From: Escherichia phage RB49
Direction: 5' to 3' (one strand)
Length of the DNA stretch: 64,000 bases
Sequence record: NC_005066.1
In this document: piece by piece, positions 1-64,000 of the stretch
Position numbering within the stretch: the first letter of the stretch is position 1
How the letters are laid out: each line of letters opens with the position of its first letter
Notes under the pieces: generated by a model
What the model saw: the letters and a program-made list of their open reading frames with translations, nothing else
Database searches by the model: none
Told to the model about the DNA's origin: nothing
Made by a program: the position numbers and the translations under genes

Positions 1-76
1 CATCATACCATTTAAAAAATTGGTTTGCATCTTTTACATCTTTCCACGCATAGGTCTTACCAGCTTCCAATTTCAT
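1..76 (-). CDS. hypothetical protein, 5' portion only (runs off window start)
   Basis: ATG (rc) at 74-76; N-terminus MKLEAGKTYAWKDV resembles MEWEVGKTYKIECE of the adjacent 81..617 ORF. Confidence 0.3.
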   Translation of the reverse strand, partial: MKLEAGKTYAWKDVKDANQFFKWYD

Positions 77-80
77 AATA

Positions 81-617
81 TCATCTCTCATTTTTGATAC
101 GTGATTCTAATTGGATCATACGGTCTCGCGTTTGTTTGTATTCTCGGATAGCACCGATCCGGCTAGGCATACCATCCAGTACGCTCTTAATACCTTCTAG
201 GGTAGTAATTTTGGCAATGCTATTATGCAACCCCATCTTATCGATCAACTGAATGTCGTAGGCTTCCATAAGCAGACCCAGGCGTTCTAAAGTTAGGTCT
301 TCTTCTTTTTCTTCTGAATCTGGAATCTTAGGTTCAATAGTAACTTCGGTAAAGAAACGACGCTCACCCGACCAAAACCACACACCGGAACAGCCAATAG
401 GGGATTCTTTTAACGTCATAGAGTCGAAATTACTACCAATAATAGTAATTTCTCTAACATCACCATCATCGTCAAGGTCTTCTACCCTAAACGGGCGACC
501 AGCCAACAAGTCAACAATACATCTGTTAATAGACGACGAAAATTTAGTCAGTTCGGCTTTCGACGCTTCGCATTCAATCTTGTAAGTTTTACCAACTTCC
601 CATTCCATAATAATCAC
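81..617 (-). CDS. hypothetical protein (178 aa)
   Basis: Track ORF, co-oriented with and abutting nrdG; no recognised motif. Confidence 0.55.
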   Translation of the reverse strand: MIIMEWEVGKTYKIECEASKAELTKFSSSINRCIVDLLAGRPFRVEDLDDDGDVREITIIGSNFDSMTLKESPIGCSGVWFWSGERRFFTEVTIEPKIPDSEEKEEDLTLERLGLLMEAYDIQLIDKMGLHNSIAKITTLEGIKSVLDGMPSRIGAIREYKQTRDRMIQLESRIKNER

Positions 618-618
618 C

Positions 619-1128
619 TCAAATAATTTTCACTGGAATACTATTAACAATCTTGTATTGTACTTGATTGTCAGACCCCCGCCACGGCTTCTTCGTTGGC
701 ATATCTTTAATATAACGCCCATCGATGAACATGTCAACTGATTCTACAATTTTTCTTTGCTCATCATTCAATTGGTCAAGGGTATAACCGGACCATAGCC
801 AAATATCTTTATTTGGCATCCATGATTTTACTTCATCGATGATCCGCTGTACACCCTTTAAATTGCGTTTATACAGTGGATCGCCACCTAAGAATGTTAG
901 CCCCTGAATAAAATCAGGTCTAAGCAGATCCAGAATCAATCCCATTGTATCATCGGTGAATGGTTCCCCGTTCTTAGGATTGAGTAGACTGGAATTAAAG
1001 CAACCATCACATGCGTGTGAACATCCGGTAACGTAAAGGGAGACTCTCACTCCCTCACCGTTAACCATATCACAATCTTTAATATCGGCATAGCGTAGTT
1101 TGCCGTATGTATCAGAACTCATATTCAA
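619..1128 (-). CDS. nrdG: anaerobic ribonucleotide reductase activating protein (radical SAM)
   Basis: 169 aa; Cys-rich radical-SAM-like N-terminus (CSHACDGC); adjacent to nrdD as in T4. Confidence 0.88.
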   Translation of the reverse strand: MNMSSDTYGKLRYADIKDCDMVNGEGVRVSLYVTGCSHACDGCFNSSLLNPKNGEPFTDDTMGLILDLLRPDFIQGLTFLGGDPLYKRNLKGVQRIIDEVKSWMPNKDIWLWSGYTLDQLNDEQRKIVESVDMFIDGRYIKDMPTKKPWRGSDNQVQYKIVNSIPVKII

Positions 1129-1264
1129 TTACCCCGAACTCGTTTACAATCTGCGCTTTATAGTAACCACCGCGAGATGCTAATATATAAGCTGGGCTTA
1201 GGTATTCGTATTCACGGATTTCTACTTGTGCGTTTTCAGTTTCCCAAATCAGTAAAGTCCACAT
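1112..1264 (-). CDS. small hypothetical protein (50 aa)
   Basis: Internal ATG of track ORF 1112..1339, chosen because the promoter cassette at 1265-1337 and an AGGAG RBS lie immediately upstream. Confidence 0.4.
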   Translation of the reverse strand: MWTLLIWETENAQVEIREYEYLSPAYILASRGGYYKAQIVNEFGVIEYEF

Positions 1265-1337
1265 ATTTGATTCTCCTGTAAAGTTGTATCTCGTCTTGAT
1301 GAATATAGTATAGGGGATCTCGCGATCCCCGTCAAGC
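1265..1337 (-). promoter_or_regulatory. early promoter cassette (sigma70-like -35 TTGACG / -10 TATACT, palindromic spacer, conserved leader + RBS)
   Basis: rc reads TTGACG-17-TATACT; palindrome GGGGATC..GATCCCC in spacer; GGAGAATCAAA before ATG. Confidence 0.5.
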
Positions 1338-1339
1338 AT

Positions 1340-1888
1340 TTATTTTAAATTTTTTCGAATGTATTCAGACCATTCCTTCCCTGTCAGTTCGGTCCCATTC
1401 TGGAAACTGAAATATTCATACGGCATCGAGTCAAGATAAAACAGGATCATACATCGCGCCATATAATACCAATCACGATTAAAGTAAACTACGTTATCGC
1501 CAGTACCATCAGCACCTTTATCATAACCATCGCGGGTACGGGCGACCCATTGAATGGTATCATTTTTCTCACGGATAGTAACAGGTTCCCAATATCCAGC
1601 ACATCCAGCATGACCACACGAACAAGTAAGGAAATATTGACCTTTTGCTTTGTTGTCATCCCATTCACGATGAATTGGTTTGATTTCGTGAAACAGTGCC
1701 AAACAATCATGATTATGCAACACTGGCTTACCATCAATCAATGCATGGAATGTATACAAACGACCCGTAGACAAATAGTTATCTTCTCGCTCTACAAGTT
1801 CAATAGCAATCTTTTTAGCTCGTTCTTTGTGTCGTTGTGCTTTACGCTTACGGTTTAATGATTTCATATTCACCTCACACATTATCAA
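1340..1888 (-). CDS. hypothetical protein, Cys/His-rich (182 aa)
   Basis: Track ORF; CxC...C..C..H cluster (TCSCGHAGCAGYW) suggests metal binding. Confidence 0.5.
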   Translation of the reverse strand: MIMCEVNMKSLNRKRKAQRHKERAKKIAIELVEREDNYLSTGRLYTFHALIDGKPVLHNHDCLALFHEIKPIHREWDDNKAKGQYFLTCSCGHAGCAGYWEPVTIREKNDTIQWVARTRDGYDKGADGTGDNVVYFNRDWYYMARCMILFYLDSMPYEYFSFQNGTELTGKEWSEYIRKNLK

Positions 1889-2424
1889 AGGTCGCGATAT
1901 AGTACATTATGAAAATGAGAACTTGCATTACCAATATTGTAGATAATAAATTCTTCATCCGGCGCTTGCGCTACAAATTGAGTATGAGCAACCGCCACAA
2001 CCTTAAAAATACGATCCGTGATCTTGTGTTTAATTTCTGCCCCTACTTCCATAGGAACATATTCATGTGTTTCTGTTTCAGTCGCAAAACAGCCATCTTC
2101 TTCATAAGCACGAACAAATCGATCGCAATCAGTACGCTTAACAAATTCAAGAGTATACAATTCTCGTGAATTGTCGGTATAAACCAACACAGAATTATTA
2201 TGATAGCGAATCACATACAGGTTATTATCATCGTCAATTACGCAAAAGCTACGGATTCCTTCGCCTTTACTCCAGCAGATATTAACCACCGTTCCTCTAA
2301 TAAAAAAACTTTCCTTTAAATTAAAACTAGTCAATGTGCTAGCGTGCATTTTAACAACAACACCATCGCCAATTTCCAGTTTACGAAGTTTAACTTCTTT
2401 GCTCAGTACACAAAACATCATCAT
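1885..2424 (-). CDS. hypothetical protein (179 aa)
   Basis: Track ORF; ATG rc at 2422-2424 preceded by GAGG RBS and promoter cassette. Confidence 0.55.
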   Translation of the reverse strand: MMMFCVLSKEVKLRKLEIGDGVVVKMHASTLTSFNLKESFFIRGTVVNICWSKGEGIRSFCVIDDDNNLYVIRYHNNSVLVYTDNSRELYTLEFVKRTDCDRFVRAYEEDGCFATETETHEYVPMEVGAEIKHKITDRIFKVVAVAHTQFVAQAPDEEFIIYNIGNASSHFHNVLYRDL

Positions 2425-2482
2425 GTTGTCCTCTCGTTGTTTTCGATGTGAGCATTATACATTAGCTAATCATGTTGTCAAC
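2425..2482 (-). promoter_or_regulatory. early promoter cassette (TTGACA-17-TATAAT)
   Basis: rc of 2454-2482 gives TTGACA, 17 nt spacer, TATAAT. Confidence 0.55.
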
Positions 2483-2485
2483 ACC

Positions 2486-2520
2486 CCAAAACGAAAAAGC
2501 CGACCCTTTCGGATCGGCTG
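2486..2520 (-). terminator. rho-independent terminator downstream of nrdD
   Basis: Hairpin agccgaccctttcggatcggct; on the minus strand it is followed by a T-run (plus-strand A-run 2486-2497). Confidence 0.55.
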
Positions 2521-2524
2521 AAAA

Positions 2525-4387
2525 TTACATGTGCTTAACGCGGTTTACCATCTCGGAGTGTTTCCCGTGGTTGAATGGACGCAGATCAACAGATCCAAGA
2601 TATCCACTAACGCGACGGATAACATTCATCTTTTCCAGATTGTCATTGCCGCAATCAGGACAAACAAAACCAGACTCGGTCGCTCTCATTTCCTTAGTAG
2701 ATCCGCATACATGACATACATCAGAAGGAGTATTAACACCGAAGTAGTGCAATTTATCCATTGCATAGTCTACTACAGTTTCAAGACCTTTCAGGTTGTT
2801 TTTCATGTCTGGGAACTCAACATAAGAGATCATGCCACCGGACGCCAGCCAGTGATAATCTTTCTCAAAGTCGATTTTCTCAAATGGAGTGACTTTCCGG
2901 TCTACGTCAAGGTGGAATGAGTTGGTGTACCAGTCTTTATCGGTAGCACCCTTAACAATACCAAATTGCTCTCGGTCCAGTCGATTAAATCGATAGCAAA
3001 GGCTCTCGGCTGGCGTACCGTAAAGACTAAACCCAAGTCCGGTTTCATCCTTCCATTTTTCAGTATAATGACGCAAGATCTTAAGAATATGTTTACCGTA
3101 TCGCTGCGCATCTTCCGAATCAAACGGATGAACACCAAACAGGACGCTCAATACCTCATGTAAACCAATATATCCAAGAGAGATACTAGCGCGACCATCT
3201 TTCAGAACTTCCAAAATTTCATCGTTTTGATGAATACGGAAAAATGCACCTTCTGTATACAGTACAGGAGCAACATTGGCTTTAGCCCCTTTTAAAGCGT
3301 CTACGCGACTCATGAGCGCATCAAAGCAAATAGGCATACGATTAGCTAGCTCTTGTTCGAATAGCTCAATTCTGCGCATTACAGACGCTTTACCAGCACG
3401 ACGCGCGGCAATAAGGGCAATACGCGGAAGATTTAGAGTCACAACACCTAAGTTATTACGTCCGTCTAATACTTCTTCGCCTTTCTCATTATGCCACACA
3501 CCCAGGAAGCTACGACAACCCATCGGGCTAACCGGAACACTAGATCCGGTGATACTACGGTTATTCTTCGCAGAGATATAATCAGGGTAAAGACGCTTAC
3601 TAGAACATTCCAATGCAAGTTGCTTAATGTCGTAGTTCGGATCTTCTGGTTTAAGGTTTAATCCTTCTTCTAAGAACATCACCAGCTTAGGAAACACCGG
3701 AGTTATACCATCTTTACCTAAACCTTTAGTTCGAACTTTCAGGATCGCTTTCTGAATCAGTTTTTCTTCCCAGCTAGTACCCATACCAAAGGTTAAAGTC
3801 ACAAAAGGCGTTTGACCGTTGGTGGAGAACAAAGTGTTGATCTCATATTCCAACGCCTGATATCCGTCTAACGTTTCTTTTTCTGTCTTCTCTTGTGCAT
3901 AGAGAGTATCAGCTTTGATTCCGTAGGTTTCGGCATCAGCAAGGTGTTTATGATATGTTTTCTTAACATACGGTGCTAACACCTGATCGATGTTTGCAAT
4001 TGTGGTCCCGCCATATTGATGACTTGCCACCTGTGCGATAATTTGAGCGGTTACAGCACATGCAACACCGATCGATTTAGGACTTTCGATTTGTGCGCTA
4101 CCCAATTTAAAACCATTCTCTAACATGTCTTTGAGATTAACAAGACAGCAGTTAGTAAACGGCATAGCGGGTGCATAATCCATATCATGATAATGAATAT
4201 CACCATCTACATGCGCTTTATAGATGTGCTCAGGTAACACGGTTTTAGCAATCTGTTTAGACACAGCGCCAGCAATCAGATCTCGACGTGTCGGGAATGT
4301 TCGCGCGTCTTTGTTCGCGTTCTCTTTACTTACTTCGTTTTCTTTACCCGTTGCGATCTCTGTAATGTCTTTGATTAGTTTTTCCAT
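2525..4387 (-). CDS. nrdD: anaerobic ribonucleoside-triphosphate reductase (glycyl radical enzyme)
   Basis: 620 aa; C-terminal Cys cluster CHVCGS..CPDCG and glycyl-radical motif RVSGYLG; continuous ORF, no intron. Confidence 0.95.
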   Translation of the reverse strand: MEKLIKDITEIATGKENEVSKENANKDARTFPTRRDLIAGAVSKQIAKTVLPEHIYKAHVDGDIHYHDMDYAPAMPFTNCCLVNLKDMLENGFKLGSAQIESPKSIGVACAVTAQIIAQVASHQYGGTTIANIDQVLAPYVKKTYHKHLADAETYGIKADTLYAQEKTEKETLDGYQALEYEINTLFSTNGQTPFVTLTFGMGTSWEEKLIQKAILKVRTKGLGKDGITPVFPKLVMFLEEGLNLKPEDPNYDIKQLALECSSKRLYPDYISAKNNRSITGSSVPVSPMGCRSFLGVWHNEKGEEVLDGRNNLGVVTLNLPRIALIAARRAGKASVMRRIELFEQELANRMPICFDALMSRVDALKGAKANVAPVLYTEGAFFRIHQNDEILEVLKDGRASISLGYIGLHEVLSVLFGVHPFDSEDAQRYGKHILKILRHYTEKWKDETGLGFSLYGTPAESLCYRFNRLDREQFGIVKGATDKDWYTNSFHLDVDRKVTPFEKIDFEKDYHWLASGGMISYVEFPDMKNNLKGLETVVDYAMDKLHYFGVNTPSDVCHVCGSTKEMRATESGFVCPDCGNDNLEKMNVIRRVSGYLGSVDLRPFNHGKHSEMVNRVKHM

Positions 4388-4432
4388 TGTATCACCTATG
4401 AAAAAGCGGGATTTTCTCCCGCTCGTTGATAG

Positions 4433-4927
4433 TTATTTTACCAGTTCTGCTAATTCTTTTTCTTTAGCTTCTAGTTCAGCTTTAAGCTGTTTAATCTCTT
4501 GTCGCTTCTTATTAGCGGCTTCTTGCTTACTATTTCGGATAACCTGATCTAGATACAACTCCCAATCCTGAATATTTTTGATAATGTAACCGTCAACATT
4601 AATTGGTCGGAGATTCAGTACAGCTTCCAGTTTAGTTGCAAAAACTTTAATTGCTGGGGTGAAGTATTCATATTCGTTATCTTCAAACCAATAACCTAGA
4701 CTTGCATTATCAATACGAAGACGAAGTTCAAGATCAAGGTCTTTATCTTCGGTGTATAGGTCTTTTACACACCCCATAGAATTAACAACAACTTTAAAAC
4801 GAATTTTATCTACACCACCAAACACATCAGTAAGGATACCAGCAATTGAGCTATTAGCGCAAGATTGGTCGCTGAATGCGTCAAGGTTTTCTTTAGTTAC
4901 AGTATACCAAACATCTTGTACCCACAT
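4433..4927 (-). CDS. hypothetical protein with C-terminal coiled coil (164 aa)
   Basis: Track ORF; GAGGATTATATT-ATG start context; K/E-rich heptad-like C-terminus. Confidence 0.55.
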   Translation of the reverse strand: MWVQDVWYTVTKENLDAFSDQSCANSSIAGILTDVFGGVDKIRFKVVVNSMGCVKDLYTEDKDLDLELRLRIDNASLGYWFEDNEYEYFTPAIKVFATKLEAVLNLRPINVDGYIIKNIQDWELYLDQVIRNSKQEAANKKRQEIKQLKAELEAKEKELAELVK

Positions 4928-4985
4928 AATATAATCCTCTCGTTGTTAAGTGGGAGTATTATAGCATACTCCCTTTGCATGTCAA
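4928..4985 (-). promoter_or_regulatory. early promoter cassette with stem-loop over the -10
   Basis: rc: TTGACA-16-TATAAT; palindrome GGGAGTAT..ATACTCCC spans the -10. Confidence 0.55.
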
Positions 4986-6160
4986 GCACTAACTTTTTTC
5001 TTTACTGCTTTCACCTTCTGGCGAATTGCTCGAATCTCTTCGATCTCTTTTTCAGTCTCTTTAACAATTTCTTTGCGATTCTGAATATCTGTATCGAGAT
5101 TATCATCAAGTTTAGGCAGCATGTCAATCAAGAACTTTTTAAAGTCTTTCAGGTTTCGGATAACAGCACCTTCACCCATTACCGCCACACCAACACCATC
5201 CGGCAGATCACCAAACAGTTTAACCAGTTCAGACAGATGATCATGGTCTTCTAATGCTTCCTCCGGTTCAGATGGCAGTTCAACAAAGTTATAACGTTCA
5301 TCATTGCTGATCAAGTGATACCAGCAAAGCCCGAAAGATTTCGGTGTATATTCTACACCATCAATTTCAACCGCGTCAACACTTCCATAATCATCTACTT
5401 TAGTTACCTTAAATCCTTGTCCCAGCTTTTGAACAATTTCAACAACATGACTTGATACAGTTTCAGCGGTAAACCAATATGGCAAATTATGCTGATTTGG
5501 CTTGTAGCGTTCACCTACTTTAAATCTCTGACCATCCGCTTGCATAGCATGAAATTGTTGTTTCGTGATTTCCGCGAAGTATTCAAATTCGCCACCATCA
5601 AACACACAAGCCCATTGATCACAAAAACGATCTGCCTTAACAGTTTCACCTTTCGCGGTGATCATGGTAGCCGATCCGTGCAATTCTTCTTCAACCAAAA
5701 AGCCATATTCGACAAAATCAACAAGTTTCATGGCTTCTTTGTGCTCTGGGTCATGCTCTCCCCAGAATCGCTTAAATTCTTGCAAACCTTCTGGTGTAAA
5801 CGAATAACATTTACCTTTTTCAAAGTAAGTCGGCATTACATCCTCTTTCTTGTTCATCGCTTCGTATGCCTCTTTTGAGATGCGTTTAAAGTATTTACGC
5901 TCATCGTGCATAATCATAGTAGCCCAATAATAAACGATATCCTCAGCGGAATAAACTACATCTCCAGCTTCAATAGTAATAACATGACCGTGGTCATCTT
6001 TTTCTAATACTTTAAAGCCCTTTTCGACGATTTCAGCAACCCGAATATGACCACGGCGCGAAGCATCGGTCAGAATAATTGAATAGCGAGAAAAGTCTAG
6101 AAACTCATCTTTACCACCTTCACGGAATGCATAGTAATGACCTTCAAAGAATTTAGCCAT
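4982..6160 (-). CDS. hypothetical protein, two-module member of tandem paralog family A (392 aa)
   Basis: Contains GFKVL...ERKYFKRI motif twice; same motif in the next two ORFs. Confidence 0.6.
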   Translation of the reverse strand: MAKFFEGHYYAFREGGKDEFLDFSRYSIILTDASRRGHIRVAEIVEKGFKVLEKDDHGHVITIEAGDVVYSAEDIVYYWATMIMHDERKYFKRISKEAYEAMNKKEDVMPTYFEKGKCYSFTPEGLQEFKRFWGEHDPEHKEAMKLVDFVEYGFLVEEELHGSATMITAKGETVKADRFCDQWACVFDGGEFEYFAEITKQQFHAMQADGQRFKVGERYKPNQHNLPYWFTAETVSSHVVEIVQKLGQGFKVTKVDDYGSVDAVEIDGVEYTPKSFGLCWYHLISNDERYNFVELPSEPEEALEDHDHLSELVKLFGDLPDGVGVAVMGEGAVIRNLKDFKKFLIDMLPKLDDNLDTDIQNRKEIVKETEKEIEEIRAIRQKVKAVKKKVSA

Positions 6161-6220
6161 AATATAATCCTCTCGTTGTTTAAATGGGAGTATCTTACTA
6201 CTCCCGTTTCATCATGTCAA
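6161..6220 (-). promoter_or_regulatory. early promoter cassette with stem-loop
   Basis: rc: TTGACA-17-TAAGAT; palindrome GGGAGTA..TACTCCC. Confidence 0.5.
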
Positions 6221-6783
6221 GCGTTAAATGACTTTTGGATCTCTTTCAGTTCAGCTACTTTATCGGCGCTGAATTTAGCGTAGGTATCATGTCGAATAAT
6301 TTCACTTTCAAGAAAGGTTTCCAGCCGAGATCTATTTTCAATAAGGAACTCTTTCAGGTCTTCCGCGTTCTTGATAAAGATTTTATTGTCAGTAATGTCA
6401 TCTTCAATCGCAAAGGAGATAGAGCGAACTTTACCAAACAAGTTAATCAGATCTTCCAGAGATTCTTCTTTCTTAACTGGTTTCATTTCTTCAAACTGCT
6501 TTTTAGTGATGCGTTTAAAGTATTTGCGCTCGCTTACATCAATCATGATTGACGCACCCTCATAATCATGAGTTTCGACCAAATACACTTTACCCATAAC
6601 ATTAACAGTTAGAACTTTAAAGCCCTTGTGAAGCACACCATACAGGAACTTGTTATGTTGTGGATAGCGTTTAACAAATTCCTCTGCGGACTCAGCATTA
6701 CGGAAAGTGTAATAACGACCTCGTTCAAAAACAGCATCAGTTGAAGACTTAGCCGGATACAATTTATACGTTTTCTGTACCAT
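6217..6783 (-). CDS. hypothetical protein, paralog family A (about 188 aa)
   Basis: GFKVL...ERKYFKRITKKQFEEM motif; start moved to ATG at 6781-6783 with GAGGATTATATT RBS context. Confidence 0.55.
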   Translation of the reverse strand: MVQKTYKLYPAKSSTDAVFERGRYYTFRNAESAEEFVKRYPQHNKFLYGVLHKGFKVLTVNVMGKVYLVETHDYEGASIMIDVSERKYFKRITKKQFEEMKPVKKEESLEDLINLFGKVRSISFAIEDDITDNKIFIKNAEDLKEFLIENRSRLETFLESEIIRHDTYAKFSADKVAELKEIQKSFNA

Positions 6784-6797
6784 AATATAATCCTCTA

Positions 6798-7070
6798 TCA
6801 TTTCACTAATTGAACAGCACGAAACAGAATGCGGTCACACGGAAGAAGCATAAATTCCCAACGCGGATCAAAGTCTTTAGCGGTATATGTTTTCCCATCA
6901 ACCGAGATTTCACTTACATAACCAATAGGTGACAATTTAAGAACAGTAAACCCATTCTTGATGACTTCGTAGGTATCTTTCAAACCTTCGTAGTCATCCT
7001 CTAAGAAGTCTTTACGTGCTTGCTCAGATTTAAAAACATAGGCCACACCGGATTTAAACATCTTACGCAT
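6798..7070 (-). CDS. hypothetical protein, short paralog family A member (90 aa)
   Basis: N-terminal module (YxF...GFTVL) shared with 4982..6160 and 6217..6783. Confidence 0.5.
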   Translation of the reverse strand: MRKMFKSGVAYVFKSEQARKDFLEDDYEGLKDTYEVIKNGFTVLKLSPIGYVSEISVDGKTYTAKDFDPRWEFMLLPCDRILFRAVQLVK

Positions 7071-7130
7071 TGTTGATTCTCCTTCTTGATTAGATGGGAG
7101 TATTTTACTACTCCCATTTCATGCTGTCAA
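7071..7130 (-). promoter_or_regulatory. early promoter cassette with stem-loop
   Basis: rc: TTGACA-17-TAAAAT; palindrome GGGAGTA..TACTCCC. Confidence 0.5.
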
Positions 7131-7133
7131 CTA

Positions 7134-7622
7134 CTATCTTAATCTTTGTATAAATTGTTTCTTATACTTCTTCGTGATCTCTTCTCTTGTATCCGCGTCA
7201 CAATAATCGAAACCTTCTGCGTCCATAATAGCAACCATCTCCGCGCGTGTCAAGCGTGAAAATCGTTTTACTTTATCAACAGCATATTGAGGATGTAAAT
7301 GATTGTTGGTGTAGTCTCCTTTGATGTAATTAACATAGTTTGTAGCCCAAACAACGAAATCAGCACCTAAAGCACCAACACCAAACCGTTTAAAGTCTCC
7401 GGTCAACGATCCTTCTAGGCGGTTGCAACACGAATGAAGCAATCCCCTTACACGGCCTTGCCCTTTCCCATCTAGATCGTGGTCGTGGTCAAGATGGTTT
7501 TTGCTCATATCCTCAAAAAGTGGCAATTGACAAAGGGGGCAAATGCCCCCCTGTTTTTCGAATAGTTCTTGTTTGTACTCTTTAGCACTCTTAGCAGTCA
7601 GTAACATAAATTCACCCTCCAA
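7134..7622 (-). CDS. 49: recombination endonuclease VII (Holliday junction resolvase)
   Basis: 162 aa; CPLCQ..HLDHDHDL..GRVRGLL..CN motif pattern of T4 gp49. Confidence 0.9.
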   Translation of the reverse strand: MEGEFMLLTAKSAKEYKQELFEKQGGICPLCQLPLFEDMSKNHLDHDHDLDGKGQGRVRGLLHSCCNRLEGSLTGDFKRFGVGALGADFVVWATNYVNYIKGDYTNNHLHPQYAVDKVKRFSRLTRAEMVAIMDAEGFDYCDADTREEITKKYKKQFIQRLR

Positions 7623-7631
7623 AGAAGGTAT

Positions 7632-7925
7632 TTAACCATTAATCTTGTTTTTGACTACAAAGGATCGGAACTCATCAAAACCACCGATATAATCACCATC
7701 ATAGAAAATCTGCGGCATGGTGGCAATAACTTCTACCCCTGCGCGATCCTGAATATCGGCAATGATAGAATCAATCTTTACCGGACGACCGTTTTCGTCC
7801 ACACCATCATTAACCGGAATGTAGATGTAAGGGATCTTACGCGCTTCACAAAGGCGCTTTGCATTCTGGCAATACTTACAGTTGTAACCTTCAAAACCAA
7901 AAATTTCTACCATGTTATACCTCAA
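7632..7925 (-). CDS. nrdC: glutaredoxin/thioredoxin (NrdC-like)
   Basis: 97 aa; CKYC redox motif; TMPQIFYDGDYIGGFDE glutaredoxin C-terminal signature. Confidence 0.85.
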   Translation of the reverse strand: MRYNMVEIFGFEGYNCKYCQNAKRLCEARKIPYIYIPVNDGVDENGRPVKIDSIIADIQDRAGVEVIATMPQIFYDGDYIGGFDEFRSFVVKNKING

Positions 7926-8734
7926 TCTACGTTAGTTACATAAACTTCTTGCGTATCAGAAGACTTACCACCTGAACGATCTAGGCAATAGGTCTTATTC
8001 AACAGGACGCAGTTTAAATCATTCCGCTTGATAAAGTCAAGAAGATGATCATTTACCTTTCCCTTATGATGCGTGACATTACTGATACCAAACTGAAAAC
8101 CACGCGCCATAATAGATTCTACCCACTGATAGAATTTAATCTCTTCCTCGTCACTCCAGAACTTATTATATTCCGCAGAAGTGACAAGGTACGGCGGGTC
8201 CAAATAAACGAAATCACCTGGCAAGATCTCGATCTCGTCATAACGACCAGACGTAAAACTGATTCGACCGTCTTTGTTTTCTTCCTTAAAATTCAGGACA
8301 CGCTCTACCGCGTTTTCGTTAAAAGTCCGGCGACCAAAATTAGCATTAAATTCGCCCTTCCTGTTATGGCGGTTAATGTTGCTAAAACTGTGCTGAATCA
8401 GAACAAACAGAGATAGCGGATCTGGATTCTCATTATACTTCTTACGGAATGCCATGTAAGCATCTTTATCATCACGAGACAAACCATTTTCGGTAATAAT
8501 ACGCTTGATCGTAGAAACCGGATCAGGACACTCGTCAATCGCTTTGTACGCGTCAATTAAGCGGTGATCATAGTCATTAGCCAGCACATCCCCTTCGACG
8601 TACAGAGACACGCTCAAGCCGCCACAGAAGGCATCAACAAAGCGGTTATAGTGCTTAGGGAAATACTTACTAACACCTGGCAATAACTTTTCCTTATTGC
8701 CAGTATAGGGAATTAAACCTAATGCTTTCTTCAT
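7922..8734 (-). CDS. dam: DNA adenine methyltransferase (Dam)
   Basis: 270 aa; motif I FCGGLSV and motif IV DPPY; recognisably similar to T4 Dam along its length. Confidence 0.9.
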   Translation of the reverse strand: MKKALGLIPYTGNKEKLLPGVSKYFPKHYNRFVDAFCGGLSVSLYVEGDVLANDYDHRLIDAYKAIDECPDPVSTIKRIITENGLSRDDKDAYMAFRKKYNENPDPLSLFVLIQHSFSNINRHNRKGEFNANFGRRTFNENAVERVLNFKEENKDGRISFTSGRYDEIEILPGDFVYLDPPYLVTSAEYNKFWSDEEEIKFYQWVESIMARGFQFGISNVTHHKGKVNDHLLDFIKRNDLNCVLLNKTYCLDRSGGKSSDTQEVYVTNVD

Positions 8735-9165
8735 TATCCCTTCCTCAAATAAGTTCGCTCAATCTCTACCAGTTCGAAAAATTCTTGCCAATCACACGGA
8801 AAATTGCAGTTTCCGAAATGATCCTCTTTGTAAAGTTCTTTACCGGATGGCAGCTTAATATCTGTTACGCTGTAGTATCCGCAACAATCGCAATCACCAT
8901 CTGTATATTCTGTTTTGGTAGGAATATCCATCATTGCCAGATACAAAGGTACATCGTCTTGCTCAAAGTTCATGTAACCTTCATGATCGAATGAAACAAA
9001 GTTATCATCGCCACCGAAAGGGATATAATGGTCATAATCGGTTACAGGTTGACCGTGTAATTCCCATTCTACAATTTTAACATTACCGCTAAACTTGATA
9101 CCCATAATTTCAACAAGAAAATGAGTATCGTCAATGTAAATCTTACTAGGGGTTGGATAAACCAT
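8734..9165 (-). CDS. hypothetical protein, Cys-rich (143 aa)
   Basis: Track ORF; DGDCDCCGY and CNFPCDW motifs. Confidence 0.5.
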   Translation of the reverse strand: MVYPTPSKIYIDDTHFLVEIMGIKFSGNVKIVEWELHGQPVTDYDHYIPFGGDDNFVSFDHEGYMNFEQDDVPLYLAMMDIPTKTEYTDGDCDCCGYYSVTDIKLPSGKELYKEDHFGNCNFPCDWQEFFELVEIERTYLRKG

Positions 9166-9175
9166 TATATAATCC

Positions 9176-9472
9176 TCATATCTCAGAGAATAGAATCTCT
9201 GTTAGCTTCACTGACTGCTCTCTGAATGTTAGCGTATACTCGAAAGGAAAGTCAACACCCAACTTCAAAAGAGAATAGCCTACAGCCTCTTTATGCTTAT
9301 CGGTTAGGGCAATCCTAACCAATTCCCGTTGAATCTCTTTAGGCGGTGAATGGATAGTAACACGGGTATCATGCAATGTCCAGTCACCATTACGAATCAA
9401 GATTAACGGTTTATCGTCATTGAAGATCACCGACCCCTTTCCGGTCGGTGAGTGTTTTATACTAATCATCAA
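9176..9472 (-). CDS. hypothetical protein (98 aa)
   Basis: Track ORF in the co-oriented early gene array. Confidence 0.45.
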   Translation of the reverse strand: MMISIKHSPTGKGSVIFNDDKPLILIRNGDWTLHDTRVTIHSPPKEIQRELVRIALTDKHKEAVGYSLLKLGVDFPFEYTLTFREQSVKLTEILFSEI

Positions 9473-9683
9473 ATTCTAAGAAATATTCTGGAACGATATA
9501 ACCGTTAAAGTCATTACACTTATAAAAATGTGGTGCATTTAATGCTGGATGAGCATTAGTAAAGAGTTTACCCTCTAGAAACAGAATGTAATTAATAGGT
9601 CTAATACCTACAGAATCAGGGTCTAAACCTTTTTCTTTCAGTTCAGCCAGCGTTAAAACTCGTCCAGATCGTAACTTAGCCAT
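9462..9683 (-). CDS. hypothetical protein (73 aa)
   Basis: Track ORF; short overlap with neighbours typical of T4-like early arrays. Confidence 0.4.
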   Translation of the reverse strand: MAKLRSGRVLTLAELKEKGLDPDSVGIRPINYILFLEGKLFTNAHPALNAPHFYKCNDFNGYIVPEYFLEFDD

Positions 9684-9969
9684 GATTTACCCCTAATTCA
9701 TCAAGATTATGTCGCAGCATTTCAGAGTATTTTTCTACTTCCTTGATCTTAGTGTGGATCTCCACGATCTCATCTTCACTATCAGATAGTTTAATGGCAA
9801 TCGCGAGCGTGCTTTTACCAGCTTTCATAGTCTCTTTCCGTTCAACCAATAGATCCGCGTGTTTCAATAGCAATTCTTCACGTCGAACATAAGCGACGGT
9901 CAAAGCCTCGTCAGCAATTTCTAAAGCATTTTCAGCGACACCAACAACCATTTTACGAGTAGACAGCAT
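9676..9969 (-). CDS. hypothetical protein (97 aa)
   Basis: Track ORF. Confidence 0.45.
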   Translation of the reverse strand: MLSTRKMVVGVAENALEIADEALTVAYVRREELLLKHADLLVERKETMKAGKSTLAIAIKLSDSEDEIVEIHTKIKEVEKYSEMLRHNLDELGVNHG

Positions 9970-9983
9970 AAATTCACCTCACA

Positions 9984-10292
9984 TTATTTCACGTTAACGC
10001 CGTCATCAATCCAGCCGACGCTATTTGGTTTAACAGTTTTACCATAGGATGCATACTTAATCAAGCATGGTTTAACATCATTATCAAATCTTCCTAAACG
10101 TACTCCCAAATCAGGAATATCCATGTATGCGGCTTTATATCCCCATGTGCCATATTCAGAATCAATCTCAACCGGACGGCCTTTAAAAGCATACACTACA
10201 CCGTGACGGTCAATGATAACATAGCAATAACCAGCCGGAAGATACACAGTTTCGCCGTAAACTTTAACTGGAGTAGCCGAAGAGATAAACAT
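9984..10292 (-). CDS. hypothetical protein (about 102 aa)
   Basis: Track ORF 9984..10328 trimmed to the ATG at 10290-10292, because the upstream ATG lies inside the promoter -10; GAGGATTATATT RBS context. Confidence 0.45.
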   Translation of the reverse strand: MFISSATPVKVYGETVYLPAGYCYVIIDRHGVVYAFKGRPVEIDSEYGTWGYKAAYMDIPDLGVRLGRFDNDVKPCLIKYASYGKTVKPNSVGWIDDGVNVK

Positions 10293-10355
10293 AATATAAT
10301 CCTCACATCGTTCATTTGATGCGGTCATTATATGATAACCGCATTTTCATGTCAA
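10293..10355 (-). promoter_or_regulatory. early promoter cassette with stem-loop
   Basis: rc: TTGACA-17-TATAAT; palindrome ATGCGGT..ACCGCAT around the -10. Confidence 0.5.
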
Positions 10356-10362
10356 ACAGTTT

Positions 10363-10737
10363 TTAAAAATCTTCTTCCGGTTTATATCGTCCGTCATCAA
10401 CTGGTTTTGGGCTGAATCCGGTATGTTTGCGCGGCTTCGCTTCCGGTTTCCCCGCGATCGATAGTCCAAGCCATTTAAGAAGTTTGTATGAGTAAGCGAT
10501 GATCACAACTACCCACGTTAAAGGCCATACAATAGAACAAATGGCATATGCTCCGGTATCGACCTCTTTGGTGTCCTTATCGAATCTGGCATACAAGCAA
10601 ATTATAAGATAGGTGATCATTGCACCAGTAGGCCAAATATAAAGCACATTAACAATATCTTGTGTTGTCACGTTATCCTCCTTACATGTCTTGCAGTGCA
10701 TAAAAGCATTTTTCTTCGTAGTCATAGAAAATGTCAA
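10363..10737 (-). CDS. hypothetical membrane protein (124 aa)
   Basis: Track ORF; two hydrophobic segments. Confidence 0.45.
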   Translation of the reverse strand: MTFSMTTKKNAFMHCKTCKEDNVTTQDIVNVLYIWPTGAMITYLIICLYARFDKDTKEVDTGAYAICSIVWPLTWVVVIIAYSYKLLKWLGLSIAGKPEAKPRKHTGFSPKPVDDGRYKPEEDF

Positions 10738-10956
10738 AGTATGCTTTTTCTACATACTCGCCATTGATCCAAGCGGCAGTAACAATCAGAGTAGTCCAGT
10801 TAGACCCGCTCTCAACGGTAAAGGTTTTAATACCCAGCTTCGCTGCCAAGTCGAACGCAAACCGGACGCAACCACGGCAGGAAGTGATATTGGAAGTTTT
10901 GATTTTAAAGCCACCGCGAGTTTTAGAAATTTCTACTTTAGCGAAAGACAGGTTGC
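10682..10956 (-). CDS. hypothetical protein (about 91 aa)
   Basis: Start moved to ATG at 10954-10956 (MSNLSF...) preceded by GGAGAATCAAA and promoter cassette. Confidence 0.45.
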
Positions 10957-11031
10957 TCATTTTGATTCTCCTTAAGAAAGTGTGTTTCGTTTTGATGTGT
11001 GTAGTATAGGGGATCACCGATCCCCTGTCAA
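10957..11031 (-). promoter_or_regulatory. early promoter cassette (TTGACA-17-TATACT)
   Basis: Palindrome GGGGATCACCGATCCCC in spacer; conserved leader CATCAAAACGAAACAC. Confidence 0.55.
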
Positions 11032-11039
11032 CAACTTTT

Positions 11040-11303
11040 TTATGATTTTAGTGAATTAACCACTACATCAAAATGATGTACAGAGCACACCTTACGAAAC
11101 ACATATTCATCATGTTTCGGAATCGCCCCCAACCGCTTTATTTCGCTCGCTGACACGATAAACCGTTTATCCGGTGCATTTACCTTATATGCTTCAACAA
11201 CGCACGGAAAACGCGTTTTAGCGAGTTCGGGATAGTTTTCTGACTCCATCAGGACAATGAATACACTATTACATTGATTGTAGAATCCTGTTTTTGATTT
11301 CAT
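11040..11303 (-). CDS. hypothetical protein (start uncertain)
   Basis: Track ORF 11040..11369 begins at a non-ATG codon and overlaps the upstream ORF; internal ATG at 11301-11303 used. Confidence 0.35.
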   Translation of the reverse strand: MKSKTGFYNQCNSVFIVLMESENYPELAKTRFPCVVEAYKVNAPDKRFIVSASEIKRLGAIPKHDEYVFRKVCSVHHFDVVVNSLKS

Positions 11304-11610
11304 CAAGTTTTCTTCTATGTTCAAGTCGTGCAATCTTCCTTTCATGATTTCGTTGGTTCTTGTCTTCACAGTTTACCCACTCAACAAGATCTTTACCCAA
11401 CTCGAAAGCCCATTCTCGGTCTTGCTTTACGTTTTGTAGGTATGGACTTTCCGACACTCTACGAAGTGATGTTGTCGTAACAAGAATGATCCCATGAATG
11501 GTCGGATGTTCCTTTCCATATACAATAGGACGCGAGTCACTATCAATACCTTGTAAGAAGGTGTATCCTGAATCACTTAGAATCATATACTTTTTCATTT
11601 CACACATCAC
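11269..11610 (-). CDS. hypothetical protein (113 aa)
   Basis: Track ORF. Confidence 0.45.
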   Translation of the reverse strand: MMCEMKKYMILSDSGYTFLQGIDSDSRPIVYGKEHPTIHGIILVTTTSLRRVSESPYLQNVKQDREWAFELGKDLVEWVNCEDKNQRNHERKIARLEHRRKLDEIKNRILQSM

Positions 11611-11864
11611 AGTTTCCTCAACCAGTTATTAAAGCTAGCAAACCATGATGCTTTTCGTGCTTCTTTTACTTTATGTGCACGAAAACCACTGAAACACCAT
11701 TCATAATCATCACTGAAACATGATTCAACAGGAACACCCGCATTTCGTAGTTCTCTGGTCTTTATCATGAATCCTTGACATAAGGGGCGACCTTCAACAA
11801 TGATAGGAAGTTTAACTTTTTCCATGAAAGTATACCCAGCACGGTCAATAATTTCAATCTTCAT
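11607..11864 (-). CDS. hypothetical protein, paralog family B (85 aa)
   Basis: MKIEIIDRAGYTFMEKVKLPIIVEGR... near-duplicate of the 11883..12080 product. Confidence 0.55.
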   Translation of the reverse strand: MKIEIIDRAGYTFMEKVKLPIIVEGRPLCQGFMIKTRELRNAGVPVESCFSDDYEWCFSGFRAHKVKEARKASWFASFNNWLRKL

Positions 11865-11882
11865 AATATAATCCTCAATTAG

Positions 11883-12080
11883 TTATACCGCCCAGGCTTC
11901 ATTTGCACGAAAACACCATTCATACTCAGGAAAATAACCTTTAATTGGTACGCCAGCTTTTTGTAGTTCCTGTGTTTCTACAAGATAATCAAGCCCATAA
12001 CGACGACCTTCCACGATGATAGGAAGTTTAACGCCATTCATGAAAGAAAATCCACCGTCATCAATAATTTCAATTTTCAT
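11883..12080 (-). CDS. hypothetical protein, paralog family B (65 aa)
   Basis: MKIEIIDDGGFSFMNGVKLPIIVEGR...; tandem duplicate. Confidence 0.55.
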   Translation of the reverse strand: MKIEIIDDGGFSFMNGVKLPIIVEGRRYGLDYLVETQELQKAGVPIKGYFPEYEWCFRANEAWAV

Positions 12081-12325
12081 TTTACATTATCTCCATAGAT
12101 CTTTCCAGCAATATCAATTTCACCAGCGCGAACATCTAGGATAAGATGCGGTAGGCGTATGCAGTTTTCCCACCCTACTCGCTTCATTTCTGAAACAGTG
12201 ACGTAAGCCCACCCGTTCGCTGTAATAAAGTCTACTTCAACCTTGAGAGGAAAGCAAGACTTTTCTATGTCTTCGAATCCGATAATGTGTTTTGTCGTTG
12301 AATATGGAATATATCCGGTGATCAT
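12077..12325 (-). CDS. hypothetical protein (82 aa)
   Basis: Track ORF. Confidence 0.4.
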   Translation of the reverse strand: MITGYIPYSTTKHIIGFEDIEKSCFPLKVEVDFITANGWAYVTVSEMKRVGWENCIRLPHLILDVRAGEIDIAGKIYGDNVK

Positions 12326-12783
12326 TTTGTGATCTCCTTATACTCAACACACCATAAGCGGGTAGCCCATGATAAACGCTCATAACGCTGGCAGAAATCG
12401 GACCATAGATATTGTGCACCGTTCGGCATAGTTGAAATATGCGTTTTCTCTCCAACTTTCACGAAAGAAGTATTCGATTTTGTGATCTCGACCGGAGTAT
12501 ATCCGAAAGCGGGTTCCAAGCCAACATCTGAACTAAATGCCAATTTAACAGAATTTGTTTTTCTGACCGCTGTCCGGTTTCCTTCTGGGTATAGCACAGC
12601 AGGTTTAGCGCCTAAGCGGATAAACTCAGTATTTTTAATAAACAGAATATCATGATAACCGTCGTATTCCGACACTTCCATAGTAACAGGAAAATCGATA
12701 TGTGCTAAACCTGGTAGATCTCGCATATCATGAAATGTAGCCATCAACTTTTTCATCTTGTATGCCTCACTCTTCTGTTTCAT
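12322..12783 (-). CDS. hypothetical protein (153 aa)
   Basis: Track ORF. Confidence 0.5.
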   Translation of the reverse strand: MKQKSEAYKMKKLMATFHDMRDLPGLAHIDFPVTMEVSEYDGYHDILFIKNTEFIRLGAKPAVLYPEGNRTAVRKTNSVKLAFSSDVGLEPAFGYTPVEITKSNTSFVKVGEKTHISTMPNGAQYLWSDFCQRYERLSWATRLWCVEYKEITK

Positions 12784-13003
12784 TTCTTTTATATGGTACT
12801 ATAACAGGATTAATACAGCAAGCACCAATTACGTTATGAGCACCACAATTTAAACATTTATAGTCATGGAACTTATTAAGGAATCGACCAAACTCATAAC
12901 CGACTAGCGCCGCGTGTACTTGAGTCTCGATCTCATCCATATCAGCCAATGTTTTAACCTTCATAATATAATCCTCAAATTGTAGTTTTGCGAAGATGGT
13001 CAT
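12767..13003 (-). CDS. hypothetical protein, possible zinc ribbon (78 aa)
   Basis: CLNCGAHNVIGACC motif. Confidence 0.4.
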   Translation of the reverse strand: MTIFAKLQFEDYIMKVKTLADMDEIETQVHAALVGYEFGRFLNKFHDYKCLNCGAHNVIGACCINPVIVPYKRNETEE

Positions 13004-13265
13004 TACATGCTTTTAATGCATCGGTCGCGGTGTCATAGCGAGTATTATCATAGCACCAATAACCATCTGTCAACTGATAAATTAATCCATCCTTTTTAGC
13101 TTCGATGAAAGACAATTCTTTGAAAGTTTCTACTTTCTTTGCTGATACTCCACGGTCACGGCGCTTATAGAGTTTAGCTAAAATGCGTTCAGCTTGTTCC
13201 TCTTTATCACCAGACAGATCCCAGATGATGTTTCGGATATGTTTGATTAATTGTTCAGTGGTCAT
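12975..13265 (-). CDS. hypothetical protein (96 aa)
   Basis: ATG rc at 13263-13265 preceded by GGAGAATCAAAG and promoter cassette. Confidence 0.5.
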   Translation of the reverse strand: MTTEQLIKHIRNIIWDLSGDKEEQAERILAKLYKRRDRGVSAKKVETFKELSFIEAKKDGLIYQLTDGYWCYDNTRYDTATDALKACNDHLRKTTI

Positions 13266-13322
13266 CTTTGATTCTCCTTAGTTGGTATGTGTGCATTATA
13301 GCACTATGATTTTCATTGTCAA
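13266..13322 (-). promoter_or_regulatory. early promoter cassette (TTGACA-16-TATAAT)
   Basis: rc of 13295-13322. Confidence 0.55.
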
Positions 13323-13330
13323 CAACTAAA

Positions 13331-13360
13331 AACAAAAAGGGCTATCCCGAAGGATAGCCC
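13331..13360 (-). terminator. rho-independent terminator downstream of the glycine-rich gene
   Basis: Perfect hairpin gggctatcc-cgaa-ggatagccc; T-run follows on the minus strand. Confidence 0.7.
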
Positions 13361-13366
13361 ATAAAA

Positions 13367-14143
13367 TTACACGCGAGCACCGTAGATCGTGCCTACTTTA
13401 TCCCAGCGTGGAGCATTACCAGTAACGGCTTTACCAGCAGCACCACCGTTATATTCTGTACCGTTCCCCTGAGTATTACATCTTCCTCCAGCAGCACCAA
13501 CGTTACCGCCCGCACCGCCTGTATATGCACTAAGAGACCCCTCACCAACAGATCCTTTACCCGGAGCGGAAATGGAGCCAGCGGTTGCACCAGAACCCAT
13601 ATTAGAGGAAGACCCACCAGCACCGAATGGGCGACCACCACCGCCACCAAATACTAGTCGACCCCTGTTACCGCCACCACCACCGCCACCACCGCCAGCG
13701 ATAGCACCGTTATTTGTAATTCGTAGACGTGTACCGATAGCGTTATTGATTGCGTTTCCACCAGCAGCGCCAGCCGCGTTACTACCACCGTTACCCCCAC
13801 GTCCGTAGACAGTCACACCGGAGTTAATGATCAATGTTACATATTCGTTTGTTAACGAGCTAGGGAAGTCAAGACAAGGAACGCCAGTAGATTGGGAAAC
13901 AATATTACCCGTGATAGTAATTACTACCGGAGTAGATCCTTGTGCTTTCATCCAGTTAATAAGAGTGTCTTTATTGTAAGAGTTACTAGCACCAATGCTA
14001 TAATGAATCTCTTTAGAGCGTCCGACCATTGCCGACATATACGCCGGACGACCTAAGCGAACAGCTTGCATTGCGGCGCTCATCCACCGTTGACCAGTCT
14101 CGGACACAGCCGATGATCCGACCCAACCTGCTTTAATTGCCAT
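13367..14143 (-). CDS. glycine-rich low-complexity protein (258 aa)
   Basis: About 100 aa non-repetitive N-terminus, then long Gly/Ala/Asn-rich region with a G9 run; strong RBS GAGGAAAC; flanked by terminators. Confidence 0.6.
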   Translation of the reverse strand: MAIKAGWVGSSAVSETGQRWMSAAMQAVRLGRPAYMSAMVGRSKEIHYSIGASNSYNKDTLINWMKAQGSTPVVITITGNIVSQSTGVPCLDFPSSLTNEYVTLIINSGVTVYGRGGNGGSNAAGAAGGNAINNAIGTRLRITNNGAIAGGGGGGGGGNRGRLVFGGGGGRPFGAGGSSSNMGSGATAGSISAPGKGSVGEGSLSAYTGGAGGNVGAAGGRCNTQGNGTEYNGGAAGKAVTGNAPRWDKVGTIYGARV

Positions 14144-14156
14144 AAAGTTTCCTCAC

Positions 14157-14179
14157 AAGAAAAGCCCCAATTAAGGGGC
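14157..14179 (-). terminator. terminator-like hairpin immediately upstream of the glycine-rich gene
   Basis: gcccc-ttaatt-ggggc followed by TTTTCTT on the minus strand, then the RBS. Confidence 0.5.
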
Positions 14180-14197
14180 ATTGATTGATAATATTAC

Positions 14198-14419
14198 TTA
14201 GATGATCTCTGCTTCACCATTCAGGAAGAAAGACCATGTTTTGTTAGGATAGCGAAGCGCCCATGATTCGGCAGTTTTAACACCAGCTTCGAACAATTGA
14301 CGGCTGGTCACTTTAGCCATACCATCTTCGATGGCAACGTTTTCAATAATCATCGGGTACTTAGCGCCACGCATGAAACCGAAGCCAGCGGAAGACTTGA
14401 TAATTTTAACAGTTGCCAT
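14198..14419 (-). CDS. hypothetical protein, paralog family B (about 74 aa)
   Basis: MATVKIIKSSAGFGFMRGAKYPMIIENV... resembles MKIEIID..GYTFM..VKLPIIVEG; start at 14417-14419 with cassette upstream. Confidence 0.5.
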   Translation of the reverse strand: MATVKIIKSSAGFGFMRGAKYPMIIENVAIEDGMAKVTSRQLFEAGVKTAESWALRYPNKTWSFFLNGEAEII

Positions 14420-14488
14420 TTTGATTCTCCTAGAAAGTGTATCTCGTTTCGATGGGTGTATTATGCAATAACACCGGATCGCTGTCAA
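14420..14488 (-). promoter_or_regulatory. early promoter cassette (TTGACA-17-CATAAT)
   Basis: Conserved leader CATCGAAACGAGATAC and GGAGAATCAAA RBS. Confidence 0.5.
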
Positions 14489-14507
14489 CACTTTCTAAGA
14501 AAAATTT

Positions 14508-14792
14508 TTAAACTAATCGAATATAACCCAGAATTTCAGCACCTTTAGCCAGTTCTAAAACTTCCCATTCAAGGTCTCCGTAGTCATAATTTGCAACCAT
14601 CAACTGACCATTTTTCATGCAGCAATCATGAGAGAAAATTTGCCCCGCATAAACTACGATAGTAATAAACTTTCCTGATTCTGGCGGTGTGGAAGACAAA
14701 GCGACCATATGATCATTCAGCTTAGTCACCAGTGATGGAACAATAAAATTCGGGCTTACCTGAATACCGTTAAATTCGTTTGTGTCTTTCAT
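14508..14792 (-). CDS. hypothetical protein (94 aa)
   Basis: Track ORF. Confidence 0.45.
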   Translation of the reverse strand: MKDTNEFNGIQVSPNFIVPSLVTKLNDHMVALSSTPPESGKFITIVVYAGQIFSHDCCMKNGQLMVANYDYGDLEWEVLELAKGAEILGYIRLV

Positions 14793-15139
14793 GCCATACC
14801 CCTTAAAACACTAATAGCATAATCATGCTGGTTATTCATAATATCAATTGCATTGTGATAACGAGCTAAACCATCAAGGATAAATTCTTGTTTATCCTGT
14901 TTCAGTTTGGTATCACGCGCAGCCATAAGAGCATCAAGAACAGGTCCAAAGTGATTATCTAATTCATCTTCGGTTGCAATGTTTCCTATTGCCTCGTCGA
15001 TCCGTGATTCTAATGCTTGCTTTTCGTTGATCACTTGCTGGGTATATTCCAACACATCAAGAATATCGCGGGTAACGTCGCCATGATAAGGTGTTCCCGC
15101 ATGAAGGTAATCAATTAGTCGTTGAATGTCAATGTTCAT
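14789..15139 (-). CDS. hypothetical protein (116 aa)
   Basis: Track ORF; 4 nt overlap with downstream gene. Confidence 0.45.
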   Translation of the reverse strand: MNIDIQRLIDYLHAGTPYHGDVTRDILDVLEYTQQVINEKQALESRIDEAIGNIATEDELDNHFGPVLDALMAARDTKLKQDKQEFILDGLARYHNAIDIMNNQHDYAISVLRGMA

Positions 15140-15474
15140 TTGTAACCCTCCTCTGAAAGTACATCCCAGATCGTTGAGTCAAGGTGCATTAAATTCCACA
15201 TAATAGAGTCATAACTACCGAAGCCAGAAGTAAAAATTACATCACACTGGCGATAGGTCTTATGAAAATCGGTGGCTGTCTCTGCATCAATAGGCATATC
15301 GTCACCGGAAAGCACCAGACATTTAAGAATCATAACTCTGTTAGCCGTTGGCGCTTGCTTAGTCTTTTCAGCATATTTTTCGATGATCCGTTTTGCCTTT
15401 TCTTCTTTGATACGTCCAGACCAAATCCGGTTTCGGTATTGATTCATAATAATTTCAATCACATCATTTTGCAT
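15136..15474 (-). CDS. hypothetical protein (112 aa)
   Basis: Track ORF. Confidence 0.45.
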   Translation of the reverse strand: MQNDVIEIIMNQYRNRIWSGRIKEEKAKRIIEKYAEKTKQAPTANRVMILKCLVLSGDDMPIDAETATDFHKTYRQCDVIFTSGFGSYDSIMWNLMHLDSTIWDVLSEEGYK

Positions 15475-15509
15475 TCTTCACGGTCTCCATAATTGTTTTG
15501 TAAGCCAGT

Positions 15510-15674
15510 TTAAGATGATTCACCGAAAAACTTTGCGGTGTTACCCTTCGGATCGCGGAGCATGGTTTCTACGATCTCATCGGCAGTAACAATTTCTCCT
15601 TTCTTTGCTGCATGTTCTACCATATACTTCAAAGTTTCTTCGGAAGCAAGTGCTGCGGCTACTGGATTAATCAT
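15510..15674 (-). CDS. small hypothetical protein (54 aa), below track size cutoff
   Basis: Hand-translated MINPVAAALASEETLKYMVEHAAKKGEIVTADEIVETMLRDPKGNTAKFFGESS; promoter cassette and GGAGAATCAAA RBS directly upstream. Confidence 0.4.
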   Translation of the reverse strand: MINPVAAALASEETLKYMVEHAAKKGEIVTADEIVETMLRDPKGNTAKFFGESS

Positions 15675-15732
15675 TTTGATTCTCCTTTGTTGTCGATGTG
15701 TGCATTATGCTATACTCTATTCCGGTTGTCAA
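15675..15732 (-). promoter_or_regulatory. early promoter cassette (TTGACA-17-CATAAT)
   Basis: rc of 15704-15732. Confidence 0.5.
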
Positions 15733-15739
15733 CACCTAA

Positions 15740-15772
15740 AAACGAAAAAGCCACCCTTTCGGATGGCTTTTT
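15740..15772. terminator. hairpin terminator with A-run upstream and T-run downstream (potentially bidirectional)
   Basis: aaaaacgaaaaa-gccaccctttcggatggc-tttttg. Confidence 0.55.
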
Positions 15773-16002
15773 GATTATATTTTATTCACGTCCATTTGTA
15801 TAGTAGTGTTTGAATCGACCTTTGCTAAACTAGTTAAACATAGTAACCAATTCACCATCCCTTTCCAATGATAAACCTTCCTCGTCTTAGACGGGTCTTC
15901 CGATTCGGCAGGAATTGAACACGCGAAAGTATGAGGAAGCCAAATAGTTGTGTTAATGCTAGTATTCTTTTACTTCTGGTATGCATCCCACAGTGACTAA
16001 CA

Positions 16003-16401
16003 TTAAGCCAGTCGAGTGAGTTTATAAATTGTTTTAAAGCATAGAGCTTTGATATCGTCTAAAACGCTCTGTAACGAGCTATCAACATCATTATAAATCT
16101 CACTAGCCATTTGCGTTAACTCTTGCAAATAGGCAATTTCGCTAATCTCCTTGCGGACGACCAACGTTGGCTGATAACGACCAGTGATCCCAATATTGGT
16201 TTCAGTGAAATTATCAACCAATTCTTGCATTTCAAGATAGAACTCTTCTAGAGCCTTATGTTTTGCATAAGATCCAGGACCAGTTACCCCAAAATGCGCA
16301 GAATGCATATAAGTAACACTCATCAGACATTCACCGATAAAGCGGTCAACCTTATTAGCTTTCCCATCTTCGGACGTCTTTCGAAAATCACTGAATTTCA
16401 T
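16003..16401 (-). CDS. ferritin-like / Dps-like protein (about 132 aa)
   Basis: Start at ATG 16399-16401 with GGAGAA RBS; segment SAHFGVTGPGSYAKHKALEEFY..ELVD matches the Dps HWNxxGxxF..H..E..D metal-site pattern. Confidence 0.45.
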   Translation of the reverse strand: MKFSDFRKTSEDGKANKVDRFIGECLMSVTYMHSAHFGVTGPGSYAKHKALEEFYLEMQELVDNFTETNIGITGRYQPTLVVRKEISEIAYLQELTQMASEIYNDVDSSLQSVLDDIKALCFKTIYKLTRLA

Positions 16402-16690
16402 GTTCTCGATTCTCCATATTATGCAACACAACAAATTGGTTTGCGGCATATTCCCCCATAATAAAACACTGCTTAGAATCCATACATTTACTACGAGCAT
16501 ACATCTTCATAATATGGGCATGAAATTTCTGGCTGGTTTCAATGGAAGGAGATATTTTGTTTACATATACTATCATTGCGCCGTCGAAATAATCAGTAAA
16601 GTCACCAGTTGGATCATATTGGTCAGCACTGACGCTTCCGACCGCAGTAAAGCATATTGCCGCTGTTAGAGTTTTACGAATAAATGACAT
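16388..16690 (-). CDS. small secreted protein with N-terminal signal peptide (100 aa)
   Basis: MSFIRKTLTAAICFTAVGSVSA signal-peptide-like; late-type TATAAATA (rc of 16724-16731) upstream. Confidence 0.45.
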   Translation of the reverse strand: MSFIRKTLTAAICFTAVGSVSADQYDPTGDFTDYFDGAMIVYVNKISPSIETSQKFHAHIMKMYARSKCMDSKQCFIMGEYAANQFVVLHNMENREHEIQ

Positions 16691-16723
16691 AAGTCATTCC
16701 CCCAGATTTAAAATATTCAGTTA

Positions 16724-16731
16724 TATTTATA
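16724..16731 (-). promoter_or_regulatory. T4-type late promoter core TATAAATA (minus strand)
   Basis: Plus tatttata = rc TATAAATA, about 34 nt upstream of the ATG at 16690; sits in the loop of palindrome ccccagatt..aatctgggg. Confidence 0.4.
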
Positions 16732-16758
16732 ATCTGGGGCTTTATTTATGATTAACTC

Positions 16759-17355
16759 TTAGTTGGTAGTACCATCAATAAAATGTTTACGACACACAGA
16801 GACATATTTATCCTCTGCACCAACTTCGATTTGAGCACCATCGCGAATAACATTACCCTCTTTATCTACACGAAGGACCATTGTTGCTTTCTTACCACAA
16901 TGACAAATACCCTTCATTTCGACCAGTTTATCAGCAAATGCCATCAATGCCGCAGATCCTTCAAATAGATTGCCCTGAAAGTCAGTGCGGAGACCATAAC
17001 ACAGGACAGGGATATTTGCATCATCAACAAGCGCACACAAGCCTAAAACATGCTCTTTAGTCATAAATTGGGCTTCATCTACAAATACAGCATCAGGACG
17101 CCATCGATCCGGTCTACGCTTACCTAACGATTCACGATAAACCAAGTCGAAAAGATCATCCGATTCAGTGAAGGTGATCGCTGGAGCACTTAGACCAATT
17201 CGGGAAACAACTTCACTTTCTGAATCTCGATTATCAATCGCTGGCTTAAGAATTAATACTCGCATATCACGTTCGGTATAGTTATAAGCACTTTGTAACA
17301 GGGAAGTTGATTTGCCAGCGTTCATAGATGCATAGTAGAAATATAGTTGCGCCAT
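16759..17355 (-). CDS. tk: thymidine kinase
   Basis: 198 aa; P-loop MNAGKST; thymidine-kinase-like Cys pairs near the C-terminus. Confidence 0.9.
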   Translation of the reverse strand: MAQLYFYYASMNAGKSTSLLQSAYNYTERDMRVLILKPAIDNRDSESEVVSRIGLSAPAITFTESDDLFDLVYRESLGKRRPDRWRPDAVFVDEAQFMTKEHVLGLCALVDDANIPVLCYGLRTDFQGNLFEGSAALMAFADKLVEMKGICHCGKKATMVLRVDKEGNVIRDGAQIEVGAEDKYVSVCRKHFIDGTTN

Positions 17356-17648
17356 TAATTAATCTCCAAAAATCCAGCAAGACCTAAACCGATATAAGTC
17401 CAGATACAAAGGAAAAAGAAGCAAACACCCATAGCAAAGATAAATCCGCGTAGTGTCTTTGGATAACCTACCCAATATTCCCGACCATCTTCTAACCGGA
17501 TCAGCTTATTTCCTTGAGAGTCCATATCAATTACAACATGTTTATTTCTGGATTGTAACAGATATTGCTTGACAATCTCAATACCCGCCATAATAACAAT
17601 AACGAAATTGAAAGTCCACATAACAAGGTTAATGATAGTCTCAAGCAT
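17355..17648 (-). CDS. hypothetical membrane protein (97 aa)
   Basis: Two hydrophobic helices. Confidence 0.45.
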   Translation of the reverse strand: MLETIINLVMWTFNFVIVIMAGIEIVKQYLLQSRNKHVVIDMDSQGNKLIRLEDGREYWVGYPKTLRGFIFAMGVCFFFLCIWTYIGLGLAGFLEIN

Positions 17649-25938: not shown

Positions 25939-26127
25939 TCAACACTTAACGCTATTCAAACGATTTTGAAAGTACATATAGCAAGCATAATTTTGCTTTG
26001 GCTGTACCGTATCAGATAGACACGCTTTTACAGCCTCGCGGTCCGATGGATCTACACCCTCAGCTTTAAGTAATGCTAAAATCTGGTTATAGCGTACTCT
26101 TAGTTGTACTAATGGTTTATCCCCCAT
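25939..26127 (-). CDS. small hypothetical protein (62 aa)
   Basis: Track ORF. Confidence 0.4.
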   Translation of the reverse strand: MGDKPLVQLRVRYNQILALLKAEGVDPSDREAVKACLSDTVQPKQNYACYMYFQNRLNSVKC

Positions 26128-26136
26128 ATTACCCCC

Positions 26137-26358
26137 TTATAGTTGATCAGCGATGTAAGCGTGACAAGCGCGGAGTTTCATTAATGCACTACCTTTCACT
26201 TCGCCGACGATGTTCATAACTTCTAAGCGGTCGGATGGATTCATCTTAGAGCACCAGATCTGGTTAGCCAATTCCAGTTTACTCATATTTGGTTCCATCT
26301 CAAACAGTTCACGCTCAAAGTCGATAATTTCTTTTGCTGCGTCTTTAAAGTTAATCAT
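26137..26358 (-). CDS. small hypothetical protein (73 aa)
   Basis: Promoter cassette upstream. Confidence 0.45.
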   Translation of the reverse strand: MINFKDAAKEIIDFERELFEMEPNMSKLELANQIWCSKMNPSDRLEVMNIVGEVKGSALMKLRACHAYIADQL

Positions 26359-26416
26359 TTTGGTCCTCCCGTTTCGTTGATGGTTGTATTGTAGGGGAGT
26401 TATCCTCCCCTGTCAA
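26359..26416 (-). promoter_or_regulatory. early promoter cassette with stem-loop (TTGACA-17-TACAAT)
   Basis: Palindrome AGGGGAG..CTCCCCT. Confidence 0.5.
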
Positions 26417-26424
26417 CACTTTTA

Positions 26425-26610
26425 TCAGAAATATGCAATATAGTTTGCCAGTCCTACAGAGTCATCATTCGGCATTGCTTTTACTGCCAGTTCAAACCCT
26501 GCTTCAACTTTCTGTTTAGCGGATTCTTCGTTATAACCCCAGATTACCAGAATAGCTACTACGTTTTCTTTGCTTACTGCTTTCAGTGCTTTAGTGATGC
26601 GACGTGCCAT
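26425..26610 (-). CDS. small hypothetical protein (61 aa)
   Basis: Promoter cassette upstream. Confidence 0.45.
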   Translation of the reverse strand: MARRITKALKAVSKENVVAILVIWGYNEESAKQKVEAGFELAVKAMPNDDSVGLANYIAYF

Positions 26611-26685
26611 AATTTGATTCTCCGTTTAAGAAAGTGTGTTTCGTTTCGATGGGTGTATTATGCTATAGGCAGGATCTGGTGTCAA
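26611..26685 (-). promoter_or_regulatory. early promoter cassette (TTGACA-17-CATAAT)
   Basis: Conserved leader CATCGAAACGAAACAC; GGAGAATCAAA RBS. Confidence 0.55.
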
Positions 26686-26711
26686 CAACTTTTTTAAAAA
26701 AATTTTAGGCA

Positions 26712-26739
26712 ATAAAAAAGCCACTCCGAAGAGTGGCTT
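26712..26739 (-). terminator. rho-independent terminator
   Basis: Hairpin gccactc-cgaa-gagtggc with T-run on the minus strand. Confidence 0.6.
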
Positions 26740-26888
26740 ATAGGGAAGGTAGCGAATCTTCCTTGTCTCCAACCTGCTAGCGGCCTAGCAAGTGAATGCT
26801 TTAGCGTACCGGATCGCCCACATACGCTGTAATAAATGCGGCTAGGTGACGTCCAAATCATTCTAACCGCGCTGTCTTTAGTTCACTA

Positions 26889-27107
26889 TTATTTATATCG
26901 CTTTCTCTCGCGACGTTTTTGGTCTTCTTCCTTGATAGAGTTAAATGCATCAAAAAGACACATGGCACTAATAATAAACATAACCGTATTTTCTACGATA
27001 TCCCACGGCTTCGCATCAGTACAGATCCCCCAAACGGTAAGAAATGCAAATAAGGCAGAAGAGATCACAAGCATGATACTTGCTAAGATATAAAAAGTCA
27101 TTTTCAT
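26889..27107 (-). CDS. small hydrophobic membrane protein (72 aa)
   Basis: TM helices; basic C-terminus. Confidence 0.4.
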   Translation of the reverse strand: MKMTFYILASIMLVISSALFAFLTVWGICTDAKPWDIVENTVMFIISAMCLFDAFNSIKEEDQKRRERKRYK

Positions 27108-27298
27108 GGTTTTACCTCAATTCTTCGATATTCATCACACATCCACACAGTAAGCAAGAATCCCAGCACATAAGCAACAAAATACGTTAATGCTTCTTCT
27201 GGTTCGGTGCTATGCGCCATCATCAGACCAGCGAGAAAGGTCTTAACAATTACATTTAAAATAATTAGCCACGCAAATAATTTCATAGTTTGCCCCAT
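27104..27298 (-). CDS. small hydrophobic membrane protein (64 aa)
   Basis: TM helices. Confidence 0.4.
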   Translation of the reverse strand: MGQTMKLFAWLIILNVIVKTFLAGLMMAHSTEPEEALTYFVAYVLGFLLTVWMCDEYRRIEVKP

Positions 27299-27522
27299 TT
27301 CGGACGAGTATTTTCAAACTTATACATTACGTAACAATCTCGAATCATCCACGTAACAAGAGCACCAGTCAACACAGACAATACGCAGAAGAAGTAAAAC
27401 GGTCCGGTTGCATTATCAACATGAGCAAGCCAGGTAAAGAAAACACATGCTAAGAATGTAAAGAACATCATAAAGCACAAGAAAGCGAAATATTTTATAC
27501 TACTCATAGCGCCACCATACAA
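27283..27522 (-). CDS. small hydrophobic membrane protein (79 aa)
   Basis: TM helices. Confidence 0.4.
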   Translation of the reverse strand: MYGGAMSSIKYFAFLCFMMFFTFLACVFFTWLAHVDNATGPFYFFCVLSVLTGALVTWMIRDCYVMYKFENTRPKWGKL

Positions 27523-27610
27523 CAGATCATAAGAAACCCCAACGCAATAAGAATTGCGTCAAATTTAGTGAACTCCGGTCCACCTATCAACATCATTCGT
27601 TCTATTTCGT

Positions 27611-27853
27611 TCATAGCGTACAAAGCCATTTAAAAGCACCACATAAAGCGAGCAGAATACTAGGTATAAACGAGACCAAAACAAGTTTGCAAAAATCATC
27701 TAAGGTAACACCGGAATAGCTACCTACTGTAACAACACCGATCATCAGACACAGAAAGAAAACAAATGCAATCATAAACAAAGTATTGCTAAACAGTTTA
27801 GTGATCATTAGACACCCCACGACGATCAATTTCAAAAACTTTTTTATCATCAA
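27611..27853 (-). CDS. small hydrophobic membrane protein (80 aa)
   Basis: TM helices. Confidence 0.4.
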   Translation of the reverse strand: MMIKKFLKLIVVGCLMITKLFSNTLFMIAFVFFLCLMIGVVTVGSYSGVTLDDFCKLVLVSFIPSILLALCGAFKWLCTL

Positions 27854-28001
27854 CGAAGCATGTCACAACTGCCTCGTTGACTTCCGCAAATTGTTGTGTC
27901 ACCCACTTAAGGTCAGAGCGAAACAATGTTCTATTAATAACAAATGTTTTACCGCTCTTATCCTTACCCATAAATTTTGCTTTACCCATATCCAATTCCA
28001 T
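27798..28001 (-). CDS. small hypothetical protein (67 aa)
   Basis: Track ORF. Confidence 0.35.
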   Translation of the reverse strand: MELDMGKAKFMGKDKSGKTFVINRTLFRSDLKWVTQQFAEVNEAVVTCFVDDKKVFEIDRRGVSNDH

Positions 28002-28011
28002 ATTATCACCT

Positions 28012-28170
28012 TATTTGCTAATCGCTAAACCCAATCCGAAGAGAGCACCCGATGCTACAGTATACCCGAAAGTTTCAAAGGCAGTAAAGATATCTAAGCC
28101 ACCAGCTAACAGAGTTGCAGTAAACAGAGTACCAGCTACGAACATAAAAGTTTTACCGATGAATTTCATT
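28012..28170 (-). CDS. small Gly-rich hydrophobic peptide (52 aa), below track cutoff
   Basis: Hand-translated MKFIGKTFMFVAGTLFTATLLAGGLDIFTAFETFGYTVASGALFGLGLAISK; promoter cassette and GGAGAATCAAA RBS upstream. Confidence 0.4.
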
Positions 28171-28231
28171 TTGATTCTCCTTTCGTTTGTTTGTGGGGGT
28201 ATCTTACTACCCCCCGTTTCATGTTGTCAAC
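28171..28231 (-). promoter_or_regulatory. early promoter cassette with stem-loop (TTGACA-18-TAAGAT)
   Basis: Palindrome GGGGGGTAGTAAGATACCCCC (rc). Confidence 0.5.
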
Positions 28232-28236
28232 TATTT

Positions 28237-28620
28237 TTAAGAATATTTTACTTCGTCTACAATGTCTTTCATGACATTGATTTCCATTCCGGTCAGAACA
28301 CGTTGGAACATGTGCTGCACATACGCTTTCAGGTATTCATTTGATGGCTTGCTATCGAAAGTCTTTTTAGTGTAGTAGTCATCACCGAAAGCTACTGTAA
28401 TTATATTTTCGTCGTCGTTCCAAGCGATATAAGCAAATTTGCCGTTATCCCAGAAGCGAGCACTAATTGCTACTTTTGTTGAATCGAATCCTACTTCGCT
28501 GTGAGATTCAAGAACTACTTGCGTGCCAGTTTCTTTATGAATGTAGTAGCGGGATACTAAGTCAAAGTTACGGGTGTAGTGACATTCGAATTTATCTTTA
28601 AACATCATCATCATTTTGAT
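28237..28620 (-). CDS. hypothetical protein (start uncertain)
   Basis: Track ORF 28237..28683 trimmed to the Met cluster downstream of the cassette at 28621-28680. Confidence 0.45.
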   Translation of the reverse strand: MKMMMMFKDKFECHYTRNFDLVSRYYIHKETGTQVVLESHSEVGFDSTKVAISARFWDNGKFAYIAWNDDENIITVAFGDDYYTKKTFDSKPSNEYLKAYVQHMFQRVLTGMEINVMKDIVDEVKYS

Positions 28621-28680
28621 TCTCCTAAGTGTGTTTCGTTTCGATATGTGCATTATGCTATAGTCGTTTATGGTTGTCAA
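28621..28680 (-). promoter_or_regulatory. early promoter cassette (TTGACA-17-CATAAT)
   Basis: rc of 28652-28680. Confidence 0.5.
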
Positions 28681-28686
28681 CAACTA

Positions 28687-28717
28687 AAAACAAAAAAACC
28701 CCGAAAAATTTTCGGGG
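28687..28717 (-). terminator. rho-independent terminator downstream of 57B/acb1-like gene
   Basis: Hairpin ccccgaaaa-at-tttcgggg with a 7-nt T-run on the minus strand. Confidence 0.7.
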
Positions 28718-28724
28718 TATAAAA

Positions 28725-29195
28725 TTACAGTTTGGTCGTCCACTCCAGGTCTAGATCTTCGACATACTCATGAGATCGGACAATCTCTAAATCGAACTCT
28801 AGGTCAGTGCCAAATTTACGCGCACCAACATCATAAGAAAGCGTGATATGCGGTACATATTCAGGATAATCCCACGTCGCGCCTAAAGCAGTTCCGATAT
28901 CGTGTCTGAATTGCATGTAGTCGCTTTCAAATGCCAACACAAGCGCATTAGTACCGGATTGAGTTTCAAACACTTTCAGATGGCATAGAGAGCCTAAAAA
29001 CTTTTCACCCTCTTCTGGGATAAACGGAACATAGACACGAGAATATAAGATAGTGCTATGCAGTTTATCACGAGGAACGGCATTAGGCAGATCGTAGAAC
29101 TCCTGCAATTTTTCAATGCGGTCTAGTGTATCCTCAGTGAATTTAACCGCCGCATATGTACCTTTAACGGATTCTCGAAACGGGGTCATAATCAA
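28725..29195 (-). CDS. acb1: 2H-phosphoesterase, Acb1-like anti-CBASS nuclease (T4 57B position)
   Basis: 156 aa; two H-x-T/S motifs (KLHSTIL, VPHITLS); immediately precedes 57A and gene 1 as T4 57B does. Confidence 0.65.
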   Translation of the reverse strand: MIMTPFRESVKGTYAAVKFTEDTLDRIEKLQEFYDLPNAVPRDKLHSTILYSRVYVPFIPEEGEKFLGSLCHLKVFETQSGTNALVLAFESDYMQFRHDIGTALGATWDYPEYVPHITLSYDVGARKFGTDLEFDLEIVRSHEYVEDLDLEWTTKL

Positions 29196-29458
29196 GCCTC
29201 CGTGATCAGTTCTACTTCCTCTTTAGCGTCTTCCGCTGCTTCGTCTTTAGGGAGAAGTGCTTTCACTTCTTCGACAATAGCATCAAGGGAAACAGTGCCG
29301 TTTTCGTCTGGCTGAATACCCAGAATGCGTACAAGTTCCATCAATACACGCTCACGATCTTTCAGTTGGCCTTCTAAGAATGCGGCCTTTTCTTGAGTGT
29401 CAAACAGACGTACTTTCAGGACATTAATCATTTGTTCATGCTGATTGGACATATTCAC
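29192..29458 (-). CDS. 57A: tail fiber assembly chaperone gp57A-like
   Basis: 88 aa, acidic coiled-coil-like; position directly upstream of gene 1. Confidence 0.55.
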   Translation of the reverse strand: MNMSNQHEQMINVLKVRLFDTQEKAAFLEGQLKDRERVLMELVRILGIQPDENGTVSLDAIVEEVKALLPKDEAAEDAKEEVELITEA

Positions 29459-29484
29459 ATCTCCTACTTGTTGATAACTTTTTA

Positions 29485-30141
29485 TTAAATGTTCGCGAGA
29501 ATCGCGCTTTCAAATTCTTCTAATGTGCCATTATTTATGATAACTGTTTCACCGTCAATAGGCAAAATTCCTTTTTCGGTGGAGTGGGTCGATACAATAC
29601 CAGTATCGCGCTGAATATGCAACACCTTAGCACCCATAGCACGCATGAGAGCAATTTCAATAGGCTGACGCACATCAACCACTACAAAATACCCTTCTTC
29701 ATTTTTGCGCTTCATAAACTCATCCACAAAGAGATTACACCAATAAAGCGGATTGATCAAGTTAACCATTATATCAGTACCGAGAGTGGTTAACATGAGA
29801 CGAATAGACCAGACGTTATTATGTTTTTCGCCAATCTCATTAACGACCTTGTAAATCTCAGCCAGACGATCACAAGTAAAGGAACTACCGCCATACTTCG
29901 AATCTAGCATAAGCAGACACTGAATAAACCACTTATGCGCGGTATAGGTATCAATACCTAGATCGGCTTCTCTGTCACGCCCTAACCCGTCAAAGTCAAG
30001 ATAAGTCAGACCTAAGTCTGGTTGACATTCGCATAAGATTTCTTTGATCGGTGCTGCCAGTTGATAACTATGTCCATCAATGATTAACGCGGCAGTGTCT
30101 TTTCCTACTCGCTTTTTACCACAAAGTGCAATCAATTTCAT
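29485..30141 (-). CDS. 1: deoxynucleoside monophosphate kinase
   Basis: 218 aa; MKLIALCGKKRVGKDT P-loop N-terminus as in T4 gp1. Confidence 0.85.
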   Translation of the reverse strand: MKLIALCGKKRVGKDTAALIIDGHSYQLAAPIKEILCECQPDLGLTYLDFDGLGRDREADLGIDTYTAHKWFIQCLLMLDSKYGGSSFTCDRLAEIYKVVNEIGEKHNNVWSIRLMLTTLGTDIMVNLINPLYWCNLFVDEFMKRKNEEGYFVVVDVRQPIEIALMRAMGAKVLHIQRDTGIVSTHSTEKGILPIDGETVIINNGTLEEFESAILANI

Positions 30142-30156
30142 TATATAAGCCTCTTA

Positions 30157-30747
30157 TTACTTTCTAAAAGCAGGGTGCATAGCTTTAATACCTTCCACTC
30201 GCTGACGATCCGCCGCCTGAATTGCAGGGCGAGGAACGATCAGTTGACCATCACGTTCAATGCTCATTGTTTTAAATGGAAGAATTGCAGTACACACCAG
30301 AGATTCATGCATATCATCGGTGTATGTTAACTCAAGTTCCCCCAATTGTGAACACCAACAACCATAAAAGTTAAAAGTGCACACAATGTTACGTCGTTCG
30401 TTGTCCATCATGTGAACTTGAACGGCTTCCGGCATTGAATCCTTCCACGCAGTGGAGTTACCGTTATTGTAGTCTACTATAGAAAGCATCCATGTGTAAA
30501 GGTTTAGATAGCTTTCCAAATGCTCATCGACAATAAACCGGACTACCAACGGGTCAAACTCCACATGACTGGAAGGATAATCTGCAATAGCCAAACCATA
30601 TTGACCAGCAACTTGCTTAGTCGGTGGAATGGTTATAGCCGGAAGCGTAACACCTTGAGCATTTAAAGTAAAGCCTTTTGTTAGCTGTCCATCTGGAATA
30701 TTGATCTGCCAGTTGCTAGGGTTAGCATAGTTAAAGAGATTAGACAT
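30157..30747 (-). CDS. 3: tail completion / sheath stabiliser protein gp3-like
   Basis: 196 aa; assigned by synteny between gene 1 and gene 2. Confidence 0.5.
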   Translation of the reverse strand: MSNLFNYANPSNWQINIPDGQLTKGFTLNAQGVTLPAITIPPTKQVAGQYGLAIADYPSSHVEFDPLVVRFIVDEHLESYLNLYTWMLSIVDYNNGNSTAWKDSMPEAVQVHMMDNERRNIVCTFNFYGCWCSQLGELELTYTDDMHESLVCTAILPFKTMSIERDGQLIVPRPAIQAADRQRVEGIKAMHPAFRK

Positions 30748-30936
30748 TACTGATTCCTCAAATGAAAATATTTATTAACAATTGTCGCTTTGCGACGTGC
30801 CGTAGGCACTGACTAATTTTTAACCGAAACAAATTTTTATTATTCTAAAGATCTTTCTTCGTTTTGGTTATGTTTTAACCAATAACTATATTTTTATACA
30901 GTAATAAATAAAACGGGTACTATACGAGGACTTCTT

Positions 30937-31191
30937 ATGACAGAAGACATTTTGTTAAAACTCTATGATCGTTTGGATAACGAATTAGCAACATTGCGGG
31001 GTGAAGTTCTCTATTTGTCTAAATGCAATACAGATCTGCTTAAGCAGATTGCAGAAAGGGATGATCAAATAAAATCCCTTTCAGGTGCATTACGTGATCG
31101 CGACAAGGCATTAGAGATTTTACAGCGTGTTACCAATAAGGAAGAATTAAAAGACTTCTTACATGGTTATGCTCATGCTATCGATCTATAA
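30937..31191 (+). CDS. small coiled-coil hypothetical protein (84 aa), opposite orientation to neighbours
   Basis: GAGGA RBS; upstream TAATAAATA late-promoter-like box; hairpin at 31198-31216 downstream. Confidence 0.4.
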   Translation: MTEDILLKLYDRLDNELATLRGEVLYLSKCNTDLLKQIAERDDQIKSLSGALRDRDKALEILQRVTNKEELKDFLHGYAHAIDL

Positions 31192-31216
31192 TAAAAAAGC
31201 CCGTCATTGACGGGCT
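31192..31216 (-). terminator. hairpin terminator downstream of gp2
   Basis: agcccgtca-t-tgacgggct preceded by plus-strand A-run (T-run on the minus strand). Confidence 0.55.
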
Positions 31217-31221
31217 TAATG

Positions 31222-32043
31222 TTATGCATCCTTCCAAACTTTCCTTGCGTCGTATTTCTTGCCTTTTGACATAAACTGATATGTAGGCATATAGATAATA
31301 TTGCTCCAGTCTTTCGGGCTAATCTCAACAAGTTTTGTTTTAATGTGTCCCGGTAGATATGCTTTGATCATGTGGTCACTACCACGCATACCTTTTACAT
31401 CGCTCCATTTGATTTTTAAGCGTGTTTTATTGCTCAAGGTAGGAGTAGATGCATATTGCTTTAAAAGTGCCTCTAAAAACTGCTGACGGGCTTTAGGAGT
31501 TACATAGTGTAAGTTAAGACCCAGCATCACAGTATTACCCGCCTTTGTCTTAGAATCACCCAGACAAATGATCAGCGGGAAAACATCCCAATATGGCAAA
31601 GTGTCTTTATACTTAGCATCATACATAAAGGTATAGATTCGCCCTACTTGCGGTTTTACAATCTGGTGTCCCTTTATTCCCGCTTTTATTGTTTTAGTAA
31701 ACCACTCCTGTGATTTTTCTTTAGGACGACTCTTTGATACAGCACGCATAGACGCACGAAAATCATTAATCATCATCATTGCACGTTGCTGCTTATTGAG
31801 ACCCTTTGCTCCTTTCCCTTTTAGTTTTTCAACTTCTATTGCTGTTTTAATTTCGCTGGCATAACGAGACATACTTTTAGTGAAAGTCGCATAGGCTATT
31901 CCCTTAGAATCTGCAAATGCTTTAGCTGTCATGCCTTTGGCTTTTGCTTTCGCAAATTCTACACCCAATTCGACCCACTGTTTAGACTTTCGTTTTTGGG
32001 GAGACGGCTTTTCGTCTTCTGTGATTATTTCAAATACGCTCAT
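31222..32043 (-). CDS. 2: DNA end protector protein gp2-like
   Basis: 273 aa, basic; synteny 3-2-4 and size match T4 gp2. Confidence 0.6.
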   Translation of the reverse strand: MSVFEIITEDEKPSPQKRKSKQWVELGVEFAKAKAKGMTAKAFADSKGIAYATFTKSMSRYASEIKTAIEVEKLKGKGAKGLNKQQRAMMMINDFRASMRAVSKSRPKEKSQEWFTKTIKAGIKGHQIVKPQVGRIYTFMYDAKYKDTLPYWDVFPLIICLGDSKTKAGNTVMLGLNLHYVTPKARQQFLEALLKQYASTPTLSNKTRLKIKWSDVKGMRGSDHMIKAYLPGHIKTKLVEISPKDWSNIIYMPTYQFMSKGKKYDARKVWKDA

Positions 32044-32054
32044 AATATTATCCT

Positions 32055-32528
32055 CTATTTGTTAAGCCCTTTAAAGCCAAACACTTTCTTTAATGCATGT
32101 TCGGTGATGATCTTAAACTCCATGTTATGCTTTTGGCATAATTTCACGGCAGCTAACCATTTTTCAGTATTTTTTGTGTATGTCCATACTTCATGCATAT
32201 ATCGTTGCTTTGTCTTCGCGGTCATTCTTTTTGGCTTTTCCGGTGGCCTTGTCTCTTTAGCTGGTTTAACTTCCCATAAATGCTCCTTGCCATCATCAAA
32301 CTTAACGTAAAAATCCATAAAGTATCTGTGTCTTTTCCCGTCTGTCGATGACTCATAAGGAATTACTACGGTCTCAGATCCCCATTTTGCAACTCTAGGA
32401 TTGCGGTCTAGCCACTGCATGATCCATCTTTCCCAGCTTGAACGGTATGTGATCTTACGTATATCCCCTTTATACTTTTCCTTATTCTCAGGAACATACT
32501 TGCCCTTATAAGTGTTAGATCCTCCCAT
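32055..32528 (-). CDS. 4: head completion protein gp4
   Basis: 157 aa; MGGSNTYKGKY..YRSSWER resembles T4 gp4 N-terminus as recalled. Confidence 0.8.
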   Translation of the reverse strand: MGGSNTYKGKYVPENKEKYKGDIRKITYRSSWERWIMQWLDRNPRVAKWGSETVVIPYESSTDGKRHRYFMDFYVKFDDGKEHLWEVKPAKETRPPEKPKRMTAKTKQRYMHEVWTYTKNTEKWLAAVKLCQKHNMEFKIITEHALKKVFGFKGLNK

Positions 32529-32543
32529 TTTAGCACCCTTTAT

Positions 32544-32551
32544 TATAAATA
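32544..32551 (+). promoter_or_regulatory. T4-type late promoter TATAAATA (gene 53)
   Basis: Exact TATAAATA 33 nt upstream of gene 53 ATG. Confidence 0.6.
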
Positions 32552-32583
32552 CATAATACTATTTATCAATTGAGGGTGATAAA

Positions 32584-33138
32584 ATGCTCTTTTCTTTCTT
32601 CCCTGCCATTGAATACAACGGCAAGATGATTACTGACATTGTGCGCAATTACCGCGCATATTTCAACGCAATAATTTCTGATTATAACATACAAACATAT
32701 TACATTCAAGGTAGTCCACGACCGGAACAAGTTGCATATGAAGTATACGGAAACCAACAACTTTATTGGATCTTGCTGATGCTTAATGACGTATACGATC
32801 CGTTCCATGACTGGATCACTGATCAAGAGACAGCATATGAATCAGCCGAACAGCGATATGCAAATGTAGGAGGAAATCAAGTATTATACCACGTTGATAT
32901 TGACGGAAACAAGTATTGGAATCTTACCGAATATCCGAAAGGATCAAGCAACTGGTATGATAAAGGGGATATTCATCACCGTCATTTGCAGTTTCATGGT
33001 GCATTATCGGCGGTAGACACGCTGGAAGATGCGATCCTCCGCAATGAGGAACGACGCAAGATCAAGATCATAGATCCTACACAAATTAAACAATTTATTA
33101 ACGCATTCATTCGAGAAATGGAAAAGGCTGATGTGTAA
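32584..33138 (+). CDS. 53: baseplate wedge protein gp53
   Basis: 184 aa; YYIQGSPRPE..YGNQQLYW..YDPFHDWIT..KIKIIDP similar to T4 gp53. Confidence 0.85.
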   Translation: MLFSFFPAIEYNGKMITDIVRNYRAYFNAIISDYNIQTYYIQGSPRPEQVAYEVYGNQQLYWILLMLNDVYDPFHDWITDQETAYESAEQRYANVGGNQVLYHVDIDGNKYWNLTEYPKGSSNWYDKGDIHHRHLQFHGALSAVDTLEDAILRNEERRKIKIIDPTQIKQFINAFIREMEKADV

Positions 33139-33149
33139 GGTGATTAATT

Positions 33150-34952
33150 ATGCTAATGTTTAATAACTCCGTTAAATGGTTTACCGGAATTGTAGAAAAC
33201 AGGGAAGACCCATTAATGCTGGGGCGTGTTCAGGTTAGGATTCATGGTATACATCCCTCGCTATCCGCACACGGTGACATTCAAGGTCTTCCAACCGAAG
33301 ATCTATTATGGATTACGCCAGTACAAGATATTACAAGCGCGGCGATCTCCGGTATAGGTCAAAGCCCTACTGGTATTGTTGAAGGTTCAATGGTATTTGG
33401 TTTGGCTTTAGATGAACGTTATTTAAACTGCGTTATTCTGGGTACTATTGCCGGACAATATACAGAGAAACCACTCACTACAGAAGGTTTTTGCGACCCT
33501 TCTGGTGCATATCCTCGTTATATTGGTAATGATGTTAATATTCTTGCTCGTGGCGGTATTAACCCAGAAACCGGGCAAACAACAAAACCTGATAGTGTCT
33601 ATATTCGAGATGAAAACACTGGAGTTGCAGTAAATCCAGACGACGAGCCATTAGACCAAATTCCGGTTGATGATAATCCTGATTTTACAATAGAAAAAAT
33701 GCTGCGGGGCGATGAGGGGTATCGCGAGAAATGGTATCTTGATTCAGAAGGATATCCGACAATAGGCATCGGGCATTTGATCATTTATAAGAAAACCAGT
33801 GATCTTGGTATTATCAATAATGAACTTTCTAAGCTGGTAGGGCGTGAAGTTACAAACGGAAGACTTACCGCCGAAGAAGTTAGTAAAGTATTTGCCGACG
33901 ATATAGAAAAGACTCGTCGTGATATGCGCAAACATCCACGAATTGCACCTGTCTATAATAAATGTAATGCCTCACGTCGTATGGCATTAGAAAATATGGC
34001 GTTTCAAATGGGTGTTGGTGGATTGGGTAAATTTAAGAATAGTCTTGCTGCAATGTTAGCGGAAGAATGGAAACAAGCCTATGATGGATTACGTCAATCG
34101 GTATGGGCTAACCAAACTCCAGGACGCTCCAGCCGTGTTTCTAAAATTATTTTAACTGGTAACTTAGAATCATATGGCGTAATTGCTCCAAAGAAAGAGG
34201 AATCAATTTCTGATGATCCGCGAGCACGTTTGAGAAATGCCCGTATTGCTGCCTATAAGACGCAGAGAGCAGAAGAAGAAGACCCAGAAGCACCGTTTAC
34301 CCCACAAGACACACGAATCATGTTTAAAGAGCCTAAGAGTTCGTATTCTGCTAGGTATCCTTATAACCATGTGTACGAGTCAGAGAGCGGTCATATTATC
34401 GAGATTGATGATACTCCTTCTCATGAGCGATATCATCGTAAACATCCTTCGGGTACATTTGAAGAAACCAGACCGGACGGAACGAGGGTAGAAAAGATTG
34501 AAGGCGATGATTATCTGATCGTTAAACAAGGCAGGAAAGTAAACGTTAAGGGTAATTTGCAAGTTGTTGTTGAAGGTGACGCGCAAGTTTATTATATGGG
34601 TAATGTGATGCAAACCGTTGATGGTAACGTCACTGAATTTATTCGTGGTAATGTTAATCAGACCGTTGAAGGTACTGCTAACATGCATGTTGTAGGTGAT
34701 GTTACCGCTCAGCTTGACGCTAATTTGACGGCTAACGTCAAGGGTAATGCTGAATTAATGATCGAGGGTAACACTACCGAAACAATTAAAGGTAACTATG
34801 ATTTAACCGTTGAGGGTAATTTTAATATGACCGTCAATGGCACTAAATCAGATCAGGTTAATGGTGACTGGTCCCGTAATTGTGGTGCAAGCGTTAAAGA
34901 TATTGCATCTGGTACAGTTAAAATTGATGGTAGCCGTATTGATCTTGGGTGA
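33150..34952 (+). CDS. 5: baseplate hub / tail-associated lysozyme gp5
   Basis: 600 aa; central lysozyme domain (GYPTIGIGHLI) and C-terminal VxGxxxxx beta-helix repeats. Confidence 0.9.
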   Translation: MLMFNNSVKWFTGIVENREDPLMLGRVQVRIHGIHPSLSAHGDIQGLPTEDLLWITPVQDITSAAISGIGQSPTGIVEGSMVFGLALDERYLNCVILGTIAGQYTEKPLTTEGFCDPSGAYPRYIGNDVNILARGGINPETGQTTKPDSVYIRDENTGVAVNPDDEPLDQIPVDDNPDFTIEKMLRGDEGYREKWYLDSEGYPTIGIGHLIIYKKTSDLGIINNELSKLVGREVTNGRLTAEEVSKVFADDIEKTRRDMRKHPRIAPVYNKCNASRRMALENMAFQMGVGGLGKFKNSLAAMLAEEWKQAYDGLRQSVWANQTPGRSSRVSKIILTGNLESYGVIAPKKEESISDDPRARLRNARIAAYKTQRAEEEDPEAPFTPQDTRIMFKEPKSSYSARYPYNHVYESESGHIIEIDDTPSHERYHRKHPSGTFEETRPDGTRVEKIEGDDYLIVKQGRKVNVKGNLQVVVEGDAQVYYMGNVMQTVDGNVTEFIRGNVNQTVEGTANMHVVGDVTAQLDANLTANVKGNAELMIEGNTTETIKGNYDLTVEGNFNMTVNGTKSDQVNGDWSRNCGASVKDIASGTVKIDGSRIDLG

Positions 34953-34960
34953 GGTAACTA

Positions 34961-35527
34961 ATGGTTGAAATTCTTCCGATGAGTTCAAAATTGGAGGATA
35001 TCAGCGAGCGAGAAATCTTTGAGGTGGTGTTCTCTTATAAAGCAACGCCACCGGATGCAAATACCACATACACGATTAAAGAGTTTAAGATCAGCGAGTA
35101 TCGCCCTAATAAGGGCGTTACCGTTGAAGAAACTAAAATATCTGGTGAGTATCGGGATAGTTTTTCGCTTGGCGCGGATTCTCTTAAATATATAACGAAA
35201 GATAGAATTAAAAAATCTGCCGGAAGTTTTGATGATTTACCAGATCCAATTACCGCAGATCTATATTATTTTAACGCTCCTACACGTCTACAGGAGCTTT
35301 ATACTTATAAAGTCACCCTAACCTATATCCAATCTGTTTCAGAGTCTTCTGGTGGTTCTGGTGAAGGAAATAGTGGTGGTTCCAATAGCCGAGAGGGTGC
35401 TGGTGAAACTAATACGCCTCCGGTAGTAACCGAACACACAATAGAGAAAGTTTATACTCAAACCGTTTTTGGAAATTGGGATGTGTGGGCGCAGCAACTA
35501 AGAGATTATGTACATAGGGGTGTTTAA
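34961..35527 (+). CDS. hypothetical protein (gp5.1 position) with Gly/Ser-rich linker
   Basis: 188 aa; [17 protein letters not shown] linker. Confidence 0.5.
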
Positions 35528-35820
35528 TGGCTGGATTATCCTACGATAAAGCTAAAACTACAGGGCACGGAAACTACCCACCTACGGTAATTAATGCAAC
35601 TCAATCTAAGGTATTTGTTGAGGGTATCCCTGTATTAGTCGAAGGAGACCCAATTACACCACACACAAAAACAACAAAGCCTTATGATACACACGGGGGA
35701 ACTACGGTCGCCAGTACCCCGAAAGTATTTGTTACCGGAAAGAAAGCAATTCAAATGGCAGATCGTATTAGCTGTGGCGATACCGTCGCTATGGCATCAC
35801 CGAAGGTATTCATAAAATGA
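35527..35820 (+). CDS. 5.4: baseplate spike tip protein, gp5.4-like (PAAR-type)
   Basis: 97 aa, same length as T4 gp5.4 and between 5 and 6. Confidence 0.65.
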
Positions 35821-37721
35821 CAAAGCAAAAGATTACACAAATTCCTGATATTTTTAATGCTGCTACATTCGATGAAATTAAAAGCGCATTAACAGACTGG
35901 ATGAGAAACCAGGAAGAATTTAAAGATTTTGATTTTAATGGTGCTGGTATTAACGTATTGATGGACTTGCTCGCATATAATACCCTTTATATTCAGCAAT
36001 TCGCTAACGCCGCGCTATATGAATCTTTTATCAGAACGGCAATTAAGCGTAGTTCAGTTGTTCAAGCCGCGCAAGATTTAGGATATTTGCCAGCAAGTAA
36101 AACTAGTGCATCGACTACAATTATGTTGCACGTATCGCATCCACGAAATCCGGCAAGTATTCGAATCCCACGAGGAACTAAATTTATTGCAAGTGTGGAT
36201 CGCCAGACGTCTTACCCGTTTGTGACTACAGAAGACGTTGTGAGCGTTTTAGGTTCAAATGGTTTATATACTCCTATGCTTAAAGTCGCACAAGGTCGTA
36301 TTGTTCGTACAGAAATGTTATTTGATCCGAAGAAACAAATTCTGATCCGCGATCCTGATATTGACCGCGCTCAGGTTAAGTTGTGGGTAGACGGTGCTGA
36401 ATGGAAAGACTGGACACGAGAAAGCATTGTTAATGCAACTGGTGCAAGCAATATTTTCTATATGCGTGAAACCGTAGACGGACATACTGAAATTTTCTTT
36501 GGTGAGGGTGAATCAACTTTATCTGCTGCTGGCGGTGCACTGGAAGCAAATTATATCGGTGGACTTAAGCCGTCAACTGGTGCTAATATTGTTATCGAAT
36601 ATATCAGCACTAAGGGCGCGGAAGCAAACGGTTCAGTTAATTTCACATACGCGGATACCCTTGCATCTATCTCTATTGTTAAAATTATTGAGAATCCGAC
36701 AAATGATCGTGATTATGTCGGTGCAGATGGTGGTGGTGATCCTGAATCAATCGAACGTATCCGTGAACTTGCTCCGGTAATGCGTGAATCTCAGCGTCGT
36801 TGTGTTACTGCTTCTGACTATGAGGCTTTTGTGTCTAGCCGTTTTGGTAGTATTGTTCAGGCGGTACAATGTTTCACTGACCGAGAAAAACCGGGTTATG
36901 CTTTTGTTGCGGTTAAGCCTAAATCTGGCTTGCGCTTGACAACTGTTCAAAAAGAAGATATGCGGGATTATCTGGCAAAATATAATCTTGCCCCTATCAC
37001 TCCGAGCATCATTGACCCTAACTATCTATATATTAAACAGAATATTAAAGTTTCATATTCAATCAATGACTTGTCAGAATCAGAGCAGTGGTTGCGCGGT
37101 GCGGTTATTGATCAGATTGATGCATATTATACCGACGAAGTGGAAATTTTTAACCAGACCTTTAGTAAGTCTAAAATGCTTGCGCGTATTGACAAAGCTG
37201 ATGTATCTGTGATAGGTTCTAGTGCAGAAATCGAGATGGTGCGAGAGATCGACAACTTCTATAAAGCACCGATGGCTGGAATCAAGTTTTTAAACCAGTA
37301 TAAGAGCGGAATCAAGTCTAGTTCATTCAACTTCGAAAAGGACGACAAGCAATATCCGATCCATTATGTAAGTACAGAAATGAACAAAGAATCCGGTTTA
37401 GCTAAATTGCTGGTTGGACCTTTCCCTGTTGATTCTGCAATCGCTTTACCGCACTATTCCGGCACTGATTTTGATAAAGAGGTTATTGACGGTGCGGACC
37501 TATACTTTGAGGTTGGAGAGGTTCAGCATTATGACGACCTTATTTCATGGGATCTGGGTAAACTGAATATCAATAGCGATCGCTTTACTGGTTCATATAT
37601 TGAGTTGACAGCTAAACCGATTGCTGATAACATCTTTACTAAAGACGGTTCTTTGATCGTGTTTGAAAACGATCTCCGTCCTCAGTACACAACTATTAGT
37701 CTGGAGGCAATTGCTCAATGA
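35817..37721 (+). CDS. 6: baseplate wedge protein gp6
   Basis: 634 aa; synteny and size. Confidence 0.8.
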
Positions 37722-40700
37722 TTAAAGCGCCTAGTGTAACTAGCTTGACAATAGAAAAATTGTCTGCTAATCAGGCGTATATCACATGGGATGACGTAGG
37801 CGAAAACTTCTTTTATTTTGTGGAGTTAGCCGAAACCAGAACACGAGACGGGGAGATCATCCCCGTCGATGAGTTAAGCTGGGTAAACCTGGGATATACT
37901 GCCGAACAAAACTGGTTTGAGGATAAAAACCTTTTTCCAGAATATTATTACAAGTTTCGTGTAGCAGTAGCCGCAGAAGGATTTGAACAAAGTAAATGGG
38001 TTGAGACAGAAGAGTTTCAGACATTTAAAACAAACGCATATAATTTTTCTATGATGCGAGAGTTCAACCTTGCAAACGAGTTTATAAAGGAAAAATTTAC
38101 ATACGATAATCGAGAGTATGTCAAGTTTAATACCGACCTTATTCAAGCATCATTGATGAAGGAAGATTTTGTCTTTAGTCCTGAATATGCAAACATGACA
38201 AATATCTCAAACTATATTGTAGTTGATGAGAACTTTCATGAAATACAGGATCACATAGAAAAAGTTTGTACTGATATAAACCGCACTATGTTAGCGGAAA
38301 TGAACGGTGTTTTGTACCTTTTCGAACGGTTCCAGCCGATCGTGAAAGTGTCAAATGATAAAGGTCAATCATGGAAAGCATACAAGGCTTTTAATGACCG
38401 TGTAGGCAATCCGGTTTCCCGCACATGCGTTTATCAGTCTAAAACCACTACTTACGTTTTAGGATATGACCGAATCTTTTACGGACGACAAGCTAGCGAT
38501 ACTCGATGGAGCGCGGACGATGTTCGATTTAGTGATGATACGATCACTTTTGCAAAGGTTGGTGACGAAAACGACTTAGGGTTTGATGTTGAGGTCTTTG
38601 GTGTATTTTCCAGATTAACAGGTGACACCACAAAATACGCCGAAGCTATGGCGTGCAGTGATGACTATTTGTGGGTTGGTGCTAAAGATGTTATTCGCCG
38701 GATTCGTCTTAAGAATACTCCCGTTGATACCGTACAGGGTTCGCCTACGTTTGGAGAAAAAATATTCGATCCTGATGTTATCCGAGTAACAGGAAATGAT
38801 AAAGCCGTCATTCAGAAAATGGATGTGATCGACGGTAAATTGCTTGTATTTGTTACGGGTGAAGTTAAACAGCGTTATCAAGATCCAACTAAACCAGAAA
38901 ACGTTGTTCCGTCAGATGATGCGGGTGTATACTTAATAGGGAGTGATGGTCTGTCTTTTCAGAGAGTATTTGGCAACACTCCGCAGGAAAGGGAATATAT
39001 TCAGCACGGGTTCAGTAATATGTCAACCAATGGTGATGAGGTGTTCATAAGCCATTATAATCATCACTTCGAAAGCATTTTACCTGATCCAGAAACTGCC
39101 GCGAAATATGAATTGGGCGAAGCTGTAAAATATTCTCAGGAGCCAACTTATCTAACTGATAAGAAAATACATCAAACTACTTTCAGAGCAAGTTATGATG
39201 ATTTGCGTATTTGGGAGTTAGGACCGCAAGCGTATTATAATGAGGCTGATTATACATGGATGCGTCGAAATGGTGTTCGTGTATGGATCACAAATGATAA
39301 TCGCCCGTTGGTTGTTTATCCAGAGGTTATCTATACTCAAGAAGTTGATACATCTGGCATTCTTGACCAAAATAGGGTCAACCGAGAAGTTTATGATAAA
39401 GGGACCGTGACCTGTTATCTTAATAATGTTAAATTTGAAGGATTCAAACAATATGCATCCGGTGTAATGTTCCATAAAAACACGGGAGAGATCATAGGAT
39501 TCTATCAATTTAATTATCGTGTTCGTGATCAGGTTGGTGTATACTGGAAACCTACAAATGTAGCATTTGTTGCTGAATTGCAAAATCAGGTTCGAGAGGT
39601 TCCCTGGGTTCCTGTTCATTATGACAGAGAGCAAGATCCAGATTTGCGACCTTTACTGAATAAGATGACGCCTGATAGCTTTTTACTTGAGAACGAAAAT
39701 TTCAGAAAATTCTCTGAATATTATCTGCAATTCTTAAGCGATGGTTCAGGAACATATTATAATAAACTAAAAAATCTGATTAAAAACAAATATCCACGCG
39801 AGCAAGATGCATATGAGTATCTTTGGTCAGAGATGAACAAACGAAACATATATGCAGATAAAAACAAGCGAGATGCGGTAGTAAGATTCTTTGAATCCCG
39901 CAAATCAGATTTTTATTCCACTAAGGGCGTGGAGGCTTCTTATAAGTTCTTGTTTAAGTTACTTTATAATGAAGATGTAGAAATTGAGGTTGAATCACAA
40001 GCCGGACTAGAGTATGATATTGTTGTTAGTTCAACGAACATTGACGAGGATATCGTAGGTCGCACGATTTATACTCCAACCGGACGGGCTAACGTGACGT
40101 ATCTTGAAAGGGAATATGAAGGTGGTCGCCTACGCTGGCGAGTAACCATTCATAACCTGATCGGGCGGTTCGAAGAAGGTCAAGTGATCAAATCAGAGAA
40201 AACAGCGTTTGAAGGGATGATCCTTGTTGGTGTACGTGGTAAAGAGTTGTTGAGTAGTTCAATCGACTATATCAACCGCTCACGAAGCCAATACACCATG
40301 AAGATTAAAAGTGCATTGCCAGTTTCGCGCTATGCAAATGATGTAATGCGATTCGTTCATCCTGTCGGCTTTGGGTTTATCGGTGTTACCCTGCTTACGA
40401 TGTTCATTAACAGCGGGTTAAGCATGAAACACACAGAGACGATAATTCAATCTCTAAAAAATTATAAGTTTGACAGCGGATTGCCTAGCGTGTATCCTGA
40501 TCGGGTGGCAGACCTTGACGTTGACGGAAACATTAAGAAAGACCCGCTTACCGGAAAAGCATTATACTTAACGTCACCGACAATGGGCGAAGAGTTCCCC
40601 GTTCCTCCTGAATATGATCAGGAGAACAGCGAATTGTTCCACGGACTTAAAGCAAGCGAACGAAGATTTGCAATGAGTCCACTGTTTGACCAGTCGGCGG

Positions 40701-40804
40701 TAACATTCTCTATGTTCCGTGAACTTGTAGATAAACGGTTGAAGGATAATATAGGAAATCCACGCGATCCAAAGAATCCGACACAGAGGAAAATTAATGG
40801 CTAA
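37718..40804 (+). CDS. 7: baseplate wedge protein gp7
   Basis: 1028 aa (T4 gp7 is of similar size); synteny. Confidence 0.8.
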   Translation: MIKAPSVTSLTIEKLSANQAYITWDDVGENFFYFVELAETRTRDGEIIPVDELSWVNLGYTAEQNWFEDKNLFPEYYYKFRVAVAAEGFEQSKWVETEEFQTFKTNAYNFSMMREFNLANEFIKEKFTYDNREYVKFNTDLIQASLMKEDFVFSPEYANMTNISNYIVVDENFHEIQDHIEKVCTDINRTMLAEMNGVLYLFERFQPIVKVSNDKGQSWKAYKAFNDRVGNPVSRTCVYQSKTTTYVLGYDRIFYGRQASDTRWSADDVRFSDDTITFAKVGDENDLGFDVEVFGVFSRLTGDTTKYAEAMACSDDYLWVGAKDVIRRIRLKNTPVDTVQGSPTFGEKIFDPDVIRVTGNDKAVIQKMDVIDGKLLVFVTGEVKQRYQDPTKPENVVPSDDAGVYLIGSDGLSFQRVFGNTPQEREYIQHGFSNMSTNGDEVFISHYNHHFESILPDPETAAKYELGEAVKYSQEPTYLTDKKIHQTTFRASYDDLRIWELGPQAYYNEADYTWMRRNGVRVWITNDNRPLVVYPEVIYTQEVDTSGILDQNRVNREVYDKGTVTCYLNNVKFEGFKQYASGVMFHKNTGEIIGFYQFNYRVRDQVGVYWKPTNVAFVAELQNQVREVPWVPVHYDREQDPDLRPLLNKMTPDSFLLENENFRKFSEYYLQFLSDGSGTYYNKLKNLIKNKYPREQDAYEYLWSEMNKRNIYADKNKRDAVVRFFESRKSDFYSTKGVEASYKFLFKLLYNEDVEIEVESQAGLEYDIVVSSTNIDEDIVGRTIYTPTGRANVTYLEREYEGGRLRWRVTIHNLIGRFEEGQVIKSEKTAFEGMILVGVRGKELLSSSIDYINRSRSQYTMKIKSALPVSRYANDVMRFVHPVGFGFIGVTLLTMFINSGLSMKHTETIIQSLKNYKFDSGLPSVYPDRVADLDVDGNIKKDPLTGKALYLTSPTMGEEFPVPPEYDQENSELFHGLKASERRFAMSPLFDQSAVTFSMFRELVDKRLKDNIGNPRDPKNPTQRKING

Positions 40805-41792
40805 TGAAAATAGTGTGATCTATCGCTCAATCATTACTAGTAAATTCAGAACGGAAAAACTTCTGAATTTCTATAATTCTGTAGGCGATGAGGCAAATCA
40901 AATTACAATTTATGGAACGTTTGGACGTTCGGAGCCGTGGTCAGAAAACGAAAAAGAGGTGGGCTTTGCCCCACCTTATCCGACCGATTCAACGGCTGGT
41001 GTTGTTGATATGTGGACCCATATGATGGGGGCGGTTAAGATTAACAAATCACTTCTTGATGCGGTTATCCCTCGTAAAGATTGGGGTGATACCGGACAGG
41101 ATAACCCGCGCACATTCTTTATCAATGACATTGTTGTTGTCAACTCAGCACCATATAACCGAACTGATGTTGGTAGTGGCTGGATGGTGTATCGCGTAAC
41201 CGATGTTCCTGATCGCGGTTACTGCTCGATTTCAAGCATTGACGCTAAAGTAGAGTGTTTGAAGTTGGGCGGAAAGTGGACACCCACTCATGAATCAATT
41301 GCGCCACCTGTAGGAAAGGGCGATTCTATTGATATGGGTGATGGGTATCGTTGGGAATATCTGTACACAATTCCACCTGATGCGGCGATCAACCGTTGCA
41401 CCAATGAACATATTGTTGTTCCATTCCCTGATGAATTGAGACAAGATCCGGCGCGTTGGGGCTATGACAATGTGATCACCTGGTATAATGACTATAATCT
41501 GCTTTATCGGTTGAAAGTAGTAACTTTGCGTTTTCAGGCTTATATGGACTCTGCGCAATTCCCAACTACCGCGTTAGTGGGTAATACTGGTTTCCGTCAG
41601 TTAAGCATTATCCTTAACCCATTGGAAAAGAAAGCACGCCCTAGCGATCCAGACGTTAAAGCGGTTGAAGATAAGTACCGACCGCAAGACTTAGAGCCAC
41701 ACTCAGGCGAAATGATCTACATGGAAAACCGACAACCTATCGTTCGGTCATTAGATCAAACAGAACTTGTTTCTGTATTGTTTGAGTTCTAA
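40797..41792 (+). CDS. 8: baseplate wedge protein gp8
   Basis: 331 aa; synteny. Confidence 0.8.
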   Translation: MANENSVIYRSIITSKFRTEKLLNFYNSVGDEANQITIYGTFGRSEPWSENEKEVGFAPPYPTDSTAGVVDMWTHMMGAVKINKSLLDAVIPRKDWGDTGQDNPRTFFINDIVVVNSAPYNRTDVGSGWMVYRVTDVPDRGYCSISSIDAKVECLKLGGKWTPTHESIAPPVGKGDSIDMGDGYRWEYLYTIPPDAAINRCTNEHIVVPFPDELRQDPARWGYDNVITWYNDYNLLYRLKVVTLRFQAYMDSAQFPTTALVGNTGFRQLSIILNPLEKKARPSDPDVKAVEDKYRPQDLEPHSGEMIYMENRQPIVRSLDQTELVSVLFEF

Positions 41793-41804
41793 GTGTATGA
41801 TTTA

Positions 41805-41840
41805 AAAGCCAATTCGAGAGAGTTGGCTTTTTCTATTTTT
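41805..41840 (+). terminator. rho-independent terminator downstream of gene 8
   Basis: Stem aaagccaa/ttggcttt with T-rich tail. Confidence 0.55.
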
Positions 41841-41844
41841 GGTG

Positions 41845-41872
41845 TTGACAATCTTGCCTGATAAGGTATAAT
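41845..41872 (+). promoter_or_regulatory. sigma70-consensus promoter inside the late structural module
   Basis: TTGACA (41845-41850), 16 nt spacer, TATAAT (41867-41872). Confidence 0.6.
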
Positions 41873-41901
41873 GCTCACATCTAAACAACGGAGGATAAAT
41901 T

Positions 41902-42057
41902 ATGGCACGTCGTAAATTTACAGATAATTGTGAAGCAATTCAGGTATCCCCTTGCGGTTGGGATGTGATCGCGAACGGTGAAAAGATCGGCGAGATCATC
42001 GATCATACTCATTCATCACTAGCCGATTACACCGATGAACTATGGGAGCATGAATAA
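41902..42057 (+). CDS. small hypothetical protein (51 aa), island ORF A
   Basis: Hand-translated MARRKFTDNCEAIQVSPCGWDVIANGEKIGEIIDHTHSSLADYTDELWEHE; GGAGGA RBS 7 nt upstream. Confidence 0.45.
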   Translation: MARRKFTDNCEAIQVSPCGWDVIANGEKIGEIIDHTHSSLADYTDELWEHE

Positions 42058-42135
42058 CACTAAACGATTCAAGACTATCGACGAAGCTATCTATTTTGTG
42101 TATAATCCAACTTTCGGTATGTGGAGTAATAGAAA

Positions 42136-42465
42136 ATGGCACGCGTAAACATTAAACTACACTACACAATGGGTAAACCAAAACATCCAATGCATAAAGT
42201 GTTTTGGGGCTTGCATCTTCAAGAAAAATGGCATGATAACTATTGGTTTTGTGAGCATGATAAGAAGTGGCATTCTCAAGATGAAGTTAATGCGATGATG
42301 GAACAGGGTATAAAATTTAATTACTCTAATTATGACCATAGCATTACTTGTATTCGAAAATTGAAACGGTTTATTCGAAAGAATCCGCAATTTAAAAACT
42401 TTGTGTTCTTTATGTCTCATGTTTATTTGGGGCATAGCGTTACAGTAACAGCAAAGGTTAAATAA
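42136..42465 (+). CDS. hypothetical Trp/His-rich protein (109 aa), island ORF B
   Basis: Track ORF; GGAG RBS; possible weak promoter (TATAAT at 42101-42106). Confidence 0.55.
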   Translation: MARVNIKLHYTMGKPKHPMHKVFWGLHLQEKWHDNYWFCEHDKKWHSQDEVNAMMEQGIKFNYSNYDHSITCIRKLKRFIRKNPQFKNFVFFMSHVYLGHSVTVTAKVK

Positions 42466-43304
42466 TGGCACGACTTTCTAAACAAGAACAAAAATTACAC
42501 GATCGGGTGATGGAGTTGATTAATTCAGATCGCCAATTGACATATGAAGAAAAAGAATTTTGCTATAATAACTATCATGGCGATGGTCTAGGCGGTTCAG
42601 GTGCATTCTTTACCCCAGAAGGGCTTGCATGGGATTTTACCATCGATGCACATTGCACAGGAAAAGTATTAGATCTTTGTGCTGGGATCGGTCGCTTATC
42701 TTTTTGTATGTTACATCGTTGTAAGCCAGAAAAGATCGTATGCGTCGAACTCAATCCAGAATTTGCGCGGATTGGCAAGAGACTATTACCGGAGGCAGAA
42801 TGGATCACCAGCGATGTATTCGAATTTGAGTCAAACGAAAAATTCGATGTGGTGATCAGCAATCCACCTTTCGGGAAAATCAATACAACCGACACAAAGG
42901 ATGTATTTGAGTACACTGGCGGCGAATTTGAATTTAAGGTTATGACATTAGGACAGAAGTTTGCCGATGTAGGTTATTTTATTGTTCCTACTGGTTCCGC
43001 TGGTTTTGCCTATTCCGGCAGACCTTATTATGACGGGACCATGAAGTCTAATAAATATCTAAAATGGAGCAAACAAACTGGTTTGGTGACTTATGCCGGA
43101 TGTGGGATCGATACATCAATCTATCGCGATGAATGGCATAGTACCAGCGTTTTAACAGAAGTGGTTGAGGTTCGGTATTACGAGAAAGAAGCCGTAGAAG
43201 CGCCTAAATCACGTCCTAACGAACAAATAGAAGAAAGTAAGGAGATTACCTTACCGAAACAGGAAAGCGAGTCTGGGACGCTCTCAGATTTGTTTGACAT
43301 TTAA
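42465..43304 (+). CDS. SAM-dependent amino-methyltransferase (gamma-class order), putative N6-adenine MTase, island ORF C
   Basis: 279 aa; motif I VLDLCAGIGRLS then motif IV VISNPPFG about 60 aa later; acidic C-terminal tail. Confidence 0.65.
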   Translation: MARLSKQEQKLHDRVMELINSDRQLTYEEKEFCYNNYHGDGLGGSGAFFTPEGLAWDFTIDAHCTGKVLDLCAGIGRLSFCMLHRCKPEKIVCVELNPEFARIGKRLLPEAEWITSDVFEFESNEKFDVVISNPPFGKINTTDTKDVFEYTGGEFEFKVMTLGQKFADVGYFIVPTGSAGFAYSGRPYYDGTMKSNKYLKWSKQTGLVTYAGCGIDTSIYRDEWHSTSVLTEVVEVRYYEKEAVEAPKSRPNEQIEESKEITLPKQESESGTLSDLFDI

Positions 43305-43308
43305 TTAT

Positions 43309-43335
43309 AAGCCGTCCTTGTGGGCGGCTTTTTTG
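43309..43335 (+). terminator. rho-independent terminator at the end of the inserted island
   Basis: aagccg-loop-cggctt followed by TTTTTT. Confidence 0.55.
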
Positions 43336-43344
43336 TATGTATTT

Positions 43345-43352
43345 TATAAATA
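43345..43352 (+). promoter_or_regulatory. T4-type late promoter TATAAATA (gene 9)
   Basis: Exact TATAAATA 28 nt upstream of gene 9 ATG. Confidence 0.6.
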
Positions 43353-43379
43353 ATACATCATAACATGAGGAATTAAACA

Positions 43380-44234
43380 ATGGCACAAGTTCCAAAGAAA
43401 AGAATAGACACAGGTACTGTCGGCAATCCATCGACTGGCGATATCTTATATGATGGCGGTAATAAAATTAACGATAACTTTGATTCAATATATGACGCAT
43501 TTGCGGATCAGCGGTTTAAAGACGTAGACCACGGCGTGGGAAGAATGGTTATTCATGCAACCGGATACTATCAGAAACATCCACGTCAAAGCTACGCTGG
43601 TTCCGCTGTTGAGATTGGGAGTCTACACGATATCGATACAACTCAAGGCGCACTTATTGCTATTCTACCTAAAGCAAAGGTCGGCGAGGGTGTTGTATTC
43701 ATAAATAGTAACGGTAGCCTTTCAACGACTACACCGCTCAATATTCGAACTCAAGCAGGTGATTCTATTAGCGGTTATTCCGGTGATGCTACAATAACAC
43801 AACCATTTTCAAAAGTCACTGTTTGGTGTACTGCCGTTGAAGGTAGTCGCGTAACATGGCGATTGGGTATCGAAAGTATGTTTACCGATACAACAACGCC
43901 ATTAGATAAAACAGTTAACGTAACTGGAGTAGCAACAAACGTTGCTATTGCCGCAAAAACAGAATACGTTTCCATCAAATTATTAACTACCGCTAGCAAT
44001 ACATCCGGTTCAAAAATGCGTTCAAGTGAAACGCTACTGATGATTGATTCTAAAGCCGGAAAAGTTTATGCGACGGAATATGCAGTTTTGCAGAAGACAG
44101 AAGATGAACTATACACGGTTCGTTATTTCATCGGTTCCGGCGATAAAGTATATGCAGAGTATAAGGCTACTGGCGAAAATATTCGTTTAGCAGTTAAAGC
44201 CGTAGACACTATTAAAATCGGGGTTGCTACATGA
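43380..44234 (+). CDS. 9: baseplate wedge / long tail fiber socket protein gp9
   Basis: 284 aa; synteny and size. Confidence 0.8.
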   Translation: MAQVPKKRIDTGTVGNPSTGDILYDGGNKINDNFDSIYDAFADQRFKDVDHGVGRMVIHATGYYQKHPRQSYAGSAVEIGSLHDIDTTQGALIAILPKAKVGEGVVFINSNGSLSTTTPLNIRTQAGDSISGYSGDATITQPFSKVTVWCTAVEGSRVTWRLGIESMFTDTTTPLDKTVNVTGVATNVAIAAKTEYVSIKLLTTASNTSGSKMRSSETLLMIDSKAGKVYATEYAVLQKTEDELYTVRYFIGSGDKVYAEYKATGENIRLAVKAVDTIKIGVAT

Positions 44235-46033
44235 AACAATTAATTAATATCGGTAACGTTGTTGATGACGGTACAGGTGATTATCTAAGAAAAGGCGGTC
44301 AAAAGATTAATGACAACTTTTCTGAACTTTATACTAAGCTGGGGGATGGTGATATCCCTCATGCATCCGGCGCGTGGAAAACTCACACACAACCAGTATT
44401 AAAACCAAATTTTGGTGATGCATGGGCGATTAATACAACGAACAACGCTGTTTCTGTTGAATTGCCTAAAGGAAGCGCGAGTGATTATAATAAAACAATT
44501 AAACTTCGTGATGTTTGGCGCTCATGGGCTGCACATAACGTAACATTGAAGCCAGCACAAGGTGATACCATTAAGGGATCTCCAATCGACCGTGAGTTGT
44601 ATAAAGATTTCATGGATGTTGAATTGGTTTATTGTGCGCCTGGACGTTGGGAATATGTCGAAAATAAACGAGTAGATACTATCACCACTTCCGATTTAAG
44701 CACAGTCGCTAAGGAAGTTTATATTGCAACCGAAGGACAAACAGACTTCCCCAATGTGTTTGGTTCCAATACTTACAATATTCGAAATGTTGAAGTGTAT
44801 TATCGCGGTAACTTGCTTTATTATGGCAAGGATTTAACCGATGATTCTAACTATGGTTCAATCGGTGAAAACGGTGATATTGTTCCTCTGGACGGTAAAA
44901 GCATTAAATTACGCTTCCCTTGTTCGGCGGGTGATACCATTCAAATCATCACTTATATGGACGGTATCGCATCCTTCCGGTCAAGCTATATTACTCATAC
45001 AATACGCGTTTATGAAACAGGAATGACCACTTTGGAATCCATCCCCGGTGAAGTTTGGGTTGGTGAACTAGCTAATAAGAAAGAATTTACTAATGCTGAA
45101 TTAGGCGTAAGTAAGCGAGATCTTATTAATCCAAATTCATTTGAATTGCTGATCAACGGCACACAAATGATTAAAGCGGGTGATGCGGATTTACCTTCCT
45201 TTATTTGTGAAGGTGCTGACGGTGAAACGGAAGAAACCTGCGTACTTGCTGGCGGTCAATGGGTGGAATCTGGGGAAGATTATTCATTGATGTTCGACGA
45301 AAACAGCGTGGTGACTGGTATTAAATTATCTAAAGCACTAGATAACCGAGATACTATCACAATTCGCTGGTTTAATAATGATATCGGAACATTAATGGAA
45401 TGGGACGGTGTAGGCGGTATTAAAGAAAAAGCAGATAAAATCTATCTTAATAACGAAGATGAAGTCACTCTGACAAATCGAATTGAATATACCGATTTCC
45501 AAAATCCAAGCCAAGCGACTAAACGCCCAATGGAAGATTATACAGGTCGTGTGATGGATATCTATTCCATATTCGATATTTTCTATCCTATAGGCACAAT
45601 TTATGAAAATGCGCATAACCCAGCTAACCCAGCGACCTATATGGGATTTGGTACATGGGTACGTTATGCAGAAAAAGAATTTTTAGTTGGTTGGTCTTCT
45701 GACGCAAGCGATCAAAACTTCGCACTAAACAACAACGATCTTGATACACATGGTCAACCTACACACACCGCAGGTGGTAACGGTGGTGATGTTGCATACC
45801 AGATCAAGAAAAATATGATTCCTGAATTACAGAGCGACGATCGAGTTCTTGTAAAAGATGATAATGGAAATATTATTATCGGTGGTTGTCAGGTAGACCC
45901 TGATGCAGTAGGTCCAGCGTTTACCAAATATCGCGAAGATAATGTTAAAGTTAATCAGGGAAATACCGACCCGTCAATGATTGGTATTCTTCCTCCATAC
46001 AGAACTGTCTATCGTTGGCTAAGGGTAGGTTAA
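44231..46033 (+). CDS. 10: baseplate wedge protein gp10
   Basis: 600 aa; synteny and size. Confidence 0.8.
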   Translation: MKQLINIGNVVDDGTGDYLRKGGQKINDNFSELYTKLGDGDIPHASGAWKTHTQPVLKPNFGDAWAINTTNNAVSVELPKGSASDYNKTIKLRDVWRSWAAHNVTLKPAQGDTIKGSPIDRELYKDFMDVELVYCAPGRWEYVENKRVDTITTSDLSTVAKEVYIATEGQTDFPNVFGSNTYNIRNVEVYYRGNLLYYGKDLTDDSNYGSIGENGDIVPLDGKSIKLRFPCSAGDTIQIITYMDGIASFRSSYITHTIRVYETGMTTLESIPGEVWVGELANKKEFTNAELGVSKRDLINPNSFELLINGTQMIKAGDADLPSFICEGADGETEETCVLAGGQWVESGEDYSLMFDENSVVTGIKLSKALDNRDTITIRWFNNDIGTLMEWDGVGGIKEKADKIYLNNEDEVTLTNRIEYTDFQNPSQATKRPMEDYTGRVMDIYSIFDIFYPIGTIYENAHNPANPATYMGFGTWVRYAEKEFLVGWSSDASDQNFALNNNDLDTHGQPTHTAGGNGGDVAYQIKKNMIPELQSDDRVLVKDDNGNIIIGGCQVDPDAVGPAFTKYREDNVKVNQGNTDPSMIGILPPYRTVYRWLRVG

Positions 46034-46034
46034 T

Positions 46035-46679
46035 ATGATTTCGAAAACACGTTCAAAAGCTAGTGTATTTTCCAGCGATGCGGCGTTTATTTCATACGAT
46101 CCAGGATCGAAAGATCCTGTTATCGGTGGTTCTCGTCCTATTGGTGGTGTTAATGTCGATCAATCAAGAAAAGGTTCCTATGTAAGCAACGTTCAATCTG
46201 CAATTGATGACCTTTATTCATTGTCAATGATCCGAATTGGTGATGTGTTGGTTACAACCAACTCAACTCCACCACAAGCCGCAGGACAGATTGAAACTCT
46301 GTCATTTTCTGGTTCTGTTAACAATCAGCATAATCCAGACGCAAACAAAGTATTAATTGATGTTTTGGGTTATCCATTTATTGTTGATGTTGGGTCTTCC
46401 GGCGTTTCTCTATGTGAGAAAGTAACGGAAAAATTTACCGAACTAATGAATAAAAACATTATGTTCAAAGAAGTAAAAAGAAAAGGAAGTAGCAACGACC
46501 AATTAGAAATTCACTATATCGATTCTCTTGAACACCCACCAACCGATATTAACAAGTACGGAATTACAATTACAGGAAATGTTGATTCTCCTGCTCGTGT
46601 TGGTTATGGTTCATGGTCTCGAATGGGTACAGAAGAGAAATTTGGAACTACCCTATATTATTTCAAACGTATTGCATAA
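46035..46679 (+). CDS. 11: baseplate wedge protein gp11
   Basis: 214 aa; synteny and size. Confidence 0.8.
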   Translation: MISKTRSKASVFSSDAAFISYDPGSKDPVIGGSRPIGGVNVDQSRKGSYVSNVQSAIDDLYSLSMIRIGDVLVTTNSTPPQAAGQIETLSFSGSVNNQHNPDANKVLIDVLGYPFIVDVGSSGVSLCEKVTEKFTELMNKNIMFKEVKRKGSSNDQLEIHYIDSLEHPPTDINKYGITITGNVDSPARVGYGSWSRMGTEEKFGTTLYYFKRIA

Positions 46680-46690
46680 GGTGATGTATA

Positions 46691-48091
46691 ATGGCAAACA
46701 ATACTATTAACCATGTAAAAGACGATGCTCAATACGTCAAGTTTAACCCTGTAAATGATTGGCCTCAAAGCATTACCAACGTACAAGCGGCTTTAGCCGC
46801 TATTAATGGCTTTGCCGTAAATGGATTACCGGACGCTACGGAAGATACAGCCGGGATCGCTGCAATCGCAACTCAGGAAGAAGTAAACGACGGGACAGTA
46901 GACAATAAGATCGTGACTCCAAAAACACTGGCTGTTAAAATGTCACGTCCAGATGCTACAAAAGAAGTAAAAGGCATTACCCGATTTGCCACGATGGAAG
47001 AATCGCTGCAAGAGAGCAACGAGAACATGGCAATCGGTCCAGACACACTAAACCATTACTTCACCACTAAAAAGGCGTCAGAGAGCGTTCAGGGGACTAT
47101 TAAGATATGTTCTCTTGAGGCGGCAAAGATTGGCAGTGATGACACAATGGCAGTAACACCGAAAAAGATGCACACTGCCATTGCACAGATTGTACCGGGA
47201 TTAATTCCAGATCAAAACACAGCAACAGAAAGCGCACAGGGTTTAGTTCAGTTAGCAACTAATGCGCAGGTTTTACAAGGCCAGATTCGAGAAGGTTTTG
47301 CAATTAGTCCTTATGCATTTGCAAATGCTCGCGCCAATGAGAATCAGGCGGGTACTGTTAAGATCGCCAGCCAGTCACAGATGAATGCTGGTTCAGATGA
47401 TACTGTAGTTGTTTCTGCTAAGAAGTTTGCAAGCACTAAGGCAACAACGTCTCAATACGGTATTGTTAAACTACGAGACACCGTGGGAAGTGAGGCTAAC
47501 GCTGCATTATCAGCAAATGCTAAGGTTCTTCCGAGCACTGGCGGTACGGTAAGCGGAAACGTCTATAAAGGTTCTAACTCAGACGGCAACCAGTTTGTTA
47601 CTAAAAATGAATTAGCGAATCACGCAATGCCAATTGGTGGTATTATCCTTTCTGGATTCAATGCGGATCGCGGCGACTTTCTGATCTGTAATGGTCGTTC
47701 ACTGAATAAAAATCAATATCCGCAATTATTTTCTGCGATTGGTTATACCTTTGGTGGTTCAGGTGACAATTTTAACCTTCCTGATATGCGCGGTTTAGTT
47801 GCTCGTGGTTGCGATCATGGAAGAAACCTTGATCCAGGTCGTCGATTTGGTTCTTATCAAGAAGACGCAATGCAGAGAATTACTGGTAAATTCCCTGTAG
47901 CTGACCGCTGGCGCGGTTGGTATGGTGGCGCATTTACTGCACAGCGCGGTCAATGGAGCACGAACTATAAAAACGGTGGTGGTGATGATTGGGGTACTAC
48001 TGTTAACTTTGACTCAGGAAGATCCGTAAGAACGGCTAACGAGACTCGCGTCAAGAGTCTGGCATTAAACTATATCATAAGGGTGCGCTAA
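46691..48091 (+). CDS. 12: short tail fiber protein gp12
   Basis: 466 aa; Ala/Thr/Gly-rich fibrous repeats; synteny. Confidence 0.8.
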   Translation: MANNTINHVKDDAQYVKFNPVNDWPQSITNVQAALAAINGFAVNGLPDATEDTAGIAAIATQEEVNDGTVDNKIVTPKTLAVKMSRPDATKEVKGITRFATMEESLQESNENMAIGPDTLNHYFTTKKASESVQGTIKICSLEAAKIGSDDTMAVTPKKMHTAIAQIVPGLIPDQNTATESAQGLVQLATNAQVLQGQIREGFAISPYAFANARANENQAGTVKIASQSQMNAGSDDTVVVSAKKFASTKATTSQYGIVKLRDTVGSEANAALSANAKVLPSTGGTVSGNVYKGSNSDGNQFVTKNELANHAMPIGGIILSGFNADRGDFLICNGRSLNKNQYPQLFSAIGYTFGGSGDNFNLPDMRGLVARGCDHGRNLDPGRRFGSYQEDAMQRITGKFPVADRWRGWYGGAFTAQRGQWSTNYKNGGGDDWGTTVNFDSGRSVRTANETRVKSLALNYIIRVR

Positions 48092-49860
48092 TGATTGAAC
48101 AATTAAACATCCACGAGATCCCACATGTTGACGGTGTACCAAGCGAAGGACAGCACCGTATTATTTGGATCAAGAATGGCGAATGTTTAAGCGCAGCAAC
48201 GACACAGACTGGCAATGACGGGACGCTTAACCGCGCCCCGGTTGCAATTCAAGAAAACGTTGCACGCGTAAACGAAAACGCAAAATCAACCGTCGCTAAA
48301 GTTAACGAGGTTGTAACGGCGGTTAACGATATTAAAACAACTTTAGGGGTCATTTCTGACGGAAGTATCATTGATGTGGTTAACCAGACTGTCGCAAAAG
48401 TTGAATCCGTCGAAGAGAACTTAGGAGAAACAGCAAGAACTCTACAAACAACGGTAGACGCTGTATCAGAACTTAACATCAAGATTGGTGATCGCCCCGC
48501 TGCCGATCCGAGCACAAGAACAATCTATGATGACATTTCTTTCATCAAACAAGAAATGGGTTCTTATCCTAACTTTAATATCAATGGTTCCCCTGATGCT
48601 GGCAGTTCCGGTTCTGGCATCAAATACCGAGTTATTCAGAATACCGCAGCATTAAATGACCACGGTCGCCGAATCGTTCAGCTTGAAAACGACTGGCAAG
48701 ATTCTGACGTAGGCGAGTTAACAAGACAAGTTAACAAAATGCGCAGTGAGATCGGCGACACGTCTCTTGCAACACAAGAAAATGTGTATGTTCGTCTCCG
48801 CACCAACGCAAGAAATATTGCTAACTTATCAAACGAAGTTCTAGAAGTCAAGAAAGCAATTTTGTTTGATTCAATCCCTGATATCGGGACTAAAGTCACT
48901 ACGCTGGGAACTAATTATGAACTTCTAAACAATGATGTTAATGGTGTAGATTCCGGTATTCGTCCTCGTCTTCTGGCTGTCGAGAATAAGATCGGAACGC
49001 CTCAATCGGCTGGAAGCATTGATTATCGATTAACCAACACAGAGCGAGAATTTTTAGATCTTAAACAGGTTGTTGGTGTAAGCGGTGCTGACGGTTTGCG
49101 CGGTGAAGTTGTTCGACTTTCCAATGAGATTGGCACTGACAGCGATCGACATACTCTAGCCGGACGTATTAAAGTTGTAGAAAACACTCAGGGTCGGTTA
49201 GAAGCAAGCGTACAGGACATGGAACAGATTGTAGGTGATCGCGAATCAGGTTTGACCGCTGGCGTTATTAAACTATCAAGTGATATCTATGGTGATGATG
49301 GTTCAGAAGATCCATTTACTCAGAAAGGCGTGATTAAAATCGTCAAAGAGCTACAAACATCTAACGGAAACAAAGTAGATGATGTACCTGATGACGGTTT
49401 CCATTATCTTCGTAAGCGCGGAGAATGGGTGCAAGTTGCATATGCTGCTGGAGCATTTAAAAATACCGCAGATATTACGGTTGAACTTGACGAACAGGAT
49501 GTTTATAAACCGATTCCACTTAACGACATGGCGGAAGAAGTTAATGCGCGTCAAATGGTGAAAAGTGAATCTGTTGTTACCGTTCAGGACAAAGGTTTAT
49601 TCCGTTGTGTATTCCGTTGTGCTGTACAAGCTCAACATAATGCAACATTCATTGTTGCGATTTTCAAAAATGGACAGATGGTACATGAAGCGAAAAATGG
49701 TCATTACGGCACAGACGAATTGATCAGCTATTCTACCAGTGCTTTCCTAAATATTGAAAATGGCGATCAGATTAACATCCGTATTAAGGGTGTATCTGCC
49801 GAAGCAGTAGCACAGCCAGTACAAATTAAAGAGTTCCTCTTTGGGATTTCTCCGGTATAA
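48091..49860 (+). CDS. wac: fibritin (whisker) with extra C-terminal domain
   Basis: 589 aa; N-terminus IPHVDGVPSEGQHRIIWIKNGE like T4 wac; foldon-like DGFHYLRKRGEWVQV about 140 aa before the C-terminus. Confidence 0.85.
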   Translation: MIEQLNIHEIPHVDGVPSEGQHRIIWIKNGECLSAATTQTGNDGTLNRAPVAIQENVARVNENAKSTVAKVNEVVTAVNDIKTTLGVISDGSIIDVVNQTVAKVESVEENLGETARTLQTTVDAVSELNIKIGDRPAADPSTRTIYDDISFIKQEMGSYPNFNINGSPDAGSSGSGIKYRVIQNTAALNDHGRRIVQLENDWQDSDVGELTRQVNKMRSEIGDTSLATQENVYVRLRTNARNIANLSNEVLEVKKAILFDSIPDIGTKVTTLGTNYELLNNDVNGVDSGIRPRLLAVENKIGTPQSAGSIDYRLTNTEREFLDLKQVVGVSGADGLRGEVVRLSNEIGTDSDRHTLAGRIKVVENTQGRLEASVQDMEQIVGDRESGLTAGVIKLSSDIYGDDGSEDPFTQKGVIKIVKELQTSNGNKVDDVPDDGFHYLRKRGEWVQVAYAAGAFKNTADITVELDEQDVYKPIPLNDMAEEVNARQMVKSESVVTVQDKGLFRCVFRCAVQAQHNATFIVAIFKNGQMVHEAKNGHYGTDELISYSTSAFLNIENGDQINIRIKGVSAEAVAQPVQIKEFLFGISPV

Positions 49861-49867
49861 GAAATTA

Positions 49868-49890
49868 AAGGGGCGTTAAGCCCCTTTTTC
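49868..49890 (+). terminator. rho-independent terminator downstream of wac
   Basis: aggggc-gttaa-gcccct followed by TTTTT. Confidence 0.65.
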
Positions 49891-49906
49891 GTTTATAGGT
49901 GATATT

Positions 49907-50839
49907 ATGTCAGGATATGTAACCAATAACCCAAGAGAATTAAAAGACGCTATTCTGCGTCGTTTAGGCGCACCAGTAATTAACGTAGAAGTAACAGAAG
50001 ACCAGATTTACGATTGTATTCAGAGAGCACTAGAACTCTATGGGGAATATCATTTCGATGGTGTGAATAAAGGATATAAAGTATTTCGTGTTAGTGCAGA
50101 GCAAGCGCAACACGGGGTATTTGATTTAAGCGATTCTGGTGTATTTGCAGTAACTAAAATAATTCGAACAAACGTAGGTAGCGCGGCTACGATGGATGGT
50201 ACTGCCGTTTATCCGTGGTTCACCGACTTTCTGTTGGGTTTAGCGGGTGTAAATGGCGGTTTAGGATCTGGCTGTAGTAAATTTTATGGTCCAAATGCAA
50301 TGGGTGGTGATCTAGGATATTTCGAACAGCTTATGAGCTATAGAGCCACTATGCAAAATATGCTCAATCCGCTGCCAGATTATTGGTATAACAGCGCAAA
50401 CGGACAACTTAAGATAACAGGAAACTTCCGAGAAGGTGATCTCATTGTTGTTGAATTATATGTTAAAAGCTATGTAGACGTTCCTGATATGATCGGCGCG
50501 GTTGCTGGTTATGCTCATGCGGGAGGATGTTCTACCGCTGGCGGGATTAGCGCCGTTTATGATAATCCAACTGCTGGTTTAAGCGGGATTGTTGCTGGCA
50601 TGGGACCGATCAGTGAGAACAAGCAGGGCGCATATAATAACCGTTGGGTTAAAGACATGGCAACCGCTTTCACTAAGGAGGTGTGGGGGTCCATCATGGC
50701 TAAACATCAAGGTCTGCAATTACCCGGCGGTGTCACTGTTGATGGTATCCGAATCATTGAAGAAGCACGCGCCGACATAGAGAAATTGCGACAAGAACTA
50801 GAATTATTAGATCCTCCGTTCGGCATCCTCATGATTTGA
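49907..50839 (+). CDS. 13: neck protein gp13
   Basis: 310 aa; synteny and size. Confidence 0.8.
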
Positions 50840-50875
50840 TTTATTGGGGGAGTATTCCCCCATTTGGAGTAACAT

Positions 50876-51616
50876 ATGTTTAACAACACTCTTTTTGCTC
50901 GCCTTGAATCGCAAAAGGATTATGAGAATACACGACAAACAGAGATTCTTAATCCTTATGTGAACTTTCACAAATATACAAATACTCAGACGTTAGCCGA
51001 CGTTATGGTCGCCGAAGCTATTCAGATGCGAGGTGTAGAATTATATTACATCCCTCGTGAATTTGTCAAACCAGATATGATCTTTGGTGAGGATGTTCAA
51101 AGCAAATTTACTAAAGCATGGAAATTTGCGGCTTATATTAACTCATTTGATGGGTATGAAGGAGCGGGTAATTTCTTCTCTAGTTTCGGGTATCAAGCTA
51201 ATGATGAACTAACTTTTACGGTTAACCCCAACCTATTCAAACATCAAGTAGATGATCAAGAGCCAAAATCAGGTGACTTAATTTATATTCCAATGAGTAA
51301 TGATTTATTTGAAATTAATTACGTTGAGCCATATCAGCCGTTTTTTCAGGCTGGCAAAAATGCCATGCGTAAAATTATTGCAGAGAAATTCGTGTATAGC
51401 GGTGAGGAATTGCGACCAGAATTACAACGCAATGAGGGAATTAATGTTGATGAGTTTGCGGATCTGGATCTTGCACCGATCACTAATCTGGACGGGTTAA
51501 CAGATATCAACTTAGATCAGTACAAAGAAGATAAGCAATTCAGAAGCGAAGGACAAGATTTTATTGATCCGTTTGATCCTATTAATGGCAAGGGTTCACC
51601 TTTCGCCGATTTTTGA
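50876..51616 (+). CDS. 14: neck protein gp14
   Basis: 246 aa; synteny. Confidence 0.8.
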
Positions 51617-52476
51617 TAAATACTCATAAACAAGGGGGTCAAATGTTCGGTTGGCACTATAATTCGTCAATTAGAAGGTATATTGTATTGCTGGGTAATT
51701 TATTCTCCGGCGTACAAATTAAAAGGGTGCGTAGTGACGGTGAGCGGTTTATTAAAGTTCCTATCACCTACGCAAAGAAAGAAAAATTCATGATGAGTCT
51801 GGACAAATATAACAATATCTCAAGTGAGGAAGACGTAGCAAAGGTAGAAACTATTTTACCGCGTATGTGTCTTTCTTTGATTGATATGACATACGCCCAG
51901 AACTTTAAAACAAATATTGCAAATAAGACAGTACCAAAATATACGGCTGATGGAATCAGGAGTGTGACACAATATAATCCTGTACCATATAAGTTTACTT
52001 TCGAGTTAGGGATTTATACGCGTAACGAAGATGATATGTTTCAGATAATTGAACAGATTCTTCCTTACTTCCAGCCTCATTTTAACTGTAAGATTAAAGA
52101 ACTACACGGTAATGATGTATGGATTGATCGAGATATTCAGGTCACAATTAGTTCTATTACTCCAGATGAACAGGTAGGCGAAGATAAGTTTTCTCGTCGT
52201 CGTCTTGAGTGGACTATTATGTTCGAATTTATCGGGTTTATATATCCTCCCGCTACCGACGTTAAGGGGGAAATTAGAACGATTTATCTTGATTTTCATG
52301 CCAATTCTCGTGAATTGAATCCTAGCGGTAATTTTGAATCAGTGGATCACGAGGTCGTTAAACGTGACGTCGAGCAAGAAGATTGGGACGGAACAATCAA
52401 AGAATCATATTCTAGTGATATTCCAATACCAGTTGCACCAACTCCACCGGGTCCACGTATTGTAAGAGAATTTTAA
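51613..52476 (+). CDS. 15: tail sheath stabiliser / completion protein gp15
   Basis: 287 aa; synteny. Confidence 0.8.
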
Positions 52477-52489
52477 GAGGTATTTTATT

Positions 52490-54810
<2,321 letters not shown>

Positions 54811-54841
54811 CGATAATGCATAAAAAGATGAGGAAATTCTA

Positions 54842-56842
54842 ATGACTCTATTATCACCGGGTTTCGAAACGAAAGAAACTACTCTCTCCACTACCATTGT
54901 GCAATCTGAGACTGGTCGCGCGGCACTGGTAGGTAAATTCCAATGGGGTCCAGCTTTCCAGATTATTCAAGTAACTAATGAAGTTGAATTAGTTAATAAA
55001 TTTGGTCAGCCGGATAATAACACCGCAGACTATTTCATGAGCGGGGCTAACTTCCTCCAGTACGGTAATGATCTGCGTGTTGTTCGTGTATTGAATAAAG
55101 AAAAAGCGAAAAACGCAACCGCACTGGCTGGTAACGTCGAGTTTGAAATCACAAACGAAGGTTCAAACTATGAAGTAGGCGATACTATCAAGATTAAACA
55201 TAACCGTCAAGATATTGAAACGGCGGGTAAAGTAACTAAAGTTGATGGTGATGGTAAAGTTAAGGGCGTATTTATCCCAACTGGTAAAATTATCGCTCAC
55301 GCTAAAGCAATCGGTGTATATCCAGAACTCGATGGCGGTTGGACGGCAGAGTTCACTTCTTCGTCAGGTAACGGTAGTGCGGCGCTGTCAGTAACTAAAA
55401 TTGTCACTGATTCCGGTCTTCTGTTAACGGATCTGGAAACTTCCCGCGCCAATATCACAAATCAAACTTTCTTGACTAAACTCAAGAAATATGATATGCC
55501 AGCGGTAAGCGCGATCTATGCTGGTGAGATTGGAAACTCGCTGGAAGTTGAAATTCTGGCGCGTAGTGCGTTTAAGAACACTGCACCGGATCTGACCATG
55601 TATCCTTATGGTGGCGAGCGCACCGCAGCACGCAACCTGATTCCATATGCACCGCAGAATGATAATCAATATGCATTTATTGTTCGTCGCGATGGTGTTG
55701 TGGTAGAATCCTATGTACTGTCTACTCTGAAAGGGGATAAAGACGTATATGGCAATTCTATCTACATGGACGACTTCTTTGCTCGCGGTTCTAGCCAGTA
55801 CATCTATGCAACCGCTCAAGGGTGGGTAGATGGTTTCAGTGGTATTATCTCTCTTGCTGGTGGTGTTTCTGCTAACGAAGCAACGACTGGTGGAGTTGGT
55901 GCTGATCCGTTCATCGGTGCGATGATGCAAGGTTGGGATCTGTTTGCTGAACGAGAATCTATTCACGTAAACCTGTTGATCGCTGGTGCATGTGCTGGCG
56001 AAGGCGATGCGTTCTCTACCGTACAGAAACATGCTGTTTCCATCGGTGATGAGCGTCAGGATTGCTTAGTAATGGTTTCTCCGCCGCGTAGCACTGTTGT
56101 TAATATTCCGGTGACTACCGCAATTGATAACCTGATTGCATGGCGCGAAGGTTCAGGAAACTATAATGAAAACAACATGAACATTAATACCACTTACGCG
56201 GTTATTGATGGTAACTACAAATATCAGTATGACAAATACAACGACGTAAACCGTTGGGTTCCGTTGGCTGCTGATATTGCTGGTTTGTGCGCTCGTACTG
56301 ATGCTGTATCCCAGCCGTGGATGAGTCCGGCAGGTTATAACCGTGGTCAGATCATGAACGTGGTTAAACTGGCAATTGAGCCTCGCAAGGCGCACCGCGA
56401 TCGTCTGTATCAGGCCGCAATTAACCCGGTGATCGGTGCTGGTGGTGAAGGGTTTATCCTGATGGGTGATAAAACCGCTACGACTGTTCCCAGCCCGTTT
56501 GACCGCATTAACGTTCGTCGTCTGTTTAACATGCTGAAAAAGAATATCGGCGATTCAAGCAAATACAAACTGTTTGAAAACAACGATAACTTTACTCGCG
56601 CTTCCTTCCGTATGGAGGTTTCGCAATATCTCAGCACGATTCGCTCTCTGGGTGGCATTTATGACTTCCGAGTACAATGCGACACCACGAATAACACGCC
56701 GGATGTAATTGATCGTAACGAATTTGTTGCTAGTATGTTCATCAAACCAGCAAAATCGATCAACTATATCATGCTCAATTTCACTGCTGTTGCAACTGGT
56801 TCTGATTTTGACGAAATTATCGGTCCAGCTAACCAGGCATAA
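54842..56842 (+). CDS. 18: tail sheath protein gp18
   Basis: 666 aa; synteny and strong resemblance to T4 gp18. Confidence 0.93.
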   Translation: MTLLSPGFETKETTLSTTIVQSETGRAALVGKFQWGPAFQIIQVTNEVELVNKFGQPDNNTADYFMSGANFLQYGNDLRVVRVLNKEKAKNATALAGNVEFEITNEGSNYEVGDTIKIKHNRQDIETAGKVTKVDGDGKVKGVFIPTGKIIAHAKAIGVYPELDGGWTAEFTSSSGNGSAALSVTKIVTDSGLLLTDLETSRANITNQTFLTKLKKYDMPAVSAIYAGEIGNSLEVEILARSAFKNTAPDLTMYPYGGERTAARNLIPYAPQNDNQYAFIVRRDGVVVESYVLSTLKGDKDVYGNSIYMDDFFARGSSQYIYATAQGWVDGFSGIISLAGGVSANEATTGGVGADPFIGAMMQGWDLFAERESIHVNLLIAGACAGEGDAFSTVQKHAVSIGDERQDCLVMVSPPRSTVVNIPVTTAIDNLIAWREGSGNYNENNMNINTTYAVIDGNYKYQYDKYNDVNRWVPLAADIAGLCARTDAVSQPWMSPAGYNRGQIMNVVKLAIEPRKAHRDRLYQAAINPVIGAGGEGFILMGDKTATTVPSPFDRINVRRLFNMLKKNIGDSSKYKLFENNDNFTRASFRMEVSQYLSTIRSLGGIYDFRVQCDTTNNTPDVIDRNEFVASMFIKPAKSINYIMLNFTAVATGSDFDEIIGPANQA

Positions 56843-56876
56843 TCAGTAAATTAGCATAGATTAAAAGTTAAATCAA

Positions 56877-56895
56877 GCGGGGAGAAAATCCCCGC
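56877..56895 (+). other. GC-rich stem-loop gcggggagaaaatccccgc upstream of gene 19
   Basis: 7 bp GC stem, 5 nt loop, no T-run; near-identical hairpin at 57423-57441. Confidence 0.5.
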
Positions 56896-56915
56896 TCTAC
56901 TAAGGAATATCAATT

Positions 56916-57410
56916 ATGGCACTCGATTTGAATGATATTACACGCGGTTTCGAGTCTGGCGATTTTGCTCGTCCTAACCTGTTTGAAGTTGAGATCCCGT
57001 ATCTGGGGCAAAACTTTAAGCTGATGTGTAAGGCTGCGACTGTCCCGGCTGCTACCGTAGAAAAAATTGCTATAGGCTATCAAAACCGTAAAATTAACAT
57101 CGCTGGCGACCGTGTATACGACGACTGGACCATCACTGTATTCAACGATGACGCACACAAGATCCGTGATGCTATCGTTGCATGGAGCGATCAGACACAT
57201 GGCACTGGTTCGGCGATCACTGGTGCAACTCCTGCACAATATAAGAAACAAGCTATTGTTCGTCAACTTAACCGTAACACCGAATCAACTAGCGAAAAAA
57301 CATTGTACGGTATTTTCCCTACCAACGTTGGTGAAGTAACCCTCGATTGGGAACAAAACAACGAAGTTGAAACGTTTGAAGTTACTTTTGCTATCGATTG
57401 GGTAGAATAA
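56916..57410 (+). CDS. 19: tail tube protein gp19
   Basis: 164 aa; synteny. Confidence 0.9.
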   Translation: MALDLNDITRGFESGDFARPNLFEVEIPYLGQNFKLMCKAATVPAATVEKIAIGYQNRKINIAGDRVYDDWTITVFNDDAHKIRDAIVAWSDQTHGTGSAITGATPAQYKKQAIVRQLNRNTESTSEKTLYGIFPTNVGEVTLDWEQNNEVETFEVTFAIDWVE

Positions 57411-57422
57411 ATATATTATCAT

Positions 57423-57441
57423 GCGGGGAGAAGTTCCCCGC
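57423..57441 (+). other. GC-rich stem-loop gcggggagaagttccccgc upstream of gene 20
   Basis: Paralogous to the hairpin at 56877-56895. Confidence 0.5.
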
Positions 57442-57468
57442 CTAATTTCTCCCAATTCGAGGTGAATA

Positions 57469-59034
57469 ATGTTTAGTAGATTAAAAATGCTTGCGCGTTG
57501 GGCTGATTTTGACAACGACAAATACGAAGAACAAATTAAAGATAAAGCAGAGTCTATCGCCGCACCTAAAAACAATGATGGTGCTACGGAAGTAGAAATT
57601 AACGATAATTCACCTGCTAGCTCGTGGAACTCTCTTACCCAGCAATTTTACAGCACCGACCAGAAAATCAGCACAACTAAGCAATTAGTTAACACATATC
57701 GCGGTTTGATGAATAACCATGAAGTCGAAAACGCTGTACAAAATATCGTTAACGATGCGATTGTATTTGAAGAAGGTCATGAAGTTGTTTCATTAAATCT
57801 TGAGGCGACTGGCTTTAGTGAATCTGTAAAAGAGCGCATTCATGAAGAATTTAAAGATCTTTTAAACACTATCCAGTTTGATAGGCGCGGTCAGGATATG
57901 TTCCGTCGCTGGTATGTCGATTCGCGTATTTTCTTCCATAAAATCATCGGCAAAAATCCAAAAGATGGTATCGTAGAATTACGCCAGCTTGACCCACGTA
58001 ATCTTGAATATGTTCGCGAGATCATTACAGAAGACACACCGGAAGGTAAAATTTATAAAGCAACTAAAGAATATTTCATTTACACCGTAGGCAATAGTTC
58101 TTATTGCGCGGGTGGTCAAGTATTCTCTCCCAATAGTCGCGTTAAAATCCCGCGTAGTGCTATTACATACGCTCACAGCGGCTTGATGGATTGTGATGAT
58201 AAATATATCATTGGTTATTTGCATCGGGCTGTTAAGCCAGCAAACCAGCTTAAATTGTTGGAAGACGCAATGGTCGTTTATCGTATCACGCGTGCACCGG
58301 AACGCCGAGTGTTCTTTATTGATACCGGAAACATGAACAACCGCAAGGCTGCACAGCACATGAACTCAGTGGCACAGTCTTTTAAAAACCGCGTTGTTTA
58401 TGATGCATCGACTGGTAAACTTAAAAACCAGCAAGCAAATCTATCAATGACAGAGGACTACTGGTTACAGCGTCGAGATGGTAAAGCAATCACCGACGTT
58501 ACTACTTTACCCGGTGCATCCGGTATGAGTGATATCGATGATATTCGCTACTTTAACCGTAAATTGTATGAAGCGTTGCGTGTGCCATTGTCACGCAGCA
58601 ATCTCTCCGATGCTAATATGGTGATCGGTGGTGATGGTTCAGAAATTACTCGCGATGAGTTGGAATTTTCGAAATTCATTAGAACTCTGCAATCACAGTT
58701 TTCGGAAGTATTGCGCGATCCTCTGAAATATAATCTGATTCTCAAAAATGTAATTACGGAAGACGATTGGGATCGTGAAATAAATAATATCAAGGTGGTT
58801 TTCCATCGGGACTCTTACTATACAGAAGTTAAAGACGCGGAAATTTTAGAACGTCGAATCGGTCTAATCGAACGTATTACACCTTACATTGGTAAATATT
58901 TCTCTAACCAGACAGTGATGCGTGACATTCTGAAATATACCGATGACCAGATGGACACCGAGAAGAAACAGATCGAAGAAGAAGCGAACGATCCGCGCTT
59001 TAAACAAACTCCCGATGAAATAGAGGATTTTTAA
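57469..59034 (+). CDS. 20: portal vertex protein gp20
   Basis: 521 aa; synteny. Confidence 0.93.
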   Translation: MFSRLKMLARWADFDNDKYEEQIKDKAESIAAPKNNDGATEVEINDNSPASSWNSLTQQFYSTDQKISTTKQLVNTYRGLMNNHEVENAVQNIVNDAIVFEEGHEVVSLNLEATGFSESVKERIHEEFKDLLNTIQFDRRGQDMFRRWYVDSRIFFHKIIGKNPKDGIVELRQLDPRNLEYVREIITEDTPEGKIYKATKEYFIYTVGNSSYCAGGQVFSPNSRVKIPRSAITYAHSGLMDCDDKYIIGYLHRAVKPANQLKLLEDAMVVYRITRAPERRVFFIDTGNMNNRKAAQHMNSVAQSFKNRVVYDASTGKLKNQQANLSMTEDYWLQRRDGKAITDVTTLPGASGMSDIDDIRYFNRKLYEALRVPLSRSNLSDANMVIGGDGSEITRDELEFSKFIRTLQSQFSEVLRDPLKYNLILKNVITEDDWDREINNIKVVFHRDSYYTEVKDAEILERRIGLIERITPYIGKYFSNQTVMRDILKYTDDQMDTEKKQIEEEANDPRFKQTPDEIEDF

Positions 59035-59265
59035 ATGAAACAATTTATCGAAGCAATTAAAACTCGCGATCTAACGCTGATCGAAAAAGAATTTGATAAG
59101 ATCATGGAGGCTAAAAAAGCCCAGATCATCGAATCCCAGCGTGTCGAAATCGCATCCAGTATCATGATCGAAGGTGAAGAAGAAAAAGACCGCGATGATG
59201 AAGATATGGAAGATGAGGACGAAGATCGCAAAGACGATAAAAAAGACAAAGAAGACGACGAATAA
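59035..59265 (+). CDS. 67: prohead core protein gp67
   Basis: 76 aa; highly acidic C-terminus; synteny. Confidence 0.7.
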   Translation: MKQFIEAIKTRDLTLIEKEFDKIMEAKKAQIIESQRVEIASSIMIEGEEEKDRDDEDMEDEDEDRKDDKKDKEDDE

Positions 59266-59277
59266 TAGGAAGCCAAC

Positions 59278-59685
59278 ATGATTAAAGATTTTACTCCTAA
59301 AGCTGACTTAGAAACTTTTCTGCCGGAAGCACAGGAAAAATTGGACATGTTGGCTATGTTTGAGTCAGAAGAACTATTGAAAATCGTTGAAGGTATCTCC
59401 GAGGATGAGCCGGAACTGGCGGTAGCAATGCTGTCTATCATCGACGGAATTACTGTAAATGAAGCAATGGTTAAACATGTAAACGCACGCGGGGAAGTTG
59501 CACGTAAGAAAGATCGCAAAACCCGTGAGCGCAATGCTTACATGACTACTGGCCTAAGCAAAGCTAAACGCCGTCAAATTGCCCGTCGTGCTGCAAAAAC
59601 CAAACGTGCAAATCCATCTATCGAACGTCATGCGGAACGTAAGCGCAAAAAAGCAATGCGTAAACGTAAGGCGTTAGGATTATAA
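59278..59685 (+). CDS. 68: prohead core protein gp68
   Basis: 135 aa; basic C-terminus; synteny. Confidence 0.7.
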   Translation: MIKDFTPKADLETFLPEAQEKLDMLAMFESEELLKIVEGISEDEPELAVAMLSIIDGITVNEAMVKHVNARGEVARKKDRKTRERNAYMTTGLSKAKRRQIARRAAKTKRANPSIERHAERKRKKAMRKRKALGL

Positions 59686-59696
59686 CAGGAAACAAC

Positions 59697-60392
59697 ATGG
59701 AAAAGAACGAATTACTGATCGAACAATGGGGCGTTCCTTGTGCTCGCGGTAGTTCGTCATTGCTTGAATCATTTGATGATAAGGCTACAGGAAATCTCTA
59801 TATTCAAGGGATTTTCCTGCAAGCCGAAACAGTAAACCGTAATAAACGCTGGTATCCTCGCAGTGTTCTAGAAAATGCGGTTACTAAATACATACATGAA
59901 CAAGTTGAGACACATCAAGCTCTAGGCGAACTTAATCACCCAGCAAGAGCAATGCCAGATCCATCTAATGCTTGCATCATAATTGAAAAATTATGGTGGG
60001 AAGGTAATAACGTGATGGGTAAAGCCCGTGTTATTGAAGGGGATAAAGGCGCAGGTGATAAACTTGCTGCACTGATTCGCGCTGGCTGGATTCCTGGCGT
60101 TTCCTCCCGTGGGTTGGGTCGGTTGAAAGACTCTGGTCGCGGATACAATATTGTACAGGAAGGTTTTGTGTTGACGGTTGGTGTTGATGTTGTATGGGGT
60201 CCGAGCGCACCTGATGCGTGGGTAACTCCGGTGGTTGAGTCAATGGATAGCGATTCTAGCGCGTCAGACGCACCAGAAAGCGATAAAACCGAAAAAGTGA
60301 CTAACCCTACAGCCTCACAACAAAACATCGTAGAATCGAATAATAGCGCGTTTATGGCGCTCGCAGAAGCGTTATCTAAACGCTATAAATAA
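59697..60392 (+). CDS. 21: prohead core protein / protease gp21
   Basis: 231 aa; synteny. Confidence 0.88.
   Translation: MEKNELLIEQWGVPCARGSSSLLESFDDKATGNLYIQGIFLQAETVNRNKRWYPRSVLENAVTKYIHEQVETHQALGELNHPARAMPDPSNACIIIEKLWWEGNNVMGKARVIEGDKGAGDKLAALIRAGWIPGVSSRGLGRLKDSGRGYNIVQEGFVLTVGVDVVWGPSAPDAWVTPVVESMDSDSSASDAPESDKTEKVTNPTASQQNIVESNNSAFMALAEALSKRYK
60384..60391 (+). promoter_or_regulatory. T4-type late promoter TATAAATA (gene 22)
   Basis: Exact TATAAATA overlapping the gene 21 stop. Confidence 0.55.
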
Positions 60393-60423
60393 TAACGTCG
60401 TTATCAACAAGAAGGTTATAACC

Positions 60424-61218
60424 ATGCTTAAAGAAATGCTGCTCGAAGAAGCAAAACAGATCACCGTAGACGTTGCTCTCGATGACCTGTTTGAATCCGT
60501 CGAACTGTCGCCGGAAGTAAAAGAAAATTTTGGTACTATCTACGCTCAGGCGGTAAAAGCTAATGCTGTTGCTCTGGCAGAAAGCCACATTGAAAAAATC
60601 GCCGCTAAAGCCGATGAACTGGTAGAATCAAAGGTCGAAGAAGCACGCACCGAGATTGAAACCAAACTGTACGAAGATGCAGATAAATTCCTGAATCACT
60701 TAGGCGCTAAATGGCTGGCAGAAAATAAAGAAGCCGTCACCCGTAATATTAAAGCGGATCTGTGCGAATCCCTGATTGGTTCTCTGAAAGATGTTTTCGT
60801 TACTCACAATGTTGTAGTACCGGAAGAATCTGTAGACGTTGTTGCTGAACTTGACGAAGCACTCAAAGAAGAAAAAGAAAAAACCTCTGAACTCTTTGAT
60901 GCCAAACTGCAACTTGAAAGCGAAATTCGTGGCATGAAGCGCGAACAAGCGATCAATGAAAGCACTCGTGATCTTTCCGATACTCAGAAAGAAAAAGTAA
61001 CCGCGCTGATTGAAGGTCTGGAATATAGCGAAACTTTCGATAAGAAATTAACTGCAATTGTCGAAATGGTTGCTAAGAAAGAAGACAAACAAGCTAAGAT
61101 TGAAGAATCACTAAATACTGATGCCGACAAGCTGAATGTTATTGCAGAAAATGTCGAAAAATCAGATAAAAAGGCAACTGTAGATTCCGGCGTATCCCGC
61201 TACCTGAATTTCATCTAA
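60424..61218 (+). CDS. 22: prohead core scaffold protein gp22
   Basis: 264 aa; acidic coiled coil; synteny. Confidence 0.85.
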   Translation: MLKEMLLEEAKQITVDVALDDLFESVELSPEVKENFGTIYAQAVKANAVALAESHIEKIAAKADELVESKVEEARTEIETKLYEDADKFLNHLGAKWLAENKEAVTRNIKADLCESLIGSLKDVFVTHNVVVPEESVDVVAELDEALKEEKEKTSELFDAKLQLESEIRGMKREQAINESTRDLSDTQKEKVTALIEGLEYSETFDKKLTAIVEMVAKKEDKQAKIEESLNTDADKLNVIAENVEKSDKKATVDSGVSRYLNFI

Positions 61219-61236
61219 TGTAATTCAAATCTACTT

Positions 61237-61244
61237 TATAAATA
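61237..61244 (+). promoter_or_regulatory. T4-type late promoter TATAAATA (gene 23)
   Basis: Exact TATAAATA about 33 nt upstream of gene 23 ATG. Confidence 0.65.
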
Positions 61245-61277
61245 CTTTAGGTTAACAACAAACAAGGTTTAAAGAAC

Positions 61278-62864
61278 ATGAAAACTACCAAAGAACTGAT
61301 GGAAAAATGGTCCCCGCTGCTGGAGAACGAAAAACTGCCGGAAATCGCAACTGCGTCTAAGCAGAAACTGGTTGCTAAAATTCTGGAATCTCAGGAAGCG
61401 GATTTTGCTGTAGACCCGATCTATAAGGATGAAAAAGTTGTTGAAGCATTCGGTGGCTTTATCGCAGAAGCCGAAGTTGCTGGCGACCACGGTTATGACG
61501 CATCTCAGATCGCGGCTGGTCAGACTACTGGTGCAATCACCAACGTAGGTCCGGCTGTTATCGGTATGGTTCGCCGTGCTATCCCTAACCTGATCGCATT
61601 TGATATTTGTGGCGTTCAGCCGATGAGCACCCCGACTAGCCAGATCTTTGCAATCCGTTCTGTATACGGTGGCGATCCGCTGAAATCCGGTGCTCGCGAA
61701 GCATTCCATCCGATGTATGCACCTGATGCGTTCCATAGCTCTCTTGCTGCTAAAGAGGCAACTGTAGGTTCACCAACTGGTACTGCATTCGCTAAACTAA
61801 CTCTTTCCCAGGCTATCACTGCTGGTGATATCGTATATCACACCTTCGCAGAAACTGGTATTGCTTATCTGCAAAACGTAACTGGTGATTCTGTAACACC
61901 ACAGAAAGTAGGTAGCGAATCCGAAGATGAAGTAGTAATGAAGCTGATTGAAGAAGGTAAATTGGCTGAAATCGCTTTCGGTATGGCTACTTCCATCGCC
62001 GAAATTCAGGAAGGCTTTAACGGTTCCAGCAATAACCCGTGGGCTGAAATGTCAATGCGTATTGACAAACAGGTTGTTGAAGCGAAATCTCGCCAACTGA
62101 AAGCCCGTTACTCTATCGAAGTTGCGCAGGATCTGCGTGCTGTACATGGTATGGATGCTGACGCTGAACTGAATGCTATCCTGGCTAACGAAGTTCTGCT
62201 GGAAATCAACCGTGAAATCGTTGACGTCATCAACTTTACCGCTCAGGTTGGTAAAACTGGTATGACTCAGACCGTTGGTTCTAAAGCTGGTGTATTTGAC
62301 CTGCAAGACCCGATCGATACTCGCGGTGCTCGTTGGGCTGGTGAATCCTTCAAATCTCTGATCTACCAGATCGACAAAGAAGCTGCTGAAATCGCTCGTC
62401 AGACTGGTCGCGGTGCTGGTAACTTTGTTATCGCTTCCCGTAACGTTGTAAACATTCTGGCTTCTGCTGATCAGGGTATCAGTCTTGCTATGCAGGGTGC
62501 TGCAAAAGGTCTGAATACCGACACCACTAAAGCTGTTTTCGCTGGTGTTCTGGCTGGTAAGTACAAAGTGTTCATCGACCAGTATGCTCGTCAAGACTAC
62601 TTCACCGTAGGTTACAAAGGCGACAACGAAATGGATGCTGGTATCTACTATGCTCCGTATGTTGCTCTGACTCCGCTGCGTGCAACTGATCCGCAGTCTT
62701 TCCACCCGGTTCTGGGCTTCAAGACTCGCTACGGCATCGGTATTAACCCGTTTGCAGACAGCAAATCCCAGGAACCGTCCGCTCGCATCACCTCTGGTAT
62801 GTTGAGCAAAGACAGCGTAGGCAAAAACGCATACTTCCGTCGTGTATGGGTTAAAGGCTGCTAA
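61278..62864 (+). CDS. 23: major capsid protein gp23
   Basis: 528 aa; long identical blocks to T4 gp23 by eye (VRRAIPNLIAFDICGVQPM, GIYYAPYVALTPLR, GINPFA). Confidence 0.97.
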   Translation: MKTTKELMEKWSPLLENEKLPEIATASKQKLVAKILESQEADFAVDPIYKDEKVVEAFGGFIAEAEVAGDHGYDASQIAAGQTTGAITNVGPAVIGMVRRAIPNLIAFDICGVQPMSTPTSQIFAIRSVYGGDPLKSGAREAFHPMYAPDAFHSSLAAKEATVGSPTGTAFAKLTLSQAITAGDIVYHTFAETGIAYLQNVTGDSVTPQKVGSESEDEVVMKLIEEGKLAEIAFGMATSIAEIQEGFNGSSNNPWAEMSMRIDKQVVEAKSRQLKARYSIEVAQDLRAVHGMDADAELNAILANEVLLEINREIVDVINFTAQVGKTGMTQTVGSKAGVFDLQDPIDTRGARWAGESFKSLIYQIDKEAAEIARQTGRGAGNFVIASRNVVNILASADQGISLAMQGAAKGLNTDTTKAVFAGVLAGKYKVFIDQYARQDYFTVGYKGDNEMDAGIYYAPYVALTPLRATDPQSFHPVLGFKTRYGIGINPFADSKSQEPSARITSGMLSKDSVGKNAYFRRVWVKGC

Positions 62865-62948
62865 TATAAGCCAATTCCTGAAAAACTCCGGTCGGGTGCA
62901 ATACCCGACTTATCATAAACCTTATGACAGTGTAAAGTGTTAATTCCA

Positions 62949-62980
62949 AAGGGAAGACTCGAAAGGGTCTTCCCTTTTTG
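62949..62980 (+). terminator. rho-independent terminator downstream of gene 23
   Basis: aagggaagac-loop-gtcttccctt followed by TTTTG. Confidence 0.7.
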
Positions 62981-62995
62981 CGTATTATAACCCGT

Positions 62996-63003
62996 TATAA
63001 ATA
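62996..63003 (+). promoter_or_regulatory. T4-type late promoter TATAAATA in the 23-24 intergenic region
   Basis: Exact TATAAATA; nearest downstream ORFs are short. Confidence 0.4.
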
Positions 63004-63366
63004 AGGTTGCAAGCCTATATTCTATTGGGAGCGAAAATCGATACACACAACAAAGACAGGAAGATGCGGAACATCGGTGGGTTGCTAGCCTAAATCCGGT
63101 GGATATGATATGTGATTTCTTTTGATGCTGGATTTATTAAAACACAACAAACAATTCCACCAATTTTCGTAGTAACTGCATGGCAAAGGACCAATGAATG
63201 AAATGAGCGTTCATGTTGATATTGGGTCGGATAGATTTGGTAGATATATATACAGATCTTGTGTATACAGACCTTGTTATGACATTTCAGCGTGACGCTA
63301 GCGGTAATTTTTGGTTTTGGTACGCTGTTCCCTGAATTAACCCAAAATTCTCCATAAGGAGGAATG

Positions 63367-63456
63367 CATGAGTAAGAAAGAAAACAGCTATGTTATGACT
63401 CGTAAGGAATACAACGAATTGATGTTAGCATTAGCTTATGCAATTATTCGTTCTGA
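63367..63456 (+). CDS. short ORF (29 aa) with strong RBS; overlaps a second short frame 63422..63520
   Basis: AAGGAGGA 6 nt upstream of the ATG; coding status uncertain. Confidence 0.3.
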
Positions 63457-63520
63457 TCATGCAATTAATCTGGTAAACAAAGTTAACCGTAGCGTTGATA
63501 ATGTTTCTAGGAAGAAGTAA

Positions 63521-63548
63521 GTTTATTTTTGGAATCCTTCGGATTCCT
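63521..63548 (+). terminator. rho-independent terminator
   Basis: ggaatcc-ttc-ggattcc followed by TTTTTCTTTTT. Confidence 0.65.
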
Positions 63549-63549
63549 T

Positions 63550-63557
63550 TTTCTTTT
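63550..63557 (+). promoter_or_regulatory. T4-type late promoter TATAAATA (gene 24)
   Basis: Exact TATAAATA 48 nt upstream of gene 24 ATG. Confidence 0.6.
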
Positions 63558-63604
63558 TGTATAAATATGATATATCCATTAAGGCAAATACAGGATTCAT
63601 AAAC

Positions 63605-64000
63605 ATGACTCATATTTTTACTGAACTGTTGCGGGAATCTACTTCCTCAGTAGCTAACCAGACAGCGCGACCGCAACTATTATCATTAACTCGCGCGGTA
63701 AACAACCTGATTTTCTCTGATCTGGTAGCAATCCAGCCAACGGATCAACCAGTATCTGCATTGTACGGCCTACGTTATCTTAATCGTGATGGTCAGATGA
63801 CTTTCCGAACTGCTGCGACCTACGGTGGCGCGGCTGGTGATCGCACAGAGATTGAAGAGTTTTCAAAAGAAAAATCTTATGACGAAGGCGCACTATTCAA
63901 ATCAGGCGATGTTGTATACGAAGTTGTGACCGCTGGTACAGTCGGTGAAGATGCCGAAACTCCAGAATCTGCAATCTTTAAAGGCGTAATGACAAACAAA
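63605..64000 (+). CDS. 24: capsid vertex protein gp24, 5' portion (runs off window end)
   Basis: Hand-translated MTHIFTELLRESTSSVANQTARPQLLSLTRAVNNLIFSDLVAIQPTDQPV... resembles T4 gp24 N-terminus. Confidence 0.88.
   Translation, partial: MTHIFTELLRESTSSVANQTARPQLLSLTRAVNNLIFSDLVAIQPTDQPVSALYGLRYLNRDGQMTFRTAATYGGAAGDRTEIEEFSKEKSYDEGALFKSGDVVYEVVTAGTVGEDAETPESAIFKGVMTNK

Follow-up and report, generated by a model that had tools for sequence, protein, structure and literature searches.

The closest described counterparts of the elements analyzed here are the promoter-early stem-loop (PeSL) cassettes, which were defined in the phages RB49 and phi1 by Arbiol et al. (2010, PMC2839356), with 51-52 copies per genome and five positions of the stem-loop. 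In vivo promoter and terminator activity was published there for PeSL193/192, PeSL206/205 (about 13,000 Miller units) and PeSL211/210, all located outside the window, namely the whole 64,000-nt stretch of DNA analyzed in this work. In that study, the reduction of lacZ expression by one PeSL stem-loop was similar to that by the rrnB T1 terminator; the only stem-loop tested experimentally was that of PeSL211/210. The same article placed 10 of 14 indels between phi1 and RB49 genome-wide at PeSLs, speculated on a GGGG...CCCC-binding recombination protein and reported mini-circles. The early promoter consensus of RB49, with a preference for G at -33 and with C noted at -3 to -1, agrees with 5'-end mapping (Nolan 2006). 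A search of the literature on Krischvirus transcriptomics returned nothing relevant.

PeSL-like elements were also described in T4/PST and KVP40/nt-1 (Comeau et al. 2014, PMC4122927), and related elements are located in the IP locus of T-even phages. Like the cassettes of the window, these are promoter-terminator composites of hyperplastic regions that were proposed to be exchange points, but they contain the T4-type -35 element GTTTAC and weaker AT-rich stems, whereas the window cassettes contain TTGACA and G/C-rich stems. Six window cassettes consist of a plain intrinsic terminator and then a promoter, as in bacterial terminator-promoter punctuation, and the embedded hairpins of ten others directly follow a stop codon, as do REP-type intercistronic hairpins. 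Unlike ordinary punctuation or REP elements, the hairpin in these ten cassettes is nested in the promoter core and has no U-tract. Integron gene cassettes and phage morons, with which PeSLs were compared by Arbiol et al., likewise carry small accessory ORFs with their own expression signals; unlike integron cassettes, the window cassettes have no integrase or attC-type site and are positionally fixed across relatives.

The window was 96-97.6% identical at the nucleotide level to RB49 and phi1 over 20-24 kb and belongs to Krischvirus. In the GenBank record of GEC-3S, 15 of the 16 sites orthologous to the minus-strand copies carry an annotated promoter, -35 and -10, as does the plus-strand copy. 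The first-pass annotation of the window had likened its cassettes to PeSLs, and this was confirmed by the RB49/phi1 lineage and by the published anatomy (AT-rich tract, sigma70 promoter, G/C stem-loop, Shine-Dalgarno (SD) sequence and start codon). The lineage, composite anatomy and stem-loop positions (over -10, between -35 and -10, or farther upstream in the AT-rich tract) are the same as in the PeSLs of RB49/phi1, and nothing essential differs; both sets occupy hyperplastic early regions, where they precede ORFans and flank nrdD, and the genes downstream of the window cassettes are mostly hypothetical ORFs. It is highly probable that the cassettes are PeSL cassettes of an RB49/phi1-type Krischvirus that insulate successive early units. 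They belong to an already published kind of element, correctly rediscovered, and PeSLs in one more RB49-type genome do not constitute a new kind. Published PeSLs illustrate how numerous small early transcription units are punctuated and insulated in large lytic phages, and possibly how accessory genes are exchanged. The new details obtained here, namely a hairpin-or-terminator rule and a pattern of stem selection, are modestly useful.

A strict regular expression (TTGAC[AG]-N15-19-TA.[AC][AC]T) missed half of the cassettes, since CATAAT, TAAGAT and TAATAT are among the variants of the -10 element. An nhmmer profile built from the 16 listed copies was used instead. Run against the window, it returned exactly these 16 minus-strand copies (E 2.7e-10 to 7e-17) and a 17th copy on the plus strand (41829-41899, E 6e-9); the next best match in the window had E 0.6. 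These E-values and the gap after them indicate that the similarity reaches well past the sigma70 hexamers. Inspection of the coordinates showed that each of the 16 listed positions is the base immediately 5' of a minus-strand ATG, preceded by GTTGACA, a spacer of 16-18 nt, a TATAAT-like hexamer, an A/C-rich leader and an SD, in that order. All 16 copies reported in the first-pass annotation therefore exist. Genome-wide, the profile matched 42 sites in RB49 and 40 in LF73P4. Paralogous cassettes are mosaics of common blocks, with a longest exact match of 32 nt and a median of 10 nt in the window.

A sigma70-consensus early promoter (TTGACA, 16-18 nt spacer, TATAAT-like -10) was found in all 17 copies, with TTGAC[A/G] as the -35 element in 17/17 and with 10-12 of 12 hexamer positions matching the consensus. 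The A+T content of the 20 nt located 5' of -35 was 77%, compared with 59% for the whole window. No T4-type early promoter (-35 GTTTAC in a T4 UP-element context) was found among the copies, the -35 being of the TTGACA type, its third base G throughout. The leader is conserved in a shorter form than first described: the full 16-nt CATCGAAACGAAACAC with at most 3 mismatches occurred in only 5 copies (chance expectation 0.98), and only CATC(G/A)A is general. An SD of the GGAG or GAGG type, 5-9 nt 5' of the ATG, closes 17/17 copies. With regard to the two RBS-start contexts initially considered conserved in the cassettes, GGAGAATCAAA (at most 1 mismatch) is indeed cassette-specific, with 10 of 11 minus-strand matches within cassettes, but only 3 of 7 exact matches of GAGGATTATATT-ATG lie within them, and the remaining ones are internal gene starts at 6795, 11876, 12976 and 24738. 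GAGGATTATATT is a generic repeated RBS that is used also by promoter-less internal genes, and since GAGGATTATATT-ATG occurs at these genes, the two RBS subtypes were ruled out as marks of two cassette lineages.

A strong promoter-internal hairpin (dG -12 to -14 kcal/mol, z < -3.5) was found in 10 of the 17 copies. In seven of them, the hairpin lies over the -10 element (here and below, a cassette is named after the gene that it precedes): the ORF057 cassette at 4928 (4925..4994; hairpin 4973-4952, dG -13.3, z -4.5), the frd.2 cassette at 6161 (6158..6231; 6205-6186), the ORF060 cassette at 7071 (7071..7145; 7117-7094), the ORF068 cassette at 10293 (10290..10372; 10344-10319, with one G.U pair), the ORF095/regB cassette at 20320 (20312..20392; 20360-20341), the ORF113 cassette at 25662 (25658..25744; 25719-25698) and the ORF124 cassette at 28171 (28166..28247; 28214-28195). 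In three, all likewise on the minus strand, it is located in the spacer between -35 and -10: the ORF053 cassette at 1265 (1262..1353; hairpin 1330-1313, GGGGATC/GATCCCC, dG -13.9, z -3.5, profile E 2.7e-10), the ORF070 cassette at 10957 (10956..11047; 11026-11008) and the ORF116 cassette at 26359 (26353..26434; 26411-26393). The ORF080 cassette at 14420 (14416..14506, minus strand) contains a weak 5-bp hairpin and has a 19-nt gap to the upstream stop without a terminator. The frequent palindromic spacers enclosing the -10, as first described, are thus found in part: the hairpin covers the -10 in seven copies, lies in the spacer in three, is weak in one and is absent from six.

In the six copies without an embedded hairpin, a hairpin plus T-run is located upstream of -35. 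These are the cassette downstream of nrdD at 2425 (2421..2499; terminator 2498-2519, stop-to-(-35) gap 43 nt), the ORF078 cassette at 13266 (13265..13340; 13339-13360), the ORF084 cassette at 15675 (15670..15751; 15745-15772), the ORF117 cassette at 26611 (26607..26703; 26718-26739) and the ORF125 cassette at 28621 (28611..28696; 28698-28718), all on the minus strand, and the 17th copy (41804..41899, plus strand). The latter, absent from the original list, is located within the structural region and comprises a terminator (41804-31), TTGACA-16-TATAAT, a leader and an SD; a promoter plus terminator is annotated there in GEC-3S.

In the ten cassettes with an embedded hairpin, the preceding ORF stops at -4 to +8 nt relative to -35 and there is no terminator; for instance, the stop is 4 nt from -35 in the ORF053 cassette, and the TGA stops of frd.2 and ORF059 lie within TTGACA of the ORF057 and frd.2 cassettes, respectively. 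In the six cassettes without one, the gap to the stop is at least 43 nt and contains a canonical terminator. This either/or distribution was significant in the window (Fisher p=6e-4) and in the RB49 genome (2/27 vs 10/15, p=1e-4), including RB49 cassettes outside the window (1/16 vs 4/9, p=0.04); in RB49, both the hairpin and the terminator are lacking from five cassettes. Note that ARNOLD labelled several embedded hairpins as terminators in G2248 and G2494, including the orthologs of the ORF060 cassette.

A single MAFFT alignment of the hairpins over -10 could not be given one structure line, because the register relative to -10 is shifted by 1 nt between two sub-geometries. Stem pairs were therefore counted on loop-centred sequences (Python) and are thus fitted to the structure. 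Among 21 distinct hairpins, stem pairs 2-8 were Watson-Crick or G.U in 146 of 147 cells, at least two pair types were found at 5 of 7 stem positions, and the sense orientation contained five G.U cells and no A.C cells. Pairing was observed in 93% of cells, compared with 63% after shuffling of the 3' arms among sequences. In eight orthologous genomes, mismatch cells amounted to 1.8% in stems, 1.5% in -35 and 14.7% in the unpaired 5' spacer. The stems vary by compensatory changes, such as the G.U to A-U changes in orthologs of the ORF068 cassette, and are conserved like -35, whereas variability of the unpaired spacer is about 8-fold higher. A broken stem occurs naturally in the cassette at 46047 of RB49 and in the ECD7 counterpart of cassette 6161.

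These features fit the published terminator/insulator role. Each cassette would represent a strong early promoter for host sigma70, with an AT-rich UP-like tract, AGTTG-TTGACA, a TATAAT-like -10 and C-rich -3..-1. Downstream of it, a short leader, A/C-rich and presumably free of structure, leads to a strong SD, and the whole would start an early transcription unit. The embedded stem-loop is predicted to end just 5' of +1, so it would be absent from the cassette's own transcript and could act only on RNA (or DNA) coming from upstream, probably as a terminator, an attenuator or a 3'-end structure of the preceding unit. Where there is no room because the preceding ORF extends to -35, the hairpin would lie in the spacer/discriminator, the only free part of the promoter; where room is available, an ordinary hairpin-plus-T-run terminator would serve instead. 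The cassettes would therefore insulate successive early units. As a secondary effect, their patchy common sequence may occasionally be used as a recombination junction. Downstream of the embedded hairpins, the sequence is of the AUCGAAAC or UAUACU type and not a U-tract. Canonical intrinsic termination is therefore not expected of these hairpins, and we infer rather than observe that they terminate transcription in the window.

The lack of a U-tract after these (class A/B) hairpins is also an argument for regarding them as RNA 3'-end protectors or processing signals of the REP type, which would stabilise the upstream message after read-through and cleavage instead of terminating it. Their location directly after the upstream stop codon, the restriction of G.U pairs to the sense orientation, the promoter-less G/C hairpins without T-runs between genes (22670-22710 and 23920-23945) and the GGAG SD sites of the cassettes, a known type of target for RegB, which is encoded in the window, are consistent with this explanation. 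However, embedded hairpins and canonical terminators are distributed in a complementary manner, which suggests that their functions are equivalent, and the published lacZ assay gave a terminator-like result (PMC2839356), although termination and processing are inseparable in that assay as described. We consider such a protective role possible but unlikely; the hairpin-or-terminator rule and the stem selection pattern, a modestly useful result, support the insulator/terminator reading.

To evaluate the contribution of the cassettes to gene shuffling, 11 relatives taken from GenBank records were compared; scans of IMG/VR with Dam and NrdC.11 gave only two Krischvirus contigs. All 16 sites were conserved in position in every relative covering them. 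A boundary within 20 bp of a cassette was found for only 5 of the 24 distinct events (indels or replacements), and 6 of 47 boundaries fell within this distance compared with 3.0 expected, i.e., an approximately 2-fold enrichment (P=0.07-0.14). This association is weaker than the 10/14 described by Arbiol et al. for phi1 vs RB49 genome-wide. Boundaries inside cassettes were found for the JSE module 1346-2436 (both ends), the gp38 presence/absence module (left end, at the ORF078 cassette) and the LF73P4 junction (ORF070 cassette). The other 19 events were located elsewhere and included homing-endonuclease genes (3517, 7927, 21545-21572 and 22734), a collapse of the tandem paralogs ORF073/074, small-ORF swaps bounded by RBS (12752-12778 and 24742-25139) and within-gene divergence. 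Thus, the proposal that accessory genes were acquired or rearranged by recombination between cassettes is partly, and weakly, borne out by these comparisons, considering the fixed position of 16/16 sites, the P of about 0.07 and the generic nature of GAGGATTATATT. The five events near cassettes and the mosaic structure of paralogous cassettes are in line with inter-cassette recombination, but given the 19 events elsewhere and the identical number and positions of cassettes in relatives covering the region, it is doubtful that genes are gained and lost here mainly by this route. Among the 11 relatives, most gene-content differences in the early region are not at PeSLs, a modestly useful result that tempers the shuffling model. 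A modestly useful result is that a conserved ribosome-binding module, and not the promoter alone, recurs at gene-swap junctions.

The gene order of LF73P4 relative to RB49 (S1 S4 S2' S3' S5), with four junctions at RB49 coordinates 38.05 kb, 63.3 kb, 120.2 kb and 140.4 kb, corresponds exactly to an alternative path through the same repeat graph and may therefore be an assembly artefact; it was discounted as firm proof of PeSL recombination.

It is very improbable that the stem-loops act at the DNA level, as cruciforms or protein sites that target recombination or switch the promoter off, within an active integron-like shuffling system. The speculation and the mini-circles of Arbiol et al. (PMC2839356) and the three sets of boundaries inside cassettes speak for it, but they are opposed by the positional conservation of 16/16 sites in relatives covering them, the boundary enrichment of only about 2-fold, the tolerance of G.U on the sense strand only, the six cassettes without an embedded hairpin and the short exact matches between paralogs; stems of 7-10 bp would also be short for cruciform extrusion. 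Endonuclease VII, encoded at 7134-7622, is the example of a recombination agent named in this context. If the recombination-site reading were true, PeSLs would be a dedicated integron-like cassette exchange in a lytic phage, and the three sets of boundaries named above would be its footprints. That the embedded GGGG...CCCC stem-loops are not only RNA terminators but are also recognised by a recombination activity specific for structure or sequence appears very improbable. The probability that the similarity is a chance recurrence of generic sigma70 hexamers is negligible: generic promoter-like matches numbered 78 vs 57 +/- 8 in shuffles, but the profile E-values stand far from E 0.6, sequence 5' of -35, in the leader and in the RBS is common, and 16/16 copies are in coding orientation, immediately 5' of an ATG.

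Some further elements were found in the window. No tRNAs were detected in it, and no Rfam family reached the gathering score over its whole length, with only sub-threshold, terminator-driven matches in two long non-coding gaps. A promoter scan revealed a candidate 18th, divergent PeSL-like element upstream of vs.1 (19467..19533, minus strand) with TTGACT-17-TATTAT, to which the cassette profile gave no match. Folding showed that a 13-bp inverted repeat (19533-19485) encloses its promoter, the 5' arm covering -35, and the site is annotated as a promoter in GEC-3S.

The reverse complements of the 16 minus-strand sites at which the first-pass annotation had placed an early promoter-leader-RBS cassette, likened there to promoter-early stem-loop (PeSL) cassettes, were compared, and a common module was found. 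It consists of an A/T-rich tract, (A)GTTG-TTGACA, a 16–18 nt spacer, a TATAAT-like hexamer, a C-rich triplet, an A/C-rich leader beginning with CAT, a Shine-Dalgarno (SD) sequence of the GGAG or GAGG type and ATG. An nhmmer profile trained on these copies and run over the 64-kb window recovered precisely the 16 claimed ones (E 2.7e-10 to 7e-17), as well as a 17th copy on the plus strand (41829–41899, E 6e-9), and the best match after these had an E value of 0.6. This gap, together with the shared module, shows that the repetition is real and far above chance; similarity in both the alignment and the profile reaches past the two generic hexamers.

Other details of the module held in part. The proposed 16-nt leader CATCGAAACGAAACAC was found with at most 3 mismatches in 5 copies only, the CAT start being general. 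Of the two suggested RBS-start contexts, GGAGAATCAAA was cassette-specific (10 of 11 minus-strand matches), but GAGGATTATATT-ATG was not, as it is also present at four internal gene starts without a promoter. At least seven genes share the 15-mer GAGGATTATATTATG as their translation start region (sites 6795, 11876, 12976 and 24738, and also 4939, 6172 and 10304). A strong promoter-internal hairpin (dG -12 to -14 kcal/mol, z below -3.5) was predicted in 10 of the 17 copies; in 7 it lies over the -10 box, as had been noted, but in 3 it is placed in the spacer beside the -35 box.

A megablast search of phage records revealed 96–97.6% identity over 20–24 kb between the window and RB49, phi1, GEC-3S, JSE and about 50 other Krischvirus genomes. 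The region from 1 to ~31 kb is a minus-strand early block containing, in phi1 nomenclature, nrdG, nrdD, frd.2, 49, nrdC, dam, ..., 38, rI, tk, vs, regB, ..., dmd, 57B, 57A, 1 and 3. PeSLs were originally defined in RB49 and phi1 (Arbiol et al. 2010, PMC2839356). The published elements have promoters identical to the sigma70 consensus, a stable, frequently polyG...polyC stem-loop in one of five possible positions, most commonly between the two boxes or across the -10, and an SD sequence with a start codon at the 3' end (PMC2839356). phi1 has 52 of them and RB49 has 51; most precede ORFans in hyperplastic regions, and nrdD is named among the associated genes (PMC2839356). The resemblance proposed earlier was confirmed, every sequence-level defining feature being present. 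In addition, 15 of the 16 orthologous sites, as well as the plus-strand copy, carry an annotated promoter, -35 and -10 in the GenBank record of GEC-3S, which also marks terminators beside the copies without a promoter-embedded hairpin. According to Nolan et al. 2006, 5'-end mapping bears out the early-promoter consensus of RB49, and C is preferred at -3 to -1. The profile matched 42 sites in a complete RB49 genome and 40 in LF73P4, which is of the same order as the published count, where more divergent members such as the PeSL-like element at 19467–19533 are included. Thus, the cassettes are a rediscovery of an already known, partly experimentally characterised element in the lineage where it was first described; the incremental additions are an either/or rule for hairpins and terminators, the selection pattern on the stems and a modest breakpoint enrichment. 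Note that T4-type early promoters have GTTTAC as the -35, whereas the window cassettes have TTGACA, and that the PeSL-like elements of T-even phages are weaker.

The complementary distribution of embedded hairpins and upstream terminators is the most informative result. Wherever a strong hairpin is embedded (10 cassettes), the upstream ORF has its stop codon -4 to +8 nt from the -35, and none of these cassettes (0/10) has an upstream terminator. The TGA codons of frd.2 (4982–4984) and ORF059 (6217–6219) even lie inside the TTGACA of the next cassettes (4928 and 6161, respectively), which is an extreme overlap of coding and regulatory sequence. In all six cassettes without an embedded hairpin (2425, 13266, 15675, 26611, 28621 and the plus-strand 41829), the stop-to-promoter gap is at least 43 nt and contains a canonical hairpin-plus-T-run terminator, which ends 13–35 nt ahead of the -35. 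Cassette 14420 falls between the two groups. The distribution was significant in the window (Fisher p=6e-4), across the RB49 genome as a whole (2/27 vs 10/15, p=1e-4) and among RB49 cassettes outside the window (1/16 vs 4/9, p=0.04). It favours the published role of the stem-loop as a terminator or attenuator for the preceding unit, and suggests genome compaction as the reason for the odd position of the hairpin.

If +1 is set 7 nt past the -10, on the A that follows CCC, the last 3'-arm base of a hairpin over the -10 is -1, so the stem-loop is missing from the cassette's own transcript. It can act only on transcripts or DNA arriving from upstream. The embedded hairpins, which have no U-tract, would presumably release RNA polymerase; alternatively, they could merely stabilise or process the upstream RNA. 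A single stem-loop elsewhere in the genome was assayed by Arbiol et al. (PMC2839356). Two of the -10 hairpins (25698–25719 and 28195–28214) are followed by a T-rich sequence on the plus (antisense) strand and were flagged as terminator-like by the scan; they might also stop antisense transcription.

Sequence comparison indicates that the stems are under selection. For stem pairs 2–8 of 21 distinct hairpins with a 6-nt loop, taken from the window and from related genomes, 146 of 147 cells were Watson-Crick or G.U, and at least two pair types were found at 5 of 7 positions (for example, GGGAGTA/TACTCCC, GGGGGTA/TACCCCC and GGGTGTAT/ATACACCC). All five wobble cells were G.U on the sense strand, with no A.C. 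Pairing was 93%, compared with 63% when 3' arms were shuffled among sequences; the pairing percentage is biased towards structure because the sequences were centred on the predicted loop, a bias that does not affect the variety of pair types. Across eight orthologous genomes, the mismatch rate was 1.8% in the stems and 1.5% in the -35 hexamer, against 14.7% in the 5' portion of these spacers, which is unpaired. Natural variants with a broken stem occur.

Two long, highly structured non-coding gaps, 15752–16002 and 26704–26888, precede cassettes 15675 and 26611 and have intrinsic terminators at their ends. The 192-nt segment 26704–26895, spanning the second gap, was predicted to fold at -61.7 kcal/mol (z -3.0). 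Both gaps may encode small RNAs; an Rfam scan of them gave sub-threshold matches only. The first gap doubles as a hotspot for insertions, with ORF084.1 in phi1 and a 2.1-kb gene in G2248. G/C-rich intergenic hairpins without a promoter were found at 16710–16755, 22670–22710 and 23920–23945, and the loop of the rI-tk intergenic hairpin (CCCCAGATT...AATCTGGGG) holds TATAAATA, the T4 late-promoter consensus.

The first-pass annotation had suggested that the accessory genes were acquired or rearranged by recombination between cassettes. Comparison with 11 relatives (phi1, RB49, ECD7, GEC-3S, JSE, G2248, G2494, Whisky, MIZ5, LF73P4 and an IMG/VR contig) showed all 16 cassettes at orthologous positions in every covering genome, their overall conservation being equal to that of the mostly coding remainder (96.8% vs 96.7%). 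Indels or diverged blocks of ~80 bp or more were catalogued as 24 distinct events, five of which are cassette-associated: the JSE replacement of ORF054-055, with both ends inside cassettes 1265 and 2425; the Whisky ORF057 allele, whose end is 13 bp away from cassette 4928; the gp38 module (about 13290–14219), whose left junction separates the leader of cassette 13266 from its -10; divergence at the 3' end of ORF069, which begins 18 bp away from cassette 10293; and an LF73P4 junction at cassette 10957 (10956–11047). The other 19 events comprise insertions of homing-endonuclease genes (3517, 7927, 21545–21572 and 22734–22758); small-ORF insertions or swaps bounded by RBS/start sequences (12752–12778, where a 26-nt direct repeat flanks an extra ORF of G2494, and both ends of 24742–25139); a collapse of the tandem paralogs ORF073 and ORF074 (11607–12080); and within-gene divergence. 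The paralogs share the N-terminus MKIEIID, and their single fused copy in RB49, JSE, ECD7 and LF73P4 is consistent with unequal crossing-over. At the four homing-endonuclease sites and at 35511–35534, homing-endonuclease/HNH ORFs absent from the window are present variously in JSE, GEC-3S, Whisky, LF73P4, MIZ5, RB49 and G2248. A diverged co-conversion-like tract (7925–8205) adjoins the GEC-3S insertion.

Event boundaries coincided with cassettes to a limited extent: 6 of 47 were located within 20 bp (3.0 expected, P=0.07) and 10 of 47 within 90 bp (6.3 expected, P=0.09). Paralogous cassettes in the window share exact matches of at most 32 nt (median 10). These counts and short matches suggest that cassette-mediated exchange probably occurs, but that among the 11 relatives most of the variation in gene content here arises in other ways.

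The gp38 adhesin gene (13367–14143) behaves as a presence/absence module within the early region. It is preceded by a terminator, without a promoter, and its nucleotide identity to gp38 of Tequatrovirus/Mosigvirus-type phages is 75–90%. The module is absent in LF73P4, G2248, G2494, MIZ5 and the IMG/VR contig, where a different promoter with a spacer hairpin is fused to the same leader as in cassette 13266.

The segment order of the LF73P4 assembly (OZ035795) relative to RB49 is S1 S4 S2' S3' S5, and its junctions fall at a near-identical PeSL pair (RB49 38046 and 120267) and a ~100-bp inverted-repeat pair. This order was not counted as firm evidence of PeSL recombination, because it can be explained by two inversions but also by a different route through one and the same assembly graph. 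One member of the inverted-repeat pair is an intergenic element upstream of gene 3 (30775–30882) with three small hairpins, and its 95%-identical inverted copy is located ~77 kb away in RB49 (OZ035808 63270–63378).

What the first reader, a model, noticed from the sequence alone, without database searches (positions are those of the whole stretch)
4982..7070. Tandem paralog family A between gene 49 and nrdD
Three consecutive genes (392, about 188 and 90 aa) share a module (Y-x-F-R...GFKVL...G-x-V...ERKYFKRI(S/T)K...EEM). The largest contains the module twice. Each gene has its own promoter cassette (4928, 6161, 7071). This is a locally amplified, diversifying gene family at the position where T4 has pin and the 49.x ORFs. 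Such amplification is typical of host-interaction or counter-defence loci.
Basis: seen in the sequence. Interest (0 to 1): 0.45.

Follow-up and report, generated by a model that had tools for sequence, protein, structure and literature searches.

The report
Tandem GoF-family early genes in RB49-like phage
The three neighbouring genes are real, old paralogues of the T4 GoF/Frd.2 family of small beta-barrel early proteins, whose function is still unknown. This RB49-like coliphage carries many more copies than T4, and they are gained and lost by recombination between repeated promoter/stem-loop cassettes.

Summary
The window is a Krischvirus (RB49/JSE-like T4-type coliphage). On the minus strand between gene 49 and nrdD lie A90 (6798-7070), A194 (true start 6783, 188 aa) and A392 (4982-6160). 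All three carry an ~85-100 aa module. A392 carries it three times, not twice, and shares a C-terminal domain with A194. The next gene (4433-4927, 164 aa) is a probable divergent member. Another member lies after nrdG (81-608). In the 98%-identical RB49 genome I count 9 genes and 12 modules.

The module is homologous to the N-terminal domain of T4 GoF, and more weakly to Frd.2. This family was published in 2025 as "LSm-like fold" early proteins of unknown function. AlphaFold gives a confident five-stranded small barrel, and its best solved neighbour is FeoA (SH3-like).

The "promoter cassettes" are the published PeSL elements. They precede A90, A392 and the 164-aa gene; A194 has none. Phage KFS-EC lacks A90+A194 and has a chimeric PeSL at the junction.

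The T4 synteny claim is wrong: pin and 49.x lie upstream of gene 49. The duplications are old (15-47% identity) and pooled dN/dS is below 1. Nothing here tests the counter-defence idea. Verdict: new members of a known family, modest interest.

The parts
7071..7133 (-). PeSL cassette (promoter-early stem-loop) between gene 49 and A90. It has a -35 TTGACA at 7130-7125, a hairpin GGGAGTA/TACTCCC spanning the -10 TAAAAT, then AAGGAG and the ATG. It drives A90 and A194.
   Evidence: Sequence; promoter scan 11 of 12; pattern match at 7096-7130; hairpin -13.8 kcal/mol, z = -3.5. The element type is described in PMC2839356.
6798..7070 (-). A90: a 90-aa protein made of one module only, with no C-terminal domain.
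   Evidence: ORF. Module HMM. SW z = 10.6 against A392 repeat 3, 9.6 against repeat 1 and 8.6 against A194. Hits phrog_16115, and also phrog_622 and phrog_5347, which all three genes share.
6217..6783 (-). A194 (188 aa from the ATG at 6783). It has a short leader, one basic module (pI 9.5), a linker, and a C-terminal domain ending in a long helix. It has no cassette of its own and starts 14 nt after the A90 stop.
   Evidence: Other Krischvirus records annotate the 567-nt version. BLASTP to T4 GoF E = 5e-6, SW z = 10.6. AF2 model with module pLDDT 84-95. Charge. Hits phrog_8944 'goF mRNA metabolism modulator'.
6161..6216 (-). PeSL cassette upstream of A392. The -35 TTGACA at 6220-6215 overlaps the TGA stop codon of A194. 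The hairpin spans the -10 TAAGAT. The ribosome-binding site and start read ACGAGAGGATTATATTATG.
   Evidence: repeat families D1, D3; -11.9 kcal/mol, z = -3.7.
4982..6160 (-). A392: three tandem modules followed by a C-terminal domain homologous to that of A194. Repeat 1 is at 5843-6160, repeat 2 at 5537-5842, repeat 3 at about 5261-5536, and the C-terminal domain at 4985-5260.
   Evidence: BLASTP between segments. Three HMM domains. SW z = 13.9 (r1-r2) and 13.7 (r1-r3); C-terminal domains z = 8.3. The AF2 model shows the same secondary-structure unit three times. Annotated 'frd.2' or 'goF' in JSE, phi1 and ECD7 records.
4928..4981 (-). PeSL cassette upstream of B164. It has a perfect TTGACA-16-TATAAT promoter with TG; the -35 overlaps the TGA stop of A392. 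It has the same hairpin and the same ribosome-binding-site and start stretch as the A392 cassette.
   Evidence: 12 of 12; D3, 23 of 23 identical; -15.2 kcal/mol, z = -3.8.
4433..4927 (-). B164: a 164-aa protein and probable divergent family member, with one module and a C-terminal helical domain. It lies immediately upstream of nrdD.
   Evidence: No significant pairwise similarity (z at most 2.4). A profile recruits it over the whole module: HMM iteration 2, E = 5.8e-4 in 2719 ORFs. hhalign of profiles built without it gives E = 3.1e-4, probability 39%, 76 columns in register. phrog_3710 hits both B164 and A392.
81..608 (-). W175: a further family member (module, acidic linker, C-terminal domain) directly after nrdG (619-1128).
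   Evidence: Module HMM E = 1.9e-7. ORF. SW z = 6.0 against T4 GoF and 5.5 against A392 repeat 3.
1..91 (-). The first ~30 codons of another family member (the 159-aa gene of RB49), cut off by the left edge of the window.
   Evidence: RB49 locus L007 10833-11312. The window maps onto RB49. The gene is recruited by the module HMM at E = 2.3e-4.

Best explanation
The locus is part of a tandem array of early accessory genes of the T4 GoF/Frd.2 family in a Krischvirus (RB49-like) phage.

Anatomy. Each protein has one to three copies of an ~85-100 aa small beta-barrel with SH3/LSm-like topology: strand 1, a helical hairpin, strands 2-4, a short helix, strand 5. In most members a linker and a helical C-terminal domain follow, which probably mediates self-association.

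Expression. The genes are transcribed immediately after infection from strong sigma-70 PeSL cassettes. Each cassette carries a hairpin that also attenuates read-through.

Evolution. The array arose by old gene duplications and by internal domain triplication in A392. It is remodelled by homologous recombination between PeSLs, and probably between paralogues.

Mechanism (inferred, not shown). The barrels are ligand-binding scaffolds whose surfaces have diverged; module pI ranges from 4.3 to 9.5, and only core residues are conserved. By analogy with T4 GoF(D25Y) or (G84R), which stabilises gene-41 mRNA post-transcriptionally, at least the basic, consensus-type modules (A194, A392 repeat 1) most likely bind RNA or a host RNA-metabolism protein. 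They would thereby protect or tune early and middle phage transcripts. Multi-barrel proteins and the C-terminal self-association domain would give multivalency.

How firm each step is. Family membership, fold, architecture, cassettes and the recombination-driven gain or loss are shown. Early timing is inferred from promoter type. The RNA-related activity is an extrapolation from a mutant T4 protein.
For: Identity of the phage: 98.7% to JSE and 98.0% to RB49.

Paralogy.

Homology to T4 GoF:
- BLASTP of A194 gives E = 5e-6.
- hhalign of a window-only profile gives probability 86.8%, E = 4.2e-6, over 84 columns.
- An HMM built only from the 12 RB49 modules ranks GoF first in the T4 ORFeome (E = 1.6e-11) and Frd.2 second (1.2e-3).
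- phrog_8944 'goF' hits A392 and A194.

Fold:
- The AF2 module has pLDDT 84-95 with five strands, and the unit repeats three times in A392.
- BFVD gives 51 matches at E <= 1e-3, nearly all from T4-like phages, one of them named GoF.

PeSL cassettes; PMC2839356.

Recombination: KFS-EC lacks A90+A194, and its 49/A392 junction is a chimera of the two flanking cassettes.

Expansion: 9 genes and 12 modules in RB49, against 2 detectable in T4 (3 with MotB.1).

Functional lead: GoF(D25Y) stabilises mRNA (PMC12152347). The column of the GoF G84R suppressor holds K or R in A392 repeat 1, A194, both D274 modules and W175.
Against: - Wild-type GoF and MotB.1 had little or no effect in the published reporter assay, and the wild-type function is unknown.
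- Most modules here are acidic (pI 4.3-6.0), which argues against general RNA binding.
- No surface residue is conserved across paralogues, so a single common ligand is unlikely.
- My fold searches returned SH3-like, KOW and FeoA proteins but no Hfq or LSm protein.
- The C-terminal-domain model is of low confidence (pLDDT 50-79). C-terminal-domain homology is shown only between A392 and A194.
- Membership of B164 rests on profile evidence only.
Confidence: 0.6

Rival explanations
1. Host-takeover or counter-defence binders. The barrels act as SH3-like protein-protein adaptors. Each paralogue would neutralise or redirect a different host protein, for example a defence effector, a protease or an RNase. 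Copy number and alleles would vary with the hosts the phage meets.
For: - The fold class is SH3-like, and such folds are typical protein-binding modules.
- Most modules are acidic, and their surfaces have diverged strongly.
- The genes are non-essential accessories in a hyperplastic region. KFS-EC shows presence/absence variation.
- Alleles are mosaic between strains: the B164 module falls to 56% identity beside a C-terminal domain that stays at least 91% identical, and the A194 C-terminal domain falls to 61%.
- dN/dS is higher than in the flanking genes (0.11-0.40 against 0.03-0.12).
Against: - No similarity to any known anti-defence or defence protein.
- Pooled dN/dS is below 1 everywhere.
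- The gene set is almost fixed in the genus (55 of 57 records).
- The paralogues are old.
- No host partner is known.
Confidence: 0.25
2. Accessory factors of the anaerobic ribonucleotide reductase. The array flanks nrdD and nrdG on both sides and the barrel resembles FeoA, so the proteins might help iron or Fe-S supply, or regulate NrdD/NrdG.
For: - Eight of the nine RB49 family genes sit inside the nrdC-49-nrdD-nrdG-nrdH block.
Against: [quoted passage not shown]
- The ninth RB49 member lies between genes 41 and 61.
- The published comparison noted that GoF lacks the histidines that the metal-binding relatives use.
- T4 fills the same slots with unrelated ORFs (pin, 49.x, mobC, 55.8), so these are simply hyperplastic slots. 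PMC2839356 names nrdD as a PeSL-associated plastic locus.
Confidence: 0.05
3. The similarity is chance or low-complexity, and there is no real gene family.
For: Some pairs show no pairwise signal on their own: r2-r3, and B164 against every other module.
Against: - The linking pairs have z = 8.6-14.6, and 0 of 500 shuffles reached the observed score.
- The similarity is in register over the whole module.
- Independent PHROG profiles hit all three genes.
- AF2 predicts the same fold for every copy.
- Orthologues are conserved under purifying selection.
Confidence: 0.01

Closest known systems
T4 GoF (comC-alpha), founding member of the GoF/Frd.2/MotB.1 'LSm-like fold' family (Kim et al. 2025, PMC12152347)
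   Same: - The N-terminal ~90-aa barrel is homologous in sequence.
- The predicted fold and the nearest solved neighbour, FeoA, are the same.
- The layout is the same: barrel, acidic linker, C-terminal domain.
- It is an early, accessory gene of a T4-type phage.
   Different: - T4 GoF is a single-barrel gene next to gene 39 and cef.
- Here eight of nine genes cluster around nrdD/nrdG, one protein has three barrels and another in RB49 has two.
- The C-terminal domain of A392 and A194 ends in a long helix that GoF lacks.
- GoF has A-G where most copies here have R-(K/R) in the E-R-(K/R)-x-F motif.
- The paper does not mention RB49-like phages, arrays or multi-barrel proteins.
T4 Frd.2 (Pfam PF03197 FRD2)
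   Same: - It is recruited by the module profile: E = 1.2e-4 at iteration 2, and E = 1.2e-3 with the RB49-only model.
- phi1, JSE and ECD7 annotators already called the 392-aa gene 'frd.2'.
   Different: - The window proteins do not reach PF03197 even at E <= 1.
- hhalign probability is only 29%.
- The genomic position differs: T4 frd.2 lies between frd and gene 32.
PeSL, promoter-early stem-loop cassettes of RB49 and phi1 (Arbiol et al. 2010, PMC2839356; Comeau et al. 2014, PMC4122927)
   Same: - A sigma-70 consensus promoter, with a stable hairpin overlapping the -10 (one of the described subclasses).
- The stop codon of the upstream gene lies at the 5' end, and the Shine-Dalgarno sequence and start codon at the 3' end.
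- A chimeric cassette marks a deletion or insertion between related phages.
   Different: Nothing essential. These three share one hairpin sequence (GGGAGTA/TACTCCC) that occurs nowhere else in the 64-kb window. They therefore form a locus-specific subfamily that was co-duplicated or homogenised with the genes.
FeoA and other SH3-like small beta-barrels (KOW, Tudor, Sm/Hfq)
   Different: - No sequence similarity.
- A helical hairpin replaces the RT-loop.
- No Sm motifs were seen, and there is no evidence of ring oligomers.
- Neither search returned an Hfq or LSm structure.
Two-barrel goF-annotated proteins next to cef in Enterobacter phages CC31 and PG7 (Karamvirus)
   Same: They are multi-module GoF-family proteins. 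The two-module representative P0063 matches them at 32-34% identity.
   Different: They sit at the T4-like goF position, have two barrels rather than three, and are not part of a tandem array as far as I examined.

Membership tests
GoF/Frd.2/MotB.1 phage 'LSm-like fold' family (PMC12152347) | N-terminal domain homologous to the GoF, Frd.2 or MotB.1 N-terminal domain | tested here: met
   - GoF: BLASTP E = 5e-6; hhalign 86.8%, E = 4.2e-6; RB49-only HMM E = 1.6e-11, the top hit among 1795 T4 ORFs.
- Frd.2: weak but second-ranked.
- MotB.1: not significant (E = 0.019-0.2).
GoF/Frd.2/MotB.1 phage 'LSm-like fold' family (PMC12152347) | Bent five-stranded antiparallel beta-sheet domain | tested here: met
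   The AF2 model of A194 has strands at 24-27, 55-60, 66-70, 77-81 and 89-92, with pLDDT 84-95. A392 shows the same unit three times at pLDDT 60-86. These are predictions, not solved structures.
GoF/Frd.2/MotB.1 phage 'LSm-like fold' family (PMC12152347) | Flexible linker followed by a variable C-terminal domain | tested here: met
   Met for A194, A392, B164 and W175. A90 is the exception, being a barrel only.
GoF/Frd.2/MotB.1 phage 'LSm-like fold' family (PMC12152347) | Nearest solved structures are FeoA-type SH3-like barrels and Hfq | tested here: inconclusive
GoF/Frd.2/MotB.1 phage 'LSm-like fold' family (PMC12152347) | Early gene of a T4-type phage | tested here: inconclusive
   The phage is a Straboviridae Krischvirus. 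The genes follow strong sigma-70 consensus PeSL promoters. The timing itself was not measured.
GoF/Frd.2/MotB.1 phage 'LSm-like fold' family (PMC12152347) | Effect on mRNA level or stability (shown only for the GoF D25Y mutant) | not testable with these tools
   This needs reporter or RNA-decay assays. Wild-type GoF and MotB.1 showed little effect in the paper.
Pfam FRD2 (PF03197) | Score at or above the gathering threshold (29 bits) | tested here: not met
   None of the window proteins matches at E <= 1. T4 Frd.2 scores 133 bits and P0063 scores 28 bits.
Sm/LSm/Hfq proteins proper | Detectable sequence or structure match to Sm/LSm/Hfq proteins | tested here: not met
   No LSM or Hfq Pfam hit. 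No Hfq or LSm structure appears in either fold search.
Sm/LSm/Hfq proteins proper | Sm1/Sm2 sequence motifs | not tested
   I did not search for the motifs explicitly. The columns invariant across copies are core residues Y, F, V, G and F.
Sm/LSm/Hfq proteins proper | N-terminal helix followed by the barrel | tested here: not met
   The models start with strand 1, and the helices form a hairpin between strands 1 and 2. This rests on predicted structures.
Sm/LSm/Hfq proteins proper | Ring oligomers (hexamers or heptamers) | not tested
   Oligomer state was not examined here. The published AF3 multimer models of GoF and MotB.1 were not confident.
PeSL regulatory cassettes (PMC2839356) | Sigma-70 consensus -35 and -10 elements | tested here: met
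   Promoter matches are 10-12 of 12.
PeSL regulatory cassettes (PMC2839356) | Stable stem-loop | tested here: met
   Hairpins are -12 to -15 kcal/mol, z about -3.5 to -3.8.
PeSL regulatory cassettes (PMC2839356) | Intergenic position between the upstream stop codon and the downstream Shine-Dalgarno sequence and start codon | tested here: met
PeSL regulatory cassettes (PMC2839356) | Mediates insertion or deletion of the flanked genes, leaving a chimeric cassette | tested here: met
   The KFS-EC junction matches the window's A90 cassette in its 5' half and the A392 cassette in its 3' half, and A90+A194 are absent.
   In T4, pin and 49.x lie between nrdC and 49, and gene 49 overlaps nrdD.
   The module HMM does not hit pin or 49.x in T4.

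The most novel reading that the evidence does not exclude
Most Krischvirus barrels keep a basic R-(K/R) pair in the conserved E-R-(K/R)-x-F motif, where T4 GoF has A-G. The classical T4 suppressor G84R restores a basic residue at exactly that column. The consensus-type modules (A194, A392 repeat 1, W175, and the two-barrel RB49 protein) could therefore be naturally 'active' versions of what GoF only becomes by mutation. On this reading the array would be a multivalent RNA-protecting or RNase/Rho-antagonising system. The triple-barrel A392 would then be the best available handle on the wild-type function of the GoF family, which has been open since the 1970s.
Probability: 0.12. Interest if true: 0.6.

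Novelty: new member of a known kind. Interest (0 to 1): 0.3.

Why it matters
The GoF/Frd.2 family is one of the many sets of T4 early genes without a known wild-type function. This locus shows that RB49-like phages invest far more in it: 9 genes and 12 barrels, against 2-3 single-barrel genes in T4. It also shows that the barrel can be concatenated up to three times in one protein. The paralogue surfaces have diverged from strongly acidic to basic.

This gives a natural series of variants for experiments on what the barrel binds. The locus also adds a clean new example of the published PeSL shuffling mechanism, with a chimeric cassette at the KFS-EC deletion junction. It does not reveal a new kind of system.

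Tried and rejected
1. Pfam, NCBIfam, PADLOC, PDB-sequence and Rfam searches of the genes or locus gave nothing significant. The best Pfam hit, RecT at E = 0.0014, is below threshold and I treat it as chance.
2. The word-indexed homologue searches returned only Krischvirus orthologues (8 and 49 hits), so they did not help with distant relatives.
3. The full HMMER scan of 1.84 billion representatives found only 33 clusters at E <= 1e-3. Three of them are long repetitive proteins (P0060, P0064, P0068) with partial matches, which I regard as spurious and did not follow.
4. A C-terminal-domain HMM seeded on A392 and A194 recruited no other paralogue and nothing in T4. The idea of one common C-terminal domain for the whole family is therefore not supported by sequence.
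5. tblastn with the three-barrel metagenomic protein P0076 found no phage record.
6. The afdb50 fold library was unavailable.
7. Foldseek against the PDB gave no match at E <= 1e-3.
8. I tried to confirm B164 through a BFVD hit from ECD7 (163 aa). The lengths do not match the annotated 164-aa gene, so this could not be settled.
9. Positive selection: pooled Nei-Gojobori dN/dS is below 1 in every segment. I did not run site models.
10. Equivalence of GoF D25 is alignment-dependent for A392 repeat 1, which gives R in hhalign and A in the HMM alignment. I therefore claim it only for A194.
Full report
**What is there.** The window is a Krischvirus, an RB49/JSE-like T4-type coliphage. Positions 4400-7700 are 98.7% identical to JSE and 98.0% to RB49, and 57 phage records match, all of this genus. 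All genes in this part lie on the minus strand. In transcription order they are:
- dam (7922-8734)
- nrdC (7632-7925)
- gene 49, endonuclease VII (7134-7622; Pfam hits)
- A90 (6798-7070)
- A194 (6217-6801 as listed)
- A392 (4982-6160)
- a 164-aa gene, B164 (4433-4927)
- nrdD (2525-4387)

The real start of A194 is almost certainly the ATG at 6783, which gives 188 aa. That ATG is preceded by AGAGGATTATATT, the same ribosome-binding stretch as in A392 and B164. Other Krischvirus records annotate the 567-nt version.

**Is the similarity real?** Yes.
- BLASTP between segments links A392(1-110) to A194 (E = 1e-10), to A392(105-215) (2e-9), to A392(205-300) (1e-9) and to A90 (1e-6). It also links A392(205-300) to A90 (2e-6).
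- Smith-Waterman scores against 500 shuffles give z = 13.9 (r1-r2), 13.7 (r1-r3), 14.6 (r1-A194), 10.6 (r3-A90) and 8.6 (A194-A90). No shuffle reached the observed score.
- The 392-aa protein therefore carries the module three times, not twice.
- The C-terminal ~90 residues of A392 and A194 are also homologous (BLASTP 1.6e-7, z = 8.3).
- In the alignment of seven window copies only Y10, F49, V51, G58 and F91 (A392 numbering) are invariant. That pair is 38% identical, with a 50-nt stretch that is 78% identical at DNA level.

**The family is larger than the finding.**
- A module HMM finds a further member at 81-608, directly after nrdG (E = 1.9e-7).
- I fetched the whole RB49 genome and searched its ORFs iteratively. 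It contains 9 genes with 12 modules.
  - A90, A194, A392 (three modules) and B164 lie upstream of nrdD.
  - Four genes lie between nrdG and an nrdH-like glutaredoxin. They are 175-178, 159, 274 (two modules) and 166 aa. The second is cut by the left edge of the window.
  - One 211-aa gene lies between the gene 41 helicase and the gene 61 primase.
- B164 has no significant pairwise similarity to any copy. A profile recruits it over the full module at E = 5.8e-4. An independent profile-profile comparison gives E = 3.1e-4, probability 39%, with 76 columns in register. I call it a probable member.
- The modules are 15-47% identical to one another, so the duplications are old.

**What the family is.**
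- PHROGs assign A392 and A194 to phrog_8944, 'goF mRNA metabolism modulator'. All three genes also hit phrog_622 and phrog_5347.
- I tested the link to T4 directly.
  - T4 GoF aligns to A194 with E = 5e-6.
  - A profile made only from window copies matches GoF residues 1-90 with probability 86.8% and E = 4.2e-6.
  - An HMM made only from the 12 RB49 modules ranks GoF first (E = 1.6e-11) and Frd.2 second (1.2e-3) among 1795 T4 ORFs. MotB.1 is not significant.
- This is the family described by Kim et al. 2025 (PMC12152347). According to that paper:
  - Its nearest structures are FeoA-type SH3-like domains and Hfq.
  - The genes are early and non-essential.
  - The wild-type function is unknown.
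  - Only the suppressor mutant GoF(D25Y) was shown to stabilise gene-41 mRNA post-transcriptionally.
- The paper does not mention RB49-like phages, arrays or multi-barrel proteins.
- The phi1, JSE and ECD7 records already label the 392-aa gene 'frd.2' or 'goF'.

**Structure.**
- AlphaFold2 on A194, with a 17-sequence alignment of paralogues, gives a confident module (pLDDT 84-95). The order of elements is: strand 24-27, helices 30-39 and 41-51, strands 55-60, 66-70 and 77-81, a short helix, strand 89-92, then a helix.
- The C-terminal domain is less certain: helix, two strands, helix, then a long helix at 151-187, with pLDDT 50-79.
- A392 shows the same unit three times, followed by a long terminal helix at 337-391 (mean pLDDT 67).
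- Foldseek against the PDB has nothing at E <= 1e-3. Its weak list is made of SH3-like barrels: Spt5 KOW, ribosomal L14e/L21e/L24, IdeR and Tudor.
- Against predicted viral structures there are 51 matches at E <= 1e-3. Nearly all come from T4-like phages of Aeromonas, Acinetobacter, Serratia, Citrobacter, Pectobacterium, Edwardsiella and Proteus, often several per phage. One is named GoF.
- In 1.84 billion representative proteins the window profile finds only 33 clusters at E <= 1e-3. These include other two- and three-module proteins. One of them resembles the goF-annotated gene next to cef in Enterobacter phages CC31 and PG7.

**The 'promoter cassettes'.**
- The three intergenic stretches (7071-7133, 6161-6216, 4928-4981) share TTGACA, a GGGAGTA/TACTCCC hairpin that encloses the -10 hexamer, and a Shine-Dalgarno sequence plus ATG.
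- This exact pattern occurs three times in the window and nowhere else; none is expected by chance.
- The hairpins are stable (-12 to -15 kcal/mol, z about -3.5 to -3.8).
- The TGA stop codons of A194 and A392 lie inside the -35 hexamer of the next cassette.
- These are the PeSL elements of RB49 and phi1. They are strong early promoters combined with terminator-like hairpins, and they were proposed to shuffle the genes they flank (PMC2839356).
- They precede A90, A392 and B164. A194 has none, so A90 and A194 form one unit.
- Phage KFS-EC lacks exactly this unit: its order is 49 - A392 - B164 - nrdD. Its 49/A392 junction equals the window's A90 cassette on the 5' side and the A392 cassette on the 3' side, with the switch inside the shared hairpin. 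This is the signature of PeSL-PeSL recombination.
- A metagenomic protein, P0056, joins the N-terminal part of the 81-608 gene to the C-terminal part of the two-module RB49 paralogue. This suggests that recombination also occurs between paralogues.

**Comparison with T4, and variation.**
- In T4 the order is nrdC-49.3-49.2-49.1-pin-49, and gene 49 overlaps nrdD.
- T4 has two detectable single-module genes, three with MotB.1, and they are scattered.
- Among nine Krischvirus genomes, pooled dN/dS values are as follows:
  - flanking genes: 0.03 (gene 49), 0.08 (nrdC), 0.12 (dam)
  - A90: 0.11
  - A194: 0.18 (module) and 0.29 (C-terminal domain)
  - A392: 0.26-0.30 (barrels) and 0.09 (C-terminal domain)
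  - B164: 0.40 (module) and 0.15 (C-terminal domain)
- The most variable segments are the B164 module (down to 56% identity) and the A194 C-terminal domain (down to 61%). They also have raised dS.
- Constraint is therefore relaxed and alleles are mosaic, but positive selection is not shown.

**Mechanism.** The following are shown:
- the paralogy
- membership of the GoF/Frd.2 family
- the predicted fold and the domain architecture
- the PeSL cassettes
- recombination-driven gain or loss of A90+A194

Early expression is inferred from promoter type. The activity is an extrapolation.
- Only core residues are conserved, and module charge ranges from pI 4.3 to 9.5. I therefore read the barrels as binding scaffolds with diverged specificities.
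- The basic, consensus-type ones (A194, A392 repeat 1) are the best candidates for the RNA-related activity known from mutant GoF.
- The column of the GoF suppressor G84R holds K or R in A392 repeat 1, A194, W175 and both modules of the 274-aa RB49 protein. The suppressor thus moves GoF towards the family consensus E-R-(K/R)-x-F.
- Against a general RNA role: most modules are acidic, wild-type GoF is nearly inactive in the reporter assay, and my fold searches returned no Hfq or LSm protein.
- The main rival is protein-binding host-takeover or counter-defence adaptors. The evidence does not exclude it, and it has no direct support.
- A role tied to NrdD/NrdG is unlikely, because family members in T4 and one in RB49 lie elsewhere.

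**Verdict.** It is wrong on T4 synteny and on cassette assignment, and it is unsupported on recent amplification and counter-defence. Both the protein family and the cassettes are already published. What is new is descriptive:
- the size of the expansion in Krischvirus
- the triple-barrel protein
- the probable membership of A90, B164 and the genes after nrdG
- a new chimeric-PeSL deletion junction

Noticed in passing
window 2525-4387 (nrdD), compared with L001 366-2988 (JSE): nrdD is one intact 620-aa gene in the window. In JSE it is split into two CDSs by an inserted homing-endonuclease gene, and in T4 it carries the I-TevII intron. The window is therefore not JSE itself, despite 98.7% identity.
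   Followed up: no
window 6215-6220 and 4980-4985: The TGA stop codons of A194 and A392 (both genes end ...GCT TGA) lie inside the TTGACA -35 hexamer of the next PeSL cassette. The 3' end of each gene and the following promoter therefore form one conserved junction.
   Followed up: partly
protein P0056 (metagenome), related to window 81-608 and RB49 L007 9996-10820: This 154-aa protein has the N-terminal 48 residues of the 81-608 gene and the C-terminal part of the two-module 274-aa RB49 paralogue. It looks like a deletion by recombination between neighbouring paralogues.
   Followed up: no
RB49 L006 40773-41408 (outside the window): A ninth family member (211 aa, phrog_16187) lies directly downstream of the gene 41 helicase, between genes 41 and 61. 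T4 GoF mutants act on gene-41 mRNA. This may be coincidence.
   Followed up: partly
window 1112-2424: Three ORFs of unknown function (75, 182 and 179 aa) lie between nrdD and nrdG, where T4 has the homing-endonuclease gene mobC. The module HMM does not hit them.
   Followed up: no
L013 1314-2069 (Shigella phage Sf20): Sf20 has an HNH homing-endonuclease gene inserted between dam and nrdC. The window and the other Krischvirus loci I examined lack it.
   Followed up: no
proteins P0060, P0064, P0068: Three very long proteins (1079-4074 aa) match part of the module profile 5-11 times each, at E = 1e-5 to 3e-11. They are probably unrelated repeat proteins. I did not inspect them.
   Followed up: no
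window 7134-7622: The listed gene 49 ORF starts at a TTG (162 aa). The ATG at 7607 gives 157 aa, the same length as T4 gp49 and as the gene 49 annotation in the other Krischvirus records.
   Followed up: partly
window 4388-4432, and L011 5562-5577 (G5211): The G5211 record annotates a predicted terminator hairpin in the short spacer between B164 and nrdD. nrdD may therefore be partly insulated from the PeSL-driven transcript.
   Followed up: no

What the first reader, a model, noticed from the sequence alone, without database searches (positions are those of the whole stretch)
13367..14143. Glycine-rich low-complexity protein flanked by terminators
The 258-aa product has a roughly 100-residue ordinary N-terminal region followed by an extremely Gly/Ala/Asn-rich C-terminal region (GGNGGSNAAGAAGGNA, GGGGGGGGGNRGRLVFGGGGGRPFGAGG). 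This composition recalls glycine-rich translocation or fibre-like domains and some secreted bacteriocins. The gene has a strong RBS, no obvious promoter of its own, a hairpin terminator immediately upstream (14157-14179) and a perfect terminator downstream (13331-13360), so it looks like an insulated insertion whose expression needs read-through.
Basis: seen in the sequence. Interest (0 to 1): 0.6.

Follow-up and report, generated by a model that had tools for sequence, protein, structure and literature searches.

The report
Phage tail-fibre adhesin gene gp38
The glycine-rich ORF is gp38, the well-studied receptor-binding protein that caps the long tail fibres of RB49-like (Krischvirus) coliphages, so the finding is real but ordinary and already explained.

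Summary
There is a 258-aa ORF at 13367-14143 (-) with an ordinary N-terminal part and a C-terminal 144 residues that are 34% Gly. A weak hairpin with a U-tract lies just upstream and a strong terminator just downstream.

The ORF is the gp38 long-tail-fibre adhesin. It matches Pfam GP38 (7e-72) and Gp38_N (6e-18). It aligns end to end with the solved Salmonella phage S16 gp38 (PDB 6F45_D, 1.5e-50, 50% identity). It differs from RB49 gp38 at 3 of 258 residues. The window is a Krischvirus genome, 95-97% identical in DNA to Phi1, JSE and RB49.

The glycine-rich motifs form the polyglycine-II sandwich, which presents hypervariable receptor-binding loops. In RB49, host-range mutations map to E230 and Y231 of this protein, and its reported receptors are OmpA and some O antigens.

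The "insulated insertion" look is real, but published. In these phages g38 lies about 55 kb from g37, in an early hyperplastic region full of promoter/stem-loop (PeSL) cassettes. I found the matching empty site in phage kvi and about a dozen other Krischvirus genomes. At least ten of them carry g38 next to g37 instead.

The only open point is how g38 is transcribed. No late promoter lies within 2.5 kb upstream.

The antisense proline-rich ORF is a mirror artefact.

The parts
13367..14143 (-). g38 coding sequence (258 aa plus stop): long-tail-fibre tip adhesin gp38
   Evidence: ORF list. Pfam GP38 7.3e-72 and Gp38_N 6e-18. PHROG 2056, tail fiber protein; host specificity, 3e-98. PDB 6F45_D 1.5e-50 over residues 1-256. 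Annotated gp38 in Phi1. 3 of 258 residues differ from RB49.
14024..14143 (-). Codons 1-40: N-terminal domain that attaches gp38 to the gp37 fibre tip
   Evidence: Pfam PF21721 Gp38_N matches residues 1-40 over its full profile. W7 and W20 are invariant among 10 gp38 sequences. The third attachment Trp of S16 is Tyr35 here.
13370..13801 (-). Codons 115-258: glycine-rich motifs alternating with hypervariable segments (polyglycine-sandwich, receptor-binding part)
   Evidence: 34% Gly. The Gly motifs are invariant while the segments between them vary and carry indels. The G9 run at 150-158 aligns with the poly-Gly run of S16 gp38, which is described as PGII helix 3 in PMC6851490.
14150..14154 (-). 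Shine-Dalgarno GAGGA, 6 nt before the ATG
   Evidence: Read directly from the sequence. Conserved in Phi1, GEC-3S, Makalu_002, E26 and RB49.
14157..14179 (-). Upstream GC hairpin (5 bp stem, 6-nt loop) plus UUUUCUU: a weak terminator or attenuator between the ORF080 homologue and g38
   Evidence: Consensus scan. Stem-loop energy -10.0 kcal/mol. Annotated as a terminator in GEC-3S. Identical in all six HPR-type relatives, so there is no covariation evidence.
13329..13360 (-). Strong intrinsic terminator after g38 (9-bp stem, UUCG loop, U-run); also serves as the stem-loop of the downstream PeSL
   Evidence: Energy -17.7 kcal/mol, z -5.1. Annotated as a terminator in GEC-3S and Makalu_002.
13295..13322 (-). 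Perfect sigma-70 promoter (TTGACA-16-TATAAT with TG) for the next early ORF; the promoter half of a PeSL cassette
   Evidence: 12 of 12 consensus match. PeSL description in Arbiol 2010, PMC2839356.
13326..14197 (-). The g38 cassette (872 bp): the segment present here and absent from the empty site of kvi-type Krischvirus
   Evidence: Filled-site versus empty-site alignments. 13 of 57 records have the contiguous empty site.
14198..14419 (-). Small ORF (Phi1 ORF080 homologue, 73 aa) immediately upstream, probably co-transcribed with g38
   Evidence: No Pfam family found.
14460..14488 (-). Sigma-70-like promoter (TTGACA-17-CATAAT) with an AT-rich upstream region: the nearest promoter that could drive g38
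   Evidence: 11 of 12 match. Sequence read. Annotated as a promoter in GEC-3S.
16724..16731 (-). Nearest T4-type late promoter core (TATAAATA) on the g38 strand, in front of rI, about 2.6 kb upstream of g38
   Evidence: It probably corresponds to the only minus-strand late promoter predicted in this region of RB49 (Pl:48756, supplement of PMC1524935). In RB49 the nearest TATAAATA is 2585 nt upstream of g38.

Best explanation
The ORF is g38, the receptor-recognising adhesin of the long tail fibre of an RB49-like (Krischvirus) coliphage.

Mechanism, taken from the solved S16 homologue and from RB49 genetics:
- One gp38 monomer caps the trimeric gp37 fibre tip through its N-terminal domain.
- A short beta-helix carries two long excursions. 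Their glycine-rich motifs pack as polyglycine-II helices into a three-layer sandwich.
- The hypervariable segments between the motifs form the distal loops that bind the host receptor. For RB49 the reported receptors are OmpA and certain O antigens.
- The conserved Gly motifs also serve as recombination points that shuffle the loops between phages.

The gene is not next to g37. It sits as an 872-bp cassette (leader hairpin, RBS, g38, terminator) in an early hyperplastic region, between the stop codon of a small ORF and the -35 box of a PeSL promoter.

How it is transcribed is inferred, not shown. The most likely route is the sigma-70-type promoter at 14488-14460, then the small ORF, then partial read-through of the weak hairpin at 14179-14164. 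The strong terminator at 13360-13339 ends the unit. A low read-through yield would fit the small demand of six gp38 copies per virion.
For: Identity:
- Pfam GP38 at 242 bits (cut-off 25) and Gp38_N at 65 bits; PHROG 2056.
- Full-length match to PDB 6F45_D at 1.5e-50, with 50% identity over 244 aligned residues. A second solved gp38, 9v85, matches at 3.7e-35.
- 98.8% identical to RB49 gp38.
- The window is 95-97% identical in DNA to Krischvirus genomes that annotate this gene as gp38.

Architecture:
- Gly motifs are invariant and the segments between them vary and carry indels across 10 gp38 sequences.
- Identity is mosaic. kvi codons 150-245 are 90-100% identical in DNA to the window while its flanks are 45-70%. 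Pu-Krd-SF3 codons 46-80 are 97-100% identical.
- Purifying selection acts on this frame.

Function, from the literature:
- S16 gp38 structure and the polyglycine sandwich (PMC6851490).
- RB49 host-range mutants E230K and Y231S in gp38 (PMC9569957). Both residues are present here.
- OmpA as the RB49 receptor (bioRxiv 10.64898/2026.04.02.716166).

Cassette:
- Empty site in kvi.
- 13 of 57 records have a contiguous empty site.
- At least 10 empty-site genomes have g37-g38-small ORF-holin.

Transcription:
- Promoter and terminator scans and hairpin energies.
- No TATAAATA closer than 16724-16731.
- A hairpin precedes the g38 RBS in 5 of 5 canonical loci.
- RB49 lacks MotA and an AsiA orthologue is not listed for it (PMC1524935).
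Against: Nothing argues against the identification.

For the transcription route there are no data at all. I found no transcriptome or 5'-end mapping for any Krischvirus, and I could not read Desplats 2002.

A virion protein made from an early-type promoter is unusual for T4-like phages. A late transcript from the rI promoter that reads through two stem-loops, or a non-consensus late promoter, cannot be excluded.

The upstream hairpin is identical in all HPR-type relatives, so nothing shows that it is selected as a structure.

One of the three attachment tryptophans of S16 gp38 is Tyr here (Y35).
Confidence: 0.97

Rival explanations
1. g38 is made as a true late gene. Transcription starts at the T4-type late promoter in front of rI (16724-16731) and reads through the stem-loops at 15772-15745 and 14179-14164. 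Alternatively it starts at an unrecognised non-consensus late promoter nearer the gene.
For: gp38 is a virion part and is needed only when gp37 fibres are assembled. The only consensus late promoter on this strand upstream of g38 is at 16724-16731, and the same holds in RB49. One single-mismatch site, TATGAATA, lies at 14833-14840.
Against: The promoter is 2.6 kb away, and two terminator-like structures lie in between. One has a 12-bp stem and a U-run. The single-mismatch site lies inside an ORF and nothing supports it. There are no expression data either way.
Confidence: 0.3
2. The protein is a T4-gp38-type assembly chaperone, the 'distal long tail fiber assembly catalyst' of several database records, rather than an adhesin that stays on the fibre.
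For: JSE, teqhal and GEC-3S records carry that product name.
Against: The name is a legacy transfer from T4. The sequence belongs to the adhesin family (Pfam 'Phage tail fibre adhesin Gp38') and aligns with the S16 adhesin solved in complex with gp37. T4 gp38 is stated to be very different in sequence (PMC6851490). RB49 host-range mutations map to this protein.
Confidence: 0.02
3. A secreted glycine-rich bacteriocin, or a colicin-like translocation domain, carried as a moron.
For: Only the Gly/Ala/Asn-rich composition and the insulated position among small ORFs of unknown function.
Against: No bacteriocin or colicin family is found at E<=1. Homology to gp38 adhesins runs the full length. The gene is exchanged position for position with the g38 next to g37 in sister phages.
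Confidence: 0.005
4. The expressed product is the opposite-strand proline-rich ORF (13572-13808, +).
For: A 78-codon ATG-initiated ORF exists.
Against: It is the shifted reverse complement of GGY codons. That frame has no stop-free stretch of 60 codons or more in kvi, Pu-Krd-SF7 or T6, and the stretch is shorter in several others. Substitutions follow the codon positions of the sense frame.
Confidence: 0.005

Closest known systems
gp38 of coliphage RB49 and its relatives Phi1, JSE, ELT3 (Krischvirus)
   Same: Same gene at the same displaced position, with the same leader hairpin and terminator. 255 of 258 residues are identical to RB49 and 98% to Phi1. RB49 gp38 is the experimentally supported long-tail-fibre adhesin (PMC9569957; bioRxiv 10.64898/2026.04.02.716166).
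   Different: Three substitutions relative to RB49: K4S, A5S and G183S. Only G183S lies in the receptor-binding part. Its effect on host range is unknown.
gp38 of Salmonella phage S16 (PDB 6F45, chain D; Dunne et al. 2018)
   Same: The alignment covers residues 1-256 at E 1.5e-50 with 50% identity. [quoted passage not shown]
   Different: The hypervariable loops differ. The third attachment Trp is Tyr35 here. In S16 the gene lies beside g37. The 3D fold of this protein was not modelled here.
gp38 adhesins of T2, T6 and Ox2 (Tequatrovirus), with the GRM/HVS architecture of Trojet et al. 2011
   Same: Same family and same alternation of conserved glycine-rich motifs with hypervariable segments. 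Same mosaic exchange at the Gly motifs.
   Different: 58-63% protein identity to T6-type sequences. The N-terminal domain is of a different type. Those genes lie directly after g37 and before the holin gene t.
PeSL (promoter-early stem-loop) cassettes of RB49 and phi1 (Arbiol et al. 2010)
   Same: The element after g38 (stem-loop 13360-13339, then TTGACA-16-TATAAT, then AAGGAGAATCAAA-ATG) has the described parts and lies in a hyperplastic region. The cassette boundary falls at the -35 box.
   Different: The hairpin in front of g38 has no promoter attached, and its leader differs from the PeSL leader. The paper text does not mention g38.
T4 gp38
   Same: Same gene number, and a historical role in the long tail fibre.
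   Different: A chaperone that is not part of the virion. It is stated to be very different in sequence (PMC6851490). In T4 the receptor is bound by the gp37 tip itself.

Membership tests
gp38 tail-fibre adhesin (Pfam PF05268 GP38 plus PF21721 Gp38_N) | Sequence match to both family profiles above the curated thresholds | tested here: met
   242.2 bits (cut-off 25), profile positions 1-218 of 218. 65 bits (cut-off 25), profile positions 1-40 of 40.
gp38 tail-fibre adhesin | Full-length homology to a gp38 solved in complex with the gp37 tip | tested here: met
   6F45_D at E 1.5e-50, query residues 1-256 against chain residues 1-247. 50% identity.
gp38 tail-fibre adhesin | C-terminal conserved glycine-rich motifs alternating with hypervariable segments | tested here: met
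   Alignment of 10 gp38 sequences: the Gly motifs (G114-G120, G150-G158, G166-G177, G209-G213, G219-G220, G233-G237) are invariant. The segments between them vary and hold the indels.
gp38 tail-fibre adhesin | Three conserved tryptophans of the N-terminal attachment domain (S16 structure) | tested here: inconclusive
   W7 and W20 are invariant. The third position is Tyr35 in all HPR-type Krischvirus sequences and Trp in T6-type and S16 sequences. An aromatic residue is kept. This is a structural detail rather than a defining feature.
gp38 tail-fibre adhesin | Three-layer polyglycine-II sandwich fold | not tested
   No structure model was made. The fold is inferred from the end-to-end alignment with 6F45_D and the published description.
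gp38 tail-fibre adhesin | Present on the virion fibre tip and determines receptor choice | not testable with these tools
   Literature on the 98.8% identical RB49 protein: host-range mutations E230K and Y231S, and OmpA as receptor.
Canonical g37-g38-t locus of T-even phages | g38 immediately downstream of g37 and upstream of the holin gene | tested here: not met
   Here g38 lies between ORF080 and ORF078 homologues in the nrdC-tk early region. This is a known exception for RB49-type phages. It concerns the locus, not the protein family.
PeSL cassette (Arbiol 2010) | Near-consensus sigma-70 promoter combined with a stable stem-loop, intergenic, in a hyperplastic region, followed by SD and ATG | tested here: met
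   The stretch 13360-13295 holds a -17.7 kcal/mol stem-loop and a 12 of 12 promoter match. Similar units lie at 15772-15704 and 14488-14460. Promoter and terminator activity are not testable here.
Glycine-rich bacteriocins / colicin translocation domains | Match to a bacteriocin or colicin domain family | tested here: not met
   A Pfam scan at E<=1 returns only GP38 and Gp38_N.

The most novel reading that the evidence does not exclude
In RB49-type phages the tail-fibre adhesin may be expressed outside the late programme. In this reading it is transcribed from a sigma-70 early-type promoter, through an attenuating hairpin, in a phage for which no MotA has been found. The 872-bp g38 unit would then be a self-contained cassette that recombination at PeSL promoters can move into or out of the hyperplastic region. 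That would explain why Krischvirus genomes carry g38 either here or beside g37.
Probability: 0.35. Interest if true: 0.3.

Novelty: already known. Interest (0 to 1): 0.08.

Why it matters
gp38 is the main host-range determinant of most T-even-like phages. It is a target for engineering phage specificity, so recognising it matters for annotating this genome. As a discovery it adds nothing: the protein family, its structure, its receptors and its displaced position in RB49-like phages are all published. The one loose end with some value is regulatory: how a virion protein is produced from a gene that sits in an early region, behind a hairpin, with no late promoter nearby.

Tried and rejected
- Late-promoter search. 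Exact TATAAATA gives 9 sites in the window, none within 2.5 kb upstream of g38. With one mismatch the only candidate between g38 and rI is TATGAATA at 14833-14840, inside an ORF.
- Rfam scan of the whole window: no hits, so no known RNA element in the leader.
- Pfam on seven neighbouring small ORFs: one DUF7238 hit and one Csm6_6H match below its curated cut-off, so no functional link to g38.
- Literature search for Krischvirus transcriptomes and for virion proteomics of RB49-type phages: nothing usable.
- Desplats 2002, the first description of the displaced g38, is not held in the library.
- Arbiol 2010 does not mention g38.
- I looked for a direct repeat or target-site duplication at the cassette ends. 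Only a weak T(C/T)TA(A/G) resemblance is there, and I make no claim from it.
- I did not run the large protein-database searches or a structure prediction. The full-length match to a solved homologue already settles identity.
- The bacteriocin, chaperone and antisense-ORF readings were considered and rejected (see the rival explanations).

Full report
**1. Observation**

- Residues 1-114 have ordinary composition (9.6% Gly).
- Residues 115-258 are 34% Gly, 15% Ala and 10% Asn, with a run of nine Gly at 150-158 and five at 166-170.
- GAGGA lies 6 nt before the ATG.
- Upstream there is a 5-bp all-GC hairpin with a 6-nt loop at 14179-14164, followed by UUUUCUU. The stem-loop alone is -10.0 kcal/mol.
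- Downstream there is a 9-bp stem with a UUCG loop at 13360-13339 and a U-run. It folds at -17.7 kcal/mol, z = -5.1, and none of 200 shuffles does as well.
- No sigma-70-like promoter and no T4-type late promoter core lies between the upstream hairpin and the start codon.

**2. What it is**

The window is a Krischvirus (RB49-like, T4-related) coliphage genome.
- The 1.6 kb around the ORF is 95-97% identical to ELT3, KFS-EC, RB49, JSE and Phi1.
- The rest of the window fits. The minus strand carries nrdD, dam, nrdC, rI and tk by synteny with Phi1, and I confirmed rI itself by Pfam (Antiholin). From about 32.5 kb the plus strand carries gp5, gp7, gp10, a collar-domain fibre protein, fibritin, the gp18 sheath and the gp23 capsid protein.

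The ORF product is gp38.
- It matches Pfam GP38, "Phage tail fibre adhesin Gp38", at 7.3e-72 over the whole profile, and Gp38_N at 6e-18.
- It matches PHROG 2056, "tail fiber protein; host specificity".
- It matches the crystallised gp38 of Salmonella phage S16 (PDB 6F45 chain D) at 1.5e-50 over residues 1-256, with 50% identity. A second solved gp38 (9v85) also matches.
- Phi1 annotates the same ORF as "gp38 distal long tail fiber adhesin".
- It differs from RB49 gp38 at three residues: K4S, A5S and G183S.
- tblastn finds relatives in 794 phage records, including T2, T6 and Ox2.

**3. How the protein works (from homologues)**

In S16, one gp38 monomer caps the gp37 trimer through an N-terminal helical domain. 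A five-ring beta-helix follows. Two long excursions from it carry ten glycine-rich motifs that fold as polyglycine-II helices into a three-layer "polyglycine sandwich". The hypervariable segments between the motifs form the distal loops proposed to bind the receptor (PMC6851490; PMC12032242).

The sequence here shows that organisation. In an alignment of ten gp38 sequences from Krischvirus and Tequatrovirus-like phages, the Gly motifs are invariant and the segments between them vary and hold the indels.

Identity along the gene is mosaic.
- kvi is 90-100% identical in DNA to the window over codons 150-245, but only 45-70% on either side.
- Pu-Krd-SF3, whose flanking genes (holin t, asiA, motA) are Tequatrovirus-like, is 97-100% identical over codons 46-80.

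This is the known shuffling at conserved motifs (Trojet 2011).

Differences from relatives fall mostly on third codon positions (4/4/23 against Phi1, 23/24/82 against GEC-3S), so this frame is under purifying selection.

Function in this lineage rests on published genetics.
- RB49 mutants with extended host range differ from wild type only by E230K, or E230K plus Y231S, in gp38 (PMC9569957). Both residues are present here.
- A large receptor screen assigns OmpA to RB49 (bioRxiv 10.64898/2026.04.02.716166).
- One detail differs from S16: of the three attachment tryptophans, the third is Tyr35 in all HPR-type Krischvirus sequences.

**4. The "insulated insertion"**

In T-even phages g38 follows g37 and precedes the holin gene (teqhal, T6, Pu-Krd-SF3 and Pu-Krd-SF7). 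Here it lies among small ORFs of unknown function in the early nrdC-tk region, on the early-gene strand.

This displacement has been published several times.
- Trojet 2011, citing Desplats 2002.
- The 2026 preprint: "approximately 55 kb downstream of gp37".
- PMC12032242, which notes that FL37 and FL38 differ from FL04, FL15 and FL20 in g38 position.

I could add the exact anatomy. In phage kvi, a Krischvirus, the homologues of ORF080 and ORF078 are 61 nt apart. The stop codon of ORF080 is followed at once by TTGTTGACA, a stem-loop, TATAAT and the conserved leader. Aligning the two states puts the left edge of the extra DNA right after the stop codon (14197) and the right edge at the -35 box (13326). 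The promoter spacer also differs between the two states.

The 872-bp unit holds a 54-nt leader with the hairpin, g38 and the terminator.
- Of 57 Krischvirus records that match the empty-site probe, 13 have the contiguous empty site. A 14th, FL04, is cut off by the end of the record. The rest are split by the cassette. GenBank and RefSeq duplicates inflate these counts somewhat.
- At least ten of the empty-site genomes have g37-g38-small ORF-holin. Their g37 tip and g38 5' half are about 88-90% identical to Tequatrovirus phages such as RB14 and HP3.

So the two positions are alternatives. The kvi-type group looks like a fibre-tip module swap followed by, or coupled to, loss of the cassette. That direction is an inference, supported only by the RB49-type patch inside the kvi g38.

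The element after g38 is a typical PeSL cassette (stem-loop plus near-perfect sigma-70 promoter) of the kind proposed to mediate modular shuffling in RB49 and phi1 (Arbiol 2010). Similar units lie at 15772-15704 and 14488-14460.

**5. Expression**

This is the only open question.
- The nearest TATAAATA on the g38 strand is at 16724-16731, in front of rI and 2.6 kb upstream.
- In RB49 it is likewise 2585 nt upstream. It probably corresponds to the only minus-strand late promoter that Nolan et al. predicted in this part of RB49.
- Between it and g38 lie a 12-bp terminator-like stem and the weak hairpin.
- The nearest promoter of any kind is the sigma-70-type site at 14488-14460, in front of the 73-codon ORF080 homologue. 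GEC-3S annotates it as a promoter.
- Attempts to find a motA orthologue or a middle-promoter consensus in RB49 failed, and RB49 is not among the phages listed with an AsiA orthologue (PMC1524935).
- A GC-rich hairpin between the g37 stop codon and the g38 RBS is present in all five canonical loci I looked at (-7.9 to -12.5 kcal/mol). Transcription through a hairpin is therefore the normal situation for g38, not a peculiarity of this copy.

My best guess is transcription from 14488-14460 with partial read-through of the hairpin. A low yield would match the six copies needed per virion. A late transcript from the rI promoter is the main rival. I found no expression data.

**6. Antisense ORF**

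The proline-rich ORF at 13572..13808 (+) is the shifted reverse complement of GGY codons; 48 of the 60 Gly codons are GGT or GGC. In kvi, Pu-Krd-SF7 and T6 that frame has no stop-free stretch of 60 codons or more. It is not a gene.

**7. Verdict**

The feature is already known in every respect that matters, so interest is low.

Noticed in passing
window 15704-15772, 14460-14488 and 13295-13360 (- strand): Repeated promoter/stem-loop (PeSL-type) units, each followed by nearly the same leader, AAGGAGAATCAAA-ATG. The g38 leader (GAGGAAACTTT-ATG) is of a different kind, which suggests that g38 arrived with its own translation signals.
   Followed up: partly
window 11607-11864 and 11883-12080 (-); also 14198-14419 (-): Two adjacent small ORFs are paralogues (53% identity, E 1e-23, both starting MKIEIID). 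By eye, the ORF just upstream of g38 shares their N-terminal motif (xKIIxxxAGFxFMxGxKxPxIxE). No Pfam family was found.
   Followed up: partly
L005 3980-4759 (phage kvi g38) against window 13367-14143: The kvi g38, which sits beside g37, is a chimera. Codons 150-245 are 90-100% identical in DNA to the window's displaced g38, while both ends are T6-like (45-70%). The recombination points lie in or next to glycine-rich motifs.
   Followed up: partly
L008 3480-4265 (Pu-Krd-SF3, with Tequatrovirus-like flanking genes): Codons 46-80 of its g38 are 97-100% identical in DNA to the window's gene, although the phages appear to belong to different genera. This looks like a recent cross-genus exchange of part of the N-terminal / beta-helix region.
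   Followed up: no
window 14039-14041 (codon 35 of g38): The third of the three attachment tryptophans described for S16 gp38 is Tyr in all Krischvirus gp38 sequences at the displaced site, and Trp in T6-type sequences. It may reflect co-adaptation to the RB49-type gp37 tip.
   Followed up: no
window 16724-16731 (-) and 32544-32551, 43345, 54803, 60384, 61237, 62996, 63560 (+): Exact TATAAATA late-promoter cores. There are only two on the minus strand: before rI at 16724-16731, and at 26890. Seven lie on the plus strand, from about 32.5 kb onward where the virion module runs. The total of 9 is not above chance (16 of 100 shuffles reach it), so only their placement is suggestive.
   Followed up: partly
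window 15136-15474 (-): A 112-aa ORF matches Pfam DUF7238 over its whole length (1.7e-51). It is a conserved family of unknown function in the same early transcription block as g38.
   Followed up: no
window 13666-13695 (codons 150-159 of g38): The nine-Gly run is encoded by an imperfect GGT/GGC tandem repeat, annotated as a repeat region in TB34 and kvi. Its length is nevertheless invariant in all ten gp38 sequences compared, so it appears constrained rather than slippage-prone.
   Followed up: partly

What the first reader, a model, noticed from the sequence alone, without database searches (positions are those of the whole stretch)
16003..16740. Dps/ferritin-like protein and a secreted partner behind a late-type promoter embedded in a hairpin
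The 16003-16401 product carries a Dps-like metal-site pattern (SAHFGVTGPGSY..H..EEFY..ELVD). Immediately upstream is a small signal-peptide protein (16388-16690) whose start is preceded by an exact minus-strand TATAAATA late promoter core (16724-16731) sitting in the loop of a 9-bp palindrome (ccccagatt..aatctgggg) just after tk. A late-expressed ferritin-like protein in the early region would be unusual and could relate to iron or oxidative-stress handling, or to DNA protection late in infection.
Basis: inference. Interest (0 to 1): 0.5.

Follow-up and report, generated by a model that had tools for sequence, protein, structure and literature searches.

The report
T4-type rI / rI.-1 lysis-inhibition operon
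This is the well-known lysis-timing operon of T4-like phages (antiholin RI plus its partner gene rI.-1) in an RB49-like phage; the partner really is a shrunken Dps-type iron protein, and the hairpin around the late promoter most likely keeps the operon untranslated until late infection, a trick already known from other T4 genes.

Summary
The biological reading needs correcting.

- **Source.** The window is a Krischvirus (RB49-like) genome, 97-98% identical to sequenced phages.
- **The "secreted partner" (16690-16388, minus strand).** It is the RI antiholin (Pfam PF24205, E 3e-23).
- **The "Dps-like" gene (16401-16003).** It is the ortholog of T4 rI.-1 (DUF5856, PHROG 858). It overlaps rI, as it does in T2, Pseudotevenvirus, Slopekvirus-like and Aeromonas phages.
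- **The Dps claim holds.**
  - H36, H48, D63 and E67 align with Listeria/Bacillus Dps H31, H43, D58 and E62.
  - Those four residues are 99-100% conserved in 103 diverse relatives.
  - The protein is a miniaturised Dps with no BC helix, and it fails the Dps/ferritin HMM cut-offs.
- **The late promoter.** TATAAATA sits where T4's documented late promoter lies, between tk and the rI operon. It was already predicted for RB49 in 2006.
- **The hairpin.** Its 3' arm pairs the rI Shine-Dalgarno sequence in tk read-through RNA. A transcript starting at the late promoter lacks the 5' arm. This is the architecture known for T4 e, soc, 49 and I-TevI, but here it is inferred, not shown.

Overall this is a new member of known kinds. 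The only open question of interest is what a ligand-conserved mini-Dps does in the lysis-inhibition operon.

The parts
16759..17355 (-). tk (thymidine kinase). This is the upstream early gene whose read-through RNA would carry the full hairpin.
   Evidence: Pfam PF00265 E 1e-51 and PHROG 592. Annotated as tk in relatives.
16700..16739 (-). Outer hairpin. The 5' arm CCCCAGAUU is at 16739-16731 and the 3' arm AAUCUGGGG at 16708-16700. An inner 6-bp stem pairs 16728-16723 with 16716-16711.
   Evidence: Fold -24.9 kcal/mol, z -5.2. Perfect 9-bp inverted repeat. Arms invariant in 9 Krischvirus sequences while loop and flanks vary. Annotated as an ARNold 'terminator' in phage G2494.
16724..16731 (-). 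T4-type late promoter core TATAAATA (-13 to -6). The predicted start site is about 16718.
   Evidence: Exact match. T2 has TATAAATA at the same place after tk. T4's late promoter between tk and rI.1 is documented (PMC2962797). The consensus position is given in PMC1524935. The RB49 site Pl:48756 in that paper's supplement corresponds by spacing.
16698..16703 (-). Shine-Dalgarno sequence GGGGGA of rI. Bases 16703-16700 lie in the 3' arm of the outer hairpin.
   Evidence: Unpaired probability is 0.00-0.10 in read-through RNA. It is 0.1-0.6 (window) and 0.6-0.96 (JK32) in the predicted late RNA.
16682..16699 (-). Second small hairpin, GAAUGAC-UUAU-GUCAUUU, presenting the A and U of the rI start codon in its loop. 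It is present in both early and late RNA.
   Evidence: The same geometry with different stem sequences occurs in T2 and K65.
16388..16690 (-). rI, the RI antiholin (lysis-inhibition regulator), with an N-terminal signal or SAR-like segment and a C-x5-C pair.
   Evidence: Pfam PF24205 81.7 bits against a cut-off of 27. PHROG 1246 'lysis inhibition'. Aligns to T4 RI structures 6psk and 6psh. 21% identical to T2 RI.
16003..16401 (-). rI.-1 ortholog (DUF5856), a cytoplasmic mini-Dps. Its start overlaps the end of rI by 14 nt. Putative metal ligands are H36, H48, D63 and E67.
15745..15772 (-). Intrinsic terminator that probably ends the rI operon transcript.
   Evidence: 12-bp stem followed by a T-run.
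20347..20375 (-). Nearest upstream sigma-70-type early promoter (TTGACA-17-TAATAT), the likely source of read-through RNA across tk into rI.
   Evidence: It corresponds to RB49 Pe:52389 in the PMC1524935 supplement. No strong minus-strand terminator lies between it and 16740.

Best explanation
The locus is the Krischvirus (RB49-type) version of the T4 lysis-inhibition operon, and it lacks rI.1.

**Gene 1** encodes the periplasmic antiholin RI. In T4, RI binds holin T and delays lysis after superinfection.

**Gene 2** is translationally overlapped with gene 1 and encodes RI.-1, a 132-aa cytoplasmic miniaturised Dps. It is a four-helix ferritin-like bundle. It keeps the Dps-type inter-subunit ferroxidase ligands: two His at the helix A/B junction, and Asp and Glu on helix B. 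It lacks the BC helix and has short C and D helices.
- Inferred mechanism: it forms at least Dps-like two-fold dimers that bind Fe2+ and oxidise it.
- Inferred role: this limits Fenton damage, or buffers iron, during the long late or lysis-inhibited phase.

**Expression logic (inferred).**
- Early RNA from a sigma-70 promoter about 3.6 kb upstream reads through tk.
- That RNA folds into a -25 kcal/mol hairpin whose 3' arm pairs the rI Shine-Dalgarno sequence, so rI and the coupled rI.-1 are not translated.
- Late RNA starts about 6 nt after TATAAATA, which spans the last base of the 5' arm and the start of the loop. It therefore lacks the 5' arm and is translated.

**Shown:** gene identities, synteny, fold, ligand conservation, hairpin stability and its conservation.
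**Inferred:** metal chemistry, oligomeric state, promoter use and translational gating.
For: **Identity**
- 97-98% DNA identity to Krischvirus genomes annotated tk / rI / 'starvation-inducible regulator'.
- Pfam Antiholin and DUF5856 hits above their cut-offs, and PHROG 1246 and 858.
- The T2/T4 gene order tk > rI.1 > rI > rI.-1 has the same overlap of rI with rI.-1.
- The overlapping or abutting rI > rI.-1 pair also occurs in UPEC03, Roth27, K65 and Aeromonas ZHF.

**Dps nature**
- phmmer against PDB hits Dps at E 5e-5 with a gap-free alignment over the ligand region.
- A 103-sequence family profile hits Dps and NAP at E 3.5e-5.
- The AF2 model has pLDDT 87.8.
- H36, D63 and E67 map to L. innocua His31, Asp58 and Glu62. 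PMC8389677 describes these as the inter-subunit ferroxidase centre.
- Conservation in 103 representatives: H36 103/103, H48 102/103, D63 102/103, E67 103/103. Mean column identity is only 27%.

**Promoter**
- Golec 2010 states that the T4 rI operon has a late promoter between tk and rI.1 and an early promoter 3.3 kb upstream.
- T2, K65, UPEC03 and Roth27 all carry TATAAATA before the operon.
- Nolan 2006 predicted this site in RB49.

**Gating**
- The SD unpaired probability is about 0 in read-through RNA. It is 0.1-0.6 (window) and 0.6-0.96 (JK32) in the late RNA.
- The stem arms are invariant while the loop varies.
- The same architecture is documented for T4 e, soc, 49 and I-TevI (PMC3014915).
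- UPEC03 and Roth27 place a canonical terminator immediately before TATAAATA. That is another way to insulate rI from early RNA.
- In T4 omics, rI.1 is 'early RNA, late protein', like e. RI is a late protein.
Against: - No covariation supports the hairpin. All nine sequences have identical arms, and those arms also contain the SD and abut the promoter.
- In the predicted late RNA the SD is only partly free in the window sequence (0.1-0.6).
- A second hairpin over the start codon persists in both RNAs.
- T2 and K65 show no comparable early-versus-late difference, so gating is not a general feature of the operon.
- The protein fails the Dps and ferritin HMM thresholds. NCBIfam Dps scores 16 bits against a cut-off of 114. 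Pfam Ferritin gives no hit at E<=1. hhalign against the single E. coli Dps sequence is weak, E 0.076.
- In 97 of 103 relatives the loop between the two His is 3 residues shorter than in Dps.
- The BC helix that lies on the Dps two-fold axis is missing from the model.
- The only experiments on T4 RI.-1 point to a modest effect on lysis-inhibition length together with RIII, not to iron.
- In T4, RI.-1 protein is classed 'middle', not late.
Confidence: 0.7

Rival explanations
1. The hairpin is mainly a 3'-end element of the tk transcript. It would act as a weak terminator or as a barrier to 3' exonucleases. Its overlap with the late promoter and the SD would be incidental compaction of a short intergenic region.
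For: - Annotators of phages G2494 and G37-3 list it as an ARNold terminator, -11.16.
- Related genera UPEC03 and Roth27 have a true terminator at the equivalent position, just upstream of TATAAATA.
- The hairpin sits 19 nt after the tk stop codon.
Against: - No U-tract follows the stem; the next bases are GAAUGACUUAUG. The terminator scan did not report it.
- Nolan 2006 lists no terminator at the matching RB49 coordinates.
- The 22-nt loop is atypical for an intrinsic terminator.
- This role and RBS occlusion are not mutually exclusive.
Confidence: 0.2
2. RI.-1 keeps the Dps fold but acts as a protein-protein accessory of lysis inhibition, modulating RIII or the RI:RIII balance as Golec et al. 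proposed. It would have no iron or ferroxidase chemistry.
For: - Overexpressing T4 rI.-1 slightly prolongs lysis inhibition.
- Together with rIII it strengthens the effect and relieves RIII toxicity.
- It has no effect in an rIII mutant.
- Tight, conserved coupling to rI holds across Straboviridae genera.
Against: - The four Dps metal ligands are 99-100% conserved across 103 representatives that average 27% column identity. That is hard to explain without a metal site.
- The family also occurs in Kuttervirus (Ackermannviridae) with no adjacent rI.
- It occurs in about 1900 metagenomic 50%-identity clusters, some fused into very large proteins. Its core function is therefore not specific to lysis inhibition.
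- The two roles could coexist.
Confidence: 0.25
3. One reading: a secreted protein and a ferritin-like protein form a dedicated iron or oxidative-stress handling pair that is unusual for the early region.
For: Only the adjacency, the signal peptide and the Dps-like motif.
Against: - The secreted protein is a clear member of the T4 antiholin family.
- The pair is standard in T4-like phages.
- The operon is described in the T4 literature.
Confidence: 0.03
4. The product is a 'starvation-inducible transcriptional regulator', as PHROG 858 and many GenBank records label it.
For: Database labels only.
Against: - There is no DNA-binding domain hit.
- The label looks like a garbled carry-over from 'DNA starvation/stationary phase protection protein Dps'.
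- The protein is acidic, pI 5.4.
- Its N-terminal tail is variable and of low model confidence.
Confidence: 0.03

Closest known systems
T4 rI operon (rI.1 - rI - rI.-1), described by Paddison 1998 and Golec 2010
   Same: - Same position directly downstream of tk.
- Same order, rI then rI.-1, with overlapping stop and start codons.
- TATAAATA late promoter just after tk, plus a distant upstream early promoter.
   Different: - There is no rI.1 gene.
- RI is only 21% identical and RI.-1 about 33% identical to T2/T4.
- The promoter is enclosed by a strong SD-pairing hairpin that T2 lacks.
[quoted passage not shown]
   Same: - H...H...D...E ferroxidase ligands in register. In this Krischvirus subfamily even the A-B loop length and the G-P motif match.
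- A conserved aromatic residue follows the first His.
   Different: - 132 aa against 145-170 aa.
- No BC helix, and short C and D helices.
- Below the Dps/ferritin HMM cut-offs.
- Most family members have a loop 3 residues shorter.
- Oligomeric state, iron core and DNA binding are unknown.
- It is phage-encoded and coupled to an antiholin.
RBS-occluding hairpins with an internal late promoter at T4 genes e, soc, 49 and I-TevI
   Same: - The SD is paired in RNA made from upstream promoters.
- The late promoter lies within the DNA that encodes the hairpin (last base of the 5' arm and start of the loop), so the late RNA lacks the 5' arm.
- It controls a lysis-related gene, as at e.
   Different: - Not described for rI.
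- It appears confined to Krischvirus. Relatives use a terminator instead or show no clear structure.
- It is untested experimentally.

Membership tests
T4-like antiholin RI (Pfam PF24205 / PHROG 1246) | Profile match above the curated cut-off | tested here: met
   81.7 bits against a cut-off of 27, E 3.3e-23, covering residues 4-97. PHROG 1246 E 1.2e-25.
T4-like antiholin RI (Pfam PF24205 / PHROG 1246) | N-terminal export or membrane segment, followed by a periplasmic domain of about 75 aa with two conserved Cys | tested here: met
   The sequence shows a hydrophobic stretch at residues 8-22 ending in VSA. CMDSKQC aligns with T4 CSSDFEC in 6psk.
T4-like antiholin RI (Pfam PF24205 / PHROG 1246) | Binds the periplasmic domain of holin T and imposes lysis inhibition | not testable with these tools
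   Needs binding or genetic assays.
RI.-1 / DUF5856 (PF19174, PHROG 858) | Profile match above the cut-off, and position immediately downstream of rI | tested here: met
   75.4 bits against 34.6. PHROG 858 E 1.7e-43. Overlapping rI > rI.-1 arrangement as in T2.
Dps (mini-ferritin) | Ferritin-like four-helix bundle | tested here: met
   [not shown]
Dps (mini-ferritin) | Inter-subunit ferroxidase ligands His, His, Asp, Glu (L. innocua H31, H43, D58, E62) | tested here: met
   H36, H48, D63 and E67 align without gaps. The role of the ligands is described in PMC8389677. Conserved in 102-103 of 103 relatives. The geometry across a dimer could not be modelled.
Dps (mini-ferritin) | Match to curated Dps/ferritin profiles (Pfam PF00210, NCBIfam NF006975) | tested here: not met
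   No PF00210 hit at E<=1. NF006975 scores 16.2 bits against a cut-off of 114. Homology is detectable only at E about 1e-5 against individual Dps sequences.
Dps (mini-ferritin) | Short BC helix in the long B-C loop at the two-fold interface | tested here: not met
   Residues 74-87 are modelled as a 14-residue coil with no helix.
Dps (mini-ferritin) | Dodecameric hollow shell with an iron core; DNA binding or compaction | not testable with these tools
   Only monomer prediction was possible. The protein is acidic, pI 5.4.
T4-type late promoter | TATAAATA at -13 to -6, upstream of a gene expressed late, used by gp55-RNA polymerase | tested here: inconclusive
   - Exact box 41 nt before the rI ATG.
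- Same position as the documented T4 promoter.
- Predicted for RB49.
- The box is not enriched in the window and no transcript data are available.
Late-promoter-in-hairpin translational gate (T4 e / soc / 49 / I-TevI class) | SD and/or AUG sequestered in a helix in upstream-initiated RNA | tested here: met
   SD unpaired probability 0.00-0.10 in 161-nt and 301-nt read-through RNAs. Fold z -5.2.
Late-promoter-in-hairpin translational gate (T4 e / soc / 49 / I-TevI class) | The late transcript starts inside the structure and lacks its 5' strand | tested here: met
   The predicted +1 at about 16718 lies in the loop, 13 nt downstream of the 5' arm. This is prediction only.
Late-promoter-in-hairpin translational gate (T4 e / soc / 49 / I-TevI class) | Read-through transcription from an early or middle promoter actually reaches the gene | tested here: inconclusive
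   A sigma-70-like promoter lies at 20375-20347. Only two weak terminator-like sites follow it before 16740. No RNA data are available.
Late-promoter-in-hairpin translational gate (T4 e / soc / 49 / I-TevI class) | Structure supported by compensatory changes | tested here: inconclusive
   The arms are identical in all 9 sequences and variation is confined to the loop and flanks.

The most novel reading that the evidence does not exclude
RI.-1/DUF5856 would be a phage-specific, miniaturised Dps ferroxidase that assembles through Dps-like two-fold interfaces, possibly into a small cage. T4-like phages would co-express it with the antiholin to manage iron and peroxide during prolonged late or lysis-inhibited infection. 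It could protect the large intracellular DNA pool, or supply or buffer iron for late assembly. That would give the 25-year-old orphan gene rI.-1 a biochemical function and link lysis inhibition to metal and redox homeostasis.
Probability: 0.3. Interest if true: 0.6.

Novelty: new member of a known kind. Interest (0 to 1): 0.3.

Why it matters
- The genes, their order and the late promoter are textbook T4 biology, so the locus itself is ordinary.
[quoted passage not shown] The papers I could search do not mention that it is a ligand-conserved mini-Dps. Only garbled database labels hint at it. This gives a directly testable biochemical hypothesis for a gene present in more than 1400 sequenced phages.
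- The promoter-in-hairpin arrangement adds rI of RB49-type phages to the short list of T4-family genes gated by RNA structure. Different genera also appear to insulate rI from early expression in different ways: a hairpin, a terminator, or neither.

Tried and rejected
- **Domain fusions.** Pfam scans of ten large proteins containing a DUF5856 domain found no informative partner domain.
- **More RI relatives.** The search for related loci in IMG/VR with the RI protein returned one near-identical locus, so it gave no diversity for covariation.
- **Other genera.** I looked for the same enclosing hairpin elsewhere.
  - T2 and K65 show no meaningful early-versus-late difference.
  - UPEC03 and Roth27 have a terminator before the promoter.
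  - Aeromonas ZHF has no exact TATAAATA.
- **Rfam.** A scan of 15500-17000 found nothing near any gathering score.
- **NCBIfam.** No hit for RI or for the 44-aa ORF.
- **Capsid targeting.** I considered that the N-terminus MKFSDF... and an I-G-E motif might be a T4 capsid-targeting and gp21 cleavage signal. I rejected this because the residue is not conserved in the family.
- **Papers not held.** Miller 2003 and Paddison 1998 could not be read.

Full report
**1. What the window is**

The 2-kb stretch around the finding is 97-98% identical to many Krischvirus (RB49/Phi1/JSE-like, Straboviridae) genomes. The spacing of the window's TATAAATA sites matches the RB49 late-promoter list of Nolan et al. 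2006 with a constant offset of about 32 kb. All genes discussed here lie on the minus strand.

**2. Observation check**

- The two ORFs, the motif string, the TATAAATA (16731-16724) and the 9-bp inverted repeat (16739-16731 / 16708-16700, 22-nt loop) are all present.
- The octamer by itself is not enriched: 9 observed against 6.0 +/- 2.3 expected.
- About a dozen perfect 9-bp inverted repeats per 64 kb are expected by chance.
- The local fold is exceptional: -24.9 kcal/mol, z = -5.2, and none of 200 shuffles is as stable.
- An inner 6-bp stem and a second hairpin over the start codon complete the structure.

**3. The 'secreted partner' is the RI antiholin**

- ORF 16690-16388 matches Pfam PF24205 (T4-like antiholin) at 81.7 bits against a cut-off of 27. 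It matches PHROG 1246 'lysis inhibition'.
- It aligns to the solved T4 RI domain (6psk, 6psh), including the C-x5-C pair.
- It is only 21% identical to T2 RI.

**4. The 'Dps-like' protein is the ortholog of T4 rI.-1**

- ORF 16401-16003 matches DUF5856 (PF19174, 75.4 bits against 34.6) and PHROG 858.
- tblastn finds it in 1421 phage records. These include T4 (gene mobD.7, also called rI.-1) and T2 at about 33% identity, always next to rI in Straboviridae.
- In T2 the transcription order is tk > rI.1 > rI > rI.-1, with an ATGA overlap between rI and rI.-1. Here the order is tk > rI > rI.-1, with a 14-nt overlap and no rI.1.
- The coupled pair recurs in Pseudotevenvirus UPEC03, Klebsiella phages Roth27 and K65, and Aeromonas phage ZHF.
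- Kuttervirus Se-G carries the gene without rI.

**5. Is it really Dps-like? Yes, as a fold and ligand set, but it is not a canonical Dps**

Sequence evidence:
- phmmer against PDB hits only Dps-family proteins down to E 5e-5. The alignment is gap-free over residues 19-80.
- A profile built from 103 diverse relatives hits Dps and HP-NAP at E 3.5e-5.

Structure evidence:
- The AlphaFold2 model has pLDDT 87.8 and pTM 0.81. It has four long helices, 17-37, 44-73, 88-103 and 108-131.
- Foldseek's top hits are almost all Dps.

Ligand evidence:
- By the alignment offset of 5, H36, H48, D63 and E67 correspond to H31, H43, D58 and E62 of Bacillus and Listeria Dps. His31, Asp58 and Glu62 are described as the inter-subunit ferroxidase centre of L. 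innocua Dps (PMC8389677).
- A whole-library profile search found 1907 clusters (50% identity) at E<=1e-3.
- In an alignment of 103 representatives averaging 27% column identity, H36 is 103/103, H48 102/103, D63 102/103 and E67 103/103. Y126 is 103/103, Y55 99/103 and H33 97/103.
- No E-x-x-H pairs are conserved in helices C or D. The site is therefore of the Dps (inter-subunit) type rather than the ferritin (intra-bundle) type. This implies at least a Dps-like two-fold dimer, which is an inference.

Differences from Dps:
- The protein is 132 aa long.
- Residues 74-87 form a coil where Dps has the BC helix.
- The curated Dps and ferritin profiles are not met.
- 97 of 103 relatives have 8 residues, not 11, between the two His. 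The Krischvirus subfamily keeps the Dps length and the G-P motif.
- The protein is acidic (pI 5.4) and has no signal peptide.

The widespread label 'starvation-inducible transcriptional regulator' looks like a corruption of the Dps name. Nothing supports a regulatory role.

**6. What is known experimentally**

- Golec et al. 2010 (PMC2962797) state that rI.1, rI and rI.-1 form an operon. It is transcribed from a late promoter between tk and rI.1 and from an early promoter 3.3 kb upstream.
- They found that overexpressed rI.-1 slightly prolongs lysis inhibition. It also reinforces the effect of RIII and relieves RIII toxicity.
- Abedon's 2019 review still calls the role 'as yet undefined'.
- Neither paper mentions Dps or ferritin. 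Full-text searches for DUF5856, for rI.-1 with Dps or ferritin, and for the PHROG label found no characterisation.
- In the T4 time-resolved omics supplement, the classes are:
  - RI.-1: protein detected, 'middle' for both RNA and protein.
  - RI: middle RNA, late protein.
  - rI.1: early RNA, late protein, the same class as lysozyme e.

**7. The promoter and the hairpin**

- T4 late promoters are TATAAATA at -13 to -6 (PMC1524935). This places +1 at about 16718, inside the loop.
- T2, K65, UPEC03 and Roth27 also carry TATAAATA ahead of the operon. The RB49 site was predicted in 2006.
- The nearest upstream sigma-70-type promoter is at 20375-20347, which corresponds to RB49 Pe:52389. Only weak terminator-like sites follow it before tk, so read-through into rI is plausible.
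- In read-through RNAs of 161 or 301 nt, the SD (UGGGGGAA, 16704-16697) has an unpaired probability of 0.00-0.10.
- In RNAs starting at 16716-16719 the outer helix cannot form. SD accessibility then rises to 0.1-0.6, and to 0.6-0.96 in phage JK32.
- This is the arrangement reviewed for T4 e, soc, 49 and I-TevI. There, upstream-initiated RNA sequesters the ribosome-binding site, and late RNA starts inside the structure (PMC3014915).
- Across nine Krischvirus sequences the arms, the promoter box and the SD are invariant, while the loop and upstream flank vary. One of these, JK32, is 82% identical locally. This is consistent with selection on the structure, but there is no compensatory change, so it is not proof.
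- UPEC03 and Roth27 instead have a canonical terminator ending 3-4 nt before TATAAATA. T2 and K65 show no clear gate. The enclosing hairpin is therefore a Krischvirus solution.
- Some annotators call the hairpin a terminator. It lacks a U-tract, and neither my scan nor Nolan's list reports it.
- The operon probably ends at the strong terminator at 15772-15745.

**8. Verdict**

It is wrong about the partner and about the arrangement being unusual.

The locus is the RB49-type rI / rI.-1 operon. The late promoter was already predicted. The hairpin is a probable new instance of a known T4 translational gate.

The one point with real potential is that RI.-1/DUF5856 is a very widespread, ligand-conserved mini-Dps with unknown biochemistry.

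Step by step, my confidence is roughly:
- Gene identities: 0.95.
- Dps-type metal site: about 0.6.
- Translational gating by the hairpin: about 0.55.
- An iron or peroxide protective role in late or lysis-inhibited infection: about 0.3.

Noticed in passing
window 16682-16699 (-); L001 (T2) ~2203-2218; L005 (K65) ~1518-1535: The rI start codon sits in the loop of a small 5-7 bp hairpin in the window, in T2 (AGGCC-UUUAU-GGCCU) and in K65 (GGCC-GUAU-GGCC). The stem sequences are unrelated but the geometry is the same. This could be a conserved element tuning RI translation.
   Followed up: partly
T4 omics supplement of PMC9697503 (T4 genes rI.1, rI, rI.-1, tk): rI.1 is classed 'early RNA, late protein', the same class as e, ipII and ipIII. 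rI is middle RNA, late protein. This hints at post-transcriptional delay in the T4 operon too, although I found no convincing gate in the T2 sequence.
   Followed up: partly
Proteins P0073 (1934 aa), P0144 (1439 aa), P0142, P0126, P0170, P0096; BFVD hits: The DUF5856 mini-Dps domain is embedded in very large metagenomic proteins with no other Pfam domain. Structural neighbours in BFVD include Dps-like domains fused to prohead proteases, which suggests that some phages may target ferritin-like domains into capsids.
   Followed up: partly
L003 1430-1462 (UPEC03) and L004 1419-1450 (Roth27): A canonical intrinsic terminator is followed within 3-4 nt by TATAAATA upstream of rI. This is a different way from the Krischvirus hairpin to make the rI operon late-only.
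   Followed up: yes
window 15773-16002 (-): A gap of about 230 nt lies between the rI.-1 stop codon and the operon terminator. It holds only a 44-aa basic ORF (15986-15852), annotated as hypothetical in relatives. There is no Rfam or NCBIfam hit.
   Followed up: partly
window 13367-14143 (-): A 258-aa glycine-rich ORF with runs of G is annotated 'tail fiber protein; host specificity' in phage GoldenSnicker. It lies on the early-gene strand, a few genes downstream of the rI operon.
   Followed up: no
window 17355-17648 (-) and 17641-17883 (-): Directly upstream of tk are a 97-aa predicted membrane protein (PHROG 16027, no Pfam hit) and an 80-aa phage zinc-binding domain protein (PF23895). T2 has tk.1-tk.4 at this position, so the neighbourhood differs from T4.
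   Followed up: no
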